64,000 nt of DNA from sequence record LR756501.1, one strand, 5' to 3'. Below the pieces are notes generated by a model, which ran no database searches, was not told where the DNA came from, and saw nothing but the letters and a program-made list of their open reading frames with translations. Below are positions 1 through 64,000 of the stretch, piece after piece. The position numbers and the translations under genes were made by a program. Numbering within the stretch: position 1 is the stretch's first letter; the number at the start of each line of letters is the position of its first letter.

Positions 1-75
1 AGCGAATATAATTGGAATAAATGGCAACCAGTAATCGATTTTATTGGAATTACAGACACAGAAAAAAGAAACTGG

Positions 76-273
76 TTGACTCAATATTTACAAAATTTAG
101 AGGATAACGGTAATACAATTGATATACCAAAGAAATCAGCTTCGGACGCTAAACTAGATATTTTAGAAAGTGTTATCAGAATTTCAAATACCTCTAAAGT
201 TAAAAACACTAATATAGAATTTAGTAACGATGATAACCTAGAGACAAGCAAAATCACAATTACAATAGAATGA
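76..273 (+). CDS. hypothetical protein (start uncertain, may extend upstream)
   Basis: ORF track; ATGA overlap with next gene. Confidence 0.4.
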   Translation: MTQYLQNLEDNGNTIDIPKKSASDAKLDILESVIRISNTSKVKNTNIEFSNDDNLETSKITITIE

Positions 274-839
274 CGGAAGTAACTGAAAATAGGGCTTATG
301 TGAGAATAGATGCTGAAAAAGCTTTATCTAAGTGGGAGCCTATTATAAATGCTTTAAATGTATCTGATCCCGATATAAAAAGGATCATGGCAGATTACGC
401 TGAGCACGACGGTACTATTGAAATTGGAGATAGAACTTTAGAACAAAAGCTTTATAGTTTATTACCAGTTTCTTTAAAGGTATTATCACAGTTAAATTTA
501 AAGAATAAGAAAGTTGTTTTAGTGGACTCTACATATTGGATGAATAAAAATAGAACTGATTTAATAGATAAGATGTTAGATGAAGTAGATCCAATGAATG
601 AACACAAGAAACAAATTAAAATAAATATTGATAGTGATCTATTGGTCACAATAGGAACTGAAAAGACTATAGATCATTGTGAATCAGCGTTAATGAATCA
701 ATTAATCGTTATGATAAATAAAGAATTAGAAAATGGCACTACATTATATTTAACAAAAATGATTAGTTCTATCGATATTGAGCCAAATAGTTTTGGACCT
801 AATAAAATGGTAATGACTTCTTATTATAACGTAGAATAA
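270..839 (+). CDS. hypothetical protein
   Basis: 189-aa ORF in a tightly packed + strand run. Confidence 0.75.
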   Translation: MTEVTENRAYVRIDAEKALSKWEPIINALNVSDPDIKRIMADYAEHDGTIEIGDRTLEQKLYSLLPVSLKVLSQLNLKNKKVVLVDSTYWMNKNRTDLIDKMLDEVDPMNEHKKQIKINIDSDLLVTIGTEKTIDHCESALMNQLIVMINKELENGTTLYLTKMISSIDIEPNSFGPNKMVMTSYYNVE

Positions 840-853
840 AATAATTACATAAA

Positions 854-1111
854 ATGACAAGAGAAGAATCAATTGAAAGAGCAAACGCAACTATTAGGGG
901 ACTAAGAAACGCCGCAGACGATATAGAACATTTCATGAAATTTTTAATAGATTTTGATGACGACATGGAAGGTCTAGGACCTTTAGATAATATTGGTGGC
1001 GACGAAAATTGTCAGGCGATTGGAATAGCATGCGAAGAAAATTCTAAAGTATTAAATATATTGTTTTATAGAAAATACGATCTATATACAAAGACAATGT
1101 TAAAAAAATAA
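854..1111 (+). CDS. hypothetical protein
   Basis: 85-aa ORF with A-rich start context. Confidence 0.65.
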   Translation: MTREESIERANATIRGLRNAADDIEHFMKFLIDFDDDMEGLGPLDNIGGDENCQAIGIACEENSKVLNILFYRKYDLYTKTMLKK

Positions 1112-1121
1112 TTGAAGTGAT

Positions 1122-1841
1122 ATGATCTATAGTTTTCCGAAATATTTACAACATATAAAAGAAGGTCTTATCAAAACTTATGATATAGATTTTGTTTTAG
1201 ATAAAAGTATTAGGGAGTTAGATGTTTTAAATGTTAAATATAAAATTGAAAAAAAAGTAAATAATACAATAAAACTAACAATTTACAATTTTAATAAAGT
1301 TTATATTAAACATTTATTTGGATTATTAAATAAAAATTTCACTAATTTGTTTGGTTGGTTTCCAACTTATATGTATATTACCAATTTATCCGGTATGAGC
1401 AATGCTATGAATTATGATGAAAATTATTTAAAAACAACATATGAATATCTAGATGAAGTATCTATTATATATGAATCTAAATTTGATATAGAGACAGAAA
1501 TACCGAATAAGTTATACCATATTTCTATTCAAGAATACATGAATAAAATATTATCTATTGGATTGGTACCAAAAACTAAAAATAAGAAATCTTCACACGG
1601 AGAAAGAATCTATGTTTGTAAAAGCGTCGAAGATTGTTTGTTTCTGGTCGAAAAAATGAAATTTTATTTCTTTAGTAAAGATAAAATAAATACAAATTGG
1701 ATAATTTATGAAATTGTTACAAAAGATTTGAATTTATTATTATATAATGATCCTAATTTTATAAATAAGGGTTATTATTTATTAGGAAATGTGCCTCCGG
1801 TGAATATAAAGGTAGTGTTAAAAGAAAAAAATAACCAATAA
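1122..1841 (+). CDS. putative ADP-ribosyltransferase-fold protein (Tpt1/KptA-like C-terminal domain)
   Basis: LYHIS...ILSIGLVPK...RIY...IYEI...YYLLGNVPP pattern typical of ART-fold domains; N-terminus MIYSFPKYLQHIKE resembles a capsid-targeting peptide. Confidence 0.5.
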   Translation: MIYSFPKYLQHIKEGLIKTYDIDFVLDKSIRELDVLNVKYKIEKKVNNTIKLTIYNFNKVYIKHLFGLLNKNFTNLFGWFPTYMYITNLSGMSNAMNYDENYLKTTYEYLDEVSIIYESKFDIETEIPNKLYHISIQEYMNKILSIGLVPKTKNKKSSHGERIYVCKSVEDCLFLVEKMKFYFFSKDKINTNWIIYEIVTKDLNLLLYNDPNFINKGYYLLGNVPPVNIKVVLKEKNNQ

Positions 1842-1845
1842 AACA

Positions 1846-2859
1846 ATGGCAAAGTTAACGAGTTTTAGCGATTTCGTAGGAGGTGATAAACCTTACTATA
1901 ATCAAACGAAACCTTATATCTATGTTATTAGATATATTATGGGCAAAGACGATTATATTGACGAACTCAAAGAGTATATTCTAAATTATAGAGACGAAGA
2001 GTCTGATTACGAAGACGACGATCATTACGATGAATTTATGGAAAGACTAAAAATCTACGCCGAAGAAGAAAACATGGAAGAGATAGAGGAAATGATACTC
2101 AACTACGAAGACGAAGCTCTTGAAGAAACTGACGACGATGACGACAATTACGAAGAAAGAATGTATAATAAAGAATATTCAGTAGAAGACGATGATTTAG
2201 TAGAAGATCAAGACGTCTTTGATTCAGAAGACGACGTCATACTAGATTATATGGAAACTAACGATGAGATAGAAGACTCAACTTTAAGCGATAAATTAAA
2301 AGATTTTTTAAAGATCGATATAGAATTTGAAGATCTCGGTAAAGACGAAATAGATTACTCTGAATTTGGTGATGATGTTACAGAACCACCTATTAAATAC
2401 GCTGATTACATGGAAAAAGACGTTCAAGATATTGATTACATAGAAGTTACAGATGAAGAAGAAATTATGGAAGAGTCTAGATTGAATAAAGAATGGATAG
2501 ATAAGAAGAGGAAAGAAAAACTGATTGACGAAATAGAAGAAGAAAACGAAGGAGCATTTATTAATTCTGAATTAAGAAGTCCCATAGATAATCTTCAAGA
2601 TGAAATTCCTTTTAGTGAAGAAGAATATGTTAAAAGAGGTAAGAAAAACATAGACGATTTCGTGAAAAAATCTAAAGAGAAGAGACCAGCTTATTTGGAT
2701 AAACTGCCTTTATTTGTACATACAACAGACGGTAAAAAACCTACAAAGAAGCAATTAGAAAATTTAGTTCAAATCATTAAAGAAGAATTCCCCGAAGAAG
2801 AGGAAACAAAACAAAAGGGAGACGATGATGTTATAAAAATAAACGGTGAATACGAATGA
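1846..2859 (+). CDS. highly acidic protein, candidate internal head protein
   Basis: Extreme D/E content; N-terminus MAKLTSFSDF. Confidence 0.7.
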   Translation: MAKLTSFSDFVGGDKPYYNQTKPYIYVIRYIMGKDDYIDELKEYILNYRDEESDYEDDDHYDEFMERLKIYAEEENMEEIEEMILNYEDEALEETDDDDDNYEERMYNKEYSVEDDDLVEDQDVFDSEDDVILDYMETNDEIEDSTLSDKLKDFLKIDIEFEDLGKDEIDYSEFGDDVTEPPIKYADYMEKDVQDIDYIEVTDEEEIMEESRLNKEWIDKKRKEKLIDEIEEENEGAFINSELRSPIDNLQDEIPFSEEEYVKRGKKNIDDFVKKSKEKRPAYLDKLPLFVHTTDGKKPTKKQLENLVQIIKEEFPEEEETKQKGDDDVIKINGEYE

Positions 2860-3089
2860 AAAGAGCCTATTACAGAGGAATACCAATTTATTACGACCCT
2901 TGCACAGAAGATATAAAAGGAAGAAACTGGTTTTACGAAATTCTTGTAGATGTTATGTTGTGGTTAGACGTAAATATATTATTTATGTTTAATCACGACG
3001 AAGGTTTCAGGATACGGATGGAGATAGATGATAAAGATCAGGAAATATTAGGTATGAAGAAGAAAAAAGAAAAAGAAGAGTCCAAGTGA
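2856..3089 (+). CDS. hypothetical protein
   Basis: ATGA-coupled ORF. Confidence 0.6.
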   Translation: MKRAYYRGIPIYYDPCTEDIKGRNWFYEILVDVMLWLDVNILFMFNHDEGFRIRMEIDDKDQEILGMKKKKEKEESK

Positions 3090-3099
3090 CTCTTCTTTT

Positions 3100-3291
3100 T
3101 TACGATACCATTTTACTTTCGTAATTTATAATTTCATTAACTTGTTTTCTTTTCTGGTGATTGAAGAAATGAAATCCTCTTTTATCGTAACCGAGCATGT
3201 TATAAGCAGAGAGAATGTTAAAGATACTATAAGGTACCCATATAATCTCGCCTGATGGAACTTCTACAATATATCGCATTTCCCGTTTCAT
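3100..3291 (-). CDS. hypothetical protein
   Basis: 63-aa ORF directly preceded by a TAATTTTG box. Confidence 0.55.
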   Translation of the reverse strand: MKREMRYIVEVPSGEIIWVPYSIFNILSAYNMLGYDKRGFHFFNHQKRKQVNEIINYESKMVS

Positions 3292-3295
3292 AATA

Positions 3296-3303
3296 CAAAA
3301 TTA
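3296..3303 (-). promoter_or_regulatory. Bacteroidota-type sigma-A -7 box (TAnnTTTG)
   Basis: TAATTTTG on minus strand 4 nt before the ATG at 3291, T-tract upstream. Confidence 0.5.
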
Positions 3304-3347
3304 ATCAAAATCTACCAAATAAAAAAATAAATGTAACACGCCATTTT

Positions 3348-3356
3348 TAATATATA
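3348..3356 (+). promoter_or_regulatory. putative late promoter TAATATATA (representative of a recurring family)
   Basis: Same 9-mer sits intergenic and gene-oriented at 7149, 10295, 13643, 13942, 20934, 29022, 31293, 35321, 37368, 55670, 59396 (+) and 46454, 50853, 51185, 52043, 54158 (-). Confidence 0.6.
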
Positions 3357-3376
3357 AAAGAAAAAACATATAAATA

Positions 3377-6082
3377 ATGGCAAGTTGTCCCCTTTATAAA
3401 CGTCTAAGAACACGTGGCACGACGTTCTTAGCATTTCCTTCAGCAGCGAATGATTTCAATGTTTACCCCTTTCAAGAGGCATTTGATGTTCAAGTTACAA
3501 AATTCGTTTTGTTAAATATACCTAAAAGTGACGATCCTACAACTGGTCCAGTTTTGAATTTTTCAAAACAAGACGTAGTTGATACAGGACGCGGTATAAA
3601 TACATATAATTTCGATCCAAACGCTGGTAATCCAACTAAATATTCTGACCAATTAGTTGAATCTATTAGAAACTATATAGCAAACCAAGACGCCTGTTTC
3701 AGGGAAACAAGAATCACCGCTAATAAAGATTTCTATAATCCTATGGAAAGAAAAACACCAACAGAAGAAATTTTCTGGAAATGGTGTAGATTACACAATA
3801 TCATTGATTTAGAACCAGCCGAACATAAAATTGACTGGGACAAAAATCTTTCTGATTTTGATAATAATAACGCTTCTACTATAACCAATTCAGATTATTT
3901 TAGAAAATATTTATGGAAAGAAAGAGAAGTTAAAAATTACACTTGTTCTGTTGATGGTTCATTGGGGTACGCTGTAGTTACAATAAATAGTTACTCTAAA
4001 TTTAGAATTGGAGATAATATACTCTTCTCTGGATCAACTACACCCGCTGAATTAACTGGTATAACTTGTGAAATAACGGATATATCCTACCCAACAAATC
4101 AAACAATTATAACTTTATTCAACACCTTAACACCATCTGCTTTCGGTCCTACCGATACAATATGTTATTTAAGTTATCATAAATTAGTTCAATATATTGG
4201 TGAAATTCAAGCAACTAGTAAAGTACAATCATCTCAACAGACTTTTACAGAGTTTACTGCTATGATACCAGCACACGCTGGAATGACTCCAACAGTATTA
4301 TTTGAAACACAGACTAATACTAATTATTATCCTGGTTTATCTATTCCAATTCTTGACGATCAAATTCAAGATGAAATTATAGGATCAGAGAATTTAAGTT
4401 CTCCTATAAGAAGTAATCCTAATGATTATCCTGGTTCTTATTTTGGTTACTTTGATACTTACGATAAAACATATAAAATGAGTACTGGTGATCCTATTAG
4501 ATATAGTGGTGATTACTTTGGTGTTCTTAGAGTTAATAACGTTGGATTGGCAGCAGATGACGCTTTTGAATTTTTAAATGATTTTGACGACGCTAACATT
4601 GATGGTGTTTGTATGGATTTTAATTTAAAACATTATTATAAAGCTCAAACAGCGTCTTCAAATATTTTAAATTTTGACGAATTTAATTCTATTTCACAAA
4701 ACGGCAATCCGCCATCAGATTTTGATTTTAACGCTATCCTATGGTACTATCAAGTACACGATCACGGAACAGATAAAGTATATACAAATCTTTACGGTAT
4801 AGAATTTCTTGATAACCCAGATAACGATTTTGGAACATCTAGTGATAGAATGATTACTTTAACAAAAAAACTTGTTACTAATTCAAATCAAGATGGTTAT
4901 TCGTATATTTATAACTTAAATTTAGATTTTAAAGTTGATAACGATATGTTACCTTTAAGATACGATCCAACTTCCATTTATAATATATTTGGATTTGACT
5001 TATATAATAAAGTTATGAGTAACTACGTTCTCTTATCCGAACAATTCTCCACAATTATAACTGAATTCATAACAATGAACGACGATATAGTCAGACTTAA
5101 AAGCTTAATCTATTCACAAACAGATGTTAGTGAGATTAAAAACAGATTGAGAAATATGGAAGATATATTAAAATTATATCAAACTAATCAATTTGTTGAT
5201 TCTGATACTGTTAAAATTGGAATTGATTACACTAAAAATTATCCAGCTTTAAGTTTCAACGCTGTTAACGTTGATTATAGTGAAATTTATAATATGTTCT
5301 CAACGGACATCGCAAATTATAATATTGCTCACTCTGGACAAACTGGTATAACAACAACTATATCACAATTAATTACTGTACCAAATACTGGTAAATTCTT
5401 GGTAAATATATTTAACGATATGGTTGTAGAAAATAAAGGTTTAGTCTTACAAGTGGCACTCGACCAAGATCTAGCATTTAAACAATCAGTCGATTTTATA
5501 TTACGACCTGATATCGCTCTATATTCCAACGAGTTAAATATTAACGTGATGTTCAATGACGGTACACCAAATGCTAAGACAGAGCAATTGTTAATAGGCC
5601 CAGTAGATTTACCTGTTGATATTTCAACTTATGTGCCAACTAATCCAACTGGTTCCACATTCAATAACTCTTATTATATGAAGTTGAGTACATTCATTGA
5701 TAGATTAACAACAGGTGCTACTTGGGGAACAGGAACAACCATAGATTTAAAAGAAGATTTATTCTACGTTAATGACTGGATTTACATTGAAGACTTATAT
5801 CTTTTAAGCGGTAATACATATACTGACTGGTCAGGACTATATAAAATAGTAGGACTAATTGGTATTCAGGCCATATTAGATTGGGATACAAGTAATTGGC
5901 AAGTTAAATTAAGAGGTACACCAAAGGCTCATTATTACAAGGGAATTAAGCTAAGTGTTGTGAGGATAGATTCTAGTGATACTAGCGACATCAATCACAG
6001 GTATTTAGTGACTAAGGACTTTATAAATGAGGAGATTCAGAATGTTCAATATTCTCCTACGACTTATATAGGTCCTTCATAA
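3377..6082 (+). CDS. large virion structural protein (possibly baseplate-associated)
   Basis: 901 aa, N/T/S/G-rich beta-type composition, TAATATATA box upstream. Confidence 0.55.
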   Translation: MASCPLYKRLRTRGTTFLAFPSAANDFNVYPFQEAFDVQVTKFVLLNIPKSDDPTTGPVLNFSKQDVVDTGRGINTYNFDPNAGNPTKYSDQLVESIRNYIANQDACFRETRITANKDFYNPMERKTPTEEIFWKWCRLHNIIDLEPAEHKIDWDKNLSDFDNNNASTITNSDYFRKYLWKEREVKNYTCSVDGSLGYAVVTINSYSKFRIGDNILFSGSTTPAELTGITCEITDISYPTNQTIITLFNTLTPSAFGPTDTICYLSYHKLVQYIGEIQATSKVQSSQQTFTEFTAMIPAHAGMTPTVLFETQTNTNYYPGLSIPILDDQIQDEIIGSENLSSPIRSNPNDYPGSYFGYFDTYDKTYKMSTGDPIRYSGDYFGVLRVNNVGLAADDAFEFLNDFDDANIDGVCMDFNLKHYYKAQTASSNILNFDEFNSISQNGNPPSDFDFNAILWYYQVHDHGTDKVYTNLYGIEFLDNPDNDFGTSSDRMITLTKKLVTNSNQDGYSYIYNLNLDFKVDNDMLPLRYDPTSIYNIFGFDLYNKVMSNYVLLSEQFSTIITEFITMNDDIVRLKSLIYSQTDVSEIKNRLRNMEDILKLYQTNQFVDSDTVKIGIDYTKNYPALSFNAVNVDYSEIYNMFSTDIANYNIAHSGQTGITTTISQLITVPNTGKFLVNIFNDMVVENKGLVLQVALDQDLAFKQSVDFILRPDIALYSNELNINVMFNDGTPNAKTEQLLIGPVDLPVDISTYVPTNPTGSTFNNSYYMKLSTFIDRLTTGATWGTGTTIDLKEDLFYVNDWIYIEDLYLLSGNTYTDWSGLYKIVGLIGIQAILDWDTSNWQVKLRGTPKAHYYKGIKLSVVRIDSSDTSDINHRYLVTKDFINEEIQNVQYSPTTYIGPS

Positions 6083-6158
6083 TGTTGGTGGGTAATTTCC
6101 AGTGATTTTGGTTAAGTTGTGCCACTTTGCTATACAATACACTGGGTCCACCTTTTTT

Positions 6159-6187
6159 AAGATCCTCCGAAAGAGGATCTTTTTTTA
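6159..6187 (+). terminator. rho-independent terminator
   Basis: AAGATCCTC-CGAAA-GAGGATCTT hairpin plus T run. Confidence 0.8.
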
Positions 6188-6414
6188 TTATATATAATGA
6201 CGAACGAATAACAAATACTGACTAGTCAGTTAACTAACCATACGTGTTTACACGTGCTACAATCCTCACCCGCATAGGGACATACTAATAATTAGGTTAT
6301 CTACACCTATCCTCATAGGATGCTTTTCGGAAGAATACGATGCCCGTTAAGATTAAATCATACTCAGATAAATTTTTCTTAATCTCTCATTAGGGACAAA
6401 AAGTAATTATTACT

Positions 6415-7071
6415 ATGGAAGAAAATTACAATTTAAAATTTTGGGGTTGTGTATTACCAGTATCAGGCTACGGTTTGGCTGATGGTAAAATAAAAATACA
6501 CATACAGGACGGTATAGCACCGTTTAAAATTGAGCTGAAAGTTAATAACAATTTGTATCGTACAATTGAGAACATTCCAGCTCCTCAAATAACTGCTCAT
6601 ACACCCGAAGAAATGATCTTGGCAGCAGAAGATTATAACTGTATCATAGAAGATCTACCACCTGGGGTTTACGGGTTAGTTGGTTGGGACAGTACACCAC
6701 CACCAGAAGGTCCACAAGACGTTAGAGGCGGGGCTAATTGGAACGCTGTATCACCACCATTTGCTACTCTTAATGGTAGTTGTAACCCACTGGGTGAATC
6801 TACACACGTATATTTTGATTACGGTACTGGAACCACTTACGATTACGAGGCGTCATTTGGTGTTGTAAATGGAAACGAAACTGTAATGTGCTCTTTACAA
6901 TTAAGCTCTGGTGGATATAATAGTACATCAGTTCTTATTCCTGGCACTTTATATCATTTCAGAATAAAGGCTACAAACAGTGTTGGAACTGCTTACGGTG
7001 AAGATATGACGTTTACTACACCAGCATCTTTACCAGTTGTACAAACTTTACCAGCTACAAATGTGGGATGA
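6415..7071 (+). CDS. SprB-repeat-like plus FN3-like domain protein
   Basis: DGKIKIHIQDGIAPF...LPPGVY (SprB-like) and ATLNGSCNP...VYFDYG...LIPGTLYHFRIKATNSVGTAYGEDMTFTT (FN3-like module of Bacteroidota surface proteins). Confidence 0.6.
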   Translation: MEENYNLKFWGCVLPVSGYGLADGKIKIHIQDGIAPFKIELKVNNNLYRTIENIPAPQITAHTPEEMILAAEDYNCIIEDLPPGVYGLVGWDSTPPPEGPQDVRGGANWNAVSPPFATLNGSCNPLGESTHVYFDYGTGTTYDYEASFGVVNGNETVMCSLQLSSGGYNSTSVLIPGTLYHFRIKATNSVGTAYGEDMTFTTPASLPVVQTLPATNVG

Positions 7072-7106
7072 CCACCATTGGTTAAAACTTTACCTGCTAA
7101 ATTGTG

Positions 7107-7135
7107 AAAAAAGATCCCAGACTGGGATCTTTTTT
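7107..7135 (+). terminator. rho-independent terminator
   Basis: AAAAAAGATCCCA-GAC-TGGGATCTTTTTT. Confidence 0.8.
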
Positions 7136-7182
7136 CGTTTTTAGTTTTTAATATATAGGCTTAACCAAAATAATTTTAAAAT

Positions 7183-8427
7183 ATGAATAACGTAATAACG
7201 ACATACGACGAATTCTTAAATGAAGAATTGTTGGATGAAACTAGAGCTAAGATTTTGAAATGGTGGAACAACTTTCAAAATAGAGATAATGTAATAAGAA
7301 AGATTCACATGTACCTTAACGCTGGTTCGTGGGCAGCTCTTTTCATTTTTATAGCCACTCTTATAGCTATGTGGACACCTACCGATGTTGGTAGAACAAT
7401 ACAATCTTTAATTAAAGAACATAAGTTAATATACTGGGCAATTTTTGCTATGTTGAGTAGTGTAAACACCGGTGATAAACAATTAATGAAGAAAAGAAAA
7501 GAATTAGTAGAAAAGAAAATGAAAGAACTCAGAGAAATGTTCGCTGAGAAAAATTATACAAGTCATTATTACGTTGTTTTGGGCGATAAAAAAGATATTA
7601 AAGCAGTTTTAGATAAACTTAAAGCTGATGATCTTATTACAGACGCAAATGTTATTGATGTTGCTGATGTAACACTGGTTGATTTTTCAAAAACTTATAA
7701 TATCAAAGAACCAGATAAAGCTGCAGATCCTTACGGTGAAGAAGACTGGGCTGATCAAGAAGTTGATGAGAGAGAAGCTTTACAAATATCAAACGCTGCT
7801 AAGAATTTAGAGGATAAATATAAAGTTAATTTTAGAAAAGTAGAAGACGTAGTAGATTACATGGATAGTAAATGGGAAGATTATTCTATAGCTAAGAAAT
7901 TTACAAAATTTGGTAAAACTACATCTAAAATGTGGGATAGAGAATATCTCAGAAGCGTAGATAGAGTAAAACAAAGAAGAGAAGAAAGAAATAGAATACC
8001 TGAACCAGAAGGATTCGATGACGACGATGATGATATGGACGGTATAGATCCTATGGATGATTATTACCTCAATATAATGCCAAATGATTTAGAATATAAC
8101 AAAGTGCCTTTGACTGACGCTGAAGCAAATAATTATAACGTAGGTGATGTTATACCAATTGGAGGTGAAGACTATACAATAACAAGAATTGATACTGAGG
8201 AAGATGAGGCTTACGCTTACCCAAATCGTTTATTACCTAATAACTGGTTAGAAGAAGAAAGAGCAAAGGGCAACGTGAAAGATTTACCGGATGGTAATCG
8301 TAACGGTCAGAATTATCCAAGAGTGGCAGTGAAAATTGAACCACCAAAGAAAAGATTTATGGATAGATTCAAGGATTTTGTAGTTCCTGGGTTTGACGTA
8401 AAACCACCAGAAGTAATGGAAAGATAA
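7183..8427 (+). CDS. CTS-like and DPYGEExW-motif protein with hydrophobic helices
   Basis: MNNVITTYDEFLNEE; hydrophobic AALFIFIATLIAMW and LIYWAIFAML; DPYGEEDW at 7726-7749. Confidence 0.75.
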   Translation: MNNVITTYDEFLNEELLDETRAKILKWWNNFQNRDNVIRKIHMYLNAGSWAALFIFIATLIAMWTPTDVGRTIQSLIKEHKLIYWAIFAMLSSVNTGDKQLMKKRKELVEKKMKELREMFAEKNYTSHYYVVLGDKKDIKAVLDKLKADDLITDANVIDVADVTLVDFSKTYNIKEPDKAADPYGEEDWADQEVDEREALQISNAAKNLEDKYKVNFRKVEDVVDYMDSKWEDYSIAKKFTKFGKTTSKMWDREYLRSVDRVKQRREERNRIPEPEGFDDDDDDMDGIDPMDDYYLNIMPNDLEYNKVPLTDAEANNYNVGDVIPIGGEDYTITRIDTEEDEAYAYPNRLLPNNWLEEERAKGNVKDLPDGNRNGQNYPRVAVKIEPPKKRFMDRFKDFVVPGFDVKPPEVMER

Positions 8428-8429
8428 TT

Positions 8430-8795
8430 ATGATAAAAGAATTTGAATTATTTATCGAAGGAGTTCGTTGGTACGAAAAAGGGAAACTTGGCGAAAAAGA
8501 AGCTAGAGAAATAGATGAAGTCTTTAAAATAGGTGATAACGTTAGACCAATAGATACGTCTAATATTTATAAATGGCACGATGGGTACGATATAAAACAC
8601 CCTAAACCTGGTGAAGATGGATTCTGGGAAGAATCTAACGCTTTTAAAAATGAAAGTACAGATAGATACTGGGAAGTTAACGGGGTATGTGACTTTAATA
8701 GAGATGGTTACGACGGACAATTAATTCAATTAACTGAGAAATATCCTTGGTATCAAGCAAGAGGATTTAAAAAAGTAAATAAATATGGCGAATAA
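8430..8795 (+). CDS. hypothetical protein with CTS-like N-terminus
   Basis: MIKEFELFIE. Confidence 0.7.
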   Translation: MIKEFELFIEGVRWYEKGKLGEKEAREIDEVFKIGDNVRPIDTSNIYKWHDGYDIKHPKPGEDGFWEESNAFKNESTDRYWEVNGVCDFNRDGYDGQLIQLTEKYPWYQARGFKKVNKYGE

Positions 8796-9456
8796 AATAT
8801 CAATTAGAGACATAGAAGCAGCCATCAAAGAGGCTATGAAAGGCAGCGAAATACAATTCTCAGATTCAGTCTACGAAGAAAAAGATGGTAAACTCCGCCT
8901 CATAATCTTTTTTAATAAACTATTTACTAGCACCAACGTAGTTCTCTATACTAAACTCCTCTTTGAAGTCGATCAAAATAAAGAATACCTTGTTGAAAAC
9001 AGTAGCGGACAAAACTTCTTCAAATATCTTTATGATATTAACTGCCAATATAATATGAAAATTATTGACGATATGAATGATTTTAAGACACAATGGAAGA
9101 AGATTATAGACAGTAATGAATTTGGTCCTAACTTGAAAGTTTTATCTGAATTTATAAAACAGCCTTCTTTTATTGTTAATGAGTGGTTTAATAAGAATGA
9201 CGTTAAGGACATTTCTATGACTGGGTTTAAATACGAACCTAAGATGAAGATAATGCCTTGTAAGATATTATCGTTTCATTTTGTAATGAATGTGAATAAT
9301 TCAGAAGAAGTGGAACTCTTTATAAAGAAAGAAGGTAAGAATGATTTTATGTTAACCTTTACTATTAATGGTAAGAAGATAGATGTAGAGAAACCAGATT
9401 TAAGTGCTTTAGTGCAGACTATTGGTGAAACTCTAAAAGATAATATGGGACAATGA
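8785..9456 (+). CDS. hypothetical protein
   Basis: 223-aa ORF overlapping both neighbours. Confidence 0.75.
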   Translation: MANKISIRDIEAAIKEAMKGSEIQFSDSVYEEKDGKLRLIIFFNKLFTSTNVVLYTKLLFEVDQNKEYLVENSSGQNFFKYLYDINCQYNMKIIDDMNDFKTQWKKIIDSNEFGPNLKVLSEFIKQPSFIVNEWFNKNDVKDISMTGFKYEPKMKIMPCKILSFHFVMNVNNSEEVELFIKKEGKNDFMLTFTINGKKIDVEKPDLSALVQTIGETLKDNMGQ

Positions 9457-9860
9457 TAAAACTATTTGAAGCATATAAGAAGAGTTTAGATGAAATAGAA
9501 AATTTCAAAGATTTTTACGTCGTTGATAATGTGGGCAAATTCTTTGATATGTGTGATAGAAATGCCAATGAAGTTGTTAGATACATGACTCTTTTAAGTG
9601 ATAGTAATAGGATAAAAATAGAGAAACAAGATGGTAATATTATAAAATTCAGAGGGTTTAAATCAACTGATAATATGTCTTCTGCTTATCTAAAAACTTT
9701 TTGGGACGTGAATGTTGAAAAATGGAGATATATAATTTATTTAGTTGATAGCAAAGGTGAAGGATATAGAACGTCAGTTTACGATAAAATAACTTTTTAT
9801 AGACCAAAAGGAATATCATCCCCTTTAGATCCATACGGTGAGGAGGTTTGGGATGATTAA
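9453..9860 (+). CDS. CTS-like and C-terminal DPYGEEVW protein
   Basis: MIKLFEAY...DPYGEEVWDD*. Confidence 0.75.
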   Translation: MIKLFEAYKKSLDEIENFKDFYVVDNVGKFFDMCDRNANEVVRYMTLLSDSNRIKIEKQDGNIIKFRGFKSTDNMSSAYLKTFWDVNVEKWRYIIYLVDSKGEGYRTSVYDKITFYRPKGISSPLDPYGEEVWDD

Positions 9861-10281
9861 GAATTATTCAAAATATATAAAAGAAAGTGTTCAACCTGAC
9901 GGACCACCGCCTTTTAATTTAAAAGAGTTTAATCCTTATAACGACGTTTACGCTTATTATAAAGAAAAATATCAAAGTAATGGTTTTGAGTACGGTGAAT
10001 GGTCTAAAAAGTACGTAGATTACATGTTAAAAATATTAGAAAAAGGTAAATTCGTTATATTTTACGGTAATTCAACTTTAAAAGACGGTGAAAAACAAAA
10101 TAGAGGATATATTAAAGACGCTATACAACCAAATGATCAAAAAGCTGTAATTCATATTATTTTAGATGACGATATTGAATACGGTATGTACCCACACGAA
10201 ACAGTTAGAATATTTGATGAAGAACCTGAAAAAATACATAAAGAAGACGATCCGTACGGTGAAGAAGAATGGTATGATTAA
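9853..10281 (+). CDS. CTS-like and C-terminal DPYGEEEW protein
   Basis: Start moved to in-frame ATG at 9853 (MIKNYSKYIKE); ends DPYGEEEWYD*. Confidence 0.75.
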   Translation: MIKNYSKYIKESVQPDGPPPFNLKEFNPYNDVYAYYKEKYQSNGFEYGEWSKKYVDYMLKILEKGKFVIFYGNSTLKDGEKQNRGYIKDAIQPNDQKAVIHIILDDDIEYGMYPHETVRIFDEEPEKIHKEDDPYGEEEWYD

Positions 10282-10324
10282 GCAGAGCCAATTTTAATAT
10301 ATAAAAGAAAAAAGACATCCGCAA

Positions 10325-12163
10325 ATGCAAATAATAAATTTCATAGAACTCCAATATGATAAACTTAGCGAACAAATAAAAAACTGGTTGCAGGTAACTT
10401 ATTCTAAATCAGATATAAACTTCAGCGAAGCGTCAACATACGGACAAATACTTAAAGTTGATAAAGAACTTTTCACTCACAATATTATTTATAATAAGAA
10501 CTCTGTTAATCAAATAGCTATAGATTACGCTACTGATGATAGAATCATTGGTAATTTGGCTCGTATAAGTGGACATAATCCAACACGTCCTATATCAGCA
10601 ACAGGAACAATCAATCTCAAACTGAAAACAGGTATTGATATTGAGAGCCAAATTGGTGGTTCAAAAATTAAAATAAACAATAGAACCCTCCTTAAAAATA
10701 AATCAAATAGCCTTTATTATAATATAGTCCTAGGTACAGATTACGTTCTCTACGACGTTACAGCAGATATGACCATTCAACTTAACGTTATTCAAGGTCA
10801 GTACGAATCACAACAATTTACAGGACAAGGACTTAAAAATCAATCATTTAGTGTTAACGTTGATGGTATAACTAACATTGAGAATTTTAATTTTGCGGTG
10901 TTTTATAATGGTTTATTATTGAGTCCTAAGGTGGGTATGGTTGATATGTTGCCAAATGAACTTGCTTTCTTTTCAAGAACTGGATTTCAAGGTGGATTAG
11001 ATCTTTATTTTGGTACTGGTGATTTTGGGTTTGTGCCAGGTATTGGTGCCATAATTGAATGTAGATATTTATTATCAGATGGTAAGAACGGTAATATTCT
11101 TAATAATAAAGTAAATGATTTCACATTTATTGATTCAGTTTATGATGGTAATGGTGATATATTATCAATGGAAACTTTATTTGATATAACAATAGAAAAC
11201 GATATAACTTTTGGGGCAGATAAAGAGAATAAAGTATTCACAAAGAATGTAGTACCTTTTGTATCTAGAAATTTTGTTTTAGCAACTCCTGATCAATTTA
11301 TTTATACATTAAAGAAATTGAATATGTTTTCTTTGATTAACGCTTATAATACTCTTGATGAGAATAACGTAAATAATAATTCATATATTGATCAATTTAT
11401 CACATCTACATTTGGACAAAACGTTCCAAATAGAGATAAAATAAGAGAAAATTTAAAAGACTTCTTTCCCAACATTTATGATAATGTAATCTATTTATAT
11501 TTGATCCCAAACGTTAAGAATTATTTTGTTAGTGATTATAATTATTTCACAATACCTTTTGACGCTTTTTATCTTGATGCCAACGAAAAGAAAAAGGTAA
11601 TGGATTATTTAAGACAAATGGGAACTTTATCTATTACTACAAATGTGAAGATTGTTGATCCTGTTATTTCTAGATATGTAATAAATGTTTATGTAAGAAG
11701 ATTTAGTGACGATTTTGAAGATAATATTAGAAATAAGATAATTGGTATTGTATCTGATTATTTTATCAACGTTAATAGATATGATAGAATAGTTAAAGCT
11801 GATTTAATAACAAGAATAAAAGAACAAATACCTGGTGTTGATTCAGTAAACCTAGATTTCATTTGTAAAAAGAACGAAGATTATCATAGAGATCGTAATA
11901 TTAATGTGGTTAACGCTAGTGTAGCGAATACAAATGATACATCGTTATTGGCTCCTCCTACACCAGTAAATCCAGATAGGTACGACCCAAATAAAGTTTT
12001 AGGATTAGATCCAGTTCAAGGTGATATTATAGCTGATAAGACTGAGTTTGCTGTGTTAAGAGGTGGTTGGTACGATAGGAATGGTATTTATTATAACGAT
12101 GTACCAATTATTAATGGTTTATCTACAATAAATATTGTTTGGACAGGTGTAAGTATAAAATAA
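10325..12163 (+). CDS. baseplate wedge subunit (T4 gp6-like / baseplate J-like)
   Basis: N-terminal QYDKLSEQIKNWL...IGNLARISGHNPTRPISATG pattern and C-terminal wedge-type region; late box upstream. Confidence 0.7.
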   Translation: MQIINFIELQYDKLSEQIKNWLQVTYSKSDINFSEASTYGQILKVDKELFTHNIIYNKNSVNQIAIDYATDDRIIGNLARISGHNPTRPISATGTINLKLKTGIDIESQIGGSKIKINNRTLLKNKSNSLYYNIVLGTDYVLYDVTADMTIQLNVIQGQYESQQFTGQGLKNQSFSVNVDGITNIENFNFAVFYNGLLLSPKVGMVDMLPNELAFFSRTGFQGGLDLYFGTGDFGFVPGIGAIIECRYLLSDGKNGNILNNKVNDFTFIDSVYDGNGDILSMETLFDITIENDITFGADKENKVFTKNVVPFVSRNFVLATPDQFIYTLKKLNMFSLINAYNTLDENNVNNNSYIDQFITSTFGQNVPNRDKIRENLKDFFPNIYDNVIYLYLIPNVKNYFVSDYNYFTIPFDAFYLDANEKKKVMDYLRQMGTLSITTNVKIVDPVISRYVINVYVRRFSDDFEDNIRNKIIGIVSDYFINVNRYDRIVKADLITRIKEQIPGVDSVNLDFICKKNEDYHRDRNINVVNASVANTNDTSLLAPPTPVNPDRYDPNKVLGLDPVQGDIIADKTEFAVLRGGWYDRNGIYYNDVPIINGLSTINIVWTGVSIK

Positions 12164-12172
12164 ATTAGATTT

Positions 12173-12508
12173 ATGTTATCTGACGAACAAAGAGAAGAAA
12201 TCAGAAAAGATACAGAATATTTAAAAATATCACTTGATGATTTTAAAAAGAATCCTGATAAATATACAACGCCGGAATATACAACACCAGACGGTTCTGT
12301 TATATGTGTTATAAATTCTAATGAATATACAGCAATAGGAGTTATTTTACACGGACCATTTAAAGGACTTATAAATTCTTTCTTATGGAGTGAACTATCA
12401 CCGATTGGAATAACTAAGATAACAGAAGAAGATCCATACGGTGAAGAACAATGGGAAGGTAATGATATGAAAAATAGAATAAAGAGATTTAGAGATTTTA
12501 TTCAATAA
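12173..12508 (+). CDS. DPYGEEQW-motif protein with C-terminal CTS-like tail
   Basis: ...DPYGEEQWEGNDMKNRIKRFRDFIQ*. Confidence 0.7.
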   Translation: MLSDEQREEIRKDTEYLKISLDDFKKNPDKYTTPEYTTPDGSVICVINSNEYTAIGVILHGPFKGLINSFLWSELSPIGITKITEEDPYGEEQWEGNDMKNRIKRFRDFIQ

Positions 12509-12544
12509 AAATAAAATTAAAATTAAAATTTTATATATAGCTTT

Positions 12545-13054
12545 ATGTTGAAAATATATCAAGAATTCTTAGCTGTAAATGAAGAGATGGCAGCCTTTGA
12601 TCCATCAGATAGATTAAGATGGGCTGTTCACGAGATCATGATGCGTCTTAAAGACGGTGCTACTATGAAATTCGGTGAAATGAGTAAAGTTTTAAAATCT
12701 GATTTTAAAATAGATATAGCAGAGGATCTCCTTAAAGATATATTTGAAGCGTGGGATAAATATAACGATCCAGATTATAGTTTCTTTAAAAAGGAAGATA
12801 AAAACTGGATGGATGCCTTTTGTTTCCAGGGACACGTTAAACGTAAATGTAGAGATAAACAGAGTTTCGGTAAACACAGAAAGAAAGAAGTTACATATTC
12901 AACTGGCAATGCTTATGGTTATTGGCAAGGTAACAAATGGATACCATATAATACAGGTGTATCTAGAACAGCAAAAGGAAGTAGTGCTCTTGACGATTTA
13001 GAAGACGATAGATGGTTAAATCCTTACGGTAACGGCGTTTATTACGGTGATTAA
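12545..13054 (+). CDS. hypothetical protein with CTS-like N-terminus
   Basis: MLKIYQEFLAVNEE; C-terminal NPYGNG variant motif. Confidence 0.7.
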   Translation: MLKIYQEFLAVNEEMAAFDPSDRLRWAVHEIMMRLKDGATMKFGEMSKVLKSDFKIDIAEDLLKDIFEAWDKYNDPDYSFFKKEDKNWMDAFCFQGHVKRKCRDKQSFGKHRKKEVTYSTGNAYGYWQGNKWIPYNTGVSRTAKGSSALDDLEDDRWLNPYGNGVYYGD

Positions 13055-13066
13055 AAAATTTATAAA

Positions 13067-13645
13067 ATGGTGAAGAAATATAAACAATTTCTGTTTGAAT
13101 GGGGGTACGGAGGTGAAGGAGGCGTTGCTTCTAAAGATCCTATCAAAGTTAGAAGTGCCATGCTCACAGAGATAGATCCTATTGAAGCAAGAGAAGAAGA
13201 GGAAGAAGAAGATAATACAGATATTCCTATTCTATCAGACGCGAACGAATCAGTTGATAACGATAATGATCCTTACGGTGAAGAAAATTGGGAAGAAAAT
13301 TTACCAAGTTATAGTTATATGTCGTGGGATAACGGTATTTATAGTTTCTTAAAACAATTGAAAAACTCATTCATAGATGAATGTCTTGCTGGTCTAGAAA
13401 GAGTAGAACAGAAAGACGCGGAAGAATGGTTAGATGATATAAGAAATGAAATAGACGATGGCGATTACAACTTTAGTTCAGAAGAAATTAGAGCCATACG
13501 TGACGATATAGATGATTTACTCGAATTATGTGTGGATAATGAAGATGATGACGATAGAGACGAAGGACCAGATCCAGATGAATATTACGATAGAAAAAGA
13601 GAAGAAGAACATGAAAGATGGGAGAGGGAGTACGAGGATAAATAA
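13067..13645 (+). CDS. acidic CTS-like and DPYGEENW protein
   Basis: MVKKYKQFLFE; DPYGEENW at 13268-13291. Confidence 0.75.
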   Translation: MVKKYKQFLFEWGYGGEGGVASKDPIKVRSAMLTEIDPIEAREEEEEEDNTDIPILSDANESVDNDNDPYGEENWEENLPSYSYMSWDNGIYSFLKQLKNSFIDECLAGLERVEQKDAEEWLDDIRNEIDDGDYNFSSEEIRAIRDDIDDLLELCVDNEDDDDRDEGPDPDEYYDRKREEEHERWEREYEDK

Positions 13646-13656
13646 TATATACACGT

Positions 13657-13914
13657 ATGATAGAAAGAGAATCCCAAATAAAAGAATTGTTCGACCTTAA
13701 ACACAGGAAAGATAACGAAATACATCAACACTTCGATTACGAAAACGAATTGATGAATAAGTTAATGCCAGAGTACGCCAGAAGAAATGATACAGTAAAT
13801 GAATTCGTTTTGAGAATTCAAAAATTGTTTGTTTGGGGAATTGAAGCTCAATTAACAATTCGTAATTTTTATAACTATACTGTTGATAAATACTACAATA
13901 GACACAATAATTAA
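13657..13914 (+). CDS. hypothetical protein
   Basis: ORF with TAATATATA at 13643. Confidence 0.6.
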   Translation: MIERESQIKELFDLKHRKDNEIHQHFDYENELMNKLMPEYARRNDTVNEFVLRIQKLFVWGIEAQLTIRNFYNYTVDKYYNRHNN

Positions 13915-13958
13915 AAGTATCCGAAAACAATTTAATTTCTTTAATATATATTCTTGAT

Positions 13959-14273
13959 ATGATAACTATGTTCGAGCAATATAATGAATTAGATCCTTAC
14001 GGTGAAGAGAATTGGAGTGATAAACCTAAAATAGAAGAAGGATATTTCTGCATTAGAATGTTAAGAGATTTTAATATTAATCTATCACACGGTAGTTATG
14101 ACGAAGATTACGCAGAAGAATATACAACAGTATTAAAATGTGATGCTGGTGACGAAATTTATGTGGATATAATTTATGTAGAAAATAATTACGTTACTAT
14201 AACAGCAGACACTGGTGAAGATTACGTTGGTGTAGGCAATATACCAACAGACTGTTTTGAAATAGTGAATTAA
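13959..14273 (+). CDS. CTS-like and DPYGEENW protein
   Basis: MITMFEQYNELDPYGEENW. Confidence 0.75.
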   Translation: MITMFEQYNELDPYGEENWSDKPKIEEGYFCIRMLRDFNINLSHGSYDEDYAEEYTTVLKCDAGDEIYVDIIYVENNYVTITADTGEDYVGVGNIPTDCFEIVN

Positions 14274-14331
14274 AATAAAACTTTTAGACCTAATTGGCTC
14301 TATATATAAAAACAAAAATTAAACCTAAACA

Positions 14332-14718
14332 ATGGTTGAAGAAATAAAAGACGATAACATACATTTTTACGGCAAAGTAGCAAAAATGCCTAAAAATTCC
14401 AAAGCTGCCCAATCTTATACTTTTTTGGAGAAAATTAAAATATCCAAACAGAAGTTGTGGTATATCTTGATCGAAAAGCAAGATAACGAACTTCAAATGA
14501 TCAAGTATAATAACAAAAAGGGATTCAATCTTAGAGCCTTCGTTGACGGTTTAAAAAATTATTACGCTACTAACGAATCTATGAAACAATACATAGATGG
14601 ATTAGAAATAGATGGAAACGATAAATTTTCTATAATAAAGAATATTCCCAACGTTGAAATAGACGGTAAGAAATTGATTTCTATCTTAGCTGAAGACCTT
14701 ATCAAATTACTCAAATAA
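14332..14718 (+). CDS. hypothetical protein, paralogous to the C-terminal domain of 49444-50232
   Basis: WYILIEKQDNELQMIKYNNKKGFNLRAFV...IDGNDKFSIIKNIP aligns by eye with WYLLTEKQNEIHVIRNNDKAFEIQPFM...ISGNNNFSVVTNIP. Confidence 0.7.
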   Translation: MVEEIKDDNIHFYGKVAKMPKNSKAAQSYTFLEKIKISKQKLWYILIEKQDNELQMIKYNNKKGFNLRAFVDGLKNYYATNESMKQYIDGLEIDGNDKFSIIKNIPNVEIDGKKLISILAEDLIKLLK

Positions 14719-14745
14719 AAAAAGCCTCTCATAAAGGCTTTTTTA
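14718..14745. terminator. bidirectional terminator
   Basis: AAAAAGCC-N7-GGCTTTTT between convergent genes. Confidence 0.7.
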
Positions 14746-14746
14746 A

Positions 14747-15073
14747 TTAGAAATAAGTCCTTTTTTCATTGAGTAAAGAAGGTCCAAATTTTTCTCTGTG
14801 GTAATTCTTTATAAGATCTAAATATTTCTGCATAGTAATATACTTGTTATCTTTCTTACGTATCGCTTGACGACCTGCACTATTACCGTGAGGACTATCA
14901 AGAAATTCAATATCACCAGTCTCAAGATATTCTTTAAGAACTTCTTTTATCTCATCGTCAGATAGATTAAAAGTATCAAGATAAAAACCTGATTCATATT
15001 GATCTTTTGATCTATCACCTCCAGCGGCGTGCCCGTGTCCACTCCAACCACTTATTCCTGATGTACCTTCCAT
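14747..15073 (-). CDS. hypothetical protein
   Basis: ORF coupled downstream of the glycosyltransferase. Confidence 0.6.
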   Translation of the reverse strand: MEGTSGISGWSGHGHAAGGDRSKDQYESGFYLDTFNLSDDEIKEVLKEYLETGDIEFLDSPHGNSAGRQAIRKKDNKYITMQKYLDLIKNYHREKFGPSLLNEKRTYF

Positions 15074-15074
15074 T

Positions 15075-17252
15075 TTATTTTTCTTCTTTTTCTATCAATC
15101 CAGCTTTTTCTATTGATTCAATTACCATTTCAGGTGTGATAGTTTTACTGCACTCAAATTGTCTATCTGTCCCTTTATGTGCTGGACACCAATCCCAGTC
15201 CCCTCTATCAAATTCGTATCTCAGATCATTGAAACAACCGTTACAAACTTTATCATTTATAACTCTTATACAATTTTCTTGAAACTCACAGAAAGGTTTA
15301 CTAAATCCACTAATCATAACAACTTTTTTACCAACTGCCCAAGCTACCCAAGCAAGACCACTACCAATAGTAACCATAAACTCAGAGTGTCTTATTTGAT
15401 TTATTCTTCTCTCAATAGATTGATCACCAGTCTCGTTAAGAATGTGTTTCAATGTAGTTCCTTGTTTACTAATAACTACAACTTTAAGACCTTGTTTATT
15501 TAAATAATCTACAACTGTTTGCCATCCATTTTTGTAGTGCCAATGTTTTGCGTTAGCAGTAGAATGTTCTGCTATAACAACATATTTATCCTTGTAGGGT
15601 CTTTCTTTATTTGGTATAGCAATCCTAGGTATAATCTCTTTATAAGGTAATCCAAGTATATCTGTAATAGTTTGTTGTAGTGGTACAATTCTATAATCAT
15701 TTGGTTGTTGATTTCTATCTCCTCCCCAAGGCGGTGAGAACCAACCTATATTATAAGTAGCGTACAAATTATCAGGTGTGGTATCTGGTTTTATGAAAAT
15801 AATGTCCCCGTAAACACTCTCAAATAAATGATTTTGATGTGTTGAGCAATACATTATACATTCGTGTTTCTTTCTAAATTCTTCCACATAAGGAATCCAA
15901 GCTATTGAATCACCAAGAGAACTACTATGGAAAGCAATTAAAACGTTTTTGCCTTTTGGTTCGAAATCAAATTGTTGTGTATCGTCTCCACTTACTTTAA
16001 TTCTCCATTTTCTGTAAAATGATGTGTTAGGTTTAGCCCACCTATTAGAAGTCATATCTAATCCGTAAACTGATCTATCAGATCCTTCCGTTAGATCTAT
16101 AAAATCTACGTGAATTTTCTTCTCTGTTAAACATTTCATTTCAAAATGTGCTCCACTAACACCATCCCTACCATTAAAATGAACGTTGTAAGTCATTTTA
16201 GGGTCAGTGTGTGGTTTGGCTATGACTTCACTATTACTATAAGCTTCGATAACGTGTTTACGCATATCTTCACGAGTGAAATTATTTTTAACTGAAAGAA
16301 CGAAGTTGTAAAAATCGTTAAGTTCTTTAACCACAATACTCCAATCATATAATTTAGCAGTATCGTGAACAGCGTCTTTAAAAGCGTCGTAATTATTTAT
16401 TACATTTTTAATTTTACTAGTCACATCAATTGTGTTTCTTATACACTTCTCTAATCCTGGTAAAGGTCTTTTACCGTCATAAGTACCAACAACTGGTAAT
16501 CCACACGCCATAGCTTCAACTAATGTTAAATTAGGATGACCAGCTTCTAATTCAGATGGATGCATAAATATAGTATGATCATTATAAATATCAACTAATT
16601 CTGTTTCAGTAGGATCTTTTATGAAATTGATCTTCTTATATTCTAAAAGATCTGGATTAGCGTTAAAAAAGTTTTTATTGTTATCTGGACCAACTATGGT
16701 TATTTCTAAATCAAGCTCTTTTGCAGCCTCAATTGCGTAACGGAAACCTTTTCTATCCGCTGAAGGTTCACTAGCGTAACCGTTGTTTGCTACACAAAGT
16801 AATTTATGTTTTTCGTGTTTAATCCCTTTATCGTAATATATTGAAGTATCAGCCCCGTGTGGTATATAAAATAATTTATCAGTAGTATCAAAATAATCAA
16901 TAAGAAAATCAGCGTAAGTTATCGAAGCTACAGACTTTTTCATAGCTAATAAATTAGTTGAATAAAGTGTAGATTGTTTACCGTACCTTACAACGTGATG
17001 ATCGTGTAAAGAAAAAACGTAAGGAATATTTCTATCGTTCCAAGCTTCAACGGCTTGATTACCAGCGTGAAAATGTACAATATCATATTTTAGTTTTCCG
17101 TGTTCGTCGTACAATTCCCAAGGAAAAACAACGTCGACAGTGTGACCAAGTTTTTCTAGTTGGAGTTTATAATTCCATATAACTTTTTCTATTGCTCCCC
17201 AACTCTTGGGTGGTATTTCTATGGCACCGAGATTTATTTGTGCTATTTTCAT
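15075..17252 (-). CDS. GT4-type glycosyltransferase fused to AAH/TibC-like (autotransporter strand-loop-strand) O-heptosyltransferase domain
   Basis: N-terminal GT-B motifs (IPPKSWGAIE; HPSELEAGHPNLTLVEAMACGLPVV); C-terminal SSSLGDSIAWIPYVEEFRKKH and Cys cluster CNGC...WDWCP...QFEC; start moved to ATG 17252. Confidence 0.75.
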   Translation of the reverse strand: MKIAQINLGAIEIPPKSWGAIEKVIWNYKLQLEKLGHTVDVVFPWELYDEHGKLKYDIVHFHAGNQAVEAWNDRNIPYVFSLHDHHVVRYGKQSTLYSTNLLAMKKSVASITYADFLIDYFDTTDKLFYIPHGADTSIYYDKGIKHEKHKLLCVANNGYASEPSADRKGFRYAIEAAKELDLEITIVGPDNNKNFFNANPDLLEYKKINFIKDPTETELVDIYNDHTIFMHPSELEAGHPNLTLVEAMACGLPVVGTYDGKRPLPGLEKCIRNTIDVTSKIKNVINNYDAFKDAVHDTAKLYDWSIVVKELNDFYNFVLSVKNNFTREDMRKHVIEAYSNSEVIAKPHTDPKMTYNVHFNGRDGVSGAHFEMKCLTEKKIHVDFIDLTEGSDRSVYGLDMTSNRWAKPNTSFYRKWRIKVSGDDTQQFDFEPKGKNVLIAFHSSSLGDSIAWIPYVEEFRKKHECIMYCSTHQNHLFESVYGDIIFIKPDTTPDNLYATYNIGWFSPPWGGDRNQQPNDYRIVPLQQTITDILGLPYKEIIPRIAIPNKERPYKDKYVVIAEHSTANAKHWHYKNGWQTVVDYLNKQGLKVVVISKQGTTLKHILNETGDQSIERRINQIRHSEFMVTIGSGLAWVAWAVGKKVVMISGFSKPFCEFQENCIRVINDKVCNGCFNDLRYEFDRGDWDWCPAHKGTDRQFECSKTITPEMVIESIEKAGLIEKEEK

Positions 17253-17443
17253 GATAAATCCTCCTTTTTGTAATTTTCTAATGGGCACCAATGTGGTATT
17301 ACCATATCAGCTTCCAATATTTTATTTGCGAATTCACAAGTGTATTCGTAAATTGGTAAGTCGTCATCCAAAGGTCTGCCTTTTATTGAATGAGGACAAT
17401 AGAAACAATCTTTATCTATTAAGTAACCATCTGTTATTTTCAT
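17249..17443 (-). CDS. small Cys-containing hypothetical protein
   Basis: CFYC...C...CP; overlap-coupled between the two GT genes. Confidence 0.55.
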   Translation of the reverse strand: MKITDGYLIDKDCFYCPHSIKGRPLDDDLPIYEYTCEFANKILEADMVIPHWCPLENYKKEDLS

Positions 17444-20400
17444 TCTTCGTCCCTTTCTGTGAATAATCCGTTTTCTATAATATCTTTATAGTTATTCATA
17501 TTCACGTTGAATTTTTGTACATCTAAAACAGAGTTAGTTGTAGAATCTAAAAATGTAGCAGTAATGTTATAATTATCTGTATTGGACATAATTACTTTTC
17601 TCAAGTAATAACTTCTTTCTTTTACGAAATGAGTACTAGTCTCTACCTTACCGTTATTTTCAAATAAGAATTCTATTCTTCTATTATCTTTATTATTAGA
17701 TGAATTAAACCACACAATGAAACTATTTCCTTGATTTTTAACAGGTAAAATCGCTAGATATTCAACGCCCGAAAATATATTAATATTTGAATTATTGAAT
17801 AATTTTTCTTCGTTAGTCTCCTCAATTATTAAATTTTTAGAGTGTTTTGATAATTTAGTATAGAAATAATTTTCCAAGAAATTATGTGAACCGTTATTCT
17901 CACATTCAGTATTATAATCCCAAGGAGTTCTTACCACCTTATCGAATACACTAGAGTAAAATTCAGTATTAACTATAAAAAATACACTCTTATATAATTT
18001 CATATCCCCCTCGTTAAAAGACATAAAATAACCTTTTTTATTCTCATTATCCATTCTATCACATATTTTATTGATAGTATCAATATTAGATTGATTAAGA
18101 ATAAAATCGTAACTCACACTTATAACTTTATCGTAACCAGCAGATTTAGCGAATTTTATAGAGTTCTCAATATTATTGAAAACTGTTAACGATTGATTAA
18201 GATTAGAATTCTTTTGTAATCTATCAAGTCTTATTTCTACTTTACCTTGTGGTAAAGTTGACCAATATAAATTATATAATGAGTGTCCAATTAAAGGGTT
18301 ATAAGCGTCGTAAAGATAATAATCTACTTTCTCTTGTAAACTTTTATTAACTGGATAATGTGAAGCTAATATAATTTTATTGCCTGTTGATTTAAGACTA
18401 TCTATACATAATTCTGTTGTATCTTCTTTTATTTTAGTATCTGGATAAGTGAGAACAAGATAAACATTTCCTTTTGGTTCAGATATAGGTGTTGGATTTT
18501 CTATAATTTCTTTAACTTCTATATCAATTATTTTTGGTTTTGTATCTCTTATTAGTCTAAGTTCTTTCACAAAAAGAAGTTTATCTTTTACCATATAATC
18601 AGCACTAAATCCGATAAAATTAGGATCTGTTTTATAATAATTTACTCCAGGTGAAATCCAGTTACAATATCCACCATTATTAAAAACTAAATTTTCAGCA
18701 GTATAAATAATATCACCTGTTTCTATATTCCTAATAAAAACATTTAGTCTAACATCTTTAAGGGGTCCGTTATAAGGAAGATATAGCTTATTTTCTTCTG
18801 CTTTAAAATCCAAATCGAAATCATCTTTTAATGGATATATAGATGTATCCTTACTAACTTCTACGAGTTCACTTATTTCTTTCCTAACTTTATCAGAGTC
18901 TGGAACAATGTCTAATTTTAATATTTTTGTAAATAAGAAAATACCATTATGACTAACGTCAAAGGAAAACTCATCATACTTCTGATGTCCGTATATCATC
19001 ACCCATATTGGATTATATGGTGATAACGTGGACTTAGCTGTATAAATATTTTTAGCTTCACCAGCGTTAACAACGATAGAAAAATCAGCTATATCCTGTT
19101 GGAAAAAATCACTTAAACAAAAATAAAATTTTTGATCCTCTTTATTATATTCTATTATTACGTCATTAGAATTTTTATCCTTTACTAAAGTATCAACATT
19201 TTTTTTTAAAAAATGCTCAACGTTCTCGCCTTGTATGGTAGAGACACCTTCAATCTGTGTAGTTAATCTTGGAGCAATAGCTTTAGTTCTTCTTTTAAAC
19301 ATATCGTTGTATAACAAATCAGACACGTCCCATAATATAGTTTCGTAGGATCTTTTTATATAATCAAAAGCAAATTTTGGAAACATAATAGATTGAATTC
19401 CAATGATCTTATTTGTTATATACATCCAATCATTTATTTTACCTTGATCATCTGAAACCAACTCTCCCGTTCTAAGATTTCTATTATCACCGAAAGACAT
19501 GTAATATATTCCTCTTTCGTTTATATGATCACAAGATTGAAATACCTTATCAGTAAATTCCTCAATAGGTACTGCTAGTTTACAATCAGATTCAAATATC
19601 ATTAGAAAATCTACATCTTCTGTAGCTTCTGTGAAAACAGCTTTTTTAAATGAATGGTAATTTCCGTAATGTGGTCCTTTTAAGGAATAAGCTCCTATTC
19701 TACCCACGTCATTTGGTCTAGCACAAAGCTCTCTTGGTGGTATTTCAGTATATCTTTGATTAATATGTTGAACGTAATCTATACCGAATTCTTTAAGTCT
19801 TTCCAATTGTTTTATAGACTCACTCTTTCTATCATCTTCTTCCAATAAAAGATGTACCGCTCTGATTTTATATTTTTTATCAGTTTTAATTTCTCTTGGA
19901 AATAAGAAATTCTTAACTAACCCAGCATCAATATCTTCGTCTCCATTAAGATAATGTATTGTTTCTTCTATATCATATTTTCTATTATATACGTCCAGCG
20001 GAAAAAGAAATTGATGTATTTGATGTTCTAAAGCCTCTTTAATAACTAAAGGATTTAATTCCTTGTTCCAACGAAATCCTCTTGATGTGAAAAGAAATAA
20101 ATCACAAGCATCTAACCATTCATCTATATCATCCCTTTCACCAAGTATATTACAGTTTTTCGGCTTTATCTTCATTAAAGGTCTCCAATAATCTTGGAAG
20201 TTATCAGCTTGATTACCAATGAAATGGAATTGAATTTTTTCATTTTTAAGTTTTCTAGCTATATCAAAAGCGTAGGCTTGATTTTTCCTTGGTGTAAATA
20301 GACCAACGTTAACAACGTGTTTAAATTTTGGATCTAGTCCAAGTTTTTTCATTGCCTCTGCTTTTCTTTCTGGTGTTGGTGTAGATTTTTCAACTGGATA

Positions 20401-20862
20401 TTCTATCACTTCTGATGGTATTCCGAATTTATTAAATTTGAAGCAGTTATATTGTGATACAAATAAGAATTTATCTGGAAACCAAATTTTATCGTCAACG
20501 TTGTAGTCGGATGAATGTGTAGTTTCAAAGATTTTGTATTTCCTATCTAGTTTATAAATATCTTTAGCTAGATTAAAATCTATATTAAAAAGTTCTGGTA
20601 TCTCTTCAAAATGAATATAGTCTGGTTGAACTTTTTCAATTATGTCTAATAGTTCCCTTTTATTCTCACCGAGAGTCCAAAAATGATCAGGAGCGAGAAG
20701 TTTTTTGAGCCTGTTCTTTTGAATAACAAAATCGTTTGAGTAGTTATTAAATTCAACTACATAGATATCGAGATCGTCTTTAACTAGTTCTACTCTTTTT
20801 ACCAATACTTGTGGGGCGCCCCCTGTTGATAAGTGAGGTGTAATAGACAATAATTTTTTCAT
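17440..20862 (-). CDS. multidomain glycosyltransferase (GT4-like N-terminus plus further GT-A-like domains)
   Basis: ITPHLSTGGAPQ, NVGLFTPRKNQ, DACDLFLFTSR...ELNPLVIKEAL; later IFESDC DxD-like motif. Confidence 0.75.
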   Translation of the reverse strand: MKKLLSITPHLSTGGAPQVLVKRVELVKDDLDIYVVEFNNYSNDFVIQKNRLKKLLAPDHFWTLGENKRELLDIIEKVQPDYIHFEEIPELFNIDFNLAKDIYKLDRKYKIFETTHSSDYNVDDKIWFPDKFLFVSQYNCFKFNKFGIPSEVIEYPVEKSTPTPERKAEAMKKLGLDPKFKHVVNVGLFTPRKNQAYAFDIARKLKNEKIQFHFIGNQADNFQDYWRPLMKIKPKNCNILGERDDIDEWLDACDLFLFTSRGFRWNKELNPLVIKEALEHQIHQFLFPLDVYNRKYDIEETIHYLNGDEDIDAGLVKNFLFPREIKTDKKYKIRAVHLLLEEDDRKSESIKQLERLKEFGIDYVQHINQRYTEIPPRELCARPNDVGRIGAYSLKGPHYGNYHSFKKAVFTEATEDVDFLMIFESDCKLAVPIEEFTDKVFQSCDHINERGIYYMSFGDNRNLRTGELVSDDQGKINDWMYITNKIIGIQSIMFPKFAFDYIKRSYETILWDVSDLLYNDMFKRRTKAIAPRLTTQIEGVSTIQGENVEHFLKKNVDTLVKDKNSNDVIIEYNKEDQKFYFCLSDFFQQDIADFSIVVNAGEAKNIYTAKSTLSPYNPIWVMIYGHQKYDEFSFDVSHNGIFLFTKILKLDIVPDSDKVRKEISELVEVSKDTSIYPLKDDFDLDFKAEENKLYLPYNGPLKDVRLNVFIRNIETGDIIYTAENLVFNNGGYCNWISPGVNYYKTDPNFIGFSADYMVKDKLLFVKELRLIRDTKPKIIDIEVKEIIENPTPISEPKGNVYLVLTYPDTKIKEDTTELCIDSLKSTGNKIILASHYPVNKSLQEKVDYYLYDAYNPLIGHSLYNLYWSTLPQGKVEIRLDRLQKNSNLNQSLTVFNNIENSIKFAKSAGYDKVISVSYDFILNQSNIDTINKICDRMDNENKKGYFMSFNEGDMKLYKSVFFIVNTEFYSSVFDKVVRTPWDYNTECENNGSHNFLENYFYTKLSKHSKNLIIEETNEEKLFNNSNINIFSGVEYLAILPVKNQGNSFIVWFNSSNNKDNRRIEFLFENNGKVETSTHFVKERSYYLRKVIMSNTDNYNITATFLDSTTNSVLDVQKFNVNMNNYKDIIENGLFTERDEE

Positions 20863-20960
20863 ACTGAATGATTTAATTTTAATTATATATTGTTGATCTG
20901 TGGGCAGGTTTAAATTTTTCGTTGCTTAATTTTTAATATATAGAATAAAAATCTACCTCC

Positions 20961-23048
20961 GTGAGTTTCAAAAAATTCCAAATAATTAATCCAGATACAA
21001 TAGGTAGTCCAGAACCAGGACACATATATCTAGGTAGAGACAATATAGGACTTTGGGAAAAATATCCAGACGGAGATTGGGTTTATATAGTAACTGGCGG
21101 TACAACAGGAGCTGGAACTAGTGGTACTAGTGGGGCTGCTGGATCATCTGGCAAAGATGGATCATTCATTGGATCGTCAGGTGTAAGTGGAAGCTCAGGT
21201 ATTTCAAGTAGTTCAGGTGTAAGTGGGAGTTCTGGTAGATCAGGAACAGATGGCACTGCTGGGACTAGTGGATATACTGGATCGTCTGGTACATCTGGTA
21301 CATCAGGTAAAACTGGTACTGCTGGTTCTAGCGGCACTAGTGGCACAACTGGTTCTAGCGGATCATCTGGTAAAGACGGTAATTTTTGGGGGTCTAGTGG
21401 TACATCAGCTACATCAGGTATAAGTGGAGGATACGGCGGAGCATCAAGGAAATGGAGATTCACAACGTCCACTTATCCAGTAACACCTGGTTATTTTTAC
21501 GCCTACGGAACAACATATAATTTAAACGATATAACTTATATAAGAATTAACGAACAAGATGGTGATAGTCAAGGAGTTAATAATTGGCTAAGTTCGTGGA
21601 CAAGTGGAATATTAAAAATAGAGGAGTGGGGGAATCCTCAAAATTTTGGATTATATTCGATAATAAGTGGAGTAACTACAAACAGCTTCATTGTGAGTTA
21701 TTATGAGATAAGTGGAATAACAGCTTATAGTGCTGATGGTGTTTTGACTAATGGTGTAGATTATTTAATATCTTACGTACCTGGTTCTGGTACATCTGGT
21801 GGAGGTAGTGGGAAGAATGGAACTAGTGGTTCTTCTGGTATTGGATATAATTATTTAGATATAACTATTGTAACGGCTTCAACATATACAGTATTACCAA
21901 GTGATACATTTTTATTAGTTGAAACTTTTCCGACTGTTGATGCTGAAGTGATATTACCTCCTTGTAATGGTGGTGGTAGAGTTATTAAAATTAAAAACAA
22001 TAATCTCAAACCTGTAAATATAGTTCCTAATACGTTTCTTTGGTATATTGTAGATACTGGTTATACTATATCTGATTATATTGATACAGAATTTTTTGCC
22101 CCTTGGTTTGTATTCACAGATGGAAATCCAAAATATCTATTGAATCAAGGAGTTATAGATATTGTGGATACTGAAACCCAAGATCAAATTTTACCTAACG
22201 GTGGATTGTGGGAAATAATAAATGAAGAAAATAGAAGTGTAACGATTTTAACAGGTTATACTGAACTACACGGCAATGATTTAATACCAAGATATATTAT
22301 ATGTTCGGGAGGTACTTATAATATATTATTACCACAGGCTTATAGAACGGGTGTAATTTTCAATTTCAAAAATGTTAGTAATGGTACTGTTACAATTAAC
22401 GCTCAACCTAGTGAATATATTGATGGTGCTTCCACTTTAATACTACCAGAGTATGTTTCTTTAGTTGATTCTGGTTATTATAATTGGAGCATATTCGAAG
22501 ATATAGATGTCGGGATAGCTGGATCTAGTGGTACAAGCGGGTCTTCTGGGACCAGTGGTAGTTCAGGAACAAGTGGCACTTCAGGTAGTTCCGGTGTAAG
22601 TCCTAATTTTAATACTGACGCAGATTTGTATTTTGAAACATCGACTAATACTTTATTTACACCAAACATATATTTAACTGGTTCTACTATAACTATAAAA
22701 AATATACAGAACACATCAGATAACGGTAGTAAATTAATACTTAGAGATAACGTTATAATGCAAGTAACAGGCGTTACATCTGGAATTACAGTATCAACAG
22801 GTTATACAACAACAACTAGTGATTATTATATAAGAGTCATAGCTTCAGGCATGACTATAACACTACACGACGCCACTCAATCTTATCAAGAATTAATAAT
22901 TAAAAACGCCTCAAACGGTAATATAAATGTACAAAGACAAAATTCTAACACAATGGACGGTCTAACAACAAAAACATTATTAACACTACAATGTTTAATA
23001 GTAAAAGACGGTGCTATAAATAGTTGGGATATAATATCTTTCTATTAA
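20961..23048 (+). CDS. putative tail fibre/appendage protein with (G-S/T-S/T)n collagen-like repeats
   Basis: GTSGSSGTSG triplet tracts near 21100-21440, 21780-21845 and 22510-22600; fibre-like ILLPQA...FNFKN repeats; late box at 20934. Confidence 0.65.
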   Translation: MSFKKFQIINPDTIGSPEPGHIYLGRDNIGLWEKYPDGDWVYIVTGGTTGAGTSGTSGAAGSSGKDGSFIGSSGVSGSSGISSSSGVSGSSGRSGTDGTAGTSGYTGSSGTSGTSGKTGTAGSSGTSGTTGSSGSSGKDGNFWGSSGTSATSGISGGYGGASRKWRFTTSTYPVTPGYFYAYGTTYNLNDITYIRINEQDGDSQGVNNWLSSWTSGILKIEEWGNPQNFGLYSIISGVTTNSFIVSYYEISGITAYSADGVLTNGVDYLISYVPGSGTSGGGSGKNGTSGSSGIGYNYLDITIVTASTYTVLPSDTFLLVETFPTVDAEVILPPCNGGGRVIKIKNNNLKPVNIVPNTFLWYIVDTGYTISDYIDTEFFAPWFVFTDGNPKYLLNQGVIDIVDTETQDQILPNGGLWEIINEENRSVTILTGYTELHGNDLIPRYIICSGGTYNILLPQAYRTGVIFNFKNVSNGTVTINAQPSEYIDGASTLILPEYVSLVDSGYYNWSIFEDIDVGIAGSSGTSGSSGTSGSSGTSGTSGSSGVSPNFNTDADLYFETSTNTLFTPNIYLTGSTITIKNIQNTSDNGSKLILRDNVIMQVTGVTSGITVSTGYTTTTSDYYIRVIASGMTITLHDATQSYQELIIKNASNGNINVQRQNSNTMDGLTTKTLLTLQCLIVKDGAINSWDIISFY

Positions 23049-25264
23049 GCCTGTGAATTATTGTTATTAATACTAGATTTGTTTGTTATAGCTGACTGAA
23101 CTAGTCTTGTGGTAGAACCAAATGATGTGAAATTAATAGTTTTATCAGTACTCTTAGTCCAACCAAAATCAAGAGCTAAATCTTTCACATTAACAATATT
23201 AGGTATCGCTATTATACTTTGTAATTTGGCTATTTCAACTCTTTCTAATAGAATAACAGTATTGCCAATTGTAGCTGGTGTCTGGTAAGCGTAATTTATT
23301 TGAACACCTAAATTAGTCAAATTAGATATAACCGCGTCTATTTGTGCGTTTGTTATTCCGCCTTTTATCCAGACTATAACATTTCTATAAGAATCAAGAG
23401 TGCCTCTTGCACCAGGTTGTAATAAAGGAATACCATCAGCGTTAAATTGTGGTGGTATAATATCATTTATTCCTCCACTTCTTTCAGCAGCTATTTGAGC
23501 TGATGCCTTTGCGTCTGCTGATGTTACACCACCAGTGGCGTTTGGAACGTCCTTTAAACCTAAATCTGCTGTAGTATTACCGGATGAAACAACTGGTGTT
23601 GTTTTAACATCTAAGAATTTAAGATTTTCAAATATTTTAAATTTACCTGAATATAATAAGGTTTTTGTTTTATTTGAATTTAAAATGATATAAAAGTTAT
23701 CTGACTTCTCTTTAGTCATTTGTTTCAATATAGGTATATCTTCTTGATTAACTTTAAAGACAACTACACCAATATCAAACTTATTTTCGTCTGTCTGGTA
23801 ATAAATTTCTTTCTCAACTGTTTTAGTATCAGATTTAAAAACTAAATTCAATTTGGAATTTAATAAAACTTCACTTAAATTATAAGGAGTTATCGGTGTA
23901 GTAGGACTATCTTGCTTAGCCATTTGAAACTTAATTATATTATCAAATGGTGTTAATATAATATTTAATAATCCCATCCCTTTATAATCACTATCAGCAC
24001 CAGGATTCCAATTATTTGCTAATATTTTATAATTATTTATAAGAATTGGGAAAGGAACTTTAACTATATTAATATCAACATTCGTAGTACTAGTCTTCAA
24101 ATCGTAAACCTTATCGTACTTGTAATTATAAATTTTTGGTTTTGATAAATTATCAACAGTTAATCTTGCTAACGTTTTACCATATTTTAATAAATTGTTT
24201 GTTAGTCCAATACTAGCAAATCTACTAAACGAACTACTATCTACTAAATCTATAACTTTCATTTCCACATCAATGGCAGCAGTGGTATTTGAATATTTTA
24301 TAATAGGTCTATATTCTATTTTTTGTGCAAAATTTTCTGTTACTAAAAATGTAATAGGAAATCCACTTATTAAATTTTCCTCGTATAAAGTTACTACGTA
24401 TTCTATATTTATCTTTCTTCCTTGTGATTCTAAATTATTAACAAAGTTATCCATGTTTTCATTTGAATTATCATAAACACCGTATATTTCAAAGAAATCA
24501 CCCTGCGTAGATTCTTCAATCATTACACCCAAAGTTTGGTATTCTGGTTGTATAGATAAAGAAGTTTTATAAGTATCACCAAGATAATAATAAGGAACAC
24601 TAAAAACTGTCTGTTTAGAAGATATGAACGAAAACTCCAAATAAATAGGAGCACTCATATTTAATCCAACACCGTCAGTTAAATGATCATTTACACTATC
24701 AGGCGTTACTATATTTGATGTGGGATTTATTTCTCTTTGATTAGCAGTAGCTTGTGTGCTTGGCACGTAGAATGTTAAATATTTACCCCATTCTTTTTGG
24801 TTGTATGTAAATGGAGTGGCTAGGTCCATTAATTGGTCGGCGTATTCTATAACACCGCTAACACTTTGTGCTTGTGTTTTATCAAAATAAAAATTAGAAA
24901 GTGGGTATTGTTTTTTACCTAAATAGTCAAGGGCTTGAATTTTCAAATAGAAACCGTAATAAACACCAAAGTTATAACTAGATGGGAAGTATAAAGTTAC
25001 TTTATCGTAAAGCATAGGTGCTGTAGCGTAATTTTGTAACTTTAAGAAGTTAAATTTAGTAGGATCTACTTTTGAATATTTTTTATTTGTTGCGTCTATT
25101 ACGAATAAGTTATGATCAATATCATTAATATTAGTGGTTGATAAGAAGTTTCTAGTGTTTTTTGTAAGGTCTGACCATACAATATAATTTTCTGTTACAT
25201 TTAAACTACTATATTCCCATTCTAATAAAACATTTTGGTCTAGATTTAAATATTTTTTAGCCAT
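23045..25264 (-). CDS. putative virion structural protein
   Basis: Start moved to ATG 25264 (MAKKYLNL), TATATA box upstream; beta-rich composition. Confidence 0.6.
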   Translation of the reverse strand: MAKKYLNLDQNVLLEWEYSSLNVTENYIVWSDLTKNTRNFLSTTNINDIDHNLFVIDATNKKYSKVDPTKFNFLKLQNYATAPMLYDKVTLYFPSSYNFGVYYGFYLKIQALDYLGKKQYPLSNFYFDKTQAQSVSGVIEYADQLMDLATPFTYNQKEWGKYLTFYVPSTQATANQREINPTSNIVTPDSVNDHLTDGVGLNMSAPIYLEFSFISSKQTVFSVPYYYLGDTYKTSLSIQPEYQTLGVMIEESTQGDFFEIYGVYDNSNENMDNFVNNLESQGRKINIEYVVTLYEENLISGFPITFLVTENFAQKIEYRPIIKYSNTTAAIDVEMKVIDLVDSSSFSRFASIGLTNNLLKYGKTLARLTVDNLSKPKIYNYKYDKVYDLKTSTTNVDINIVKVPFPILINNYKILANNWNPGADSDYKGMGLLNIILTPFDNIIKFQMAKQDSPTTPITPYNLSEVLLNSKLNLVFKSDTKTVEKEIYYQTDENKFDIGVVVFKVNQEDIPILKQMTKEKSDNFYIILNSNKTKTLLYSGKFKIFENLKFLDVKTTPVVSSGNTTADLGLKDVPNATGGVTSADAKASAQIAAERSGGINDIIPPQFNADGIPLLQPGARGTLDSYRNVIVWIKGGITNAQIDAVISNLTNLGVQINYAYQTPATIGNTVILLERVEIAKLQSIIAIPNIVNVKDLALDFGWTKSTDKTINFTSFGSTTRLVQSAITNKSSINNNNSQA

Positions 25265-25315
25265 TGTTGCACATTTCTTTTTCGTTATATATAAAAAACG
25301 GCAACACACAAAAAC

Positions 25316-25352
25316 AAAAAACCCCAACAAAAATTGCTGGGGGTTTCTTTTT
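25316..25352. terminator. putative terminator
   Basis: AAAAACCCCA...TGGGGTTTCTTTTT. Confidence 0.55.
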
Positions 25353-25567
25353 TACATCCACTTTTTACGATTTTCATCAAACTCTTTTTCAAGTTTGGTT
25401 AGTTTGTAACTCCATGTTTCAGGAAAATCAAGTAACCTGTACTTTTGATTCCTTACTTCTTGGTGAATGTTTCTAGGTTCTGCTTCAATAAAGTAATATT
25501 GAGCATGGTAACCTCTTCGGTTTACCATATCGACTCTCCAAAGTCGAAGTTTATCATTTGTTTTCAT
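25352..25567 (-). CDS. hypothetical protein
   Basis: 71-aa ORF. Confidence 0.6.
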   Translation of the reverse strand: MKTNDKLRLWRVDMVNRRGYHAQYYFIEAEPRNIHQEVRNQKYRLLDFPETWSYKLTKLEKEFDENRKKWM

Positions 25568-25652
25568 AACTCAGGATCTACCCGAGTTATGATGAGTTAT
25601 ATTTTTTCATATTACTATATATACAATATTTTTAGTGTAGTTTGGACAATTT

Positions 25653-26684
25653 TTAACGTCTTCCACCTCCGCCACCGCCACGAGATCCACCGCCTCCACC
25701 GCTAGATCCGCCACGCATTCCACCTCCACTTGAACCACCGCTTCTACCAGCAGGTGAGTAAGAACCACCACTCCTAGATGGAGTTGAATAACTACCTCCA
25801 CTTCTACTTGGTGAAGAATAATTACCAGTTCCTCTTTGTTGTGAGGGAGAATTATATCCTCTGTTATAACCAGGATTTTGTCTCTGCGAAGGAGAATTAT
25901 ATCCTCTGTTATAACCAGGATTTTGTCTCTGCGAAGGAGATCTATATCCTGGATTTACTGTACCCCTACTACGTGGACTCATATATTCTTGACTTGACCT
26001 AGCCTGACGATATTGTGCTGGATAATAACTCTTAGCGTTATTATATCTTTGCTGTGAATTAGTTCTTTGCTGTGTGCTAACTCCTCTATTAACAGGTTGC
26101 CTACTCTGTAAAGCCCTATTACTTGGTGTCCTTGTATTTATTCCGCTTCTTGTATTCACACCAGTTGTTCTAGTGTTTCTGTACATATCATTCCTTTTAC
26201 CGTTGTAATTACTACGTCCGTAACCAACATCTCTATGCCTTCCCATATATGTATTATAATGAGCTCCGTAGTTACCATAGTAACCTCCGTAATATCCACC
26301 ATAGTAACCCCAACCGTAATAAGGATAGCCCCAGTAACCACCGTACCAATAAGGATTATACCAACCAAACCCGTAGTAATATGGTGAATAATACGGAGCA
26401 TATCCCCAAGTATATCCCATGTAATAATACGGACTATAAACAGATACGTAGAAAGGATCTGGATCGAAGATATTAACGTAGAGATTTTTCTCAGCGTTAT
26501 ATACTGTACCAAAACCAAATTTGTTCTCATCGTAGTACTTTGTAGTATCTACCGATGTAGAATCTGGCGGTGAAGTATATGATAAATCATCTGTGTAATA
26601 TGATTGAGGGTTAACTGTAGCGTTGCGCGAAGCAGTACAACCGACAAAGATCAATAAAATCAGAAATAAGAAAATCTTTTTCAT
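25653..26684 (-). CDS. lipoprotein with Tyr/Gly/Trp-rich segment and Arg/Ser/Gly/Gln low-complexity tail
   Basis: Signal peptide II MKKIFLFLILLIFVG-C; DDLSY motif; YGG/RGG-type repeats. Confidence 0.75.
   Translation of the reverse strand: MKKIFLFLILLIFVGCTASRNATVNPQSYYTDDLSYTSPPDSTSVDTTKYYDENKFGFGTVYNAEKNLYVNIFDPDPFYVSVYSPYYYMGYTWGYAPYYSPYYYGFGWYNPYWYGGYWGYPYYGWGYYGGYYGGYYGNYGAHYNTYMGRHRDVGYGRSNYNGKRNDMYRNTRTTGVNTRSGINTRTPSNRALQSRQPVNRGVSTQQRTNSQQRYNNAKSYYPAQYRQARSSQEYMSPRSRGTVNPGYRSPSQRQNPGYNRGYNSPSQRQNPGYNRGYNSPSQQRGTGNYSSPSRSGGSYSTPSRSGGSYSPAGRSGGSSGGGMRGGSSGGGGGSRGGGGGGRR
25846..25940. repeat. 45-bp coding tandem repeat (2 full copies plus partial)
   Basis: Units 25846-25890 and 25891-25935 identical; encode SPSQRQNPGYNRGYN on the minus strand. 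Confidence 0.9.
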
Positions 26685-26718
26685 AATTATTTGATTATTT
26701 TTATATATTATATAACAA

Positions 26719-27348
26719 TTATTGTGCCAAAGGTTTTAATTCGTTCGGAGTTATCTTTTGGAACATCCAATGATCATCCGTTGTAACATGTCCTTTCCTA
26801 ACATATTTTGCGATAGATTTTTCAAAATCTTCAAATGAAAAACTAGAAGCCAATCTAATTACAAATCCCTCTTGTATTTCAGTATTAATTTTAAAATTCT
26901 CAATAAATTCTTTGTTATAGATACCACGCCAAAGAACTGGAACGTGCTCTAATCCAAGGAATTTACTAAATGTAACAGTATCGTCCCACGATAAACAAGT
27001 ATCGTCTTCGTCCCAGATAGAGAAAACCATAAAGTAACTAGGAAGATTTTTATAAGATAATGAATGTTGAGCGTAAAGATTTTCACCACAAATTTTCCAA
27101 TCGTCTGGTATATTATATTTAATATTGCCCCAAAGTCCTTTTACCCAATGTCTTGAAGGATGATCAGCACTATCTAACGAACGGGCGTGAATACAATCAT
27201 TCATCATAGTAGTATTTTCACCATCCATTTTCTCTGTGATAACAATCTCTTTACCTTCGAAAAAAGCAATATCCTGATGGATTTTATCATCCGAAGTCGC
27301 TCCAGGGCTCCAATTTACGTGAAAAGTACGTGGGTATTTACGTTTCAT
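26719..27348 (-). CDS. RNA ligase (Rnl2-like nucleotidyltransferase family)
   Basis: KYPRTFH...SPG...DD, ITEKMDGEN (motif I KxDG), GENL, FMVFSIWD, EGFV, KYVR. Confidence 0.85.
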   Translation of the reverse strand: MKRKYPRTFHVNWSPGATSDDKIHQDIAFFEGKEIVITEKMDGENTTMMNDCIHARSLDSADHPSRHWVKGLWGNIKYNIPDDWKICGENLYAQHSLSYKNLPSYFMVFSIWDEDDTCLSWDDTVTFSKFLGLEHVPVLWRGIYNKEFIENFKINTEIQEGFVIRLASSFSFEDFEKSIAKYVRKGHVTTDDHWMFQKITPNELKPLAQ

Positions 27349-27349
27349 A

Positions 27350-27643
27350 TTATTCGTGTACTTTCTTCCCTTGTTTGAATTTTTCTAGCCAAGTCTCAAA
27401 TGGCGTATAATATCCATTTTCTATCATGTGACCGTATTCTTTACCAGCTTCAAACGCCTTTTTCATATGTTTCAAGGATATTTCAGCGCATTCTTCTGCC
27501 GTACCATACACATATTGATAATCATCTTCATGTTTAGCCCAATCTGAAGCTATTATATTCCAATATTCTTTTTCAAAATTTGAAAGAGAATCATATCTTT
27601 CCTCCGAATTTTGATTTTCATTAAATCTCTTAATGTTTGCCAT
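27350..27643 (-). CDS. hypothetical protein with CTS-like N-terminus
   Basis: MANIKRFNE. Confidence 0.7.
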   Translation of the reverse strand: MANIKRFNENQNSEERYDSLSNFEKEYWNIIASDWAKHEDDYQYVYGTAEECAEISLKHMKKAFEAGKEYGHMIENGYYTPFETWLEKFKQGKKVHE

Positions 27644-27658
27644 ATTTTTATATTATTT

Positions 27659-27982
27659 TTAAGAAAAACATTCAGGACATCTACCGTCACTTACAAATTG
27701 AGTTCCACAATCGTCACAAGTTCTTAAAGGCATTTGTGGAGCAGTCTTTCTTCCTTTTATAAAATTATTCCACTGTTTATGATATTTCTTTTTATAATGT
27801 TCACAATTTTTTTCAGATTGTGATAAATAACATTCTGAATCACAAGCTAATCCTGCTTCTGAATTTGGGTATAGATAATCTAAAAAACAACCCCCTTCTG
27901 GACATTCACAAATTTCCCAATTCTCTTCACCGTAGGGATCAAGTTCTTTTTTAGAATCAAACATTTTAAATTTTTTTATCAA
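27659..27982 (-). CDS. Cys-rich DPYGEENW-motif protein (start may be the later ATG, MFDSKK)
   Basis: DPYGEENW at 27917-27940; CECPEGGC, CDSEC, CDDC...CPEC. Confidence 0.65.
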   Translation of the reverse strand: MIKKFKMFDSKKELDPYGEENWEICECPEGGCFLDYLYPNSEAGLACDSECYLSQSEKNCEHYKKKYHKQWNNFIKGRKTAPQMPLRTCDDCGTQFVSDGRCPECFS

Positions 27983-27984
27983 TG

Positions 27985-27992
27985 CAAATATA
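27985..27992 (-). promoter_or_regulatory. Bacteroidota-type -7 box TATATTTG
   Basis: TAnnTTTG with T-tract about 17 nt upstream. Confidence 0.5.
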
Positions 27993-28102
27993 CTTAATTT
28001 TGTCCACTTAAAAAAATATAATTTAAACTAACTAATATATTGATATATATTAAAAATAACAACAATAAAAAAGATATATAAGGAGAAAAATTTAATTCAA
28101 CT

Positions 28103-29011
28103 ATGAGAAACCAGAAGATAAGGACGTTCTACAAAAAAGAAATGGCTTTAAATGATATAGTCGCAGAGAACTACTCAATGTCGCCCAACAAACCGAAGTT
28201 GTTCATGGACCACGTCGAAAAGAAAGACAAGAAAGACCTCCTTATAGTTGACGAAGACTTCGATCCTTTCGGTAGAGAAGATTTCTACATCGCTCATACA
28301 AAAGAATACGTTGACGCCTTCTTTGATAACATTCCAAATCTTAACGTTAGTAATAAATTAAAGTGGACACCAGAGTTTGCTGATACAGTAAGGTACACAA
28401 ACGCTTCACTTTACGCTGCTATTAAACATAGCATTGATTATCCTGATATAGTGAGTTTATCACCAACTGCTGGATTTCATCACGCTATGCCACATAGAGG
28501 TTTTGATTTCTGCACGTTTTCTGGTCAAGTTATAGCTTCTGCTAAAATATACCAACAATACAAATTAGCTGGCGCTTACATAGATTTGGACGCACATTTT
28601 GGTAACTCCATTGGAGACAGCATGGGTTACGTTAAAGATTTAGATAAGGCCATTGTGATGAACATTAACCCTGAAGATTACCACGATTGGTACATTAAAA
28701 ATCTAAAAAGAGATCTTAAAATTTTAGAGAAAAAAATATTAAATAATGAGGCCGACTACATAGTATTTGCTCACGGTGCTGATAGCACAGAAGACGATGA
28801 TTTAGGCGACGGTCAACTAACTGATAAAGGCTGGGTCAGAGTTAGTGAAATAGTCTATAACTTCATTAACAATATTGATTTAAAATTAGGAAGACCGATT
28901 CCTTTAACTTTATCTTTATTTGGCGGATACAGAAGAGCCAACTTCGATAGTGTGTTGGACTTACATTTAACAGATATAGAAAAATGCCACAGTATCCTCT
29001 GTAAAAATTAA
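28103..29011 (+). CDS. Zn-dependent histone deacetylase-family (HDAC/AcuC-like) protein
   Basis: AHTKEYV, AGFHHA, GFDFCTF, IDLDAHFGN, HGAD...DDLG, LFGGY motifs. Confidence 0.85.
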   Translation: MRNQKIRTFYKKEMALNDIVAENYSMSPNKPKLFMDHVEKKDKKDLLIVDEDFDPFGREDFYIAHTKEYVDAFFDNIPNLNVSNKLKWTPEFADTVRYTNASLYAAIKHSIDYPDIVSLSPTAGFHHAMPHRGFDFCTFSGQVIASAKIYQQYKLAGAYIDLDAHFGNSIGDSMGYVKDLDKAIVMNINPEDYHDWYIKNLKRDLKILEKKILNNEADYIVFAHGADSTEDDDLGDGQLTDKGWVRVSEIVYNFINNIDLKLGRPIPLTLSLFGGYRRANFDSVLDLHLTDIEKCHSILCKN

Positions 29012-29035
29012 TTCTAAAATTTAATATATAGTGCC

Positions 29036-30313
29036 ATGAAATATCTTGGATCTATATTTGAAGAATTGGGTGTGAAAACATTACCAGTGTCGTCTTATTT
29101 GAACTGGAGTGATTTAGAATTCGATAAAATTAGAAAATCCAGAGGCGATAAATATAAGAAGTACGGTGGTAAAGAATTAGCTGAGGAAAGAAGAGCTTTA
29201 AAGAAGAAAATTAAAGCTGATATAGATGAAATCAAAAAACTAAAAGACACTGGAATCTTTTTCATAGAGAAAGAGTCTTTCCCTATGCAATTCTTCACTC
29301 TATATTTTTATAACGTTAGATATAAAAAACCTATATCAGATATATTCAATAAATGGGGAATTGATCCACTCGCTGCTAAAACTCATTTCAGTTTAGAAGA
29401 TAGACTAAATAGGATGCACTTTCTTAAAGGCGTTGATCCTCAGTTAAGAGGGACAGGTCTCGCCGAATTACTTTACAAGGAATTTATACATTATATAGGT
29501 TGGGCCACTTCAAATGCTGACGCTAAACCAGGTGTTAAAATCATATGGTCTAAATTGGCGAAGGATGATGATTTTTATACAGTTGTAACTTATTTTGATG
29601 TATTGGCTATAAGTAAAAAGAAAGGATATACTGACGAAGAGATAAGACAAATAGTAAATAGATTTTTGGAATCTAAAGTTGAAGACGTTTATAAATATAA
29701 GGGTAAGACTATCATAGACGACGAACTTCTTGAAATGTTTCCTGAACTAAAAGATAAATATTACAAGAAAGGTAAAGTAGTTAAAAGGTACGAGAACATT
29801 ATAAAGAAAGAATTAAAATATCTACCTTTTATAAACGACTCTCTAATCATTGACGTTAAAGGGAATGAAGAGTATTGTCTGATTAGAGATGTATATTTCA
29901 CACACGGTAAAATATATTACTGGGGAGTTGTTAGAGCTGGCGATATAATTATATCTCCTTATATTGAAGACGGGGAGATAGGATTCAGTAAAGTTCTATG
30001 GAAAGAAGTTGACGGTTACGATAAATATACTGTATTACAACAAGACGTTGACGTTGTTGGAATTATACCAAACTCAAATGATATAAGGTTAACAAGAAGA
30101 AACGTTAGTGTACAGGATATGATAGATGGAGTAAGATTAACATATATTCCAAGAAGAGTTGTATATAGTGGTGAAGAATTAGATAGATTAGTCTTCTCGA
30201 GAACTAGAGTTAAAAACTCCATTGAAGTTAGAATATCATATCACGACGAAAGAAGAAAGTTGCAACTCATTAAGAACCATGAGTATTACAAAAGAATGTT
30301 TATCGCTAGGTAA
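29036..30313 (+). CDS. protein with GNAT acetyltransferase-like motif A
   Basis: FLKGVDPQLRGTGLAELLY matches the V.P..R..G.(A/G)..L acetyl-CoA-binding loop; late box at 29022. Confidence 0.5.
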   Translation: MKYLGSIFEELGVKTLPVSSYLNWSDLEFDKIRKSRGDKYKKYGGKELAEERRALKKKIKADIDEIKKLKDTGIFFIEKESFPMQFFTLYFYNVRYKKPISDIFNKWGIDPLAAKTHFSLEDRLNRMHFLKGVDPQLRGTGLAELLYKEFIHYIGWATSNADAKPGVKIIWSKLAKDDDFYTVVTYFDVLAISKKKGYTDEEIRQIVNRFLESKVEDVYKYKGKTIIDDELLEMFPELKDKYYKKGKVVKRYENIIKKELKYLPFINDSLIIDVKGNEEYCLIRDVYFTHGKIYYWGVVRAGDIIISPYIEDGEIGFSKVLWKEVDGYDKYTVLQQDVDVVGIIPNSNDIRLTRRNVSVQDMIDGVRLTYIPRRVVYSGEELDRLVFSRTRVKNSIEVRISYHDERRKLQLIKNHEYYKRMFIAR

Positions 30314-31209
30314 TTTATTAGGCTATCGTCACTTAAATCCTTAATATCGTTTTCCCATATATAAAAAACTTTATAACCAAAAGATTCTGCTAATATCTTT
30401 TTATTCAAATCCCTTCTCCATATAGTTTTTACTCTTTCCTTTTTGAATGGGAATTTTAAAACGTCGTTCTCATTATAGATAACAGGATTGGCGTGCCATA
30501 AATCACTATTAACATCTATCAAAGTATTCTTTATCTTTATATCAAAAAACTTCCTACCAATCATAAATCTTTTAGTATAAGTTATATTCAACTTATCAAG
30601 GCAGTTAGTGACTTTAGATTCTATTGACGAATATATTTTATCAAGGAGGAAATCTTTTTGTTCGTCTGATAGGTTTATCCAGTGATTATAACAGATTCTA
30701 TATAAACTCTTTAATTCATTTTGTACTTCTTCATCTATTGAATCATTTTTCATATTTAATGTCTTGGATATGAATAGGTCACGCAGATTTATGAAATTCT
30801 GTATGCTTTTAGAAGCGTTTAGATTCTTCACAAGTTTCTTATTTTTAACGGATTGGAGTTTTGAAACGTTATCTACTCCATATTTAGTCATACAAGTCTT
30901 TTTGTATTTCTTAGTTGATATTTGTTTAGAACTGACTTTCATAGTTCTTCTTTTGATGTTGTAATAATCTAGAAGAAAGATTATATTCTTGTAACTTATT
31001 CTGTGATCTTTTCTGATCTCTGGTAGACTTTTAAGTTTGACGACGTATTCATCGAAGAGAGTATTCTTAGAACTTATCATGGGGAAGTTATAAGATAGAA
31101 ATTCAAATTTGATTCCTTCCTTTGTCCATACTTTCATGTTCTTGTTACATCTATAAATATGGCGACCGTCGTAGCGGTTGATTCTATTTTTACAAAAAGG
31201 GCAGTGCAT
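30286..31209 (-). mobile_element. free-standing homing endonuclease, Vsr/EDxHD (DUF559)-like, possibly degenerate
   Basis: KYGVDNVSK repeat; SSIESKV...FFDIKI...LIDVNSDLWHANP...RDLNKK..A...GYKVFYIWEND; the usual EVNGDYWH reads DVNSDLWH. Confidence 0.7.
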
Positions 31210-31368
31210 CTTCTCCCGTATATATAAATAGTGAGAAGTTGGATAACTTCATATTTTTCAGTTGGAAAACTATCAAAAAATGAGAAAAATTATAATATAT
31301 ATAGTATTAAACGTATTAAATTGTATGTGCGTCGTGGGACAAACATAGTAAAAAATAATTAAAAAAAT

Positions 31369-34300
31369 ATGCCAATAAGTAACAAAGATTTAGGAAAGTA
31401 CAAACGTCCAGGTATTTTCATCGAAGAGATAGATCTATCGATGATTGAACGTCCAATTCAGGAAGTACTAATCAACTTAGTACCTGGCTTCTCTAAGAAG
31501 GGTCCTTTCAATAAGCCTGTTAGGGTTAATAGCCCACAGGAATTTGAGGACATTTTTGGACCAGTGGACAAAAACCTTGAAAACAAAGGTTCATACTTCC
31601 ACAGATTTGTAGAGGATATGTTGACTGTGGGTCCCGTTTGGGCACTCAATTTATTGAAGACTGATCCTACTAGAGATCAATTGGAATGGGAATCTATCTC
31701 AGTTTCAGCTCAGTACGATAACGGTCCTAAGAACTCTTCACCTTATGAAAGATTTTTCAATAGACAAGATTTCTGGGAAAGAGACGTAGAATCCTTTATG
31801 GATATTGTTGATCTAGAATTTATTGATAATCCAAATCAACCAAATCCAGCACATGATTTGTTTAGTATAACAAATATGGGGGATAAGAAAATCACATTAT
31901 GGACATTCAAATCTTCAATAACAGGATTTGACGTATCTGCTGAAAGTTGGTACGGTGGAGCTGATAAAGTTCCTTTATTCATGAACACAAAAGATTACAT
32001 CTCTGATTATATGATTAGTGTTTTATCAGTTGTAGGTGACTATACTGATTACGCAACTCTAAGTGTTGACCCATATTGGGGCAAATACTTTAACGCTAAT
32101 GGTTTAATCAAGACACAAGTTCAAAATTTTGTTAGTGATAGATTAACAACAGTTAACGCTTATTACGATGTATGTTTAATTCCAAATTTCAGAGATACAT
32201 CTGGAAGAGATATGTATATCAAGAATGTTATTAACGCAGCAACCGAGCAAACTGGTTTATTCTGTTATTACAACGAAGAATATCTGTTAAACTCAGATTT
32301 CTACAAAGGTAATATTGATACAATTGGTGCAACTTTAGTTCTTACAGAAGACGTTATTAACAATGTTATTCCAAAAACTTCAATTGATTTTATGTCTTAT
32401 AAAACCAATTTAAGTGAAAGTGTAACATACGCTGAAAAAGGATTAGATTACGTTGGGAACCCATTTGGTAACTACGACGACGATATGATAACATCATGGG
32501 TTAGTGGTAGAACAGGTCAATATACAAACTGGTACACCAACATAGCACCAACAGCAGTAACTAATATGTATTCAACTGTTATAACAGGTGTTGTTTCATC
32601 AGCTATCACATTAACAAGTGTAACAGGTGTTGAAGTTAACGATACAATCTATTTCAGTAAATCATTCGGTATCTTAGAAAAAGATTTACCATATTATGTT
32701 TTAACAATAGTTGGTAATAACATAACAATATCTAAAACCAAAGGTGGTCCAATTTTAACGGGACTTTCTTCTGGCACAAATGTTTTCGCTTATAGTTTAA
32801 AACAAAAATTCTACGATGCTATTGGAAGTTTCTCTTACAATATCAACACAGGATATACATTATCAGATAGTGTATTATTCTTAGAACCATTTGTTGTTAA
32901 CAATAGTGCACAAACATACAGTAGATATGATATTGTATATTTAAGTACAGATAATTCAACAATACATACAGTAAAAGGAAATCAAGTAACTGGTACATCA
33001 CCAAGTAAACCAAACTTCCTTTTAAGCAACGCCAATACAATCATCCTTGGTTATATGAAAATTGAATATAACTTAGTGTCTAGTGTAACTCCAACTTTTA
33101 CAAAAACTTGGACAGCAGTAACAGTAGATGAAACTAAATATTTAGTTTTAGCTGATGGTACAGACGTTTCAGCAGTATCTGGTGTAACAGTAGCTGGTAT
33201 CAAATATTTAGATCTTTATTTCTTAGGAACATCTGGATCAACAGATTATACCAACTATCTCAAATTAAGAAAATCAAAAATTTTCACCGAGATTTACACC
33301 AATTTATTAACTGGTAAATCTGTTATAATTAACAAAGCAGACGGAAGTAAATATTCTGTAACAGCTACAGTTTTTGAGGCTACAACCACATCTGACGCTC
33401 ACGTTATCATATACTTCGATAGTTTAACTGCTACAAATCCATTTAATTATTACGTAAGTGGAAGTTTCTTAATCTATTATATAGACTACGAATTAGATTT
33501 TACCCCAGGTACAAATTCATTGGACACTTTAACAACAACTAATAAACCAATTGGTTATTATTCTGGTCTTAATACTGGTATAGTTGCCAAATACTCAACA
33601 TTATACCAAGATTATTACAACGGTATAATTAATAATGGTGATTACATTTATCAAAATAACGATAGTGGAACAACAATAAAAATTTATTTGAAAATGTTCT
33701 TGAATTCAGATAAGAACTTAACAATTAAATTTGCTAGTTCTCCAGAAGGTGATCCAGATACTACATTAACTAATGTTAGTGTAAATTATCAAGACGCTAA
33801 TGGTAACATAGCTTTAATAGTTTACTCAAATAAATCAAATTACAAGCAATCACTTGAAATTGAAAACACAAGTTATATCACAGATTTTAATAATGTAAAC
33901 TATGTTTATGTTGATAAAACTAGATATTCAGAAGTAACTAAAGGCTGGTACTTAGAAGCATATTATGACGCATCATATTATGATTCCCCAGGTGAAGGTT
34001 ATATCTTAGGAGCAGTTCCAAGAAAACTTGTTCGTATAACAAAGACAGCTATCGATACTGTTAACCCAATGTTAAAAATCTTATACGCTGACGGCCCAAT
34101 TAGAATTTTAAGTAACCCAACAGGTTCAACTTACGATTACTATACCACAGCTTATATGTCGATTGATAACTATGTTGGTGAATACAATGGTTTAACATTA
34201 AAACCATTTACAGTACATCCAGATTCAATGCCAAATAACACAGACGCTAGATTAGATAGCATAATGAGTGTGTTAGATAAATCAACAAACTTAGCTAAGG

Positions 34301-35226
34301 GTTTGGCTAATAAGAACAGAATCACATGGAGATACTTAGTAGACTCCTTCGGTTTAGGTCTTACAGATTATTCTAAACAAGAATTTGTTGATCTTTGCGG
34401 TATGAAACTCAACTGTCTTGGTTTCATCAATATGCCAAGTGCAAGACAATTTAAAACATCAATCAACCCAAGTTTTATCAATGACGATAGAACTATAAAT
34501 ACTACATACATTAAAGAAGGTGGAAACCCAGACCTTAACCCAAGCTTTGAATATAGCTTCGGTAACGGTGTAGGTATGAGTTGTGTAGGTTATTTCTTCC
34601 CATATGTTAAGGACGTAAATGACGTTACCAAGTTTATACCACCTGCAGCTAAAGTATGCAAAACCTACATGAAGAAATTCACTGGTGGTTTAGGAAACGC
34701 TTATCCATGGCAAATCATAGCAGGTCCACAGTTCTCATTAATAACAGACATTTCAACAACTGAAATGAGATTTACTAATGAAGACCTCGAAAACTTCTAC
34801 GCAATGGGAGCTAACCCAATTGTTTACTCACTTAACAGAGGATATAACATCAACTCAGAAAGCTCAGCACAGGTTTATCCACTTAGCTCACTAAGTTATA
34901 TTCACTCAAGAGAAGTTCTCATCGAACTTGAAAACAGACTTTATGATATGTTACTCAACTATCATTGGAGATTTAACACTCCTGAAATTAGAGCTGAAAT
35001 CAAGTTCAGAGCAGATCAAATCTGTAAAGAACTTCTAGACTCAAATGCACTCTATGACTTCAAGAACGTTTGTGATAAAACAAACAATACTGATTACATC
35101 ATAGACTTACAAATGGGTGTACTTGATACATATATCGAAATCATCAAGGGTATGGGTATCATCGTAAACAACATCACAATCCTCAAAAAGGGTACTATCG
35201 CATCTGGTGGGTTCTTACCAGCATAA
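31369..35226 (+). CDS. contractile tail sheath protein (T4 gp18-like), enlarged
   Basis: RPGIFIEEID, VPGFSKKGPFNKPV, EDIFG N-terminus; MGANPI...LSYIHSREVLIELE...FNTPEIR C-terminus. Confidence 0.92.
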   Translation: MPISNKDLGKYKRPGIFIEEIDLSMIERPIQEVLINLVPGFSKKGPFNKPVRVNSPQEFEDIFGPVDKNLENKGSYFHRFVEDMLTVGPVWALNLLKTDPTRDQLEWESISVSAQYDNGPKNSSPYERFFNRQDFWERDVESFMDIVDLEFIDNPNQPNPAHDLFSITNMGDKKITLWTFKSSITGFDVSAESWYGGADKVPLFMNTKDYISDYMISVLSVVGDYTDYATLSVDPYWGKYFNANGLIKTQVQNFVSDRLTTVNAYYDVCLIPNFRDTSGRDMYIKNVINAATEQTGLFCYYNEEYLLNSDFYKGNIDTIGATLVLTEDVINNVIPKTSIDFMSYKTNLSESVTYAEKGLDYVGNPFGNYDDDMITSWVSGRTGQYTNWYTNIAPTAVTNMYSTVITGVVSSAITLTSVTGVEVNDTIYFSKSFGILEKDLPYYVLTIVGNNITISKTKGGPILTGLSSGTNVFAYSLKQKFYDAIGSFSYNINTGYTLSDSVLFLEPFVVNNSAQTYSRYDIVYLSTDNSTIHTVKGNQVTGTSPSKPNFLLSNANTIILGYMKIEYNLVSSVTPTFTKTWTAVTVDETKYLVLADGTDVSAVSGVTVAGIKYLDLYFLGTSGSTDYTNYLKLRKSKIFTEIYTNLLTGKSVIINKADGSKYSVTATVFEATTTSDAHVIIYFDSLTATNPFNYYVSGSFLIYYIDYELDFTPGTNSLDTLTTTNKPIGYYSGLNTGIVAKYSTLYQDYYNGIINNGDYIYQNNDSGTTIKIYLKMFLNSDKNLTIKFASSPEGDPDTTLTNVSVNYQDANGNIALIVYSNKSNYKQSLEIENTSYITDFNNVNYVYVDKTRYSEVTKGWYLEAYYDASYYDSPGEGYILGAVPRKLVRITKTAIDTVNPMLKILYADGPIRILSNPTGSTYDYYTTAYMSIDNYVGEYNGLTLKPFTVHPDSMPNNTDARLDSIMSVLDKSTNLAKGLANKNRITWRYLVDSFGLGLTDYSKQEFVDLCGMKLNCLGFINMPSARQFKTSINPSFINDDRTINTTYIKEGGNPDLNPSFEYSFGNGVGMSCVGYFFPYVKDVNDVTKFIPPAAKVCKTYMKKFTGGLGNAYPWQIIAGPQFSLITDISTTEMRFTNEDLENFYAMGANPIVYSLNRGYNINSESSAQVYPLSSLSYIHSREVLIELENRLYDMLLNYHWRFNTPEIRAEIKFRADQICKELLDSNALYDFKNVCDKTNNTDYIIDLQMGVLDTYIEIIKGMGIIVNNITILKKGTIASGGFLPA

Positions 35227-35238
35227 TTTGAAATAAAT

Positions 35239-35268
35239 ATGGAGAGATCTTCGGGTCTCTCCATTTTA
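35239..35268 (+). terminator. terminator with cUUCGg loop
   Basis: ATGGAGAGATC-TTCG-GGTCTCTCCAT plus Ts. Confidence 0.75.
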
Positions 35269-35363
35269 TAAAAAAATAACAAAATAATATCAATATATAT
35301 CTGAGGAACAATAGCAATATTAATATATACTAGAAAAGATATAAAAAAATAATAATAAAAAAC

Positions 35364-35957
35364 ATGGGATTAGGACATTTTACCAACGTAGCAACAGCAA
35401 CAAATATGTGGGAACCAGTATTTAAGAGTTTGTTTGAAATTCAAATTGACTTACCCCCACTTATCAATTTAGGGCCTGATATCAAATCGATTTTAATAGA
35501 GAACGCCACAAGTGTACCTCTACCATCATACCCAAAAATTGAAGTAAAACCACAAAGGTTTAAATACTCAACTCGTATCTACCCAACACTACCAGGTCAA
35601 ACTCACTTAACAGAACAACAAATTAAATTCAATTTGAACGAATCTGTAAACGTGAGACAAAACGTAAGTGGTGTAGTAGCAGGTAGAGTTCCAGTATTTA
35701 GAGCAATAAAAGACTGGTACGACCTCATTTGGAACAACGAAACAGGCCAATTAAACTACAAAGGAAACTTAGTAGGAACTGTTACAATCGACCAACACGA
35801 TAAGGAAGGACTAGTCGTAAGACGTGTTATATGGCATAACGCTTTTATAACAGGATTCTCAGGTTGGGACGAAGGTCTCTCATGGGAATCAGTAACAGAA
35901 ATCCACGATCTAACCGCGAGCTTCGCTCTCGATTACTGGGAGGACTTCTACTATTGA
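35364..35957 (+). CDS. tail tube protein (T4 gp19-like)
   Basis: Follows sheath; EPVFKSLFEI...WYDLIWN...G...K...TIDQHDKEG...SFALDYWED. Confidence 0.85.
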   Translation: MGLGHFTNVATATNMWEPVFKSLFEIQIDLPPLINLGPDIKSILIENATSVPLPSYPKIEVKPQRFKYSTRIYPTLPGQTHLTEQQIKFNLNESVNVRQNVSGVVAGRVPVFRAIKDWYDLIWNNETGQLNYKGNLVGTVTIDQHDKEGLVVRRVIWHNAFITGFSGWDEGLSWESVTEIHDLTASFALDYWEDFYY

Positions 35958-36056
35958 TAAATAGTTGATTATCAATCACTTATGATACAATAAAAATTAT
36001 AAGAAAATTACTGAGAGGACCGCTTTATTTTTATATAAGAATAAAGCGGTTTTATC

Positions 36057-36713
36057 ATGTTATATAAAAAATGTAGATTGTGTGGTGAAATGAAAGAAAT
36101 AACGGAATTTCACAAGAAAAATGGAGCACCAGATGGTGTACGTAATGAATGTAAAGAATGTGTTAAAATTTATTTGAAGAAGTGGAAAGACACTCCCGAA
36201 TATAAACAACGAGAAAAAGAATATGATGATAAAAGGTATTCTGAAAAAAGGGAAAAAATTCTCGAAAGAAAGAAAGAACATTATCAAGAGAATAGAGACA
36301 AATTATTAGCTTATAAAAAAGAATACAGAAGCACTGATGAATATAAAGAACACAACAAAAAATGGAGATCCGATAATAAAATCAGATTGGATCAACTCCA
36401 AGCTAATTATAGAGAAAAATATCCACATGTGATAGCTTGGAGATCTATACTCCACTCAACGTTAAATAGATTAGGTAAACAAAAAGAAGGGCACACAATA
36501 TTAATGTTAGGTTATTCAGCATTAGAATTAAAGGAACACATAGAAAAACAATTCCTTGAAGGGATGACTTGGGATAATCACGGTGAATGGCATATTGATC
36601 ACATAAAAGCTGTAACAAATTTTTCAAATATAGCATCTATAAAAGAAGTTTGTGCTTTAACTAATCTACAACCTTTGTGGGCTTTTGATAATAGAAGTAA
36701 AAACAGACATTAA
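36057..36713 (+). mobile_element. free-standing HNH endonuclease
   Basis: CRLC...ECKEC zinc motif, basic helical linker, GMTWDNHGEWHIDHIK...NLQPLWAFDNRSK. Confidence 0.8.
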
Positions 36714-36744
36714 ACTTTTTTAATCTTTTACTATATAAATATTT

Positions 36745-36885
36745 ATGAGAAAAATTATACACTTCTTCATATTCATTTTCCTTTTGTCTTTATTGGTATC
36801 GTGTATGCCACAAAATAAATGTTCGGCTTACGGTGAGAAACAGAGGTACCAAAGGCCACCTACTTATTGGAATCAAAAAAGATAA
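36745..36885 (+). CDS. small lipoprotein (46 aa, not in ORF track)
   Basis: MRKIIHFFIFIFLLSLLVS-CMPQNKCSAYGEKQRYQRPPTYWNQKR; lipobox-like LVSC. Confidence 0.6.
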   Translation: MRKIIHFFIFIFLLSLLVSCMPQNKCSAYGEKQRYQRPPTYWNQKR

Positions 36886-36893
36886 ACAAAATT

Positions 36894-37370
36894 ATGCATG
36901 ATCCTAAAAGTTTAGCAGATCTTAAAAACATGAGATCTACCGTTGATAATATAAATTTAGTTAATAAAAACAAATTATCCAAACTTGATAAAATTGCCAT
37001 GTGGATCACAAAGAATGTTGGCACAATGGGGTTTTTTATAATTATTTTTATTTGGACAGTTTTTTGGATAAGTTGGAATTCTTTATCTCCAATTCAATAT
37101 AGATTTGATCCATATCCAGCATTTGTATTATGGTTATTTATTTCTAATATGATACAGATATTTCTTATGCCTTTAATTATGATAGGGCAAAATATACAAG
37201 GTAATTATTCTGAATTAAGGGCTGAAGCTGATTATCAAATAGATACTAAAGCTGAAAGAGAAATTGAGGCTATACTGATGCATCTGGAAAATCAAAACGA
37301 AATAATATTGAAAATTCTTGAAAAATTAGAAAAAGAAATAGAAAAAGAGGACAGGCCGCCACTCCTTTAA
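36894..37370 (+). CDS. DUF1003-like membrane protein
   Basis: KIAMWITKNVGTMGF, FDPYPAF, PLIMIGQN, RAEADY; start moved to ATG 36894. Confidence 0.8.
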   Translation: MHDPKSLADLKNMRSTVDNINLVNKNKLSKLDKIAMWITKNVGTMGFFIIIFIWTVFWISWNSLSPIQYRFDPYPAFVLWLFISNMIQIFLMPLIMIGQNIQGNYSELRAEADYQIDTKAEREIEAILMHLENQNEIILKILEKLEKEIEKEDRPPLL

Positions 37371-37417
37371 TATATAATATTGAAAGGAACAACCTATAAA
37401 AAAAAAGTAAACAAAAA

Positions 37418-38347
37418 ATGGAAGAAAAAAAGGACGCATTAGAGAAATTTATTTCAGAATCAACAAAACCAACACAAACACAAATTATTCAAGAAGAGCC
37501 TCTAGTTGGAGGTGGTAATACACTAAATTATATTACAGTAGATTTGAGTGTACTCCCAGCAGGAGCATTCTACAAACCAGGTACAGTAGTTATGATTAGG
37601 GCAGCTTCTGTATCAGAGGTACAAGCTTATTCTGCTGTAGATGATCAAAATTTTCTTGACGTTACAGACAAGATGAATGAAATGCTTGGACGTTGTGTTA
37701 GAATTAAACACCCAGGTGGACTAGTAGGAACATATAAAGATTTGAAAGATAACGATAGATTATTCTTAATCTTTATGATTAGAGAGTTAACGTTCCAAAA
37801 GAATAGTAATTTAGCTAAAGATGTTACTTGTGGAAATTGTAAACACGAATTTAAAATTCAGTTTAGATCAACACCAGGACCAGACAGTCCAAAGACATTT
37901 TCAAATTACGAAATGGACCCAGAACTCGAGCCGTATTTCAACAAACAAGATAGAACATTTGATTTTGTTTTAGGTGAAAAATTATGGAAATTGGCTCCAC
38001 CATGTATTAGTCTTCAAGAAATTTTCTTTAAGAATATTAAAGAGAAGGTAACTGCTGATAAGACACCAAACGTATCATTCTTGAAAATTATACCATTTAC
38101 TCTTTGGGATAGAAAATCTATTACAGAAGACGGTATTAAAGCCAAGGAAGAAGAATTTAAGAATTTAGATATGGACACCTTCTTATTCTTAGATGAAGTA
38201 GTAAGTAAGATGTTATTTGGTATCAAGGAATTGAAAATGAGCTGCCCAGTGTGTGGTGAGGAGGTCCACACGGATATGACGTTTCCCAAGGGGGCCTCAA
38301 GTATTTTCAAACCAGGTATTAAGTTACTCGATAGACTCAAGAAGTAA
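37418..38347 (+). CDS. baseplate hub/tail assembly chaperone (T4 gp26-like)
   Basis: LPAGAFY...IRAASVSE, DRLFLIFMIRELT, CGNC and CPVCG motifs. Confidence 0.7.
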   Translation: MEEKKDALEKFISESTKPTQTQIIQEEPLVGGGNTLNYITVDLSVLPAGAFYKPGTVVMIRAASVSEVQAYSAVDDQNFLDVTDKMNEMLGRCVRIKHPGGLVGTYKDLKDNDRLFLIFMIRELTFQKNSNLAKDVTCGNCKHEFKIQFRSTPGPDSPKTFSNYEMDPELEPYFNKQDRTFDFVLGEKLWKLAPPCISLQEIFFKNIKEKVTADKTPNVSFLKIIPFTLWDRKSITEDGIKAKEEEFKNLDMDTFLFLDEVVSKMLFGIKELKMSCPVCGEEVHTDMTFPKGASSIFKPGIKLLDRLKK

Positions 38348-38426
38348 AATAGAAGATTTCGAAAAGTCTGTATTCTCAGTCTTTACAGTTTCTTGGGAAA
38401 ATTTAACAGGAAATAAATTCGAATTC

Positions 38427-38651
38427 ATGAACCAACTTCAAATGCCTACTGTTGTTGTAGATGGTTGGCCATATTACGAATTTGAAAGATATATAAAACT
38501 GTTGAATGAAAAGAATGAAAATGAAAAGAAACGACACGAGGACAGTGAAAAGAACCAACCTAATATGCCTAATATGAATAGTATAGGAAATCTAGCTAAA
38601 AGCTTTAATCCATCAAATTATAAGCTACCTAATTTTAACTCCCCATTCTAA
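38427..38651 (+). CDS. gp51-like small chaperone ORF, probably extended upstream by frameshift
   Basis: WPYYEFERYIKLL; frame open back to 38280 with no ATG/GTG/TTG. Confidence 0.55.
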   Translation: MNQLQMPTVVVDGWPYYEFERYIKLLNEKNENEKKRHEDSEKNQPNMPNMNSIGNLAKSFNPSNYKLPNFNSPF

Positions 38652-38668
38652 AAATGGGGTTTTTTTAT
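38638..38668. terminator. bidirectional terminator
   Basis: CCCCATT-CTAAA-AATGGGG plus T run at a convergent junction. Confidence 0.7.
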
Positions 38669-39265
38669 TTTATCTAAAATGTTATTTACATTATCTTTCC
38701 AATCTTCTTCCGTGTTAATAACAAAATCTGAATTCTTTATTTTATAATCCTGATTCATAAGTTTATTTAACCTATTATCTATTTCTTCATCAGTATAATT
38801 ATTCCTGTGTTTCAATCTTTTCCTTATAGTATCGATATTAGCGTAAACACAAATAATATAATCGTAATCTTTTTCCACTTTATGCTCGAAAATTAAAGCT
38901 GATTCGTAAAAGATAATCTTCTCACTTTTATGCTTTTCTACAAAATCATACCAATCTTGTCTTAAATGAACTTTGAATATCTTATTTAATTTATCTAACT
39001 CGTTCTTATCATTAAATACTATATTAGCAATATATTTAGTGTTATAAACACCATCTTTATATGATTCTTCACCGAACTCTTTTATTATATCATTTTTCAA
39101 TTCATTATTTCTATTGGCTATACTTTTAGCTTCGACGTCACTATAATAAACTGTATAACCTTTATTCTGTAAATATTTACAAACGGTTGATTTACCAGAA
39201 GCTATACCACCAGTAATGGCTACTGTTACAGGTTTATTAATAAAAGATTCGAATGTTATTATCAT
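38648..39265 (-). CDS. coaE: dephospho-CoA kinase
   Basis: VAITGGIASGKSTV, YYSDVEAK, FYESALIFE, DFVINT; N-terminal MIITFESFIN extension. Confidence 0.9.
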   Translation of the reverse strand: MIITFESFINKPVTVAITGGIASGKSTVCKYLQNKGYTVYYSDVEAKSIANRNNELKNDIIKEFGEESYKDGVYNTKYIANIVFNDKNELDKLNKIFKVHLRQDWYDFVEKHKSEKIIFYESALIFEHKVEKDYDYIICVYANIDTIRKRLKHRNNYTDEEIDNRLNKLMNQDYKIKNSDFVINTEEDWKDNVNNILDKIKKPHF

Positions 39266-39711
39266 AATCCTTTTCTAATTTGAGTTGAGCTTATATTTTC
39301 CACGTCTTTTGTGGCTATCATATAAATAGTTTCTATTTCTGGAGCAACTCCTTTATTATAATTATCAACTGCTTTTTCCCAGGTAAAATCTTTTTCGTCT
39401 CTCATTCCTCTCAACATATATTTAGCACCTATCTTCTTACAGAAATCAACTGTTAATCCGTTGTAAGATTCTACTATTATTTTAGGATTATTAATCTTAC
39501 TTTTTATGATCTCTTTTCTTTCTTCAATAGTATAATGTCCTTTCTTATCTTCATTTATACCTATAGCCACTACTATTTTATCGAAGAGTGGAAGGAATCT
39601 TTCAACTAATTGAATATGACCGTCGTGCACTGGATCGAATGAACCTGGAAAAACGGCGATTCTATCACCGTATTTAAATTTCTCGTTATATGATTTTATT
39701 CTCATAGACAT
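39262..39711 (-). CDS. coaD: phosphopantetheine adenylyltransferase
   Basis: IAVFPGSFDPVHDGH, LRGMRD..DF..E, ISSTQIR. Confidence 0.92.
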   Translation of the reverse strand: MSMRIKSYNEKFKYGDRIAVFPGSFDPVHDGHIQLVERFLPLFDKIVVAIGINEDKKGHYTIEERKEIIKSKINNPKIIVESYNGLTVDFCKKIGAKYMLRGMRDEKDFTWEKAVDNYNKGVAPEIETIYMIATKDVENISSTQIRKGL

Positions 39712-39776
39712 TATATATAAAATTACGAATTTAGATTTTAAAAATGGAGAATTTTATTTTTATATATAGCCATAAG

Positions 39777-40676
39777 ATGAAAACTTTTAATCAATTTATC
39801 AATGAAGGCAAACTAGGACCAGGTTCAAGAGCAGAAACCGCAGGTAAGTTCATGGGTAGAGCTAAAGACGATAAATACGCAGATGAAGTCTTCAACGAAA
39901 TGATAAAAGACTACGAAGAAAGCGGTAAAAATCTTAAAAAGATTCATATTTCATCTAGGTTTAGTACAATGAGATATTATTTTGGAACTACAAGGTGGGA
40001 CGCTGGTAACAGGAAAGTTGGAGATAAAGAAGTAAGAGTCAACGCCGTTAATAATACTGGTGCTTTATTCGAAATTCTTGAATGGCACGAGAATCCAAAA
40101 CACGATCCAAATTACCAGATGGATGTTGATATTGAATGGGAAGGTAACTTTCCACATGTAATTAGAAGAAATGATAATCAGGATAATAGAGATAAAATGA
40201 GAATCTATGATCAGTACGAAGAACAATTTTATATTTCAAGAAATCTTGCTAGAAAAATGATTATTTATTTTGCTAACGAGTACGATAAACAATACCCACA
40301 ATTAAAGAATAATCAAGAAGGCAGAAGTTATTGGCAAATTAAAGCCATAGAAAATGGTGAAAAAATAAGAATTGGATGGGTTGATCAATTTGCTAAGAAC
40401 GGTGTTGAGTGTATATTTGACGTATTTGAACCAGGCGAAAAAGAAAAATATGAAAAATGGATTAAAAACAGTTTTGCTGTAAAGACAAAAAGTAAAGACG
40501 GTTATCCTATAACATTTTGTTATCCAGCACCAGATATAGATGTTGATAAAGTGGTTGATCCTTATGGGGAAGAGGAATGGGGAGATGATTCAGAACAAGG
40601 TGTAATAGAGTGGTTAAACACGTTAACTAAAAAAGAGATTGAAGAAAAAATTCAAAAAGAAATAAACAAATACTAA
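39777..40676 (+). CDS. CTS-like and DPYGEEEW protein
   Basis: Start moved to ATG 39777 giving MKTFNQFINE (T4 IPII/IPIII CTS is MKTYQEFIAE); DPYGEEEW at 40557-40580. Confidence 0.8.
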   Translation: MKTFNQFINEGKLGPGSRAETAGKFMGRAKDDKYADEVFNEMIKDYEESGKNLKKIHISSRFSTMRYYFGTTRWDAGNRKVGDKEVRVNAVNNTGALFEILEWHENPKHDPNYQMDVDIEWEGNFPHVIRRNDNQDNRDKMRIYDQYEEQFYISRNLARKMIIYFANEYDKQYPQLKNNQEGRSYWQIKAIENGEKIRIGWVDQFAKNGVECIFDVFEPGEKEKYEKWIKNSFAVKTKSKDGYPITFCYPAPDIDVDKVVDPYGEEEWGDDSEQGVIEWLNTLTKKEIEEKIQKEINKY

Positions 40677-40696
40677 AAAATAATAACAAAAGTGAG

Positions 40697-40978
40697 ATGG
40701 GAACGATCGTCAAGACATACGAAGAGTGGGGATTTTTTAAAAAGGAATTGACCCCAGATGAAGAATATCAAAAACAAAAAAAACAAGCTTTAAGAGATAA
40801 GGTGAAACCAGGTAACGCCCCTGAAGTAGAACCAGGTGAAGATGAAGATAAAGAACAAGAAGATAGACAAATGAATAGAAGAGAAGTTAACAAGATTAGA
40901 AATCTCAAAAATGACGATTACGGTGAAGAATTTTGGGAGGACGAAGCAGGAGATAAAAACACAAAATCACCTTGTTAA
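40697..40978 (+). CDS. CTS-like protein with DDYGEEFW variant
   Basis: MGTIVKTYEEW; N-terminus paralogous to 41362-41580. Confidence 0.7.
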   Translation: MGTIVKTYEEWGFFKKELTPDEEYQKQKKQALRDKVKPGNAPEVEPGEDEDKEQEDRQMNRREVNKIRNLKNDDYGEEFWEDEAGDKNTKSPC

Positions 40979-40995
40979 AAATTAATTAAAATGTT

Positions 40996-41361
40996 ATGGC
41001 AGATTTAAAAAGATTCGAAGAATTCGAATATAATGAAGAAGAAGATGACGAGGCGGTCCAATTCAAAGAAGGAGACAAAGTTGTATATCTTAGACCCGGT
41101 TATAAGCACGATAACGAAGTAGGTACAATTAGACGTGTTCGTAAAGACGGTAGATATAGTATTTTATTAGACGACGATACTCATTTCGCAGCTAGTGCTG
41201 AATACGTTTTCCCTTCTTCAAAGAAGAGAAAAGTGAAAAAGAACGATAGAGTTTATAACGATTACGACGATTGTGGCCAAGGTGGCGGTGGTTGTGGTGG
41301 TGGTTATCGTCCAGCCGACTACGGTGGTTGTGGTGGTGGTAGAAATAATAATTATTGCTAA
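40996..41361 (+). CDS. CTS-like, KOW/SH3-like domain and Gly/Cys-rich tail
   Basis: MADLKRFEEF; FKEGDKVV...GTI..V...YSILLD; GGCGGG twice. Confidence 0.7.
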   Translation: MADLKRFEEFEYNEEEDDEAVQFKEGDKVVYLRPGYKHDNEVGTIRRVRKDGRYSILLDDDTHFAASAEYVFPSSKKRKVKKNDRVYNDYDDCGQGGGGCGGGYRPADYGGCGGGRNNNYC

Positions 41362-41580
41362 ATGGAAAACATAACAACATTCGAAGAATTCTCCTTTTTC
41401 AGAAAGAAAGAGTTAACTCCTGACGAGGAATATAGAAGACAAGCTAAAGAAGCTGAAAGAAATAGACCTAGAGATCCTAATACTAAATATTCTAAATATT
41501 GGGGTATTTATGACGACGGGATGGAAGAAGAGGAAGAAGAAGACGAAGAAGATGAAGAAATTGAATACGATACACCATGA
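41362..41580 (+). CDS. small acidic CTS-like protein
   Basis: MENITTFEEFSFFRKKELTPDEEY; poly-E tail. Confidence 0.65.
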   Translation: MENITTFEEFSFFRKKELTPDEEYRRQAKEAERNRPRDPNTKYSKYWGIYDDGMEEEEEEDEEDEEIEYDTP

Positions 41581-42443
41581 ACAACGAAATAGCATTTTTT
41601 GATTTAGATGGAACCTTGTGGAATATCAAGAATGACGACATATGGATAATAGATAAAGAAAAACCATTTAGACCAGTTATCATTCTTAATCACCTTGATT
41701 TTTCCTTGATTAAAGCAGGAAGATATAGAAAAGACGAACTACCACTTGATTACAACGGTCAAACATATTTTATAAGTAAAGATTTATTCGAAAAGATTAA
41801 GAAGAAATCTGGAAGTGAAAATATCGAAAGATTTGGTATTTCTTTTATACCTATGCTTAGAAAAGAAATTCTAGACAAAAGAGAAGTTGATATACTTAGC
41901 CATAACATTGAACATCTCAGGTATAATAAATTCGTAGATATTGGTTTACTTACAGCTAGATCAAATCAACGTAATCACTCAGATCTTGTTAATAAACTCA
42001 GATTGGAATTAAAGAAAATTGGAATAGAAATTAGTAAAATATTCTTTGTTGGTAGTGGTGTTCATAGTGGAGTAGATCCTAAATTGAAAAGTTTTGTTTT
42101 ACTGGAACATCTTCTTGGGCTCAAAATTAAAGACGGTAGATTTATATCAGTTAAACAGGATTGGTACAAGAAAGTTAGTTTTTACGATGATGATAGTAAA
42201 AATATTGATTACGCTAACGATATTCAAGATTGTTTTGAAGAACTTTTAAGAAAGACAGACGATGAACTATTCAGAATTATAATAGATAGAATTGAAACAT
42301 TTGAATTAACATTAGACACCTATCTTGTAGTAGATAATGAAGTAAATAGATTTAAGAAAAGTTCGGTAACATTAAGACCCCCATTAAGATTTCCTATAAA
42401 GGAGAGCTTAAAAAATTATAATGATTTTTTAAGGAATGTATAA
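41577..42443 (+). CDS. HAD-superfamily hydrolase-like protein
   Basis: FFDLDGTLW motif I, LLTAR motif II, FYDDD motif IV. Confidence 0.7.
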   Translation: MNNEIAFFDLDGTLWNIKNDDIWIIDKEKPFRPVIILNHLDFSLIKAGRYRKDELPLDYNGQTYFISKDLFEKIKKKSGSENIERFGISFIPMLRKEILDKREVDILSHNIEHLRYNKFVDIGLLTARSNQRNHSDLVNKLRLELKKIGIEISKIFFVGSGVHSGVDPKLKSFVLLEHLLGLKIKDGRFISVKQDWYKKVSFYDDDSKNIDYANDIQDCFEELLRKTDDELFRIIIDRIETFELTLDTYLVVDNEVNRFKKSSVTLRPPLRFPIKESLKNYNDFLRNV

Positions 42444-42753
42444 GATACTCAAAGCGGGTAAGAAGATTGAAAGTGAAGTTCCAGGAATCTACGGCGGTTA
42501 TAAAGTAGATAAAATCTTTGGAACTTTAACTTGTAAATCAGGCATGAGAATGAAGAAAGAAAATAGAGTCTTTTTCCATACTTTAGAAGACGCTGTTAAA
42601 CAGGGATATAGACCTTGTAAGAATTGTAAACCTATTGGTGAAAAAGAATTTCAAACTATAAAACATTTAATACCTGAAAAGACGTTAGAAGATTTCTATA
42701 ATAGAGGTAAAAAGATAAAGACTTTTGAATCTTTCATAAACGACAAAGCATAA
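42436..42753 (+). CDS. Ada metal-binding (Zn) domain protein
   Basis: KIFGTLTC...ENRVFFHTLEDAVKQGYRPCKNCKP. Confidence 0.8.
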   Translation: MYKILKAGKKIESEVPGIYGGYKVDKIFGTLTCKSGMRMKKENRVFFHTLEDAVKQGYRPCKNCKPIGEKEFQTIKHLIPEKTLEDFYNRGKKIKTFESFINDKA

Positions 42754-42782
42754 AAAAACCCAGTCTCACGACTGGGTTTTTT
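42753..42782. terminator. bidirectional terminator (CCCAGTC family)
   Basis: AAAAAAACCCAGTC-TCAC-GACTGGGTTTTTT; same stem at about 49400 and 63845. Confidence 0.85.
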
Positions 42783-42784
42783 AG

Positions 42785-42985
42785 TGCCCCTACCTTCACA
42801 CCTGTCTTCCTCCAGGTCGACTTACTTGTCTTATCGGATCCATAATGGACATTTTTTAGTCAGAGGTTCACTTTGTAACTTGACTTCGTAACCGTTACCA
42901 GTTACAAGATAGGGTGCTGCTCTGATATTGGTGGTCTTCCCGACACTTGTGTTTTTCGCGCTTTCTGAAGGACATCTAAAACAAA
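42785..42985 (-). ncRNA. candidate structured RNA, domain C
   Basis: GC-richer noncoding; nested pairings TCAGAG/CTCTGA, TTGTAACT/AGTTACAA, ACCTG/CAGGT, CCTTCA/TGAAGG; TTTATATAT box upstream, terminator downstream. Confidence 0.55.
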
Positions 42986-43004
42986 CCAATATATAAAAGA
43001 AAGA

Positions 43005-43362
43005 AATGAAAAAAATAATTTGATGGGAGTCCTGACTACCCATAGTCCTCGGAATTCGTCAATCATTATTCACCCACAATCCACAAAAGTGATCGGCCCT
43101 TGTGTTTTACCTTTCGACACCCCCTTGCGGGGCAGTCACATCAGGTGATTGGGAGGTTTGTTTCCTCCAACCAGATACAGCCATCAGTATAGCTCTATAC
43201 GATTTGTCTGGTTCTTACGTCACTCACGGTTGGCCAACCGCGGCTACTTCAGGTTTATGATACGAAAACTGTAACATCCGCTCCGTCAGGCTTTTCAGCC
43301 AACGGCTACAGTGCGTTAGGGGCTGGCGACCCCTTGTTCCGCCACAAATTATTTTTTCATAC
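43005..43362 (-). ncRNA. candidate large structured RNA, domain B
   Basis: Ends pair (ATGAAAAAATAATTTG inverted repeat); GGCT-GAAA-AGCC and CCCC-GCAA-GGGG GNRA hairpins, CGGTT/AACCG, AACCAGA/TCTGGTT, GGAGG/CCTCC. Confidence 0.65.
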
Positions 43363-43363
43363 T

Positions 43364-43374
43364 TTCAAAGAACT
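43364..43374 (-). promoter_or_regulatory. boxA-like antitermination element AGTTCTTTGAA
   Basis: Identical 11-mer also at 43700-43710, each directly 5' of a structured domain. Confidence 0.5.
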
Positions 43375-43379
43375 TGATC

Positions 43380-43695
43380 CACAATGTTCGTAAACTTCGT
43401 AACTGTCGTGGACAATTCAAAATAGAACTAAGTCGTAATAGCTGTTACATTTTACAGTAACAATTTAAGTGCGAAGGGCCTCCACCTTTCGGTCATACAC
43501 AGTCTCACTTTCCTCACACACTATTACAGCCGACTGAACCTAAACTTTTACTCAGTCCTATAAGAGCTTCAAATGGAAGCGAGTGCCCAAACTCGCAAAT
43601 GAGGGAAAATAAAGCCTAGTATATAGGGAATTTAAGCCTCACATAACTATCCATATCAATACCCAATTAAGGACTACTTGGAATCGTTTACCATT
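43380..43695 (-). ncRNA. candidate structured RNA, domain A
   Basis: AGTCCT/AGGACT, GCGAGT/ACTCGC, GCTTC/GAAGC, GACTGA/TCAGTC, GTAATAG/CTATTAC, ACC-GAAA-GGT, GTTAC/GTAAC. Confidence 0.55.
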
Positions 43696-43727
43696 TATAT
43701 TCAAAGAACTTGCTTCGAATTCTTATA

Positions 43728-43887
43728 CAAAGATAAGAAGTCTTGTTGAGATAAAAAAATCTTTTGTAAGAATTTTTATCAAATTTTAAAATACCTACTT
43801 GTGGGTTGAATGGTTATCTCGCCTTTCAGTATTCAGTCAGTCTGTGGACTGAAAATTTGATTATCTCATTTTGACTATACAAAGATA
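43728..43887 (-). promoter_or_regulatory. two tandem Bacteroidota-type promoters driving the ncRNA locus
   Basis: TATCTTTG at 43728-43735 and 43880-43887, both in the context TTTTTTTATCTC-N13-TATCTTTGTATA. Confidence 0.6.
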
Positions 43888-44044
43888 CGCCACTTTCACG
43901 AGATAAAAAAATTATTTGATAAATTTTTTAAAACAACACTAAACAAAGAGCTTTTACTAAATCGTCAGTAATAACAGATTTTATATATTATATATACTCA
44001 CGAAATTCCTTTGTTTTAAAAAAAATTCAAGAAAATATAAAACT

Positions 44045-44215
44045 TTGAAAGACAGACCTTTAAAAGAAAAAGAGAGTATTTGGCTTTGTCCAGACTGTGA
44101 TGGTAAAGGTTATATTGATAAAGGTCAATGTCCTCTATGTAAAGGTAAAGGTGAACTTAGATTTCCTACCACTTCCTCTCAAAAGGATTTCGAAGATCCC
44201 CAGCCTTCTGATTAA
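44045..44215 (+). CDS. small DnaJ-type CxxCxGxG zinc-finger protein (56 aa, TTG start, not in ORF track)
   Basis: CPDCDGKG...CPLCKGKG; overlaps the terminase 3' end by about 50 nt. Confidence 0.5.
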   Translation: MKDRPLKEKESIWLCPDCDGKGYIDKGQCPLCKGKGELRFPTTSSQKDFEDPQPSD

Positions 44216-46433
44216 ATGGTGATAAGAAAGGTATAGGTTTTATTTCAGGTTTAACTTTAGGATAGAATCTTTTATACGCTCCACTAAATGATTGAAAATC
44301 AACCATTGATCCGTCGTCTTTACTACCTAAAAATTTAAGTATAACTCCTTTTTCTTTTTCTGTAATATTAAAATCTGAATAAGTATCTACCATGTTCTTG
44401 TAATAGTTATTATCAAATAAACTACTTAAATTTATAAGCGACATTACACAGTCATCATTACCTGTTTCCGAACGATAAGTGATCTCCCCGTTTGGAGTCT
44501 CTTTTTTGGAGAATGATTTTAATTCTATGATATTCTTCTCGTTATGAAGTACTAGATTATCTTTCTTCACAGCGTCTTGGAAATCTTTTAGGAGTAATTT
44601 CTTATTGTAACCTATAAGTAATCCTATTTTTGGTTTGGGGTCTGTTTCTCTGTGTTTATATCTGGCAAATATAGCGTCCATAAAATCATTGTTATCATTG
44701 AATACGTGACGCATATTGTTAATTAAATCGTTGCCCAGATTCTTATTCATTTCCACCACTATCTTAACCTTCTCGGGATCAAATATTTCAAATACTAAAA
44801 GATATAATATGTGAGCCACTTCATTTATAGAGTAGACGTTATTTCTGAATAATCCTATTTGTTCTAGTTTGAATAAGTCATATTTATTGGAATAAAAGTC
44901 TTTCTTTTTTTCTATTAGTTTTTCGTCTTTCATCATTAATCTAAAGATGTTAAACACAGTATAATCAAGACCTAACCCTTCTGCCAAGTCTATACCTATT
45001 GTTATATAATAATCTTTAGCTTTGGCTAAATCAAATATTTCTGGATGATCTAGTAAGAAAGTTAGACTATCGTAAGGTAGTGTTAATTTCTTTTCGAAAT
45101 TTTCTAAATGAGGAGTTCCAAATTCGTATTGTTCGTTCATGAAACTTTCAAACATAACACTATCGAACAACAATTTATCGTCTGTAATGAACTGAATCTC
45201 GTACTCTTGATTGAACATCGCCTGGCCACCAATAAGAGATGTTTGCTCTTCTTGCCAGTTAGTTATTCTTACTACTTCGGGTAAAGGTATAACTTCATTT
45301 ATTCTTACTTGCCTTATCTCATCTATTTTACAATTATCTCTTACAGTTTTACCGTCGTCTTCGAAGAATTTAATGAAATACCAAGTTTCTTGTTCAAGTC
45401 TTTTACTATACATCTCGTAACCCAATTCCTTTAAACGGTTTAATATTTCTTCTTGGGTCACGTTGTATTGTCTCATTTTATGTTCAAGAAACATAAACTT
45501 GGTATCTCTTCTACCTTTAACTTGATGCCAGTAGACACGCATGGCTTCGTATTTATTCCATCTTGGATCTTCTTTAGGTCTTTCAGCGTCTACCAATAAT
45601 TCCCAGAATAAATTATAACCATCTGGCGTTGATGTTATAATAATTTTAGAATTTTCTACCTGTACAACAGTAGGTACAACAGCACCGTAGTACTGACGTA
45701 CAATATTCTCTGGTACTTTCGCGAACTCATCGAGATATAACAAGTCAATGGTAAAACCGATGGATGGGTCCTTAGATCTCGCCTGACTCTGAATTCTACT
45801 ATTGTTATCAAAGGCAATCTGCTTTTCGTTCCAGTTTGTTACACCAGTCTTCAAAAAGAAAGGTAATAACTTGTAAATATCTTTTATCTTTCTAATAATT
45901 TCTTTTACAGTATCACCTTTATTAGCCACGATCATAACACCCTTATCGTCATTAAACATAACAAGGTGTAATATAACAATAGAAGCAGATACAGTATTAA
46001 GATTTAATATATCGTTAGCGTAATAACTATGTTCGTTAGACTTTATAGATAAGTCAAACATAGATACTTTATTATTTAATTTGTTAATTGATTTTATTTT
46101 AGAAAGACCTTTCTTTGTTAGAATTATATCGTTAAGAGTTAAATCTTTAACGAATTTAATCATATGTCCTTCGCAGAATATACTATGTATATCGGCACAC
46201 TTTATCTTTAAACCATTTTCAAGTTCAAGTTCGTGTATAGCGTATGGTTGTGTGAAATTGATCTCTTCAATAGGTACAAATCCGTAGTCTGTTTCAACTG
46301 AAAGATTTTCTAATGGTAGAATGTTTATAACCTTTTTCAGAGGATCGTTTTGATCAAATACAACGTTTCTATATTCGTATTTCTCAATTAATTCTAGTAA
46401 TTTATATATAACTCTTCTTAAAAATTTTCGCAT
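44166..46433 (-). CDS. terL: terminase large subunit, C-terminal part, preceded by a 146-aa split C-intein
   Basis: IntC ...KCADIH...MFDLSIK...YYANDILNLN|TVSAS; Walker B IDLLYLDEFA; nuclease IDLAEGLGLDY and NDDCVM. Confidence 0.92.
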   Translation of the reverse strand: MRKFLRRVIYKLLELIEKYEYRNVVFDQNDPLKKVINILPLENLSVETDYGFVPIEEINFTQPYAIHELELENGLKIKCADIHSIFCEGHMIKFVKDLTLNDIILTKKGLSKIKSINKLNNKVSMFDLSIKSNEHSYYANDILNLNTVSASIVILHLVMFNDDKGVMIVANKGDTVKEIIRKIKDIYKLLPFFLKTGVTNWNEKQIAFDNNSRIQSQARSKDPSIGFTIDLLYLDEFAKVPENIVRQYYGAVVPTVVQVENSKIIITSTPDGYNLFWELLVDAERPKEDPRWNKYEAMRVYWHQVKGRRDTKFMFLEHKMRQYNVTQEEILNRLKELGYEMYSKRLEQETWYFIKFFEDDGKTVRDNCKIDEIRQVRINEVIPLPEVVRITNWQEEQTSLIGGQAMFNQEYEIQFITDDKLLFDSVMFESFMNEQYEFGTPHLENFEKKLTLPYDSLTFLLDHPEIFDLAKAKDYYITIGIDLAEGLGLDYTVFNIFRLMMKDEKLIEKKKDFYSNKYDLFKLEQIGLFRNNVYSINEVAHILYLLVFEIFDPEKVKIVVEMNKNLGNDLINNMRHVFNDNNDFMDAIFARYKHRETDPKPKIGLLIGYNKKLLLKDFQDAVKKDNLVLHNEKNIIELKSFSKKETPNGEITYRSETGNDDCVMSLINLSSLFDNNYYKNMVDTYSDFNITEKEKGVILKFLGSKDDGSMVDFQSFSGAYKRFYPKVKPEIKPIPFLSPFNQKAGDLRNPFERKW
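45996..46433 (-). mobile_element. split intein, C-terminal fragment (IntC)
   Basis: Hint-fold blocks B, F, G; terminal Asn followed by Thr+1; no endonuclease. Confidence 0.85.
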
Positions 46434-46484
46434 AAATATGCCTGATTTTTAAGTATATATTAAAAAAGAAAGGCCTATTTTGAA

Positions 46485-47438
46485 TTATGGGGTGTGGCCA
46501 TTGCCTTCTGCTCTTACTAGGAAATCTTCCCAAGGTTCCCAAGAAAACTCGTCATTTTGTTTATTTCTTTGGAACTGCCAACCTAAGTGTTGCATAGTCA
46601 TATTTCTACTTGAGCAATCGTTATAGATTATATTTAATCCGTTATCTTCTATATATTCTATAACTCTATAAGTATCAAATATTGATGGTAAATAATGACC
46701 AGCGTATATTAATTTTTCGTTCAACCCCTTTTTCTTTAACGCGTCTCTATTATCATCGCACACAGAAAGTTCGTGCAAATTAAGATAATCTAATCCAATC
46801 TCATTTAATCTTGGTAAGACTGAGATAAGTTTATCTACTTGCCAAAATTCAGAAGGTACTTCAACACAAATCTTATCAAAAATCTTCTTACAGTAAACAA
46901 GTTTATCTATTATATCTTCTCTATATCCTGTTGCAGCGAGATCAAATCTAATCTCATTAATACCGTGTTCTTTTAATTTAATACAATCTTCTTCTGTAAC
47001 AAGAGTTCCATTAGTATAAATCCATTTATAAAGATTAAGTTGTTCAAAATTTTCGTTGATAAAATCTAACCATTCATATACTTTATCAAGATACATAAAA
47101 GGTTCACCACCAGAAAATGATATACCAGTTATTCTTGGATTCTTATAAATAACTCTTTTTAAATCAACTAAAGAATGTATATCATCGTTACCGCCATTTG
47201 CCCATATGAATTCATCAACACCGTGTCTTGATATTTGTGGACAAGAAGCACATTTAAGGTTACAACTAACACCTATATAAACACATATCCATTGCCCACT
47301 CTTACAGGCGTAACAACCCTGTGATAATTCCTTACCTATTGGTACTATGGTAGCACCTGAATTTGATATTTCTATTTTATCTATAATTCTTTGTCTAAGT
47401 GAGTCTGATATATTTCTAGCATCTACATATTCTATCAT
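46485..47438 (-). CDS. radical SAM protein
   Basis: CNLKCASC CxxxCxxC, SFSGGEP, YTNG; extra N-terminal GCYAC. Confidence 0.88.
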   Translation of the reverse strand: MIEYVDARNISDSLRQRIIDKIEISNSGATIVPIGKELSQGCYACKSGQWICVYIGVSCNLKCASCPQISRHGVDEFIWANGGNDDIHSLVDLKRVIYKNPRITGISFSGGEPFMYLDKVYEWLDFINENFEQLNLYKWIYTNGTLVTEEDCIKLKEHGINEIRFDLAATGYREDIIDKLVYCKKIFDKICVEVPSEFWQVDKLISVLPRLNEIGLDYLNLHELSVCDDNRDALKKKGLNEKLIYAGHYLPSIFDTYRVIEYIEDNGLNIIYNDCSSRNMTMQHLGWQFQRNKQNDEFSWEPWEDFLVRAEGNGHTP

Positions 47439-47454
47439 ATTAAGTTATTATTTT

Positions 47455-48159
47455 TTACGTCAAAATAAAAGACTTTTCGTGTCCTAAAATGACTTCTGTA
47501 TTTACCCATGTTGGGTATCCAATTTCAGCAGCCTTCAAACAAAAAGATACATCTTCCGATGTAAAGTCTGTTATAGTGGTACCATCTTCTGTTTTCATAT
47601 GTATAAATTTTGGTTCAAACCAAGGATATTGAATTTTATCGAAAACTTCTTTTTTTATTAACATAAATCCGAATCCGTTGTATGGAACTTTAATGATAGG
47701 GAAAGATGGTTGTTTACTGAATTTTTCATTAATTATGTCCATTTTATTTATAAATTTGAAACTACCGTTTATCATGAAATGTTTTTCATCCCATTCTTCT
47801 ATGGCGGCGTAATCATCATTATTCTTTAAATATAACCCAGATATTATAGAATATCCCATCTCGGCGTTTTTAAGCAATTTGAAAAAATCATCAGGTTTAA
47901 AAATCATGTCTGAATCGATCCACATAACATAATCAATCGTCGTCCCTTTCATCCCATCTTGATTAAAAATCTTCTGATTAATCCCTCTCTTAACATCTCC
48001 TCCCAAACATTTATTTCTAACATAATAAACAACTGGATCATAGTGTTGAGATACCATAGAGTTTATACCTTTTGTTATTAACGCATGAAGTAATTGAGTC
48101 CAGCTTTGTAAAAATAATCCTGAAAAGTTTTTTCCCGGTAAACAAAAAACTATGTTCAT
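47455..48159 (-). CDS. GT-A-fold (GT2-like) glycosyltransferase-like protein
   Basis: IVFCLPG, VRNKCLG, MWIDSD DxD, GFGFMLIK, SEDVSFC. Confidence 0.7.
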   Translation of the reverse strand: MNIVFCLPGKNFSGLFLQSWTQLLHALITKGINSMVSQHYDPVVYYVRNKCLGGDVKRGINQKIFNQDGMKGTTIDYVMWIDSDMIFKPDDFFKLLKNAEMGYSIISGLYLKNNDDYAAIEEWDEKHFMINGSFKFINKMDIINEKFSKQPSFPIIKVPYNGFGFMLIKKEVFDKIQYPWFEPKFIHMKTEDGTTITDFTSEDVSFCLKAAEIGYPTWVNTEVILGHEKSFILT

Positions 48160-48878
48160 ATCAAATTATTATTTTTTTCATCGTAGATAACAAATATTTC
48201 CCCCAATTCTTCTTTTAGTTCATCTTCAATGTTATTAACAAGTATATTTCTAATATTTATATTCTTACTATCTAATTTAACTTTGTTATCAACCTTGGTG
48301 TTTTCAGTATAAAAAACGTTGTTGAATTGATTGTTATTCAAGAAGATATCGATCTTATTTTTATATTCAGCTTTATCTAACAGTTCACTATTTATTGTAA
48401 TATCTATAAAATCTTTAGTTATATTAATCTGATCAATATCATCTATTTCTTTTATTATATATTCTACAAACCTGGGGCTAAACTTGTTTGGAATGAATTT
48501 AATTTTATTATCTTTGACTATATTATAACCAATTTGATCTGTGCTTTCTTTAGATAGTTGGAATAGTGATATATCTTTAATATCGAAGTTTAACTTATCA
48601 ACTACTTTAATATATTCGTTGAATAAAGGGTAGCAATAATCGTTACCGATCATAAATACATTCGAGAACTGGGTGAGAACACCAAGAATTCTTTTTACTT
48701 CGTTAATAAGATTAAATGTGGTATGTTTATTATTATAAAAGAAATCACCATTAATAATAACTTCATGCTCTTTGGACCCAGATTTCATTAATGTTTGTAT
48801 GAAATCGTGGAAAAAATCTAATTGATATTTAGATAGTTTAGGGTGCCCAAATTTTATGTTAGTAAGTATAAAAATCAT
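48156..48878 (-). CDS. degenerate gp47/SbcD-like metallophosphoesterase
   Basis: LTNIKFG, INGDFFYN and IGNDY align to D-x-H-x-G, GDLFD and GNHD but metal ligands are lost. Confidence 0.5.
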   Translation of the reverse strand: MIFILTNIKFGHPKLSKYQLDFFHDFIQTLMKSGSKEHEVIINGDFFYNNKHTTFNLINEVKRILGVLTQFSNVFMIGNDYCYPLFNEYIKVVDKLNFDIKDISLFQLSKESTDQIGYNIVKDNKIKFIPNKFSPRFVEYIIKEIDDIDQINITKDFIDITINSELLDKAEYKNKIDIFLNNNQFNNVFYTENTKVDNKVKLDSKNINIRNILVNNIEDELKEELGEIFVIYDEKNNNLI

Positions 48879-48980
48879 AATCTATTTATATAGAATACCA
48901 TTAAAAGTTTAATGAAAATACATTGTTAAAAATAAAACAAATGAATATATAGACTATATAAAAAAGAAAACATATATCTT

Positions 48981-49397
48981 ATGAAATATTTATTTTATTT
49001 AATGATCACCGTATCATTATTATTTTTAGGCTCTTGTAATAATCCATCAAAACAAACACCTGTTGTACACCACGACACTATAATTATTCACGACACTATA
49101 AACCTAGCAGGACTAAATGTAGATAGTGCTGAGATTATGTCCCTAAAAGATTTAAAGGGTAGAGGTTTATATTCTAATCATTGTAAATTTTGCCACGGTA
49201 ATAAAGGTAAAGGTGATGGTATTAAAGCCCGTATAGACACAGCACTTTGTCCACACGATTTAACTAAAATAGATAAACCAGATCAATATGTTTATTACGT
49301 AATATTAAAAGGTGATAAACATATGCCACCAAACGAGTCGGATTTAAATGACGAACAAGTATGGATGTTAGTGGTACATATAAAGAAATTTAAGTAA
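48981..49397 (+). CDS. c-type cytochrome lipoprotein
   Basis: Lipobox LGS-C; CKFCH heme motif at 49182-49196 followed by G..GKGDG; distal MPP. Confidence 0.85.
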   Translation: MKYLFYLMITVSLLFLGSCNNPSKQTPVVHHDTIIIHDTINLAGLNVDSAEIMSLKDLKGRGLYSNHCKFCHGNKGKGDGIKARIDTALCPHDLTKIDKPDQYVYYVILKGDKHMPPNESDLNDEQVWMLVVHIKKFK

Positions 49398-49432
49398 ACA
49401 AAAAACCCAGTCAAATGACTGGGTTTTCTTTT
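49398..49432. terminator. bidirectional terminator (CCCAGTC family)
   Basis: AAAAACCCAGTC-AAAT-GACTGGGTTTT. Confidence 0.85.
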
Positions 49433-49443
49433 TAAAGTTAAAA

Positions 49444-50232
49444 TTATTTTGAAAGTAAAGCTATTAAACTATTTAATAATTGTTTGTGAATATTTTGTGG
49501 TATATTTGTTACAACTGAAAAATTGTTATTTCCAGATATTTTAATTTGACCAAAACTTTCATTTAATAATCTATCTGGTTTTGATGTCTTTAAAAAATGT
49601 CCAACAAGAGCATTCATAAATGGTTGAATCTCAAAAGCTTTATCGTTATTTCTTATAACGTGAATTTCATTTTGTTTTTCAGTTAAAAGGTACCAGTAAT
49701 CTTCTTTTGATAGAAGTCTTTTTTCGAACATTGTATTTATATCTGAAAATTTAATATCTTTATAATAAATTAATTTACCTATTGTTTTAACTCTTTCAAT
49801 TGTTAAATCTACTTGGTTATCAGGTGTATTTTTTTCAGTTTCTTCTTCTTCGTCTTCGATTACTGTTTTCTTTTTCTGTTGCACTCTTTCTACTGGTTTT
49901 TCAGTTTTCTGTGGAGGTGGAGTTTGAGTAGATGATACAGGAGCAATAGCTGCCTCTGTAAATTTTCTTATTGTAGTTTTATTTTCAAATGCCCTATTTT
50001 TAGGATAATGCTCTGTAACATCATCGATAGTAACTTTAACTGCTCCACCATTTTTAGCTTTTATAAGATAGTAGTTTTCATATACACCAGATACTTCGCC
50101 TCTAATTTCTCTACTGTTATAGATAGCAACAAGAATATCCCCTACTTTAACTGGATTTACGTTCTCAGTAACAGGTAGTTCTTCCACTTTTATATTAGCG
50201 TTATATAAGTTATATAATTCGTGCAATTCCAT
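49444..50232 (-). CDS. hypothetical protein: SH3-like N-terminus, linker, domain paralogous to 14332-14718
   Basis: VKVGDILV...GEVSGVY; C-terminal alignment by eye. Confidence 0.7.
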   Translation of the reverse strand: MELHELYNLYNANIKVEELPVTENVNPVKVGDILVAIYNSREIRGEVSGVYENYYLIKAKNGGAVKVTIDDVTEHYPKNRAFENKTTIRKFTEAAIAPVSSTQTPPPQKTEKPVERVQQKKKTVIEDEEEETEKNTPDNQVDLTIERVKTIGKLIYYKDIKFSDINTMFEKRLLSKEDYWYLLTEKQNEIHVIRNNDKAFEIQPFMNALVGHFLKTSKPDRLLNESFGQIKISGNNNFSVVTNIPQNIHKQLLNSLIALLSK

Positions 50233-50311
50233 ATTTCTATCTAAAAATAAAGGTCTATCATCATTGGAGAGGTAGATAGACCCTTATTCGTATTACTTAT
50301 TTTTTATTTTA

Positions 50312-50830
50312 TTATATAGCCTGTCCGCCACCTTGTGCTGGAGGTATCTGAGCTGCTGTCTGTTGTGCTCCTTGTGCTGGAACTTGTGCTTGTCCGCCTT
50401 GTGGAACTTGTGCTTGTGGTTGTGCACCTGGTTGTCCTTGTGCCTGTGGTTGAGCAGGTAATTGAGCTTGAGCAGGTTGTGTTTCATCAAGATCTTCTGT
50501 TTGTGATTGTGGACCTTGTGCTTGTGCACCTTGAGCCTTTGCGTATTGATCACCCAAGATTAAGTTAACAGGAAGGTTTTCGATGCTAACATATGATGTG
50601 ATGATATAATCTGCAATTTCTTCTGATAATTCAACGTCAGAATAGAATTGGCTGATGTTTTTACCACTTTCGTCTTTTACTTTCTTTTTGAAAGCGTTAA
50701 CGAGAGACATAGGAATATCAATACGTTTTCTAACTCTATAAACGTCGTCGACAGCTTGAACGTTTTCAGTTAAAGGTGTGATATTTCTTTTACCTTGAAA
50801 TTCTCCAAATTCGTATAAATTCTTGTTCAT
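50312..50830 (-). CDS. hypothetical protein with Q/A/P/G low-complexity tail
   Basis: MNKNLYEFGEF; AQPQAQGQP repeats; late box at 50853. Confidence 0.75.
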   Translation of the reverse strand: MNKNLYEFGEFQGKRNITPLTENVQAVDDVYRVRKRIDIPMSLVNAFKKKVKDESGKNISQFYSDVELSEEIADYIITSYVSIENLPVNLILGDQYAKAQGAQAQGPQSQTEDLDETQPAQAQLPAQPQAQGQPGAQPQAQVPQGGQAQVPAQGAQQTAAQIPPAQGGGQAI

Positions 50831-50879
50831 AATTTTAACTTTATTTTTTATGTATATATTAATATTTTATTCTGTTTTT

Positions 50880-51179
50880 TTATCTTCTTGTGACCCTTTT
50901 ACTCACCTTTAAATAATATTTTGTTTCACCGTTCTTTTCCATTGATATAACATCCATTATCATATATCCTAGTGGGGAAATTAAATTTGTTATTCTATCC
51001 ATTACCAAATCTTCATCGTTATCATATTTATCCATATTTACTTTTATTTTATCTACTATATCTAAAATTTCCTTTTTATAATTTTTAGGAAAACACTTAG
51101 CAAATTTTTTAACAGATATAAATATGCCTAAAGGTACATTAATAGAAATCTCCTCAAATAATTTAATATATCCTTTCAT
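50880..51179 (-). CDS. hypothetical protein with CTS-like N-terminus
   Basis: MKGYIKLFEE; late box at 51185. Confidence 0.7.
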   Translation of the reverse strand: MKGYIKLFEEISINVPLGIFISVKKFAKCFPKNYKKEILDIVDKIKVNMDKYDNDEDLVMDRITNLISPLGYMIMDVISMEKNGETKYYLKVSKRVTRR

Positions 51180-51208
51180 GCTACTATATATTAAAGTTTA
51201 AAACTGGT

Positions 51209-52027
51209 TTATTTGCCCCATCGCCAGTTCCATATTGAATAATGTAATGAAACACCCATACTCCAACCAAATCTAGGATTTGCTAAGTTATAATCTGTGT
51301 TTAATCCAAATCCAATATATGGTCCAAATCCAAAATTAGGTCTTGGCTTAGGTGCTGGTGCTGGTTGTTTATTAATAATATAAGCTCCTTCTAATCCACT
51401 CACTTTTAGAACTGGAGATTTATTAATAATAAACACTTCATACTTTTCTTTCGACTCTCTCATACCGTATTGTAAATGTAGTGTGGTTAAATTAGTTGTG
51501 AATAGTGTAGTATCTGGTTTTAATATCCATTTCTTAGTAGTTTCATCTGGGTAAGCGTAGAATCTGCTTTGTCCTTCTATTTTCTGTGAAAAACTAGAAT
51601 CAGCGTAATTAAAACCAAAATCTAATCCGTATTTATTTGTTTGTTTATCAACTATTGTGAGTTTATTGCCTGCTGATATACCACCAAGATCTCCAGTTAC
51701 TTTAGCGTCGATATATGCGATAACGTCACCTTTTACTTTACTTATTTGATCGTAAAGTTTTTGGTTATACGCTTTTAAGTCTTTAAGCTCATTAACTACG
51801 TAGTTATCTTTGGATATTTCGTAGGCTTTTAATTTCTTATTGAATTCGATAGTTATACTATCTTTCATGGCACTCATATTTTGAGCGTCCTGTTTCTGTT
51901 GATATTCCCACGTGGCTCTTTCGTTTCTTAAAGTGCTACACGTTGTGAAGAATAATGTAAATCCTATAATACAGAGTACAAAAAGTGCAATAGGATAATA
52001 TTTTTTAATAATTTCCAGTGTAGTCAT
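51209..52027 (-). CDS. envelope protein: N-terminal TM helix, coiled coil, C-terminal amphipathic beta-hairpin (lysis/spanin-like candidate)
   Basis: IALFVLCIIGFTLFF; FGFGPYIGFGL...FGWSMGVSLHYSIWNW. Confidence 0.55.
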   Translation of the reverse strand: MTTLEIIKKYYPIALFVLCIIGFTLFFTTCSTLRNERATWEYQQKQDAQNMSAMKDSITIEFNKKLKAYEISKDNYVVNELKDLKAYNQKLYDQISKVKGDVIAYIDAKVTGDLGGISAGNKLTIVDKQTNKYGLDFGFNYADSSFSQKIEGQSRFYAYPDETTKKWILKPDTTLFTTNLTTLHLQYGMRESKEKYEVFIINKSPVLKVSGLEGAYIINKQPAPAPKPRPNFGFGPYIGFGLNTDYNLANPRFGWSMGVSLHYSIWNWRWGK

Positions 52028-52067
52028 AATTAATTTTTATTTTATATATTAAAAGGTTTTAGTCCTA

Positions 52068-54137
52068 TCAGAGATTACTCACGTTTTGTTGAGGAGCTTT
52101 TAACGGTAATTCGCCGTATTTTTTAGTTATCACTCTAGTATTTATGTAATTGGTTTTCACTGTTCTATTAGTTAATATTGAAGTCTTATTACACGCCAAA
52201 TTTCCAAATATACCTGTTACCCATACACCTCCCCAGAATACACCGTAGAAATTGCCTTCATGAAATGTTCCTCCGAAAAATCCTCCAAACCAAGGGCCAG
52301 TTGCACAATCAACGTAACCGTTATAGAAATTACCACCGTAAAAATCTCCATTGTACCAATTTATGTAAGTAGAAGCGGCAGGATGCCCAAATGTTCCGTT
52401 ATTAAAAGTTCCACCACTCCAATTTATAGATGGTTCTGCACTATTTATTAGTACACCAAGTGTTCCGCTATTCCATATACCAGTTTCCCAATCAACGTTA
52501 TGGAAATAAGAATTATTAACTGTTCCATTTTTAAAATTACCATTTAACCAGTTACTATTTGTAAATGTTCCGTACCTAAATGTGCCATCGTACCATAGAC
52601 TACTATCTATAAAATTTCCGTCGTTGAATGTTCCACCACTCCAAACACTATTACTGAATACTCCACCGTTAAAAGTTCCAGTTTTCCAACCTTTACTAGG
52701 ATTAGAATAATTTATTGTTTCACCTGATATACTAGCAGCGTTATTACCAGAATTAAATACACCCCCGTTAAATTTACCATTATTCCAATAAGAATTAGAT
52801 AATCTACCACCGTTAAATGTACCATTAGACCAATTTATATCTGTAAGAGTTCCATCGTAACAAGTACCATTAATCCAGTTAGTGTTCAATAAAGATCCAC
52901 CGTTACAAGCACCGTTGTACCAATTACATTGTTGCATATTTCCACCGTTAAAAGTTCCATTTGCCCATTCAGTATTTTTTATTAAACCACCACTAAATGT
53001 TCCACCACTCCAAATACTATTTTCCATTGTTCCGCCTTGAAACAATCCATTTCTCCAAGTAGATCCAGAGAAAATTCCGTCATTGAAAACTCCGTCTCTC
53101 CATTCTTTACCTATGAAACTTCCACCGTTCCAAATACCATTATACCAAATATCTTGTGTAAAAGTACCACCACTCCAAATACCATTAAACCAATAACAAT
53201 CTGCGTCAAGTGGAGTATTGTAAAAAATACCACCATTTATAGTGGAAGCTTTTATTTCAGAATTTGTGAATAATCCACCATTTATAGTACATTCTGTTAA
53301 AACACAATTATCGTAATAACCGTTATCTATTTGGCAATTATGTAGATGATTATAATAAATGTAATTATAACCGTAACTATTATTGTTATTAGTGTAATAA
53401 GATGAAACTGGTGTAGGATCTTGGTTTAATGTATCAGTGCCTTTATAAACATAAGGTTTGTAAACTGAAGCAGTTGTTCCAGTGTTTATTGATGAATTTG
53501 TTGTGATATATAAATTATCGTATTTATCTTTATATCTCATGAAGAAAGATACTCCACTAAATACAACAGCCTGAACTAAATTTATGTCTATCGCTACGTC
53601 AGCTCCTGTATTAAAATTAGCATTGATAATTTCAGCCCCGTCTATTTCACCACCAGTCAAAGTGATATTCCTTATGTATATTTCAGCAATATAATGATCA
53701 TATATCTTCTTATTAACAAATCTATCGTCGTAATACCTATCAATTGTTATCTCGTTATTATTATCATTTATTTCAATTACCGTATATCCTTGTAATTGAG
53801 GAAGATATATATAATTAGTACAACCAGAAAATTCCAGATAGTTATCTAGTATCACGCTATCAGTTGTGCCTGAAGTTGTACCTGAAGGGTTGAACATTAT
53901 AAATATTTTATCACCAACTCGTATATTTGAATTTATTTCTGTGTATAATTTTATCTTTCCACCGTTGTTAGTAATAACAGGTAATAATTTCACAGCATTT
54001 GGCGCTTGTGAATAATTGGTATTATTGAACACATTAATTTTTTCTTGTTGAGGTACTGTTTGTACTACGTCTTGAATTGGTTGTGTTCCTGATGTTGTTA
54101 CTACTAAATCTTGTGAAAAAATATCAGCCGTTGGCAT
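52068..54137 (-). CDS. putative structural beta-helix protein with W-x-N-G-x-F-N-G-G repeats
   Basis: About 15-aa periodic repeats in the C-terminal half; late box at 54158. Confidence 0.65.
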   Translation of the reverse strand: MPTADIFSQDLVVTTSGTQPIQDVVQTVPQQEKINVFNNTNYSQAPNAVKLLPVITNNGGKIKLYTEINSNIRVGDKIFIMFNPSGTTSGTTDSVILDNYLEFSGCTNYIYLPQLQGYTVIEINDNNNEITIDRYYDDRFVNKKIYDHYIAEIYIRNITLTGGEIDGAEIINANFNTGADVAIDINLVQAVVFSGVSFFMRYKDKYDNLYITTNSSINTGTTASVYKPYVYKGTDTLNQDPTPVSSYYTNNNNSYGYNYIYYNHLHNCQIDNGYYDNCVLTECTINGGLFTNSEIKASTINGGIFYNTPLDADCYWFNGIWSGGTFTQDIWYNGIWNGGSFIGKEWRDGVFNDGIFSGSTWRNGLFQGGTMENSIWSGGTFSGGLIKNTEWANGTFNGGNMQQCNWYNGACNGGSLLNTNWINGTCYDGTLTDINWSNGTFNGGRLSNSYWNNGKFNGGVFNSGNNAASISGETINYSNPSKGWKTGTFNGGVFSNSVWSGGTFNDGNFIDSSLWYDGTFRYGTFTNSNWLNGNFKNGTVNNSYFHNVDWETGIWNSGTLGVLINSAEPSINWSGGTFNNGTFGHPAASTYINWYNGDFYGGNFYNGYVDCATGPWFGGFFGGTFHEGNFYGVFWGGVWVTGIFGNLACNKTSILTNRTVKTNYINTRVITKKYGELPLKAPQQNVSNL

Positions 54138-54226
54138 TATAAGGTTTTATTTTACTCTATATATTAAATTTTGAAAACTAAATCACAAAAAAATAATATA
54201 ATTTAAAAATAAGTGAATAATGTAAC

Positions 54227-54595
54227 ATGAATGACGATGTAGAGAGTAAAAAGAAAGAACTAAAAGAAAGACTGGAAAGTGACTTATACGTTGATAGATA
54301 TAGCTCTTTTAGAGAGTCAGTTGAACTTATCAATAAAGCACTTGAGTCTTTTAAAATTAACTATCAGTACACTTATAACGAATTTTGTTCTGATTTTACA
54401 GATGAATGTTTGAAATACATTGACGAACATCCAAAAGTAGATATGACCGATCCACAACAAATGATGGTATATACTTTTCCAATAGTTATGTCGATAGTGG
54501 ATCGTGCAAAAAATAAATACGGAATCAAAGATGATAAACATAATAGCGAGATTATTGAACAACAGGTTCAAAAAGAAGATGGAGAAAAGCAATAA
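54227..54595 (+). CDS. hypothetical protein
   Basis: 122-aa ORF. Confidence 0.65.
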   Translation: MNDDVESKKKELKERLESDLYVDRYSSFRESVELINKALESFKINYQYTYNEFCSDFTDECLKYIDEHPKVDMTDPQQMMVYTFPIVMSIVDRAKNKYGIKDDKHNSEIIEQQVQKEDGEKQ

Positions 54596-54699
54596 ACCAT
54601 TAACAAAAAAGAAATTAGTACCTCTTGTTTATGGAGGTATTCCAAAACCACCAAGACCTAAAATTAGAACTGTCGGTGAGTAAAAAGTAATTAACGAAC

Positions 54700-55323
54700 A
54701 TGATTAATTTTATAGCAAACAAACTAAATAATAGATATAAAAGGCTTTTAGAAGAAGATATAGAAAGACAGATAGCTGAAGACGAAAGAAAGAAAGCCGA
54801 AGAAGAAAGATTAGCAAATATACCACTAAATATTCCAGATAATAAATGGTGGGTTAGTAGTAATCCTATTGAAGAGGATAAATGGTACGATGGTGTATTT
54901 TCAAGTGGCACTACAATACCAGATAGTAAATGGTCAAACGGTACTTGGTTAGGAGTATCTGGATCATCTGGTTACGGAGTATCAGGAAGTGCCGGTGTAT
55001 CAGGTAGTGCAGGCGTATCAGGAACTAGAGGACTTAGTGGATCATCTGGTTTTTCAGGGACTTCTAGTTATTCTAATCCAGGTATAAAATACGCTGAATA
55101 TTTAGCAGAACAAATAGATAAATCTATAAATTATCAAGAATATATAGCAGAACAACTTGATAAAAGTATTCAATATAGTGAATATGTAGCTGAGCATATT
55201 GATGTAACAAATTATACAAATTGGATGAACGGTTACGCTCAAGCACACGCTAAACCAAAAAAAGAAGTTAAAAGGGTTTATAGTCAAGAAGATCCTTACG
55301 GTGAAGAAGATTGGTCAGTATGA
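54700..55323 (+). CDS. mosaic protein: GxSGSS repeats, 14-aa YxEYxAExxDKSIx repeats, C-terminal DPYGEEDW
   Basis: Read directly from the translation. Confidence 0.75.
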   Translation: MINFIANKLNNRYKRLLEEDIERQIAEDERKKAEEERLANIPLNIPDNKWWVSSNPIEEDKWYDGVFSSGTTIPDSKWSNGTWLGVSGSSGYGVSGSAGVSGSAGVSGTRGLSGSSGFSGTSSYSNPGIKYAEYLAEQIDKSINYQEYIAEQLDKSIQYSEYVAEHIDVTNYTNWMNGYAQAHAKPKKEVKRVYSQEDPYGEEDWSV

Positions 55324-55640
55324 TGAAGATAAGACACGTTATTGAGAACGACATAGTTGAAGATATATCAGTTTATAAAAACATATATCAAGACTTCATA
55401 GATTTAATCAAAACGGAAATAGACGAGAATTACGTTCCTAGTTTTACTTTTAACGAATTTTGCGCTATGCTAATAGATAATTTCGAAGGAGTCGACGACG
55501 ATATAAACGACTACTCAGAAACTAAAGGTAATCCACTGACTAATAAGTTATTAAACTCACTTATGGTAATAACAATGAATGAGTTTAAAGATGACGAAGA
55601 AGCTACTGAAAAAATAGCTAAAATTATCAAAAATATGTAA
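55320..55640 (+). CDS. hypothetical protein
   Basis: ATGA-coupled ORF. Confidence 0.6.
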   Translation: MMKIRHVIENDIVEDISVYKNIYQDFIDLIKTEIDENYVPSFTFNEFCAMLIDNFEGVDDDINDYSETKGNPLTNKLLNSLMVITMNEFKDDEEATEKIAKIIKNM

Positions 55641-55817
55641 TAAATTGGGTGTTTCGGACCGCATTTTTTTAATATATAATGTGTATTAAATTTTCAAACT
55701 TTAACGAAAGTTTAGTATAGAATAAATGTGGTTCTGCAGAACACTAAAGGCTTTTTCAGGCATTAAATGGAGTAATGGGAGTTATGGCTTTCATTGATAA
55801 AAAAAATCGTATGCATT

Positions 55818-56849
55818 ATGGCAGAGTACAAAGACAAAGATGAAAATTGGATGTTTGATTCATCAAATGACGAACAAAACCAAGAGTTGGCTTTCTTAAA
55901 CAAGGAAACCAAAAACCAAGACGGTATTTATCGTCCAAACGTAAAAGACGCAGCAGACCCTAAGGGTGCTGGTTACAAAGCAACAATCAGATTTCTTAGA
56001 AACGTATTTTTAGATGGCTCGGGCACAGGTCCAGCAGCTATTACAAAGCACGTTCACTATGTTAAACCAGAAGGTTCTTTAGAGGACTATCCAGATTTAG
56101 CAGGATATTATGATTGTGAAAAGAATGTTTCTCAACAAACACCATGTCCGTTGTGCCAAACTTATTGGAAACTTTTTAAATCCAATAATCAGGCAGATGT
56201 TATCAAGTCTGGTTTAATCAAAAGGAGTACTAAATTTTATTCCTATATTATGGTTATCGAAGACGAACAACATCCCGAGTTGGTTGGTAAAATTTTAGTT
56301 TATCCTTACGGAGCTAAGATCAAAGGAAAAATCAATTCAGAAATTAACGGTGATGTTAGTGGAGAGAAATGTAATATTTTCGACTTCGTAACAGGAAAGG
56401 ATTTTAGACTTATTATTAAGATAGTTAAGACTCCAAATCCAAATGGTAGTGGCACAGTTGATATGCCAAACTACGACACCAGCACATTCTTACCATCTTC
56501 ACCTATCAAAATTTGGAACGAGAAAACAAGTAAATTTGTTACTCCTCCAACAACAGAAGATGAAAACGGTAAAATTATGCTCACAGACAAGAAATGGCAA
56601 GCTAAGATCAGAGAAATCATTTTAGCTCGTCCAGCCAATGTAAATCTTGACGACCATACACCTTCAAAGGACGGATGGGACGACGCTAAGAGATCAAATG
56701 TGGAGAAAATTGTTCAGGTTCTTAACGGAAACAGTGTTCAATATGCTGAATCGTCAGTAAAGAAATCTAGTGTGAAAACACCAGCGGCAGAAGTAATTGA
56801 AGAGGAATCTTTCGACGATCTCTTTGATTTCGAAGCAGATGATAAGTAA
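55818..56849 (+). CDS. single-stranded DNA-binding protein (T4 gp32-like)
   Basis: YKATIRFL, H...C...CPLC Zn site, YSYIMVIEDEQHPELVGKI, G.DFRL, NYD.S.F, acidic tail; start moved to ATG 55818. Confidence 0.85.
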   Translation: MAEYKDKDENWMFDSSNDEQNQELAFLNKETKNQDGIYRPNVKDAADPKGAGYKATIRFLRNVFLDGSGTGPAAITKHVHYVKPEGSLEDYPDLAGYYDCEKNVSQQTPCPLCQTYWKLFKSNNQADVIKSGLIKRSTKFYSYIMVIEDEQHPELVGKILVYPYGAKIKGKINSEINGDVSGEKCNIFDFVTGKDFRLIIKIVKTPNPNGSGTVDMPNYDTSTFLPSSPIKIWNEKTSKFVTPPTTEDENGKIMLTDKKWQAKIREIILARPANVNLDDHTPSKDGWDDAKRSNVEKIVQVLNGNSVQYAESSVKKSSVKTPAAEVIEEESFDDLFDFEADDK

Positions 56850-56869
56850 TCTAAATTTTCATTCTAAAA

Positions 56870-56902
56870 GAAAAGCCCTCAATTTTTTGAGGGCTTTTTT
56901 TT
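56870..56902 (+). terminator. rho-independent terminator
   Basis: AAAAGCCCTC-AATTTTTT-GAGGGCTTTT plus Ts. Confidence 0.8.
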
Positions 56903-56914
56903 ATATATAGTGTT

Positions 56915-57172
56915 ATGGAAAAATATATTAAAAAATTCGAACAGGTTAGTGATGAATCTAATAGAATAAAACTATTAGAGGAAGAGATAATTAAAAGAGA
57001 CGAATTGATTTACTCTATGATGAGGAATCTATCACATGGTTACATGAATTTCATGGCTGATAAAACCATAGATATAGATGAAATGCGTAGAAGATTCAAA
57101 ACGGAAGAAGTAGTGAATAGACCATTAGTGAGAGAAAGAATAGATCTCTTACATAAAGATATTATAGGATAA
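56915..57172 (+). CDS. hypothetical protein with CTS-like N-terminus
   Basis: MEKYIKKFEQ. Confidence 0.65.
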   Translation: MEKYIKKFEQVSDESNRIKLLEEEIIKRDELIYSMMRNLSHGYMNFMADKTIDIDEMRRRFKTEEVVNRPLVRERIDLLHKDIIG

Positions 57173-57714
57173 TGAAAGTATTTAAAGTTAACGAGTTATT
57201 CGAAATGAGTCAGACTTATGTTTACAAGCCTGTTTCTGAAAAGAGGAGTGGTTTCAAAAACATGACTACTTATGTTTATAATTTTGTTTCAGACGACGGC
57301 ACTGAATACCTAGTAGATATAGTATTATATTCAAAAACTGTTCTTAATATAAAAACAAATAAACTAAAAACTAAGGTTTTTGCGACCACTTGTTTTGCTA
57401 ATAAGGAAAACTATAACAGAGGTAAAAGATTTAAATGGAAATACAAATTAACTAATAAACATGACGCTATTAAAGTTTTAAATACTGTTATAAAGATTAT
57501 AAAAGATTTTTCAGATAGTCATAATATGGATGAATTTGGAATTAATACGTCAAAAGATAGGTTGGAAACATATAAATATATTTTCAATAAATATTTTAAA
57601 GGTTGGAAAGTTTTTGTTTCTATTGATGATTCGTATTATTTAGATACAAGATTTAATATAATCTGCACAAAAGAATCTAAAGAAGATAATCCAAATAATT
57701 TTATCGTTGCTTAA
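57172..57714 (+). CDS. hypothetical protein
   Basis: MKVFKVNELFE; TAATG coupling. Confidence 0.7.
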   Translation: MKVFKVNELFEMSQTYVYKPVSEKRSGFKNMTTYVYNFVSDDGTEYLVDIVLYSKTVLNIKTNKLKTKVFATTCFANKENYNRGKRFKWKYKLTNKHDAIKVLNTVIKIIKDFSDSHNMDEFGINTSKDRLETYKYIFNKYFKGWKVFVSIDDSYYLDTRFNIICTKESKEDNPNNFIVA

Positions 57715-57938
57715 AGATTATTAGAAACAATGAAGTCAGAAAAATCTTTTAGAGTAGTTAACTCGTAATCATTTATATTAAACCCACGTGTTGAATCCCC
57801 AGCGATATTACTTGATAAATTATCAAATAAAATTACACAAGAAGTCTCTTCATCGGAAGAAACATTAGTTAAAATTATAAATGTTTGATTTGTAATAGTT
57901 CCAGTTTTTGATTTTAAAATATCTCCTAATTTATACAT
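57711..57938 (-). CDS. hypothetical protein (SH3-like YKLGDIL start)
   Basis: ORF downstream of the methyltransferase. Confidence 0.55.
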   Translation of the reverse strand: MYKLGDILKSKTGTITNQTFIILTNVSSDEETSCVILFDNLSSNIAGDSTRGFNINDYELTTLKDFSDFIVSNNL

Positions 57939-57947
57939 TTTTTCTTT

Positions 57948-58802
57948 TTATTTTTTTAAAGGCATAGTAGGACCAGTTATAATAAACTCTCTTTCCGCCT
58001 TCTTTTCTATTTTCTTTTCACCTGTTTTTATTCCAATAAATGTTCCTCTACTACTTGTATGATAATAACCGTTAGTCATTGATTCATGCACATTATCACC
58101 AATATTATCAAATTGTTCAAATACTAAATCAAAACCAGATTCCTTTAAACTATGTAATATCCACTCCCTAGTTATCCAAAAAGATCTGATCCACCCTTGA
58201 CTGGTGTTCTTATTTTCCCAACCAGCGAAATTATGCAACTCTTTAGTTTCTAACGGTATATCTTCAGGGTATTCCCAAAACCATCTACCGTCTACACCGT
58301 TTTCATTGGTTATTTCTTTCAAATTCCAATTTATACTTTCTTCAAAATCAGGATCTAGTGGTCTTTCTGTAGCAAAATGTGTTTGTATTATTAACACTTT
58401 TTTTGTAATTTTAGAAATCATATTTATAAACTCTCTTGGTTTATCTAAATGATATAATAACCCACCACAATATACAGCGTCAAATTCTCCGTATTTTTGT
58501 GAATTCCAAACATCGTCTTTGTAAAATTCTACATTCTTTAATCCCGAATGCTTCTTATTTAAAAGACAGGCTTGATAATTCATATCTCGAACTTCTACTC
58601 CAACAGATTTAAACCCCATTTTTGCAAATTCGATAGCGTATCCTCCATCCAGACAGCCCAAGTCTAAAATGTTATAGTCTTGCTTATCTTTCGGGAAAAC
58701 GACGTCTAAAACTCTTTTAGTTGATTTAAACCAAGGCTTGTTGGCTGTAATCTTTTCATCTATCTTTACTTCAACCCCGTTCTCAATTAGTGCGTGTTTC
58801 AT
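57948..58802 (-). CDS. class I SAM-dependent methyltransferase
   Basis: ILDLGCLDGGY, GVEVR, FDAVYCGGLLYHL. Confidence 0.85.
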   Translation of the reverse strand: MKHALIENGVEVKIDEKITANKPWFKSTKRVLDVVFPKDKQDYNILDLGCLDGGYAIEFAKMGFKSVGVEVRDMNYQACLLNKKHSGLKNVEFYKDDVWNSQKYGEFDAVYCGGLLYHLDKPREFINMISKITKKVLIIQTHFATERPLDPDFEESINWNLKEITNENGVDGRWFWEYPEDIPLETKELHNFAGWENKNTSQGWIRSFWITREWILHSLKESGFDLVFEQFDNIGDNVHESMTNGYYHTSSRGTFIGIKTGEKKIEKKAEREFIITGPTMPLKK

Positions 58803-58804
58803 AT

Positions 58805-58972
58805 TTAATCTAATTTTTCTAATAACTTATATAAGAACACTTTAACTTTTTCTAAAGTTGTTAATTTTCTATGTTTTGCTAGTGTTTGGTAATATAATTT
58901 ACCTATATTTATTTTATAGACGTATCCTGTTGGATCGTCCATTACAGTAAGAACAGATGTAAAATCGATACA
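58805..58972 (-). mobile_element. split intein, N-terminal fragment (IntN)
   Basis: Cys1 immediately after the Walker A Lys; CIDFTSVLTV...KINIGKLY resembles the short IntN of atypically split TerL inteins. Confidence 0.85.
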
Positions 58973-59350
58973 TTTACCAACCTGTCTTGAAGCCATTAAA
59001 ATACTATATCTGTTTTCAGTATAGAGTTTAATAATATCTTTTTGGTAATCTCTAAGTTTCATTTGTCCTACAGTACCATCTTCCAATTTAATTTTACAAT
59101 AATGCTCGGCGAAATAATATACTGATAATTTACATTTAATATATTCTTCTAACTCCTCGGGAGTCATAGCAAATTTGATACCTTTTCTACGTACTCCTTC
59201 TAAGTTATTGAACCATAATTTCTCTGTTCTCTTTAATTGTAGAGCTAGTTTTTCTTTCTCTAAAATTTCACGAACCTTTATCGTTGTTATGATATTGGTC
59301 TCGTCACGTTTAGCATCAGCTCTAATAGTTTCCTCTTTTTTCTTTGCCAT
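58805..59350 (-). CDS. terL: terminase large subunit, N-terminal part, ending in a 55-aa split N-intein
   Basis: YFAEHYCKI, LRDYQKDII, Walker A ASRQVGK|CIDF. Confidence 0.92.
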   Translation of the reverse strand: MAKKKEETIRADAKRDETNIITTIKVREILEKEKLALQLKRTEKLWFNNLEGVRRKGIKFAMTPEELEEYIKCKLSVYYFAEHYCKIKLEDGTVGQMKLRDYQKDIIKLYTENRYSILMASRQVGKCIDFTSVLTVMDDPTGYVYKINIGKLYYQTLAKHRKLTTLEKVKVFLYKLLEKLD

Positions 59351-59543
59351 AATTTAAAATTTTTGTCTAAAAAACTAGTTTCCAGAATTTTTTTTTAATA
59401 TATATAAAATACTTTATGACCAAATTACAAACAACCACATTTCTATTATTTTTTAAAAATTATTAAACCTTATATTGAGATTAGTATATAAAATCAATAT
59501 GAAGTGGAGGTATTGGTATGCCGCGAAAAAAGAATAATTAAAC

Positions 59544-60293
59544 ATGACAGAAGATTTAGAACCAAAAGATGACGAACTAGAAAACCTCAATGAAGATGAA
59601 ATAAAAGACGAACTACTTGAAGCTGATCTTCTTATGCAGGAAGAAATGGACTACGAAGAATTTGAAGAAAAATTGGAAGCATTAGTTGATGTAGATGATG
59701 TGGATGAAGATGAAGATGAAGAAAAAGAAAGTATTAATAATAGTATAAACTACGATGAGGCTGAAAGTGAATTAGATGTATATTTTAAATACGGTACAAA
59801 TAATCACAAACTGGATGGTAAACATAGTTTAAAGAGAGATACTATTTTAAATGGAAAATTGACGGAAGGAAGTGATCTTGATGACGCCACCCAATTGCAC
59901 GGAATGGAATTCGAATTACACGACACTGGTGATATTCCAATAGAAAGAGGCAGTATGTTTGAGGAAGAAAGTAAACACGCTGAAGACGTACAAGTTAAAA
60001 GGAAATTGGCAGAGGACGTTTATTATCTTTTGAAAAACAATACAGAGTTAGATTTTAGATCCAATAGAAGAAAACCAAATAAAGCAACGTTTAATAATTA
60101 CTACAAAATGCTTTTAGCCAATATTGATAAACAATATACTAAGAGTGAAATATTCGTTGAACTGGCTTATTATTTCACAGATAATATATTCAATATGTAC
60201 AAATTATTGGATAAGAAATACGCAACAACAATTATTATGGAATTACGTGAAAAAGGGTTCTTAAATAATTTGAATTCTATCAATTTCATGTAA
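59544..60293 (+). CDS. hypothetical protein with acidic N-terminus
   Basis: 249-aa ORF. Confidence 0.7.
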   Translation: MTEDLEPKDDELENLNEDEIKDELLEADLLMQEEMDYEEFEEKLEALVDVDDVDEDEDEEKESINNSINYDEAESELDVYFKYGTNNHKLDGKHSLKRDTILNGKLTEGSDLDDATQLHGMEFELHDTGDIPIERGSMFEEESKHAEDVQVKRKLAEDVYYLLKNNTELDFRSNRRKPNKATFNNYYKMLLANIDKQYTKSEIFVELAYYFTDNIFNMYKLLDKKYATTIIMELREKGFLNNLNSINFM

Positions 60294-60357
60294 ACTTCAT
60301 GCTTGTTAGCATGTATAATCAAAGCTTTCTAGCAATTAAAAAAATTAATATTAGAAT

Positions 60358-63300
60358 ATGAAAGGTAATCAATTTACAGACGAACTAAGTCGCGAAATAT
60401 ACGAACAAACATATAAATACGGCGATGAAACAATAGACACTACACAAGAAAGAATAGCCCGAGATATTGCTTCAAATGAAGCAGACCCGGAGAAATGGAC
60501 CAAGGAATTTCTTTCTGTACTAGAAGATTTTAAATTCGTTCCAGGTGGTAGAATTATATCCAACGCTGGAACACAAATCAGAGGAACTACATATATTAAC
60601 TGCTTTGTCGACGGGTTCGTTGGTAAAGACCAAGATTCAATAGGCGGAATACTCGAAGCACTAAAAAGACAAGCCTTTATCCTTAAATCAGAAGGAGGTT
60701 ACGGATTTTGCGCTGACGTTATGCGTCCTAGAGGTGGTTATATAGAAGGTATAGCCAACGATACACCAGGGGCAGTTAAATGGTTAGATAACTGGAACAC
60801 CCAATCAGACGTTATTACCGCTGGTAGTGGTAGAAAATCTGGTAATAAAAAGGCTAAACAGAAAATTCGTAAAGGTGCTCAAATGGTAACTATGTCCTGC
60901 TGGCATCCTGATATTGAAGAATTCATTACAGCTAAACAAACATCAGGTAGATTAGATAAATTCAATATGAGTTTACTTATTACTGATGATTTTATGGACG
61001 CTGTTATGAATAACAAGAAATGGGATCTTATATTTCCAGATTTCGATAAAGTAAAACAATATTATAACGATAACTGGGACGGTAACCTCGGTAAATGGAT
61101 ATTAGACGGTAACCCAGTTAAAGTCTATAAAACCTTTAAAGACGCTAACGAACTCTGGGACCTTATTATGAAATCTACTTACAACAGAAACGAACCAGGT
61201 GTTCTTTTCGTTGATACAATGAATAGATTAAATAACCTAGCTTATTGTGAATATATCAGTGCCACCAACCCATGTATAGTAGGAGACACCTTAATCGCTG
61301 TTGCTGACGGTAGGAATGCTGTTAGTATAAGACAATTAACGGAAGAAGGTAAAGACGTTCCGGTATATTCAACAAACGCTGAAGGTAGGTTAGAAATTAA
61401 ATGGGGAAGAAATCCAAGATTAACTGGTAAAAAGAAAGAGGTTTGGAAATTAACTATGGATGATGAATCTACTTTTATAGCTACTCCTGATCACAAAATG
61501 TATTTAAAGAATAATACTTATAAAGAATTGAAAGAACTTCAAGTTGGTGATTCCTTATCTTCATTTTATTCTTTTGATTCCAACAGAGGGTATAGACAAA
61601 TTGCCCAGATTGGTCAAAAAATGATTGGTGGAAGATATAGGAATAGAAGACAATATAGAGTAATTTATGAATTCTTTAATGGTATTGGTGTAGATTACAA
61701 ACAATTTTCTATTCATCACAAAGATTTCGACAACCAAAATGATTCTATTAGTAATTTAGAACTTATGCCAGTTGAAGAACATAAACATTTACATTCTGAT
61801 AGAATAAAAGGGTCAGCTAATCCATATCATAGAATGTCCGATGAACAAAAATTCGCTTTCGCTTCACATCCAGGTGAAAAAAATCCTAAATATACAGGTA
61901 TAACTAATGACGTTCTTTTACAAAAAGCAAAAGAACTTTATAAAAGAGACGGTAAAATCACAATAGATTCCTGGATAAAATACGCAAAAGAAAATGAATT
62001 ACCATATACAGTAACCAATGATTTTAGATTTAAAACTTTTAATAATTTTAAGAGACAAGTTGTTGATAATCATAAAGTTGTTAGTGTGGAATTTCACGGA
62101 TATGAAGATGTTTATAATATAACAGTGGATGATAACCACAATTATAATGTGATAACATCTTTTGATGATAATAAATATATTAGAAGCGGTGGTATTTGTG
62201 TTAAAAATTGCGGGGAACAAATCCTTCCGATTGGTGGTGTTTGTCTTTTAGGAAATCTTAATTTAACTCAATTTATTAAAGAAGATTTATCTGGTTGGGA
62301 TTACGATAAATTAAAAAAGGTTATTCCTGTGGCTGTTAGGTTTATGGATAACGTTAATGATTTAACTTACGTGCCTCTTGAAGATCAGAAAGATAATCTG
62401 ATGAATAAGAGAAGAATTGGTTTGGGTATTCTTGGTTACGGTAGTGCTCTTCTTATTATGAAGAAAAGATACGGTAGTCCCGATGCTATTCAACAAACAG
62501 AAGAACTTATGAGTTTTATAGCCAATACAGCCTACCAATCATCTGCTCTTTTAGCTAAAGAAAAGGGGCCATTCTTACTCTACGATGAAGAAAAATATTT
62601 AAAGAGCGAATATCTGAAAAATCTTTCAGACGAAACAAGAGCATTAATAAAGAAACACGGAATTAGAAATTCACATCTACTTAGTATTCAACCAACTGGT
62701 AACAGTTCCATTTTAGCAAATGTTGCTTCAGGTGGTCTTGAACCAGTATTCTTATTTGAGTATGTTAGAACTGTTATTCAACCTTACGCTCCTGATGGAC
62801 TTGTATTACCACAGAATGTAGATTGGGTGGGATTATCTTTTGGTATGCCTGGTGACGGTAAGCCTTTCCAAGAATGGAAGTGGATTAAAGAAGGTGACGA
62901 GAATATGTTGAAAACAGAATTCAACGGAGTTATCTTTAAATACGATAGAGGGCGTGGTATTCTTAAAGAATCAGTAGTTAAAGATTACGGAGTTCGTTTC
63001 CTTGAACAAAGAGGCGAGTGGGACCCCAGTGCAAATTGGGCAGCCAACATTAACAACTTAAAAATAGAAGAACATATCAACTCAATGAAAGTAATTTCAA
63101 AGTATATTGACTCTTCTATGTCTAAGACTATCAATCTTCCAAGTGATTATAAATTTGAAGATTTCAAACACGTTTATATTGATCTTTATAAGAGTGGAAC
63201 TATCAAAGGTGGAACTACTTATAGAGCAGGAACAATGGCAACTGTAATAAAGAAGAAAGATGAAGAAGAAGTACAACAAGCCACTCAAGAAAATAATGTA

Positions 63301-63840
63301 CCTAAACGTCCAAAAGTTTTAGAGTGTGATGTTGTAAGATTTACGAATAAAGGTGAAAAATGGATTGGTTTTATTGGATTGAAAAACGCTTCACCTTACG
63401 AAATATTTACTGGTCTTGCTGAATCTTTCGTTGTACCTGGTTGGGTAGAAAAAGGATTTATAAGAAAAGAGAAAGTAAAGAATAAAGAGGGCGTACTTGT
63501 ATCTAGATATGACTTTGTATATAAGGATAAAGAAGATTACGAAGTTATAATGACTGGTTTGAATAGAGCTTTTCAACGTGAATATTGGAACATTGGTAAA
63601 ATGACCAGTGCTCTTTTAAGACACCATATTCATCTTCCATCTGTAATTGAAATCGTGGAATCATTAAATCTTGATGGTGACGTGATGGGAACTTGGAAGA
63701 AAGGTATGACTAGAATGTTAAAAAAGTATGTTAAACCCGAAGACGGTGGAGATACTTGTCCTGTTTGTGGTTCTAGTAACTTAGTCTACAAGGAGAATTG
63801 TATATCTTGTTTAGACTGTTCTTGGAGTAAATGTGAATAA
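60358..63840 (+). CDS. nrdJ: class II (B12-dependent) ribonucleotide reductase with intein and C-terminal Zn ribbon
   Basis: FVPGGRIISNAG, NCFV, KGAQM, NP|intein|CGEQ, IQPTG, GLEP, CPVC...C..C. Confidence 0.88.
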   Translation: MKGNQFTDELSREIYEQTYKYGDETIDTTQERIARDIASNEADPEKWTKEFLSVLEDFKFVPGGRIISNAGTQIRGTTYINCFVDGFVGKDQDSIGGILEALKRQAFILKSEGGYGFCADVMRPRGGYIEGIANDTPGAVKWLDNWNTQSDVITAGSGRKSGNKKAKQKIRKGAQMVTMSCWHPDIEEFITAKQTSGRLDKFNMSLLITDDFMDAVMNNKKWDLIFPDFDKVKQYYNDNWDGNLGKWILDGNPVKVYKTFKDANELWDLIMKSTYNRNEPGVLFVDTMNRLNNLAYCEYISATNPCIVGDTLIAVADGRNAVSIRQLTEEGKDVPVYSTNAEGRLEIKWGRNPRLTGKKKEVWKLTMDDESTFIATPDHKMYLKNNTYKELKELQVGDSLSSFYSFDSNRGYRQIAQIGQKMIGGRYRNRRQYRVIYEFFNGIGVDYKQFSIHHKDFDNQNDSISNLELMPVEEHKHLHSDRIKGSANPYHRMSDEQKFAFASHPGEKNPKYTGITNDVLLQKAKELYKRDGKITIDSWIKYAKENELPYTVTNDFRFKTFNNFKRQVVDNHKVVSVEFHGYEDVYNITVDDNHNYNVITSFDDNKYIRSGGICVKNCGEQILPIGGVCLLGNLNLTQFIKEDLSGWDYDKLKKVIPVAVRFMDNVNDLTYVPLEDQKDNLMNKRRIGLGILGYGSALLIMKKRYGSPDAIQQTEELMSFIANTAYQSSALLAKEKGPFLLYDEEKYLKSEYLKNLSDETRALIKKHGIRNSHLLSIQPTGNSSILANVASGGLEPVFLFEYVRTVIQPYAPDGLVLPQNVDWVGLSFGMPGDGKPFQEWKWIKEGDENMLKTEFNGVIFKYDRGRGILKESVVKDYGVRFLEQRGEWDPSANWAANINNLKIEEHINSMKVISKYIDSSMSKTINLPSDYKFEDFKHVYIDLYKSGTIKGGTTYRAGTMATVIKKKDEEEVQQATQENNVPKRPKVLECDVVRFTNKGEKWIGFIGLKNASPYEIFTGLAESFVVPGWVEKGFIRKEKVKNKEGVLVSRYDFVYKDKEDYEVIMTGLNRAFQREYWNIGKMTSALLRHHIHLPSVIEIVESLNLDGDVMGTWKKGMTRMLKKYVKPEDGGDTCPVCGSSNLVYKENCISCLDCSWSKCE
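61273..62208 (+). mobile_element. 312-aa cis intein with HNH homing endonuclease at the RNR catalytic Cys
   Basis: TNP|CIVGDT...ATPDH...IHHKDFDNQNDSISNLELM...HKHLH...VYNITV...GICVKN|CGE. Confidence 0.9.
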
Positions 63841-63843
63841 AAC

Positions 63844-63874
63844 AAAAAACCCAGTCATTTGACTGGGTTTTTCT
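63844..63874. terminator. bidirectional terminator (CCCAGTC family)
   Basis: AAAAAACCCAGTC-ATTT-GACTGGGTTTTT. Confidence 0.85.
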
Positions 63875-64000
63875 TTATACCTTTAATCCTAGTGATTTTA
63901 GATAATCCACATTAATAATCTTTTCACCAGATTTCTTAATATCAGTAATTGCTTTCTGAATGACCTCTTTACCTCTTGGTGTATCAGCAAGTAACTGCAA
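63875..64000 (-). CDS. 3' end of a gene entering from the right edge
   Basis: Open frame LQLLADTPRGKEVIQK...SLGLKV* ending at the terminator. Confidence 0.6.
   Translation of the reverse strand: MQLLADTPRGKEVIQKAITDIKKSGEKIINVDYLKSLGLKV

Follow-up and report, generated by a model that had tools for sequence, protein, structure and literature searches.

In the largest known phage genome roughly one protein in ten starts with a short tag resembling the signal with which phage T4 loads proteins into its head, and a second, previously unreported tag (DPYGEExW) accompanies it, suggesting that this phage may pack an unusually large set of proteins into its capsid. We analysed a stretch of 64,000 nucleotides (the window) that matches the uncultured phage LR756501.1 (735,411 bp) at 100% identity. 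An original prediction, made from the sequence alone, had noted that about 20 proteins in the window begin like the T4 capsid targeting sequence (CTS). This observation is real and was under-counted. All 15 N-termini that it listed are encoded where it had placed them, and about 12 robust cases plus about 8 weak ones in the window fit its number, but the phenomenon is genome-wide and not local.

To determine how many N-termini carry the tag we trained a scoring matrix (PWM) only on tags outside the window and used internal protein segments as the null. Within the window 10 N-termini scored at p<0.001 and 12 at p<0.01, where 0.07 and 0.7 are expected for 71 genes. Genome-wide the PWM gave 89 and 155, where 1 and 10 are expected. 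The strict motif was 24 times commoner at N-termini than at control positions: in a crude set of 1026 ORFs, ^M[ILVM]xx[FY]xx[FYW] occurred at 67 N-termini (6.5%) and at 0.27% of internal-Met or random positions. The strict pattern matched 0 of 98 T4 genes in two T4 regions (T4 has 35% GC) and 1 of 587 genes in bacterial and archaeal loci. The tag is about 11 residues long with the consensus M-I-K-K-[FY]-x-x-[FY]-[ILV]-[NK]-E-[ASG], and a second form reads MIKKFK[IL]FE.

The strongest cases in the window, at p<0.001, were MNNVITTYDEFLNEE on a 414-aa protein (7183..7227, +; 15.6 bits, the motif starting at residue 5), MIKEFELFIEG on a 121-aa protein (8430..8462, +; 15.8 bits), MIKNYSKYIKE on a 142-aa protein (9853..9885, +; 17.4 bits) whose ATG overlaps the stop of the upstream gene (..TGGGATGATTAA), MVKKYKQFLFE on a 192-aa acidic protein (13067..13099, +; 17.3 bits) and MITMFEQYNEL (13959..13991, +; 16.0 bits). 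For the protein starting at 13959 the best AF2 model gives residues 1-27 a pLDDT<50 and predicts a beta domain for residues 28-104. MKTFNQFINEG (39777..39809, +; 19.7 bits) is in the same register as the T4 CTS. Its start is preferable to that of the longer ORF from 39744 because a promoter-like box, TTTTTATATATAG, lies at 39757..39769 (+), inside the longer ORF and 7 nt upstream of the ATG at 39777. MIITFESFINK (39233..39265, -; p=0.0001) precedes a dephospho-CoA kinase (CoaE) domain that begins at residue 14 in Pfam. MADLKRFEEFEY (40996..41031, +; 12.8 bits, p=0.0007) and MENITTFEEFSF (41362..41397, +; 12.0 bits, p=0.0007) complete this set together with a case that the original prediction had missed, a TTG start at 27982 on the minus strand that reads (M)IKKFKMFDSKKELDPYGEENW, with the tag MIKKFKMFDSK (27950..27982, -; 12.8 bits, p=0.0007) followed by ELDPYGEENW. 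Two more scored at p<0.01, namely MIKLFEAYKKS (9453..9485, +; 6.3 bits, p=0.007), on a 135-aa protein that also ends in DPYGEEVWDD, and MEKYIKKFEQV (56915..56947, +; 8.3 bits, p=0.003), which has a box TTTTATATATAG upstream.

The remaining examples do not stand on their own. These are MANIKRFNENQ (27611..27643, -; p=0.022), MKGYIKLFEEI (51147..51179, -; p=0.06) with a box TTTAATATATAG upstream, MIYSFPKYLQHIKE (1122..1163, +; p=0.09), which fits the strict pattern, MLKIYQEFLAVNE (12545..12583, +; p=0.09), which fits the strict pattern and the T4-like YQEF core and has a box TTTTATATATAG directly upstream, MKVFKVNELFE (57172..57204, +; p=0.10) and MGTIVKTYEEW (40697..40729, +; p=0.14). A weak tag-like extension, MSMRIKSYNEKFKYG (39667..39711, -; not significant on the PWM), lies in front of a cytidylyltransferase-like (CoaD-type) domain that begins at residue 20 in Pfam.

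The tag is selected at protein level. Synonymous codons vary and F/Y swaps are common, and in orthologues of 30-75% identity the two aromatic positions are kept in 90% and 81% of pairs while positions 6-7 vary. It is also portable, since 126 tagged proteins fall into 109 unrelated BLAST groups once the tags are masked, and the tags lie outside the catalytic domains of CoaE, PPK2, DHH, radical SAM, nucleotidyltransferase and methyltransferase proteins. Only the 5 closest of about 120 CoaE homologues carry the extension, so the tag was added to CoaE only in this phage clade.

The second portable tag, DPYGEExW, was found at 102 sites against 0.1 expected, 40 of them at the extreme C-terminus. It is usually preceded by K-R-[VI]-[FY]-S-x-L and followed by acidic residues, and lies at the extreme C-terminus, just after the N-terminal tag or between domains. 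Within the window, copies at the extreme C-terminus are DPYGEEVW at 9828..9851 (+; followed by DD and the stop), DPYGEEEW at 10249..10272 (+; followed by YD and the stop) and DPYGEEDW at 55291..55314 (+; followed by SV and the stop), the last on a scaffold-repeat protein. DPYGEEQW lies near the C-terminus of the 111-aa protein (12431..12454, +), DPYGEEEW near the C-terminus of the protein that starts at 39777 (40557..40580, +), a variant DDYGEEFW near a C-terminus (40913..40936, +) and a degenerate copy NPYGNGVY at a C-terminus (13019..13042, +). Internal copies are DPYGEEDW at 7726..7749 (+) and DPYGEENW at 13268..13291 (+), and DPYGEENW directly follows the N-terminal tag at 13992..14015 (+) and 27917..27940 (-). 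The motif sits on 8 of 20 fragments or paralogues of virion proteins, including a catalytically dead S77 protease and a scaffold-repeat protein, and on 80 of 1006 other proteins (OR 7.7, p=1e-4).

Outside the window the genome encodes a T4-type portal (Portal_T4, 1e-69), a major capsid protein (Gp23, 2e-25) and a gp21-family (S77) prohead protease. A profile of the protease domains, built without T4, hit the T4 gp21 structure 5JBL at 5.6e-12, and the His (GEFDHP) and Ser (VSSRA) motifs are conserved. The protease is fused to a scaffold-like region, and this 807-aa fusion has 14 matches to the core pattern, 13 of them in tandem 14-residue repeats of the YSEYIAE type, the same core as that of the tag and of the T4 CTS; 11-14 matches are kept in nine relatives of 52-85% identity. 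The core taken independently from the scaffold, [FY]xx[FY][ILVM]xE, is 17.6 times commoner at residues 1-13 than inside proteins. Three scaffold-type repeats (YAEYLAE, YQEYIAE and YSEYVAE; 55081..55206, +) also occur within the window in a 207-aa protein (54700-55323) that matched the protease-scaffold fusion by phmmer over residues 128-169 (E=4e-14). Three of four paralogues next to the portal gene carry the core motif.

The likeness to the T4 CTS is more than superficial, as the T4 10-mer MKTYQEFIAE scored p=0.0027 on this phage's own tag PWM. A hydrophobic-x-Glu site lies in residues 6-16 of 78% of tags against 27% of other proteins, and the residue after the Glu is A, S or G in 31 of 58 tags (53%) against a background of 17.5% (p=6e-10). 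T4 gp23 reads FGSFLTE|A and gp24 reads LRE|S at their cleavage positions, and the capsid protein of this phage has WMSEYAE at residues 55-61. The T4 CTS is a 10-20-residue N-terminal propeptide that loads unrelated proteins and is cut after Glu (PMC8442874, PMC5694885, PMC3012670).

Our preferred reading, which we hold with about even confidence, is that the N-terminal tag is a portable amphipathic propeptide imitating one unit of the phage's own scaffold repeat, Y-S-E-Y-I-A-E. In this view the tag helix would pack into the scaffold core during head assembly through the same contacts that hold the scaffold repeats together, so that the attached protein would be enclosed when the T4-type capsid shell closes. 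The protease would then cut after the Glu, as T4 gp21 does, freeing the cargo, which would stay in the head and may leave with the DNA. DPYGEExW most likely acts as a second docking peptide for a phage-encoded partner in virion assembly. What our analysis demonstrates are the motifs, their statistics, portability and clade specificity, as well as the T4-type head genes, the conserved catalytic His and Ser and the scaffold repeats, whereas docking, cleavage, encapsidation and injection are inferred without proteomic or structural evidence. The interpretation given in the original prediction, that this phage packages and injects a far larger protein payload than T4 and that many of the genes follow a putative late box, is thus only partly supported.

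Several features argue against a simple copy of the T4 system. The number is extreme, with at least 89-155 N-tagged proteins plus about 59 proteins with DPYGEExW only. Tagged proteins are acidic, with a median pI of 5.4-5.6 against 6.2 for untagged ones, while T4 internal proteins are highly basic (PMC8442874). The putative cargo includes metabolic and other enzymes (PPK2, CoaE, tRNA nucleotidyltransferase, DeoC, dCMP deaminase family, radical SAM, DHH and methyltransferase proteins), and the metabolic ones are not expected inside a head. Of the strict tags 22%, including that of CoaE, have no hydrophobic-x-Glu site. A C-terminal DPYGEExW followed by only 2 residues makes sense as a binding site for an as yet unidentified partner, not as a cleavage site. 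The tagged set is not confined to late or structural regions, and the absence of tags from 12 T4-core homologues is not significant (about p=0.2). The putative late box itself is real: its family is enriched about 30-fold upstream of genes, mostly at -35 to -15, and it precedes the portal, protease, sheath, tube, wedge and TerL genes. Its link to the tag is however modest, as it precedes only 39% of strictly tagged genes against 20% of untagged ones (OR 2.5, p=0.001), and it may be a general promoter.

A less likely possibility is that the tags are docking peptides for a phage-built structure or hub other than the capsid, such as a replication or assembly factory, a proteinaceous compartment or a multi-enzyme complex, resembling the terminal encapsulation peptides of bacterial microcompartments; the likeness to the scaffold repeat would then reflect generic amphipathic-helix chemistry. 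In accordance with this, many tagged proteins are cytoplasmic-type enzymes, tagged proteins are acidic and the tags occur at either terminus, joined by linkers. The DPYGEExW DNA pattern occurs in cellular genomes only at about the level of a rough chance estimate of ~70 (72 single hits in 596 Gb), and the partner should therefore be phage-encoded. Yet the exact scaffold-repeat core and the T4-like cleavage features (Glu plus a small following residue) are not needed for such a role, DPYGEExW is enriched on paralogues of head and tail proteins, and no compartment gene was identified, although without a systematic search.

Two further readings appear improbable to a similar degree. The N-terminal tag could be only a protease-removable propeptide that keeps enzymes or effectors inactive until the S77 protease is active, with no role in packaging, as suggested by the cleavage-site-like features and the existence of a protease paralogue. 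However, the free paralogue lacks the catalytic His and Ser, and eleven residues lying outside the folded domains are unlikely to inhibit such varied enzymes. In addition gp21-type proteases are not known to become active outside proheads, although the papers examined describe cleavage after core and shell assembly without stating this exclusivity. Alternatively the tags could be inherited baggage, a conserved 5' (and 3') cassette spread by duplication and recombination between gene ends, as proposed for the T-even internal-protein locus, with little present function. Codon choice in DPYGEExW is indeed skewed (TAC 73% against 36% genome-wide, CCT 66% against 36%), and tagged genes often sit in tandem arrays with overlapping stop and start codons. 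Against this, DPYGEExW is 90% identical where the rest of the protein is 45% identical, the key positions of the N-terminal tag are kept while others drift, synonymous sites vary, the tags are on 109 unrelated bodies including a captured CoaE, and the motifs persist across many IMG/VR contigs.

It is still less likely that the N-terminal tag is a short membrane-binding amphipathic helix (basic plus aromatic residues) that brings proteins to the inner membrane: MIKKFKLF has Lys on one face and Ile/Phe on the other, but the tag is only about 2.5 helical turns long, is followed by Glu and acidic linkers and matches the soluble scaffold repeat. Least likely is an artefact of AT-rich codon usage or an mRNA-level translation-initiation signal, since despite biased codons 2-3 (ATA 76% of Ile codons, AAG 54% of Lys codons), a genome of 31% GC and genes lacking Shine-Dalgarno sites, the motif is 24-fold commoner than at internal Met positions in the same proteome and nearly absent from the T4 and cellular genes given above, its conserved positions are aromatic residues encoded by four different codons, and its register relative to the ATG varies by 0-6 residues.

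The sheath gene of the window matches LR756501.1 at 100% identity, and the window starts at base 565,061 of this record, an unannotated record of an uncultured phage of 735,411 bp, which we infer to be the 735-kb Mahaphage of Al-Shayeb et al. 2020, predicted to infect Bacteroidetes (PMC7162821). The window has a GC content of 31%, contains no N and lacks Shine-Dalgarno sites, and it encodes a tail sheath, a tail tube, a baseplate wedge, a large terminase and a ribonucleotide reductase. To place it in its genomic context we examined the whole record using a crude set of 1026 ORFs. To determine if the N-terminal sequences resembling the T4 capsid targeting sequence (CTS) were more than chance we trained a position weight matrix (PWM) only on tags outside the window, with internal protein segments as the null. 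Ten window N-termini out of 71 genes scored p<0.001 and 12 scored p<0.01. The original prediction that about 20 proteins of the window carry such a start therefore held as an observation, and all the N-termini it quoted are present, although about eight of its examples are weak and one good example, at 27982(-) with a TTG start, had been missed. The start at 39777 is supported by a promoter-like box that lies inside the longer ORF.

The phenomenon extends to the whole genome. The strict pattern occurs at 67 N-termini, 24 times the rate at internal Met or random positions, and the PWM gives 89 N-termini at p<0.001 and 155 at p<0.01 where 1 and 10 are expected. The motif starts at residues 1-8, and many apparent internal hits follow a Met in an over-extended ORF. 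In control sets the strict pattern matched 0 of 98 T4 genes and 1 of 587 cellular genes. None of 12 homologues of T4-core replication and packaging proteins is tagged, in a sample too small for this absence to carry weight. An N-tag-like sequence, IKTFESFINDKA, was also found at the C-terminus of a 105-aa protein (window 42436-42753 (+)) and is nearly identical to the N-tag MIITFESFINK of the dephospho-CoA kinase CoaE encoded 3 kb upstream.

The consensus of the tag is M-I-K-K-[FY]-x-x-[FY], followed either by E or by [ILV]-[NK]-E. Phe and Tyr use all four codons in genome-like ratios, and orthologues of 30-75% identity keep the two aromatic positions in 90% and 81% of pairs while positions 6-7 drift, pointing to selection at the protein level. 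We could reject that the tagged proteins form a single paralogous family, since after masking of the tags 126 tagged proteins fall into 109 BLAST groups and 91 of them have no paralogue. The tags lie outside catalytic domains: the CoaE domain begins at residue 14, the CoaD-like domain at residue 20 and the DHH domain at residue 35, whereas the PPK2 domain lies at 166-390 and the radical SAM domain at 72-220. Among about 120 CoaE homologues only the five closest (at least 65% identity, from large phage contigs) have the 11-13-residue extension, all others starting 2-6 residues before the P-loop strand, so that the addition is clade-specific. AF2 modelling of the 13959-14270 protein gave one usable model of five in which the tag region (residues 1-27) is predicted to be unstructured and is followed by a predicted beta domain with only non-significant SH3-like Foldseek matches (E>=0.05); this is weak evidence. 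AF2 of the 9853-10278 protein was uninformative (mean pLDDT 40). A homologue search with the 104-aa tagged protein found only itself.

While reading these proteins we found a second motif, DPYGEExW, with 11 copies in the window and 102 sites in 88 proteins genome-wide against 0.1 expected. Of these sites 40 are at the extreme C-terminus, usually W plus two residues and then the stop, 18 lie just after an N-tag and 44 lie between domains. C-terminal copies are preceded by K-R-[VI]-[FY]-S-x-L. The motif co-occurs with the N-tag (OR 4.6, p=2e-9) and is 90% identical in orthologues whose remaining sequence is 45% identical. A DNA-level repeat was ruled out because its codons vary, although TAC and CCT are over-used. 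Its degenerate DNA pattern gave at least 120 hits in IMG/VR, with several copies per contig, the same placement and the same N-tags. In 596 Gb of cellular genomes there were 72 single hits, close to our rough chance estimate of about 70, and a tblastn search of a tag module against 50,697 GenBank phage records found only this genome. A full-text literature search for DPYGEE found no phage paper, and neither motif is mentioned in the paper describing the 735-kb genome (PMC7162821).

The head module lies outside the window, at 72-78 kb of the record, in the order portal, protease-scaffold and capsid protein. It comprises a T4-type portal (record 71969-73795; Portal_T4, 1e-69), an 807-aa protein (record 73913-76336) and a Gp23-type capsid protein (record 76340-78166; 2e-25). 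The first ~145 residues of the 807-aa protein are a gp21-family (peptidase S77) protease domain. Its Pfam S77 score of 22.9 bits is below the 27-bit cut-off and single-sequence phmmer searches of the protease domains against the PDB found nothing, but a profile built without T4 hits the T4 gp21 structure 5JBL at 5.6e-12, and the catalytic His (GEFDHP) and Ser (VSSRA) motifs are conserved and align with those of T4. The next part of the protein, about residues 330-500, is scaffold-like, with 13 tandem copies of a 14-residue repeat with the core Y-S-E-Y-I-A-E, the whole protein having 14 matches to the core pattern. Between 11 and 14 matches are conserved in nine relatives of 52-85% identity. 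All relatives retrieved keep the same repeat, and the one distant contig (L160) was too short for co-variation of scaffold repeat and tag to be compared across clades. That core, taken on its own, is 17.6 times commoner at residues 1-13 of other proteins than inside them. Just upstream of the portal gene (record 61904-66169 (+)) lie four tandem paralogues of 341-361 aa, three of which start with the scaffold-type core in shifted registers (YKNFVNE, FNGYVYE, YNGFLFE), making them good candidates for major internal head proteins.

Features of a cleavage site were also seen. A hydrophobic-x-Glu site lies in residues 6-16 of 78% of strict tags, the remaining 22% having none, and the residue after the tag's Glu is A, S or G in 53% of cases against a background of 17.5%, which is only indirect evidence for cleavage. 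The sites of T4 itself read FGSFLTE|A (gp23) and LRE|S (gp24), and the capsid protein of this phage has WMSEYAE at residues 55-61.

Taken together the best-supported reading is that the N-tag copies one scaffold repeat and would co-assemble into the prohead core to be removed after Glu, as is the T4 CTS (PMC8442874, PMC5694885). DPYGEExW would probably dock proteins to a phage-encoded assembly partner. Supporting this are its presence at the end of a protease paralogue that is probably inactive and of a scaffold-repeat protein (window 54700-55323 (+)), and its enrichment on fragments or paralogues of capsid, portal, sheath, protease and scaffold proteins, of which 8 of 20 carry it against 80 of 1006 other proteins (OR 7.7, p=1e-4). 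The motifs, their statistics and placement, their occurrence on unrelated proteins and the T4-type head genes are direct results of the analysis, whereas docking, cleavage, packaging and injection, the ability of the tag to load a protein into the prohead and any binding of DPYGEExW to a shell or partner are inferred. The original prediction, that the phage packages and injects a far larger protein payload than T4 and that many of the tagged genes follow a putative late box, is thus only partly supported. Against it stand the sheer number of tagged proteins, cargo that includes metabolic enzymes, its acidic pI, the fifth of tags without a Glu site and the modest link to the TAATATATA box, which precedes 39% of tagged genes against 20% of untagged ones (2.5-fold, p=0.001). 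This promoter-like box, T(T/A)TAATATATA(G/A), lies mostly 15-35 nt upstream of start codons in front of about a quarter of all genes, including the portal, protease-scaffold, sheath, tube, wedge and terminase genes; examples are 39757-39769 and those upstream of 12545, 13959, 29036, 51179(-) and 56915, and in the record those upstream of portal and protease. That it marks late genes remains a supposition. An A-rich AAAAATAA element lies next to start codons in place of a Shine-Dalgarno site.

Among the alternatives, a docking system for a structure other than the capsid is the most plausible but still unlikely. A propeptide with no packaging role and the legacy of a recombination cassette are both improbable, and a membrane-binding helix slightly more so. 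An artefact of composition, codon usage or mRNA is the least likely, being rejected by the internal-Met and random controls, the T4 and cellular controls and the varying synonymous codons.

[quoted passage not shown] Both are N-terminal peptides of about 10 residues with the core aromatic-x-x-aromatic-[IL]-x-Glu and a small residue after the Glu, attached to otherwise unrelated, fast-evolving proteins in a genome that encodes a gp20-type portal, a gp23-type capsid protein and a gp21-type protease, and the T4 10-mer scores 8.9 bits (p=0.0027) on the PWM of this phage. The likeness does not extend to the cargo. T4 internal proteins are small, highly basic and DNA-associated, whereas here the median pI is 5.6 for N-tagged proteins and 5.4 for those with DPYGEExW only, against 6.2 for untagged ones, and enzymes of up to 488 aa and multidomain proteins of up to 1233 aa are tagged. 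The present system also differs in having about 90-155 bearers instead of a handful, a variable offset from Met1, a second form (MIKKFKLFE), a scaffold that is fused to the protease and itself built of repeats of the motif, and the companion DPYGEExW tag, which has no known counterpart.

A second comparison is with the propeptides of head and ejection proteins of the giant phages phiKZ, 201phi2-1 and SPN3US, which are cut by gp21-like proteases at [A/S/G]-x-Glu (PMC5694885, PMC10052503). These phages have large T4-related heads, with many internal proteins processed after Glu, as is inferred for the tagged proteins here, and likewise a diverged protease paralogue, and their propeptides are thought to target proteins into the prohead. 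However those propeptides are mostly 80-130 residues long and share no common short motif, their P3 residue is small and not Ile or Leu, and only about 8-19 processed proteins were reported. For DPYGEExW a working analogy, and not a claim of membership, is offered by the cargo-loading peptides of encapsulins and the encapsulation peptides of bacterial microcompartments, short N- or C-terminal peptides joined by linkers that load diverse enzymes into a protein shell. There is no sequence similarity, the shell here would be a DNA-filled phage head, and the only support for binding to it is the association with virion-protein paralogues. The C-terminal capsid-binding ends of scaffolding proteins and prohead proteases (P22 gp8, HK97 protease) sit where DPYGEExW does on the scaffold-repeat protein and on a stand-alone protease-fold protein, but DPYGEExW is acidic and aromatic, not a basic helix-turn-helix, and is also found on about 85 other proteins.

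A bolder possibility, which we consider doubtful, is that the largest known phage uses the two portable tags, one an N-terminal mimic of its scaffold repeat and the other the previously undescribed DPYGEExW, to pre-load well over 100 different proteins into its capsid. Together they mark about 15% of the proteome, including kinases, nucleotidyltransferases, phosphoesterases, methyltransferases and many orphan proteins, which would then be delivered with the DNA as a packaged proteome on the scale seen in giant eukaryotic viruses and far beyond T4 or phiKZ. If the tags are loading signals they give a sequence-only way to read the likely virion cargo of uncultured huge phages, show that head-internal payloads can scale to a large share of a proteome and offer two compact tags, with a defined scaffold partner, for heterologous procapsid assembly. 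If they are not capsid signals, two clade-wide, highly conserved terminal motifs on about 190 unrelated proteins still point to an unknown protein-sorting or docking system in these phages.

The protease paralogue is a stand-alone protein of 178 aa (record 11314-11850 (-)) in which the catalytic His is replaced by Tyr (GELGYP) and Ser-Ser by Arg-Pro (FRPRAAG), so that it belongs to the protease fold family but is probably inactive. It carries a C-terminal DPYGEENWSE and ends in RVYNELDPYGEENWSE, a tail that in a MAFFT alignment lines up with FRIYDISDESKINDLF of the predicted active protease-scaffold fusion. More generally, the genome carries at least 20 small ORFs that are fragments, internally deleted mosaics or diverged paralogues of its own capsid protein, portal, sheath, protease and scaffold, for example window 76-273 and 270-839 (+) and, elsewhere in LR756501.1, 276342-276932(-), 542326-542892(+), 552409-552918(-), 142020-143048(+), 48028-48549(+) and 553796-554236(-). 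Window 270-839 matches capsid-protein residues 30-78 and 387-408. A Gln/Ala/Gly/Pro-rich low-complexity stretch (AQPQAQGQ...) is shared by a 172-aa window protein (50312-50830 (-)), the scaffold fusion (residues about 520-560) and the portal C-terminus.

Three separate ORFs are similar to the T4 gp17 large terminase, of 755, 181 and 390 aa (window 44166-46433 (-) and 58805-59350 (-), record 699854-701026 (-)), the terminase being either split or duplicated. The large subunit of the ribonucleotide reductase (1160 aa; window 60358-63840 (+)) has HNH-endonuclease matches at residues 421-486, suggesting an intein or an inserted homing endonuclease. Rfam and tRNA scans of the window found nothing above threshold. 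In the region 42756-43600, however, a strong hairpin-plus-T-run terminator at 42756-42790 is followed by an ORF-free island of about 800 nt with a GC content of 41-47% in a 31% GC genome. No Rfam family reaches its gathering score there and the only match is sub-threshold, to the Bacteroides sRNA BTnc231 at 42752-43009(-) (29 bits against 80), leaving the island as a candidate structured non-coding RNA.

What the first reader, a model, noticed from the sequence alone, without database searches (positions are those of the whole stretch)
7726..55314. Shared DPYGEExW peptide in 10 otherwise unrelated proteins
Seen: D-P-Y-G-E-E-x-W is encoded at 7726, 9828, 10249, 12431, 13268, 13992, 27917 (minus), 40557 and 55291, with DDYGEEFW at 40913 and a weaker NPYGNG near 13019. 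The carrier proteins are otherwise dissimilar. The motif sits at termini or in acidic, likely disordered stretches. Codons vary synonymously (CCT/CCA/CCG/CCC, TAC/TAT, GGT/GGG), so selection acts on the peptide and not on a DNA site. Most carriers also have a capsid-targeting-like N-terminus. Inference: a short linear docking signal for one common partner, such as prohead scaffold, portal/ejection machinery or a host hub protein, defining a cohort of cargo proteins. I know of no description of it.
Basis: partly seen in the sequence, partly recalled or inferred. Interest (0 to 1): 0.9.

Follow-up and report, generated by a model that had tools for sequence, protein, structure and literature searches.

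The report
Invariant peptide tag across phage proteome
An eight-residue peptide, DPYGEExW, is stamped unchanged on about a hundred otherwise unrelated proteins of the largest published phage genome, and in slightly different versions on uncultured relatives, so it looks like a portable address label read by a still unknown partner, which I could not find described for phages.

Summary
None is expected by chance. The window is part of the 735-kb 'Mahaphage' LR756501. That genome holds 103 perfect DPYGEExW copies in about 89 proteins (roughly 9% of genes) and only 10 one-residue variants. All synonymous codons are used, and no copy is out of frame or non-coding, so selection acts on the peptide.

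Copies sit at extreme C-termini (41, usually W plus 2 residues), just after a short N-terminal leader (19), or in inter-domain linkers (43). In membrane proteins they are always on the cytoplasmic side. In the one family that could be modelled they lie in a disordered stretch.

Carriers are mostly orphans. They also include LRR binders, zinc ribbons, enzymes, a pseudo-protease and pieces of capsid, portal, sheath and scaffold proteins.

Related uncultured phages carry their own versions (DPF…, and KRKLNLEDDPWGEENWGWE). A sister genome with 51% capsid identity has none. Cellular genomes have it only at chance level. No Pfam, PHROG or NCBIfam model and no paper covers it.

Best reading: a portable docking tag read by one co-evolving, probably phage-encoded partner. 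Delivery to the prohead or virion is the leading but unproven destination.

The parts
7726..7749 (+). DPYGEEDW, internal copy (residues 182-189 of 414) in ORF 7183-8427. This is a membrane-helix protein with an MNNVITTYDEFLNE leader.
9828..9851 (+). DPYGEEVW, C-terminal tag (W plus 2 residues, then stop) of ORF 9453-9860 (135 aa, leader MIKLFEAYKK).
9837..9860 (+). Dual-coding gene junction GGTGAGGAGGTTTGGGATGATTAA. The G-E-E codons form a Shine-Dalgarno-like GAGGAGG. The next gene's ATG (9853) lies inside the last two codons, so that gene starts MIKNYSKYIKE at 9853, not at GTG 9838.
10249..10272 (+). DPYGEEEW, C-terminal tag (W plus 2) of ORF 9853-10281 (142 aa).
12431..12454 (+). DPYGEEQW, 17 residues before the C-terminus of ORF 12173-12508 (111 aa, no leader).
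13019..13036 (+). NPYGNG at the C-terminus of ORF 12545-13054 (leader MLKIYQEFLAVNE). At most a decayed copy; it does not match the motif.
13268..13291 (+). DPYGEENW, internal copy (residues 68-75 of 192) in an acidic stretch of ORF 13067-13645 (leader MVKKYKQFLFE).
13992..14015 (+). DPYGEENW, N-terminal class (residues 12-19) directly after the leader MITMFEQYNEL in ORF 13959-14273 (104 aa).
27917..27940 (-). DPYGEENW, N-terminal class (residues 15-22) after the leader MIKKFKMFDSKKEL in ORF 27659-27982 (107 aa, Cys-rich).
40557..40580 (+). DPYGEEEW, 31 residues before the C-terminus of ORF 39744-40676. An internal Met gives the leader MKTFNQFINE.
40913..40936 (+). DDYGEEFW, a one-residue variant (P to D) in ORF 40697-40978 (93 aa). 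It is one of only 10 such variants in the genome.
55291..55314 (+). DPYGEEDW, C-terminal tag (W plus 2) of ORF 54700-55323 (207 aa). This protein has a collagen-like G-x-S stretch and the YxEYIAExLDKSIxY repeats of the prohead protease-scaffold protein.
31369..35226 (+). Tail sheath gene, itself untagged. Pieces of its N- and C-terminal ends recur elsewhere in the genome as small C-terminally tagged proteins (record 554941 and 553796).

Best explanation
DPYGEExW is the core of a portable peptide tag of about 16 residues with its flanks (+x[IV][FY][ST][DE]x-DPYGEExW-[DE][DE]). It spread by copying of a DNA cassette onto the disordered termini and linkers of about 9% of this phage's proteins. 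It is kept invariant because one dedicated partner, co-evolving with the lineage and therefore probably phage-encoded, binds it. The Tyr and Trp would act as anchors in an acidic frame.

Shown: peptide-level selection, placement in flexible cytoplasmic segments, portability across unrelated proteins, and lineage-specific versions. Inferred: that a single reader exists and that it is phage-encoded.

The most likely use of the tag is to gather a cohort of accessory proteins at a phage assembly. That assembly would most probably be the prohead core or virion, so that the proteins travel with the DNA. In that case the tag is a second address label working beside the T4-type N-terminal capsid targeting leader. 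I give about 0.6 to 'docking tag with a dedicated reader' and about 0.25-0.3 to 'the destination is the prohead or virion'. The confidence of 0.5 is for the docking-tag statement with the destination left as a leading guess.
For: Copy number and invariance:
- 103 perfect copies against 10 one-residue variants; none of the variants is at D, Y, E or E.
- All synonymous codons are used, with 46 distinct 18-mers. Every DNA near-match is an in-frame coding copy.
- The motif is kept perfect in 50 of 59 homologue pairs whose flanks are under 40% identical.

Placement:
- 41 copies are C-terminal, 19 follow an N-terminal leader and 43 are in linkers, with up to 4 per protein.
- The AlphaFold model of the LRR family gives pLDDT 40-64 for the leader plus tag and above 95 for the domain.
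- All 10 membrane carriers have the tag on the basic, cytoplasmic side.

Lineage restriction:
- Each lineage has its own version and flanks. 205 kb of the W lineage holds 32 W copies and no Y or F. 935 kb of Y-lineage loci holds 261 Y, 4 F and 1 W.
- The sister genome LR756502 has none, although its capsid protein is 51% identical and its GC content is the same.
- Cellular genomes hold it only at chance level.
- Codon bias in the tag runs opposite to the genome (TAC 74% against 36%, CCT 67% against 34%). One 18-mer accounts for 24 copies, which points to spread of a DNA cassette.

Pointers to the prohead:
- Association with T4-type leaders, odds ratio 3.5.
- A tagged S77 pseudo-protease sits beside a canonical copy that is instead fused to the scaffold.
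- A scaffold-repeat protein and pieces of the capsid and portal proteins are tagged. The same tagged pieces recur in related phages.
- Carrier types suit injected host-takeover proteins: LRR binders, Lar-like zinc ribbons, GNAT, methyltransferase and a tRNA CCA-adding enzyme.
Against: - No reader was identified.
- No virion proteomics exists, because the phage is uncultured.
- Membrane proteins carry the tag at the proteome-average rate (10 of 85 against 11.5%). This is unexpected for capsid contents.
- Tail-sheath pieces are tagged.
- The internal-protein-like paralogues in the head module have leaders but no tag.
- 43 copies are internal and some are tandem, which is unusual for a packaging signal.
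- Near-absolute invariance is stricter than in most binding motifs. It would fit an enzyme recognition site at least as well.
- Carriers are not distinguished by the promoter-like motif that precedes structural genes.
Confidence: 0.5

Rival explanations
1. The tag is a recognition site for a processing enzyme. Either a highly specific protease cuts at or beside it, releasing leaders and splitting multi-domain proteins. Or it is a degron handing carriers to an adaptor and AAA+ protease for timed removal.
For: Seven invariant positions resemble the specificity of site-specific viral proteases. The copies lie at domain boundaries and after short leaders. G-E-E fits the S/A/G-x-E pattern reported for giant-phage prohead proteases (own knowledge). 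Carriers span every protein class, including membrane proteins, as a generic turnover signal would. In the protease alignment the tag flank R[IV]Y..D lines up with RIYDISD at the protease-scaffold junction of the canonical protein (weak).
Against: In 41 copies only 0-4 residues follow W, so cleavage there would achieve nothing, yet these copies are as invariant as the rest. The leaders carry T4-type [IL]-x-E sites, which suggests T4-like protease specificity, and the tag does not match that. Degrons are usually degenerate and terminal, and 43 copies are internal.
Confidence: 0.2
2. The tag is a sticker for self-assembly. The acidic-aromatic tags would pair with the basic-aromatic N-terminal leaders (MIKKFKxFE) or with small beta-barrel (SH3/Tudor-like) domains of other phage proteins. 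That would build a multivalent network or condensate, or pair the products of neighbouring genes.
For: Charge and aromatic complementarity of tag and leader. Both are abundant (about 100 tags, about 190 leaders). Some proteins are multivalent, with tag and small-domain units alternating in a 1,233-aa protein. An SH3-like protein (record 159989-160816) is absent from the tag-less sister genome and from all other GenBank phages, but present near tags in the Y and W lineages.
Against: The gene downstream of a C-tagged gene has a leader in 11 of 32 cases against a base rate of 21%, which is not significant. Leaders are just as frequent in the tag-less sister genome (16.9%), so they do not need the tag. 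A profile of the small domain found no family beyond its seeds. A domain with a [KREQTNS]xGDx[VIL] signature follows the tag in only 7 of 58 cases.
Confidence: 0.1
3. The tag is a sequon for a post-translational modification of Tyr, Trp or Glu (for example glycosylation, nucleotidylation, ATP-grasp ligation or a radical-SAM crosslink).
For: Enzyme sequons can be this strict. The genome encodes large glycosyltransferases and a radical SAM enzyme in this very window. The variable third position is always aromatic across lineages (Y, F or W).
Against: Y, F and W are chemically different acceptors, so the third position is more likely a binding anchor than a modified residue. No modifying enzyme is linked to the tag arrays. 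Nothing here tests modification.
Confidence: 0.08
4. The tag has an intrinsic physical role with no partner, such as an acidic solubility tail, a metal-binding loop or a helix cap.
For: The tag and its flanks are strongly acidic. The same octapeptide forms a strand-loop-helix junction in a Lactobacillaceae enolase paralogue (the enolase assignment is from own knowledge).
Against: Such roles tolerate substitutions. Here D, P, Y, G, E and E never vary in 103 copies, while sister lineages switch in a coordinated way to another version. The tag is predicted to be unstructured in the LRR family.
Confidence: 0.03
5. The conserved unit is a nucleic-acid element, and the peptide is incidental. The element could be a Shine-Dalgarno or translational-coupling cassette, or a recombination junction.
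For: In C-terminal copies with an ATG within 12 nt, GAG codons rise to 46% against 15.5% elsewhere (p 3e-5), and GGAG/GAGG is present in 60% against 20%. The next gene's ATG often lies inside the last two codons. Codon bias suggests that a DNA cassette was copied.
Against: Only 25 of 99 copies precede a start codon. 46 different 18-mers encode the same six residues. Variation is confined to synonymous sites, and no copy is out of frame, antisense or intergenic. D-P-Y and W are not needed for ribosome binding. The Shine-Dalgarno use is therefore a secondary overlay.
Confidence: 0.02

Closest known systems
T4 capsid targeting sequence (CTS) of internal proteins IPI-IPIII
   Same: A short portable peptide shared by otherwise unrelated accessory proteins of a T4-like phage, which marks a cohort. 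This genome is T4-like in its head module: portal, S77 protease, scaffold, then gp23-like capsid protein. About 18% of its genes start with a leader matching the functionally mapped CTS positions, aromatic at 4 and 7, I/L at 8 and E at 10.
   Different: DPYGEExW has a different sequence and charge. It occurs at C-termini and in linkers as well as near N-termini, can be multi-copy, and carries no T4-type cleavage site. It is absent from a sister genome that keeps the leaders. So it is a separate signal and not a CTS variant.
C-terminal capsid-interior targeting tails: HK97 protease tail, herpesvirus protease/scaffold C-terminus, encapsulin cargo-loading peptides (own knowledge)
   Same: Short terminal peptides on flexible linkers load diverse cargo into HK97-fold shells. 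Here an S77 protease paralogue carries the tag at exactly its C-terminus, while the canonical copy is fused to the scaffold.
   Different: No binding to the shell or scaffold is shown. 43 copies are internal. Membrane proteins and sheath pieces carry the tag. The tagged protease paralogue appears catalytically dead.
Acidic-aromatic hub-docking tails and motifs: SSB C-terminal DDDIPF, T7 gp2.5 and gp4 tails, eukaryotic W-acidic kinesin-binding motifs (own knowledge)
   Same: Acidic residues plus an anchoring aromatic, placed in disordered tails, with many proteins converging on one binding site.
   Different: In the SSB systems one hub carries the tail and many partners read it. Here many proteins carry the tag. 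The DPYG turn has no counterpart in those motifs, and invariance here is far higher.
Proteome-wide sorting or degradation tags: -CTERM sorting signals, ssrA tag (own knowledge)
   Same: One short signature is appended to many unrelated proteins and read by one machine.
   Different: No membrane helix or basic tail follows the motif, and it need not be terminal. No NCBIfam sorting-signal model matches. The tag is encoded in each gene rather than added by tmRNA.

Membership tests
T4-type capsid targeting sequence | N-terminal ~10 residues with aromatic residues at positions 4 and 7 (targeting) and I/L at 8 plus Glu at 10 (processing) | tested here: not met
   DPYGEExW has none of these features and sits at any position. 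The separate N-terminal leaders of many carriers do meet it: consensus M-[ILV]-K-K-[FY]-x-x-[FY]-[IL]-[NK]-E, at 18.5% of starts against 5.7% at internal Met.
T4-type capsid targeting sequence | Sufficient to package a foreign protein into proheads and removed by the prohead protease | not testable with these tools
   The phage is uncultured, and no proteomics or genetics is available.
Capsid-interior cargo-loading peptide (encapsulin CLP / HK97 protease tail type) | Short peptide at a protein terminus on a flexible linker | tested here: inconclusive
   60 of 103 copies are terminal (41 C-terminal, 19 N-terminal) and 43 are internal. The tag is disordered in the one family modelled.
Capsid-interior cargo-loading peptide (encapsulin CLP / HK97 protease tail type) | Binds the inner surface of the shell or scaffold; cargo is found inside particles | not testable with these tools
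   No complex prediction or particle proteome is available. The only evidence is indirect: tagged pseudo-protease, scaffold-repeat, capsid and portal pieces.
Short linear motif (SLiM) in the ELM sense | Core of 3-10 residues in an intrinsically disordered region | tested here: met
   The core is 8 residues. pLDDT is 40-64 across leader plus tag and above 95 in the adjacent LRR domain. Copies lie in termini and linkers. Only one family was modelled.
Short linear motif (SLiM) in the ELM sense | Present in unrelated proteins and conserved more than its flanks among orthologues | tested here: met
   120 clusters among 188 carriers. The motif is perfect in 50 of 59 pairs with under 40% flank identity. 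There is ascertainment bias, because the loci were fetched by the motif.
Short linear motif (SLiM) in the ELM sense | A defined globular domain that binds it | not testable with these tools
The SH3-like protein at record 159989-160816 is only a phyletic lead.
Prohead protease cleavage site | T4 gp21 type: L/I at P3 and Glu at P1 | tested here: not met
   P3 would be Y or G for cleavage after either Glu.
Prohead protease cleavage site | The site separates a propeptide from a mature part of meaningful size | tested here: not met
   41 copies have 0-4 residues after W.
C-terminal sorting signals (sortase, exosortase or rhombosortase type) | Signature followed by a membrane helix and basic tail; matched by NCBIfam models | tested here: not met
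   28 copies end two residues after W. No NCBIfam family is shared by more than 2 of 84 carriers.
Nucleic-acid element (Shine-Dalgarno or recombination site) | Conserved at the nucleotide level irrespective of reading frame and coding status | tested here: not met
   46 distinct 18-mers encode the six residues. All 107 approximate DNA matches are in-frame coding copies. Shine-Dalgarno-like codon choice is limited to 25 junction copies.

The most novel reading that the evidence does not exclude
The tag is the universal handle of a phage 'bait-plus-handle' system. Binder modules would be fused to one handle that couples whatever they bind to a single phage machine, for sequestration, degradation or packaging. 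The binder modules are LRR arrays and, strikingly, conserved interface pieces of capsid, portal, sheath-arm and protease proteins. Such a system could poison the assembly of co-infecting relatives, or neutralise host sensors that recognise these conserved virion proteins. In effect it would be a natural, modular protein-targeting toolkit with lineage-private handles.
Probability: 0.12. Interest if true: 0.9.

Novelty: new variant of a known kind. Interest (0 to 1): 0.75.

Why it matters
Huge phages are mostly genes of unknown function.

If the destination is the prohead, the tag defines the injected arsenal of the largest published phage genome. It would also be a second, sequence-independent packaging signal beside the T4 CTS, and would be usable for loading foreign proteins into capsids.

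The lineage-private versions (Y, F, W with matching flanks) and a tag-free sister genome make the question directly testable by comparative genomics and peptide-protein co-folding. The tag also serves as a simple sequence marker for this phage lineage in metagenomes.

Tried and rejected
- Host mimicry. A scan of 185,579 bacterial and archaeal genomes gave 72 single hits, about chance level. Some 20 are a Lactobacillaceae enolase paralogue, and a few are probably mis-binned phage contigs. Rejected.
- Known family. Pfam, PHROGs and NCBIfam have no model covering the motif. Full-text searches for DPYGEE, DPWGEE, DPFGEE, PYGEEDW and PYGEENW found nothing on phages.
- DNA element. Rejected, apart from a secondary Shine-Dalgarno overlay.
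- Motif as the start of an SH3-like domain. A [KREQTNS]xGDx[VIL] signature follows the tag in only 7 of 58 cases, and a profile did not grow beyond its seeds.
- Expression class. A promoter-like WWTATATAN motif 15-25 nt upstream precedes portal, protease-scaffold, terminase and a sheath-like gene. Carriers have it as often as other genes (20% against 19%), so it is not informative.
- Homologue search. A word-indexed search with a small carrier returned only the protein itself.
- Structure. The AlphaFold model of the tagged pseudo-protease failed with 3 sequences (pLDDT 37).
- Solved structures. Single-sequence searches with the protease paralogues found nothing. Only a profile reached T4 gp21 (5JBL, E 1.4e-4).
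- Reader hunt. Genes absent from the tag-less sister but present near tags in several lineages gave a list of weak leads. The top one is an SH3-like protein found in no other GenBank phage. A pattern-based search for it in viral contigs found nothing.
- Counting ATGATTAA starts failed, because my ORF caller takes the longest ORF.

Full report
**1. What the window is.**
The window is 100% identical to LR756501.1 (and LR756503.1), an uncultured 735,411-bp phage. Window base 1 is record base 565,061. This is the 735-kb genome of the 'Mahaphage' clade, predicted to infect Bacteroidetes (PMC7162821). GC content is 31.5%.

The window encodes:
- a tail sheath at 31369-35226 (phrog_34521, 3e-75), a tube-like protein and a baseplate wedge subunit;
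- a T4-type large terminase with an intein, a gp32-like protein and a ribonucleotide reductase with an intein and an HNH endonuclease;
- two giant glycosyltransferases, a deacetylase-like protein and a radical SAM enzyme.

Elsewhere in the genome the head module runs in T4 order. It has a portal-like gene, an S77 protease fused to a repetitive scaffold, and a gp23-like capsid protein. The protease matches T4 gp21 (5JBL, E 1.4e-4). The capsid protein matches T4 gp23 structures (E 5e-5).

All gene calls used below are my own mechanical ORF calls: 1,040 genes covering 95% of the genome.

**2. The observation.**
There are nine DPYGEExW copies, one DDYGEEFW and one weak NPYGNG. Each lies in frame in an ORF. 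The degenerate DNA pattern gives 9 hits against 0.00 in shuffles.

Genome-wide there are 103 perfect copies. 99 of them lie in 85 of my called genes. The other four lie in ORFs of 77-106 aa that my overlap filter had dropped. From amino-acid composition, 1.3e-4 perfect copies are expected.

The motif is close to all-or-none:
- Of 110 DPYG and 108 GEExW strings in the six-frame translation, 103 are the full motif.
- A generously relaxed pattern adds a single site.
- Only 10 one-residue variants exist: 6 at W, 2 at P and 2 at G. None is at D, Y, E or E.
- DPYGEE is by far the most recurrent hexapeptide of the proteome, in 90 proteins. The next unrelated hexapeptide is in 9.

**3. Peptide, not DNA.**
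Every synonymous codon is used (P: 66 CCT, 20 CCA, 10 CCC, 3 CCG; Y: 73 TAC, 26 TAT; G: 66 GGT, 14 GGG, 13 GGA, 6 GGC). 46 different 18-mers encode DPYGEE. All 107 approximate matches to the commonest DNA version are in-frame coding copies.

The codon bias is nevertheless opposite to the genome's (TAC 74% against 36%, CCT 67% against 34%). One 18-mer accounts for 24 copies. This suggests the tag spread by copying of a DNA cassette and has since drifted only at silent sites.

Between homologues whose flanks are under 40% identical, the motif is perfect in 50 of 59 pairs. The comparison loci were fetched by the motif, so this figure is biased upwards.

**4. Anatomy.**
Positions fall into three classes:
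- 41 copies are at the extreme C-terminus. 28 of them have exactly two residues after W.
- 19 copies start within 25 residues of the N-terminus, after a leader such as MIKKFKIFE.
- 43 copies are internal. In multi-domain proteins these lie in the linkers, with up to four per protein.

Flanks extend the signature to roughly +x[IV][FY][ST][DE]x-DPYGEExW-[DEN][DE]. A second flavour is …LKHxD[IV]-DPYGEExW.

In the largest carrier family (LRR proteins, 21 members) AlphaFold gives pLDDT 40-64 for residues 1-30, which hold the leader and the tag. It gives above 95 for the LRR solenoid. This is the only family modelled.

Ten carriers have membrane helices. That is the same fraction as the rest of the proteome (10 of 85 against 110 of 955). 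In each of them the tag lies next to a strongly basic juxtamembrane stretch. By the positive-inside rule, that is the cytoplasmic side (inference).

**5. Who carries it.**
With the motif masked, 188 carriers from related contigs form 120 BLAST clusters, 90 of them singletons. Only 14 of the 85 genome carriers have any paralogue. Most match no Pfam, PHROG or NCBIfam family.

The recognisable carriers are:
- LRR proteins;
- zinc ribbons (Lar-like, DnaJ-type);
- a GNAT, a methyltransferase and a phosphoribosyltransferase;
- a 1,233-aa deaminase plus CCA-adding enzyme with four tags.

Unexpectedly, some carriers are small proteins made of pieces of virion proteins, 36-49% identical to the full-length genes:
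- an S77 protease domain;
- three pieces of the capsid protein;
- shuffled portal pieces;
- the N- and C-terminal ends of the tail sheath;
- scaffold repeats, the last being window ORF 54700-55323.

The tagged protease paralogues lack the residues that align with the probable catalytic Ser and, mostly, His of the canonical copy. In the only solved T4 gp21 chain these two positions are Ala. I read that as an inactive mutant from memory, so 'pseudo-protease' is an inference.

Tagged S77, Gp23 and sheath-C-terminal pieces recur among 146 carriers from related contigs, so they are conserved genes and not debris. Untagged pieces also exist, for example window 270-839. The full-length capsid, portal, sheath, terminase, gp32 and reductase proteins are not tagged.

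**6. Distribution.**

Two further scans revealed versions private to other lineages:
- DPFGEExW occurs in 3300001533 contigs, as MKYLKYFENxxIDPFGEEDW. It is also mixed with the Y form in one array.
- DPWGEExW occurs in 3300025715, 3300010429 and other contigs, with its own flank KRKLNLE[DE]DPWGEENWG[WY]E.

Over the W-scan loci (205 kb in total, a few of them high-GC contigs with isolated, chance-looking hits) there are 32 W copies and no Y or F. In 935 kb of Y-lineage loci there are 261 Y, 4 F and 1 W.

Among 50,697 GenBank phage records only LR756501 and LR756503 score with tag queries. I read the whole sister genome LR756502 (642 kb, GC 31.5%, capsid protein 51% identical). It has zero copies of the motif or of any relaxed form. 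Only 11 of 85 carriers have a homologue there, against 231 of 1,040 genes overall. So the tag marks the lineage-specific accessory genome, and those 11 homologues are by definition tag-less.

In 185,579 bacterial and archaeal genomes the pattern gives 72 single hits, about the chance expectation. About 20 are an enolase paralogue of Lactobacillaceae. A few are small low-GC contigs with the phage-type C-terminal context.

**7. The N-terminal leader is a separate signal.**
The consensus M-[ILV]-K-K-[FY]-x-x-[FY]-[IL]-[NK]-E occurs at 18.5% of gene starts, against 5.7% at internal Met. It matches the positions mapped as functional in the T4 CTS: residues 4 and 7 for targeting, 8 and 10 for processing (PMC9026906). 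From my own knowledge the T4 sequence is MKTYQEFIAE.

The leader is enriched among carriers: 45% against 19%, odds ratio 3.5. It is equally common in the tag-less sister genome, as MKHLKKYNE and related forms, at 16.9% against 5.0%. The internal-protein-like paralogues inside the head module have it without the tag. So the leader is ancestral and the tag is a later, independent addition.

**8. A secondary overlay.**
In 25 C-terminal copies an ATG follows within 12 nt of the W codon. In these, GAG codons reach 46% against 15.5% elsewhere (p 3e-5), and GGAG/GAGG occurs in 60% against 20%. Often the next gene's ATG sits inside the last two codons, as in …TGG RAT GAT TAA read as ATG ATT AA….

The tag's G-E-E codons therefore double as the ribosome-binding site of the next gene. 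That helps explain the fixed spacing of W plus 2. It cannot explain the motif itself, because D-P-Y and W are irrelevant to ribosome binding, and 74 copies have no start codon nearby.

**9. Interpretation.**
Shown:
- A portable peptide under extreme purifying selection.
- It sits in flexible cytoplasmic segments of unrelated proteins.
- It has lineage-private versions and is absent from close relatives and from cells.

Inferred: one dedicated reader that co-evolves with the lineage, probably phage-encoded.

I rank recruitment to the prohead or virion first, for four reasons:
- the association with T4-type leaders;
- a pseudo-protease that has the tag where the canonical protease has the scaffold;
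- the tagged scaffold-repeat, capsid and portal pieces;
- carrier types that resemble injected host-takeover proteins.

HK97 protease tails and encapsulin loading peptides are analogies (own knowledge).

The counter-evidence is real. Membrane proteins are tagged at the average rate. Sheath pieces are tagged. Head-module internal proteins are untagged. Many copies are internal or tandem.

Enzyme recognition (cleavage, degron or modification) and multivalent self-assembly remain live rivals. A nucleic-acid explanation and a partner-free physical role are close to excluded.

**10. Novelty and limits.**
I found no model or paper covering the motif. The kind of thing, a shared targeting or docking peptide, is known. 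This motif, its near-absolute invariance, its scale (about 9% of a proteome), its lineage-private versions and its attachment to pieces of virion proteins are, as far as I can tell, undescribed.

Limits:
- Only one family was modelled structurally.
- Gene calls are mechanical.
- Related loci were ascertained through the motif itself.

Noticed in passing
window-wide, e.g. 8430, 9453, 9853, 12545, 13067, 13959, 27982(-), 39777, 40996, 41362, 39265(-), 50830(-), 56915: About 20 of the 73 window ORFs start with a T4-CTS-like leader (M-[ILV]-K-K-[FY]-x-x-[FY]-[IL]-[NK]-E). Genome-wide the figure is 18.5% of genes. They include enzymes such as a P-loop kinase-like protein (38648-39265) and a nucleotidyltransferase (39262-39711). 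The tag-less sister genome LR756502 has the same habit with a different consensus (MKHLKKYNE).
   Followed up: partly
window 9837-9860; genome-wide junctions listed: The G-E-E codons of C-terminal tags double as the Shine-Dalgarno sequence of the next gene, and the next ATG often lies inside the last two codons. The ORF listed as 9838-10281 (GTG start) most likely starts at ATG 9853.
   Followed up: yes
window 270-839; record 542326, 276342, 730457, 142020, 15148, 668797 (outside the window): Many small ORFs are partial paralogues (30-44% identity) of the capsid and portal proteins without the tag. The genome holds at least 8 capsid-protein pieces and 4 portal pieces. Their purpose is unknown.
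   Followed up: partly
upstream of 202 genes, e.g. terminase (window 46433 side), portal, protease-scaffold: A promoter-like motif WWTATATAN peaks 15-25 nt upstream of start codons, often after a T-run. It may be the counterpart of the T4 late promoter TATAAATA.
   Followed up: partly
window 44166-46433(-) and 60358-63840(+): The large terminase and the ribonucleotide reductase large subunit each carry an intein. The reductase intein also carries an HNH endonuclease.
   Followed up: no
window 15075-17291(-) and 17440-20862(-); 28103-29011(+); 46485-47438(-): Two very large glycosyltransferase proteins (738 and 1,140 aa), a histone-deacetylase-family protein and a radical SAM enzyme lie among the tail genes.
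   Followed up: no
record 5558-7423 and 7451-9568 (L121, outside the window): A phage-encoded Hsp70-like gene (judged from its N-terminal sequence only) lies next to a 705-aa tagged protein with a DnaJ-type zinc finger. Tagged DnaJ-zinc-finger proteins recur in related contigs.
   Followed up: partly
record 36067-38280 (L121, outside the window): A phage-encoded hybrid sensor histidine kinase with PAS, HisKA, HATPase and receiver domains. It is absent from the sister genome.
   Followed up: no
record 159989-160816 (L124, outside the window): A 276-aa protein with an SH3-like domain (SH3_12, E 1e-5) and a CTS-like leader. It is absent from LR756502 and from every other GenBank phage, but has homologues near tags in both Y- and W-version contigs. 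It is a weak lead for the tag reader.
   Followed up: partly
L137, L150-L152, L156 and others (Lactobacillaceae genomes): A conserved Lactobacillaceae protein carries SIEDPYGEEDW. By its sequence it is an enolase paralogue (own knowledge). The octapeptide sits where other enolases have SIEDPF..DDW at a strand-loop-helix junction. This is probably coincidence, but it is the only structural context on record for the octapeptide.
   Followed up: no

Follow-up and report, generated by a model that had tools for sequence, protein, structure and literature searches.

Does a deacylase gene of a 735-kb freshwater "huge phage", followed directly by a gene with a GNAT-type loop, form with that neighbour a system able both to add and to remove an acyl mark? 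The two genes lie in a stretch of 64,000 nucleotides (the window) that is part of LR756501.1, an uncultured phage record of 735,411 bp, where their neighbours encode an RNA ligase and proteins without assignment. The original prediction had proposed an HDAC-family "eraser" (ORF1) and a GNAT-motif "writer" (ORF2, 425 aa in all), and both reading frames were recovered exactly as it described them, including the short gap that separates them (Table 1).

Table 1 Features of the ORF1 and ORF2 locus, in coordinates of the window.
Feature	Coordinates	Strand	Description
ORF1 (P0001)	28103..29011	+	putative compact Zn-dependent HDAC-family deacylase, class IV (HDAC11)-like, 302 aa
Spacer, 24 nt	29012..29035	+	carries conserved upstream element TTTAATATATAG
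ORF2 N-terminal half (P0002 residues 1-258)	29036..29809	+	two predicted N-terminal helices, then apparent divergent GNAT-fold domain
ORF2 C-terminal region (residues 259-425)	29810..30313	+	predicted β-rich

ORF1 matched Pfam Hist_deacetyl (PF00850) with 58.6 bits (cut-off 27.9, E 8e-16) and its metal and catalytic residues are intact, which bears out the predicted HDAC assignment. The catalytic residues are H126, H127 and Y276 (within G274-G275-Y276), the Zn ligands are D163, H165 and D227, D161 lies at the K+ site, and Phe125 occupies the gatekeeper position. Across 23 homologues of 48-72% identity, H126-H127, D161/D163/H165, D227 and G274-G275-Y276 are all invariant. Judged by these residues, ORF1 was shown to have all parts required of a working HDAC-family Zn-dependent amide hydrolase. 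Its 879 homologues at E<=1e-5 form a large group of their own, with a mutual identity of ~50%, whose members are found in jumbo phages and bacterial integrative elements.

Among solved structures, the best relatives of ORF1 are 9gz5/9RJD, the clade B HDAC11 of Leptospira (E 6e-13 with the single sequence, 8e-15 with a profile; the identity of 9gz5 was inferred from the sequence it shares with 9RJD), and 9gkv/9GKY, VcHdaH of Vibrio. These two class IV enzymes were the top two matches in the PDB and span the full length of ORF1, while in the same search class I and II enzymes aligned with its N-terminal half only. Clade B of the HDAC11-like class IV enzymes is recognised by a GFHH motif with a bulky gatekeeper (PMC13325672). 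With liHDAC11/B (Leptospira interrogans, 9RJD) and VcHdaH (Vibrio cholerae, 9GKY), ORF1 has in common the arginase/deacetylase fold family, aligned over its full length, the His-His dyad, the Asp-His-Asp Zn site, the GGY tyrosine, the GFHH motif with its Phe gatekeeper (F125) and a compact size of ~300 aa (PMC13325672). It differs from them in belonging to its own subfamily, at a similarity of about 58 bits only, and in having D135 where both its subfamily and liHDAC11 have Gly (G-F-C foot-pocket wall). On the basis of nearest relatives, and with this low score of 58 bits, ORF1 appears nearest to the class IV enzymes. Characterised class IV HDACs favour long fatty-acyl chains or unknown non-peptide substrates over acetyl-lysine (PMC13325672). 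This preference of the class weakens the case for acetyl as the group handled by the pair. No chain named as an acetylpolyamine amidohydrolase (APAH) occurred in the 45 PDB sequences that reached E<=1e-5 or in a further list of 60.

ORF2 was far less readily assigned. Neither it nor ORF1 had any match in PHROGs, NCBIfam or PADLOC; full-length ORF2 had none in Pfam at E<=1, its N-terminal half none in Pfam even at E<=10, and none of 112 members of its domain family matched GNAT families at E<=0.01. A profile search revealed that residues ~70-240 are common to more than 100 clusters, largely viral, one member of which carries ART-PolyVal. The N-terminal half, modelled with AF2 from a 67-sequence alignment (pLDDT 85, pTM 0.82), contains two N-terminal helices followed at about residues 70-198 by an apparent GNAT-fold domain. 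A VIA-align comparison over these residues gave GNATs in about 45 of its 50 highest places (Z 5.0-5.7), and Foldseek against the PDB likewise returned mostly GNATs (E about 1e-2). The best supported structural match was a NAT_SF viral protein in BFVD (E 2e-5, TMt 0.68), and the nearest neighbours in the ESM Atlas were viral PF00583 clusters (0.94-0.95). At the sequence level, the family profile matched a single PDB entry, the GNAT YqjY, on motif A (E 0.38), and hhalign against a canonical GNAT of the same phage gave E 0.009 with a probability of 4%.

The canonical GNAT fold runs β1-α1-α2-β2-β3-β4-α3-β5-α4-β6-β7, and its motif A, Q/R-x-x-G-x-G/A, forms the acyl-CoA pyrophosphate loop at the β4-α3 junction. 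The ORF2 model has β2-β7, α3 and α4; α1-α2 were not apparent between β1 and β2, and the N-terminal helices of the model may stand in for them. Motif A of ORF2, R138-G-T-G141-L-A143, falls at this junction in the model, where E126-130 and H142-154 flank it, and across 129 family members it is conserved at G139 (96%), G141 (85%) and G143 (92%). Conserved residues of the family comprise N125, R126, H128, G132, G139, G141, Y147, G155, S159, W171, D177, D179 and K194, among which R126, H128, Y147 and S159 give it a conserved polar set of its own. The GNAT call, which had rested on one motif (VDPQLRGTGLA, residues 133-143), now stands at the level of the fold on four concordant, individually modest lines, but has gained no significant GNAT sequence model. 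The absence of a GNAT fold from 29036-30313, which would have refuted the original prediction, was not borne out, in that the structural neighbours are nearly all GNATs, with weak to middling scores. As modelled, ORF2 appears to have in its N-terminal half a GNAT-type fold, divergent but with the pyrophosphate-binding loop kept.

The C-terminal ~165 residues of ORF2 (259-425) were seen in nine close orthologues only, in which they are conserved, and had no match in Pfam or the ESM Atlas. By hhalign they are unrelated to the C-terminus of the 650-aa relatives, and a full-length AF2 model of ORF2 from the nine orthologues was poor (pLDDT 40). Two resemblances were discarded: one to CBS pairs (2p9m, E 0.029), since a Pfam CBS search of the entire 735-kb record came up empty at E<=10, and one of residues 319-373 to P0101, which we took as spurious because P0101 is a repetitive FN3-like protein. 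This part of ORF2 may be a targeting or regulatory portion.

We then asked how firmly the two genes are linked across phages. They are adjacent in all nine close orthologue loci. A separate phage clade, whose contigs reach ~290 kb and whose complete genomes measure ~250-270 kb, holds 27 loci with both domains; there a 603-664-aa protein with an ORF2-type N-terminal domain (hhalign E 3.8e-11) and a different architecture is encoded on the strand opposite to the HDAC, 0.9-3 kb away. Synteny within each lineage extends to the surrounding genes; the HDAC and the ORF2 domain are the only proteins common to the loci of this clade and the 64-kb window. As to the third gene in each of the linked lineages, the 307-aa minus-strand ORF and the ~240-aa acidic ORF proved unrelated to each other. 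As each domain is single-copy both in the 735-kb genome and in a complete 271-kb genome, and the two lie close together, their proximity would arise by chance with a probability of roughly 0.6% in the former and 2% in the latter, an estimate based on the lengths of genes and genomes. The two linked clades do not form sister groups on the HDAC tree, over which the label "domain nearby" requires at least three changes.

The co-occurrence expected by the original prediction thus held in close relatives and in an independent jumbo-phage clade, but failed in a 636-kb sister phage, whose four domain copies all lie at least 50 kb from its HDAC, and in four complete or near-complete HDAC-bearing phages from which the ORF2 domain is absent. 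No domain lies near the HDAC in 29 of 57 viral loci, and members of the ORF2 family also occur without a nearby HDAC. Bacterial members of the ORF1 subfamily lie in integrative elements, after integrases and with unrelated neighbours; the genes that follow the HDAC in these elements and in the 636-kb relative are not related to ORF2. No fusion of an HDAC to a GNAT-like domain was present among 245 collected proteins. The linkage is real, and neither universal nor obligatory. Since the same two domains are adjacent in unrelated ~270-kb phages, ORF1 and ORF2 probably work together.

ORF2 is preceded by an element of its own, TTTAATATATAG at 29019-29031, whose core TAATATATA (29022-29030) ends 5 nt 5' of the ORF2 ATG. 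The window contains 20 copies of TAATATATA against 5.25 expected, a count reached by no shuffle; every copy is intergenic and oriented toward the downstream ORF. TTTAATATATAG is invariant in six orthologous loci despite differing spacer lengths. The "late box" originally noted here can on these grounds be regarded as a real motif, and we consider the element promoter-like from its sequence and placement.

A precedent for neighbouring GNAT writer and HDAC eraser genes with one substrate is acuA/acuC (PMC13121692). In the acuABC genes of Bacillus, AcuA is the GNAT writer, AcuB a CBS-ACT regulator and AcuC the class I HDAC eraser of AcsA (PMC13121692), and the phage pair resembles them in that a presumed GNAT-fold acyltransferase and an HDAC-family deacylase, opposed in their chemistry, are encoded side by side (PMC13121692). 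Unlike acuABC, the pair has no AcsA gene nearby and, in the whole record (E<=10), no Pfam CBS domain that could correspond to AcuB; ORF1 is class IV-like whereas AcuC is class I, the sequence of ORF2 does not make it a homologue of AcuA, and the genes sit in a phage rather than in a metabolic operon. As a phage-encoded protein of apparent GNAT fold, ORF2 is similar to phiKMV Rac and the jumbo-phage and polyvalent GNATs, which are predicted to modify host proteins (PMC7824862), although, in contrast to the phage GNATs surveyed there, its family is matched by no GNAT Pfam model. That survey describes no HDAC partner, and the term "HDAC" is absent from its text (PMC7824862); we found neither a mention of HDAC-family enzymes in the huge-phage paper nor any study of them in phages. 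Viral polyamine N-acetyltransferases and APAHs also combine GNAT and HDAC-family chemistry, putting acetyl on and off one metabolite class, but are found in different virus groups and not as a gene pair (PMC9992855), and ORF1 is not APAH-like.

A writer/eraser function is a reasonable candidate reading of the pair. We tentatively propose that the two genes could make up a small module for acyl-amide modification in a huge phage that infects Bacteroidetes, a reading that we consider possible though short of probable. ORF2 would move an acyl group from acyl-CoA onto an amine of a host (or phage) protein or metabolite, its target being picked by the lineage-specific C-terminal part. ORF1 would hydrolyse the same kind of N-acyl bond, and would either reset or limit the ORF2 mark or first strip a host mark at the same site. 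The conserved promoter-like element would let the two genes run on different expression schedules. The acyl group may exceed acetyl in length, in view of the class IV-like nature of ORF1 and its Phe gatekeeper. A bolder version, which we regard as rather doubtful, is a previously unrecognised two-enzyme system of jumbo and huge phages. In it, a GNAT-like acyltransferase family that is invisible to Pfam and has interchangeable regions for targeting would be joined by a dedicated deacylase of class IV-like type, the two putting a possibly long-chain acyl mark on proteins of the host, and removing it, during infection.

The two proteins could instead be independent host-takeover enzymes with different targets, neighbours only through inheritance, co-regulation or chance, which we judge somewhat unlikely. 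Such independence would accord with an HDAC unaccompanied by the domain at 29 of 57 viral loci, in the four phages devoid of it and in the bacterial integrative elements, with the solitary members of the ORF2 family, with the distance between the two in the 636-kb relative, with the separate conserved element upstream of ORF2 and with the synteny of the surrounding genes within each lineage. It sits less easily with single-copy genes 24 nt and about 0.9 kb apart in two lineages that otherwise share nothing locally and that are not sisters on the HDAC tree. There may also be no writer at all, if the GNAT-like domain is a degenerate binding fold or performs chemistry other than acyl-CoA transfer; the GNAT HMMs all scored below significance, the structural Z values stay under 6, the helical region that lies between β1 and β2 departs from the canonical fold, and the conserved R-x-H, Y and S-S differ from the usual GNAT catalytic set. 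We think this distinctly unlikely, given that 85-96% of 129 members keep the motif A glycines, which lie where the structure should have them, and that the strongly conserved polar residues argue for a ligand or active site.

Two narrower functions seem very improbable. The pair could be a toxin and its antidote: the GNAT-like enzyme would acylate an essential host component, much as TacT and AtaT, both GNAT toxins, do with aminoacyl-tRNA, and the deacylase would shield molecules that the phage needs or limit the damage. The close gene linkage, the presence of AtaT and TacT2 among the structural neighbours of ORF2 and the reported occurrence of its family domains in polyvalent-type proteins, including the member with ART-PolyVal, would suit this idea, but AtaT and TacT2 matched no better than dozens of other GNATs, PADLOC and toxin families gave no match, and no HDAC-family enzyme is known to deacylate aminoacyl-tRNA. 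Equally improbable is polyamine control, with ORF2 as a spermidine/spermine N-acetyltransferase and ORF1 as an APAH that together tune free spermidine during infection. Phage spermidine N-acetyltransferases and giant-virus APAHs are proven functional (PMC9992855) and SpeG chains are among the best Foldseek matches of ORF2; against this, the SpeG matches are weak (E>1e-2), ORF2 has an extra 165-aa C-terminal region and N-terminal helices where SAT enzymes are compact, ORF1 has class IV enzymes as its closest relatives of solved structure, with no APAH chain at E<=1e-5, and APAH homologues are reported from Imitervirales only (PMC9992855).

Whichever function the pair serves, ORF2 reveals a domain family of more than 100 clusters that current family libraries have missed and that appears to be a divergent GNAT. 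If the two enzymes share a substrate, they would represent the first phage-encoded reversible acylation system and offer a handle on the reprogramming of Bacteroidetes hosts by huge phages; were the two-enzyme reading true, it would mean that phages operate a reversible acylation switch inside bacteria. Many class IV HDACs have no known physiological substrate (PMC13325672), and a conserved genomic partner provides a concrete route toward finding one.

The HDAC-family gene ORF1 and its neighbour ORF2 lie on the plus strand 24 nt apart, as the original prediction had it, in an unannotated 'uncultured phage' record of 735,411 bp (LR756501.1 592060-597060 corresponds to window 27000-32000 at 100% identity). 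The largest genome in Al-Shayeb et al. 2020 has this size, belongs to the Mahaphage clade and has Bacteroidetes as its predicted host (PMC7162821); neither deacetylases nor acetyltransferases are mentioned in the text of that paper. The stretch was found in freshwater DNA metagenomes only, and in 0 RNA runs.

The assignment of ORF1 to the HDAC family held: it passes the Pfam HDAC threshold. Its motif residues are intact, and 23 homologues at 48-72% identity show no change in any of them: the tandem histidines H126 and H127, the K+/Zn block D161-x-D163-x-H165, D227 of the GAD motif and the tyrosine Y276 of GGY. Judged by these motifs, ORF1 is a bona fide HDAC-family amidohydrolase. In the PDB its two best matches, whether a single sequence or a profile is used, are with 9gz5 and 9gkv, both class IV and aligned over the full length at a low score (58 bits); class I and II enzymes match the N-terminal half only (E about 1e-7). 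The 9gz5 sequence is the same as that of 9RJD. The latter is the clade B HDAC11 of Leptospira interrogans, which removes long-chain fatty-acyl groups, while 9GKY is the clade A Vibrio enzyme VcHdaH, which has almost no peptide deacylase activity (PMC13325672). Phe125 of ORF1, before the His pair, occupies the clade B gatekeeper position. Given this class IV affinity, the acyl group could be something other than acetyl, and acetyl-lysine is just one of several possible substrates.

ORF1 belongs to a well-populated subfamily of its own, with 879 members at E<=1e-5, most of them sharing ~50% identity with ORF1 and measuring 300-330 aa; they come from both jumbo phages and bacteria. At the three bacterial loci examined, in integrative elements that lie beside trmE/mnmE, the gene comes directly after one for a tyrosine integrase and overlaps it. 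The next genes there encode a ~290-300-aa protein without known family, an HTH_17 protein and a primase/VapE-type product, which puts an HDAC first among the cargo genes of a mobile element.

ORF2 had been called a GNAT from a single motif A-like loop, VDPQLRGTGLA (residues 133-143). Its sequence has 0 matches in Pfam, PHROGs, NCBIfam, PADLOC and PDB, and a word-based search recovered nine full-length orthologues only (63-98% identity). By profile search of 1.84 billion representatives we obtained 114 clusters, almost all matching only residues ~70-240 (core 120-195); this GNAT-like domain sits in many architectures. No GNAT Pfam family matched any of 112 family members at E<=0.01. The family profile matches a single PDB entry, the GNAT YqjY, with the alignment falling exactly on β4-motif A-α3 (E 0.38), and hhalign aligned the same segment with the phage's own canonical GNAT at E 0.009 but with a probability of 4%. 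The gene of that canonical GNAT lies about 430 kb from the HDAC gene, so ORF2 is not the sole acyltransferase candidate in the genome. In the ESM Atlas, the neighbours of residues 65-250 are viral PF00583 clusters (0.94-0.95, 182-191 shared features). The motif A glycines are conserved at 85-96% among 129 family members; also conserved across the family, and every one kept in ORF2, are N125, R126 (93%), H128 (95%), Y147 (98%), S159 (94%) and W171 (92%). One metagenomic relative (P0017, 1011 aa, on a 20-kb contig) has three tandem copies of the domain, and another member carries an ART-PolyVal ADP-ribosyltransferase domain, which suggests that phages build the domain as a module into large multi-effector proteins.

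An AF2-type model of full-length ORF2 from its nine orthologues was useless (pLDDT 40); AlphaFold2 with a 67-sequence alignment gave a confident one of residues 1-258 (pLDDT 85, pTM 0.82). This model starts with two long N-terminal helices, followed by strands 74-78, 88-96, 117-121 and 126-130, helix 142-154, strand 156-160, helix 165-175 and strands 180-184 and 188-193, with the predicted motif at the β4-α3 junction. When it was compared with 48,161 chains by VIA-align, GNAT acetyltransferases filled about 45 of the top 50 rows; the alignments cover residues 70-198 and the greater part of the GNAT chain in each case, at Z 5.0-5.7, below the level giving confidence on score alone. Foldseek against PDB returned mostly GNATs (SpeG, NAGS, MsPat, RimI, Hat1; E about 1e-2). 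Against viral models, a 655-aa phage protein from the ORF2 family (E 8e-10) was followed by a 144-aa protein labelled 'NAT_SF domain' (E 2e-5, TMt 0.68, rmsd 3.1 Å) and, further down, by many acetyltransferases. Because five kinds of evidence agree (VIA-align, Foldseek against PDB, Foldseek against viral models, profile/hhalign and ESM Atlas), we consider it very probable that the N-terminal half of ORF2 belongs, as a divergent member, to the GNAT/NAT fold class and has kept the acyl-CoA loop. The GNAT call is thus supported at the fold level, by structure comparison, but no GNAT sequence model is significant and the α1-α2 segment looks non-canonical in the model.

The C-terminal 165 residues of ORF2 are confined to close orthologues and have no match in Pfam or the ESM Atlas. 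CBS-like 'vvGII..D' strings occur in residues 244-355; Pfam CBS is absent from the whole 735-kb record, so the one weak match of this region, to MJ0922, remains an unconfirmed lead.

Positions of the features discussed (window coordinates unless a record or a locus, L, is named)
Feature	Position	Strand	Evidence or remark
ORF1	28103-29011	+	302 aa
ORF2	29036-30313	+	425 aa
TAATATATA sites, examples	3348, 7149, 10295, 20934, 29022, 35321	+	window scan
TAATATATA sites, examples	26702, 46454, 54158	-	window scan
RNA ligase gene	26719-27348	-	PF09414, E 1e-33; just upstream of the pair, other strand
CBS-like lead	29765-30100 (ORF2 residues 244-355)		orthologue profile against PDB: MJ0922 (2p9m), CBS-pair, E 0.029
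307-aa ORF	30286-31209	-	convergent, 28-nt overlap with ORF2 3' end
1285-aa ORF	31369-35226	+	no family match; downstream of the pair
Canonical GNAT	LR756501.1 159612-159830 (L075 1015-1878)	-	PF00583, 40.5 bits
Bacterial HDAC loci	L009 1140-3193; L010/L011 3889-5966; L012 3908-5909		54-56% identical to ORF1
Hsp70/DnaK gene between GNAT-like and HDAC genes	L054 6065-7933; L056 same position		full-length, Pfam E 8e-256

In close relatives, each ORF2 orthologue has the HDAC gene directly upstream; synteny at these loci extends to further genes, so adjacency there adds little. The minus-strand 307-aa ORF is kept (282-308 aa) in all related loci, so that in this lineage the pair always has it as a third neighbour. 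Its protein begins with a CxxC that resembles a zinc ribbon, and it matches no family. The RNA ligase gene keeps its position in related loci L001-L004, not in L006, and the 1285-aa ORF has a 1283-aa counterpart downstream in L004/L005.

We scanned IMG/VR with an HDAC alignment, which yielded 57 loci, and searched their ORFs with the domain HMM. At 27 of them, on contigs of up to ~290 kb (complete genomes searched, ~250-270 kb), a 603-664-aa protein has the same domain at its N-terminus (hhalign E 3.8e-11) and an unrelated C-terminus. Its gene is on the opposite strand, 0.9-3 kb upstream of the HDAC, with a ~240-aa acidic ORF in between and, at two loci, the Hsp70 gene as well; the only proteins these loci share with the whole 64-kb window are the HDAC and the domain. 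Whole-record searches found one copy of the domain in the 735-kb genome, one in a complete 271-kb genome with terminal repeats, and one in each of two further records. In the HDAC tree, starred branches split the window clade from the ~270-kb clade, bacterial and unpaired phage HDACs fall between, and the label 'domain nearby' changes at least 3 times (quick IQ-TREE search, unrooted, some long branches). Across the single viral collection and the few whole records covered, then, the association exceeds chance and persists through a complete turnover of the neighbourhood, which favours a functional link.

The predicted pairing, recurrent in close relatives and in the separate ~270-kb clade, is missing in the 636-kb Mahaphage LR756504, where a 50%-identical HDAC at 321 kb has unrelated downstream genes and four domain copies lie at 226, 372, 594 and 609 kb, and in four complete or nearly complete HDAC-bearing phages (482, 391, 246 and 120 kb), from which the domain is absent. 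One fragment has a copy 12.5 kb away, family members also occur without a nearby HDAC, and no HDAC/GNAT-like fusion was found among 245 collected proteins.

The 'late box' predicted before ORF2 proved to be a real, conserved element. TAATATATA (usually TTTAATATATA) occurs 20 times in the window against 5.25 expected, a ~fourfold enrichment, and all copies are intergenic, each facing a downstream ORF, mostly 5-67 nt, and for the most part 5-25 nt, before its start. Around ORF2's copy the 12-nt block TTTAATATATAG is invariant in 6 orthologous loci, with spacers of 55 nt or 24. TAATATATA is probably the phage's own promoter element, giving very short leaders. As the box precedes ORF2, while ORF1 lacks an exact copy on its own strand and has a conserved GATATATAAGGAG instead, separate regulation of the two genes is plausible.

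The two chemistries are complementary: the GNAT fold transfers an acyl group from acyl-CoA to an amine, and the HDAC fold hydrolyses N-acyl amides with Zn. A coupled acylation/deacylation module is the best-supported reading, ahead of its rivals, and we hold it tentatively; the GNAT-like protein would choose the acylation target through its variable C-terminal part, and the deacylase would erase the phage's own mark or clear a host mark. That ORF1 and ORF2 are two independent enzymes is a less likely, still serious alternative; the pairing is facultative. We consider it unlikely that the GNAT-like domain is non-catalytic or otherwise-acting. A toxin/antidote arrangement appears improbable, and equally so the control of polyamine acetylation: ORF1 is not APAH-like, and viral APAHs are reported in Imitervirales only, and SATs in phages (PMC9992855).

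By analogy, the nearest functional precedent for a coupled module is Bacillus acuABC, in which the GNAT AcuA and the HDAC AcuC have AcsA as their common target, with the CBS protein AcuB as regulator of AcuC (PMC13121692); the logic is common to both, but none of acuABC's specific memberships is found in the phage pair. Jumbo-phage GNATs have been predicted to be host modifiers, and no HDAC partner for them is described in that work (PMC7824862). The HDAC family is known, with ORF1 in a distinct subfamily; the divergent GNAT-like family was not recognised before, and the two are linked in phages.
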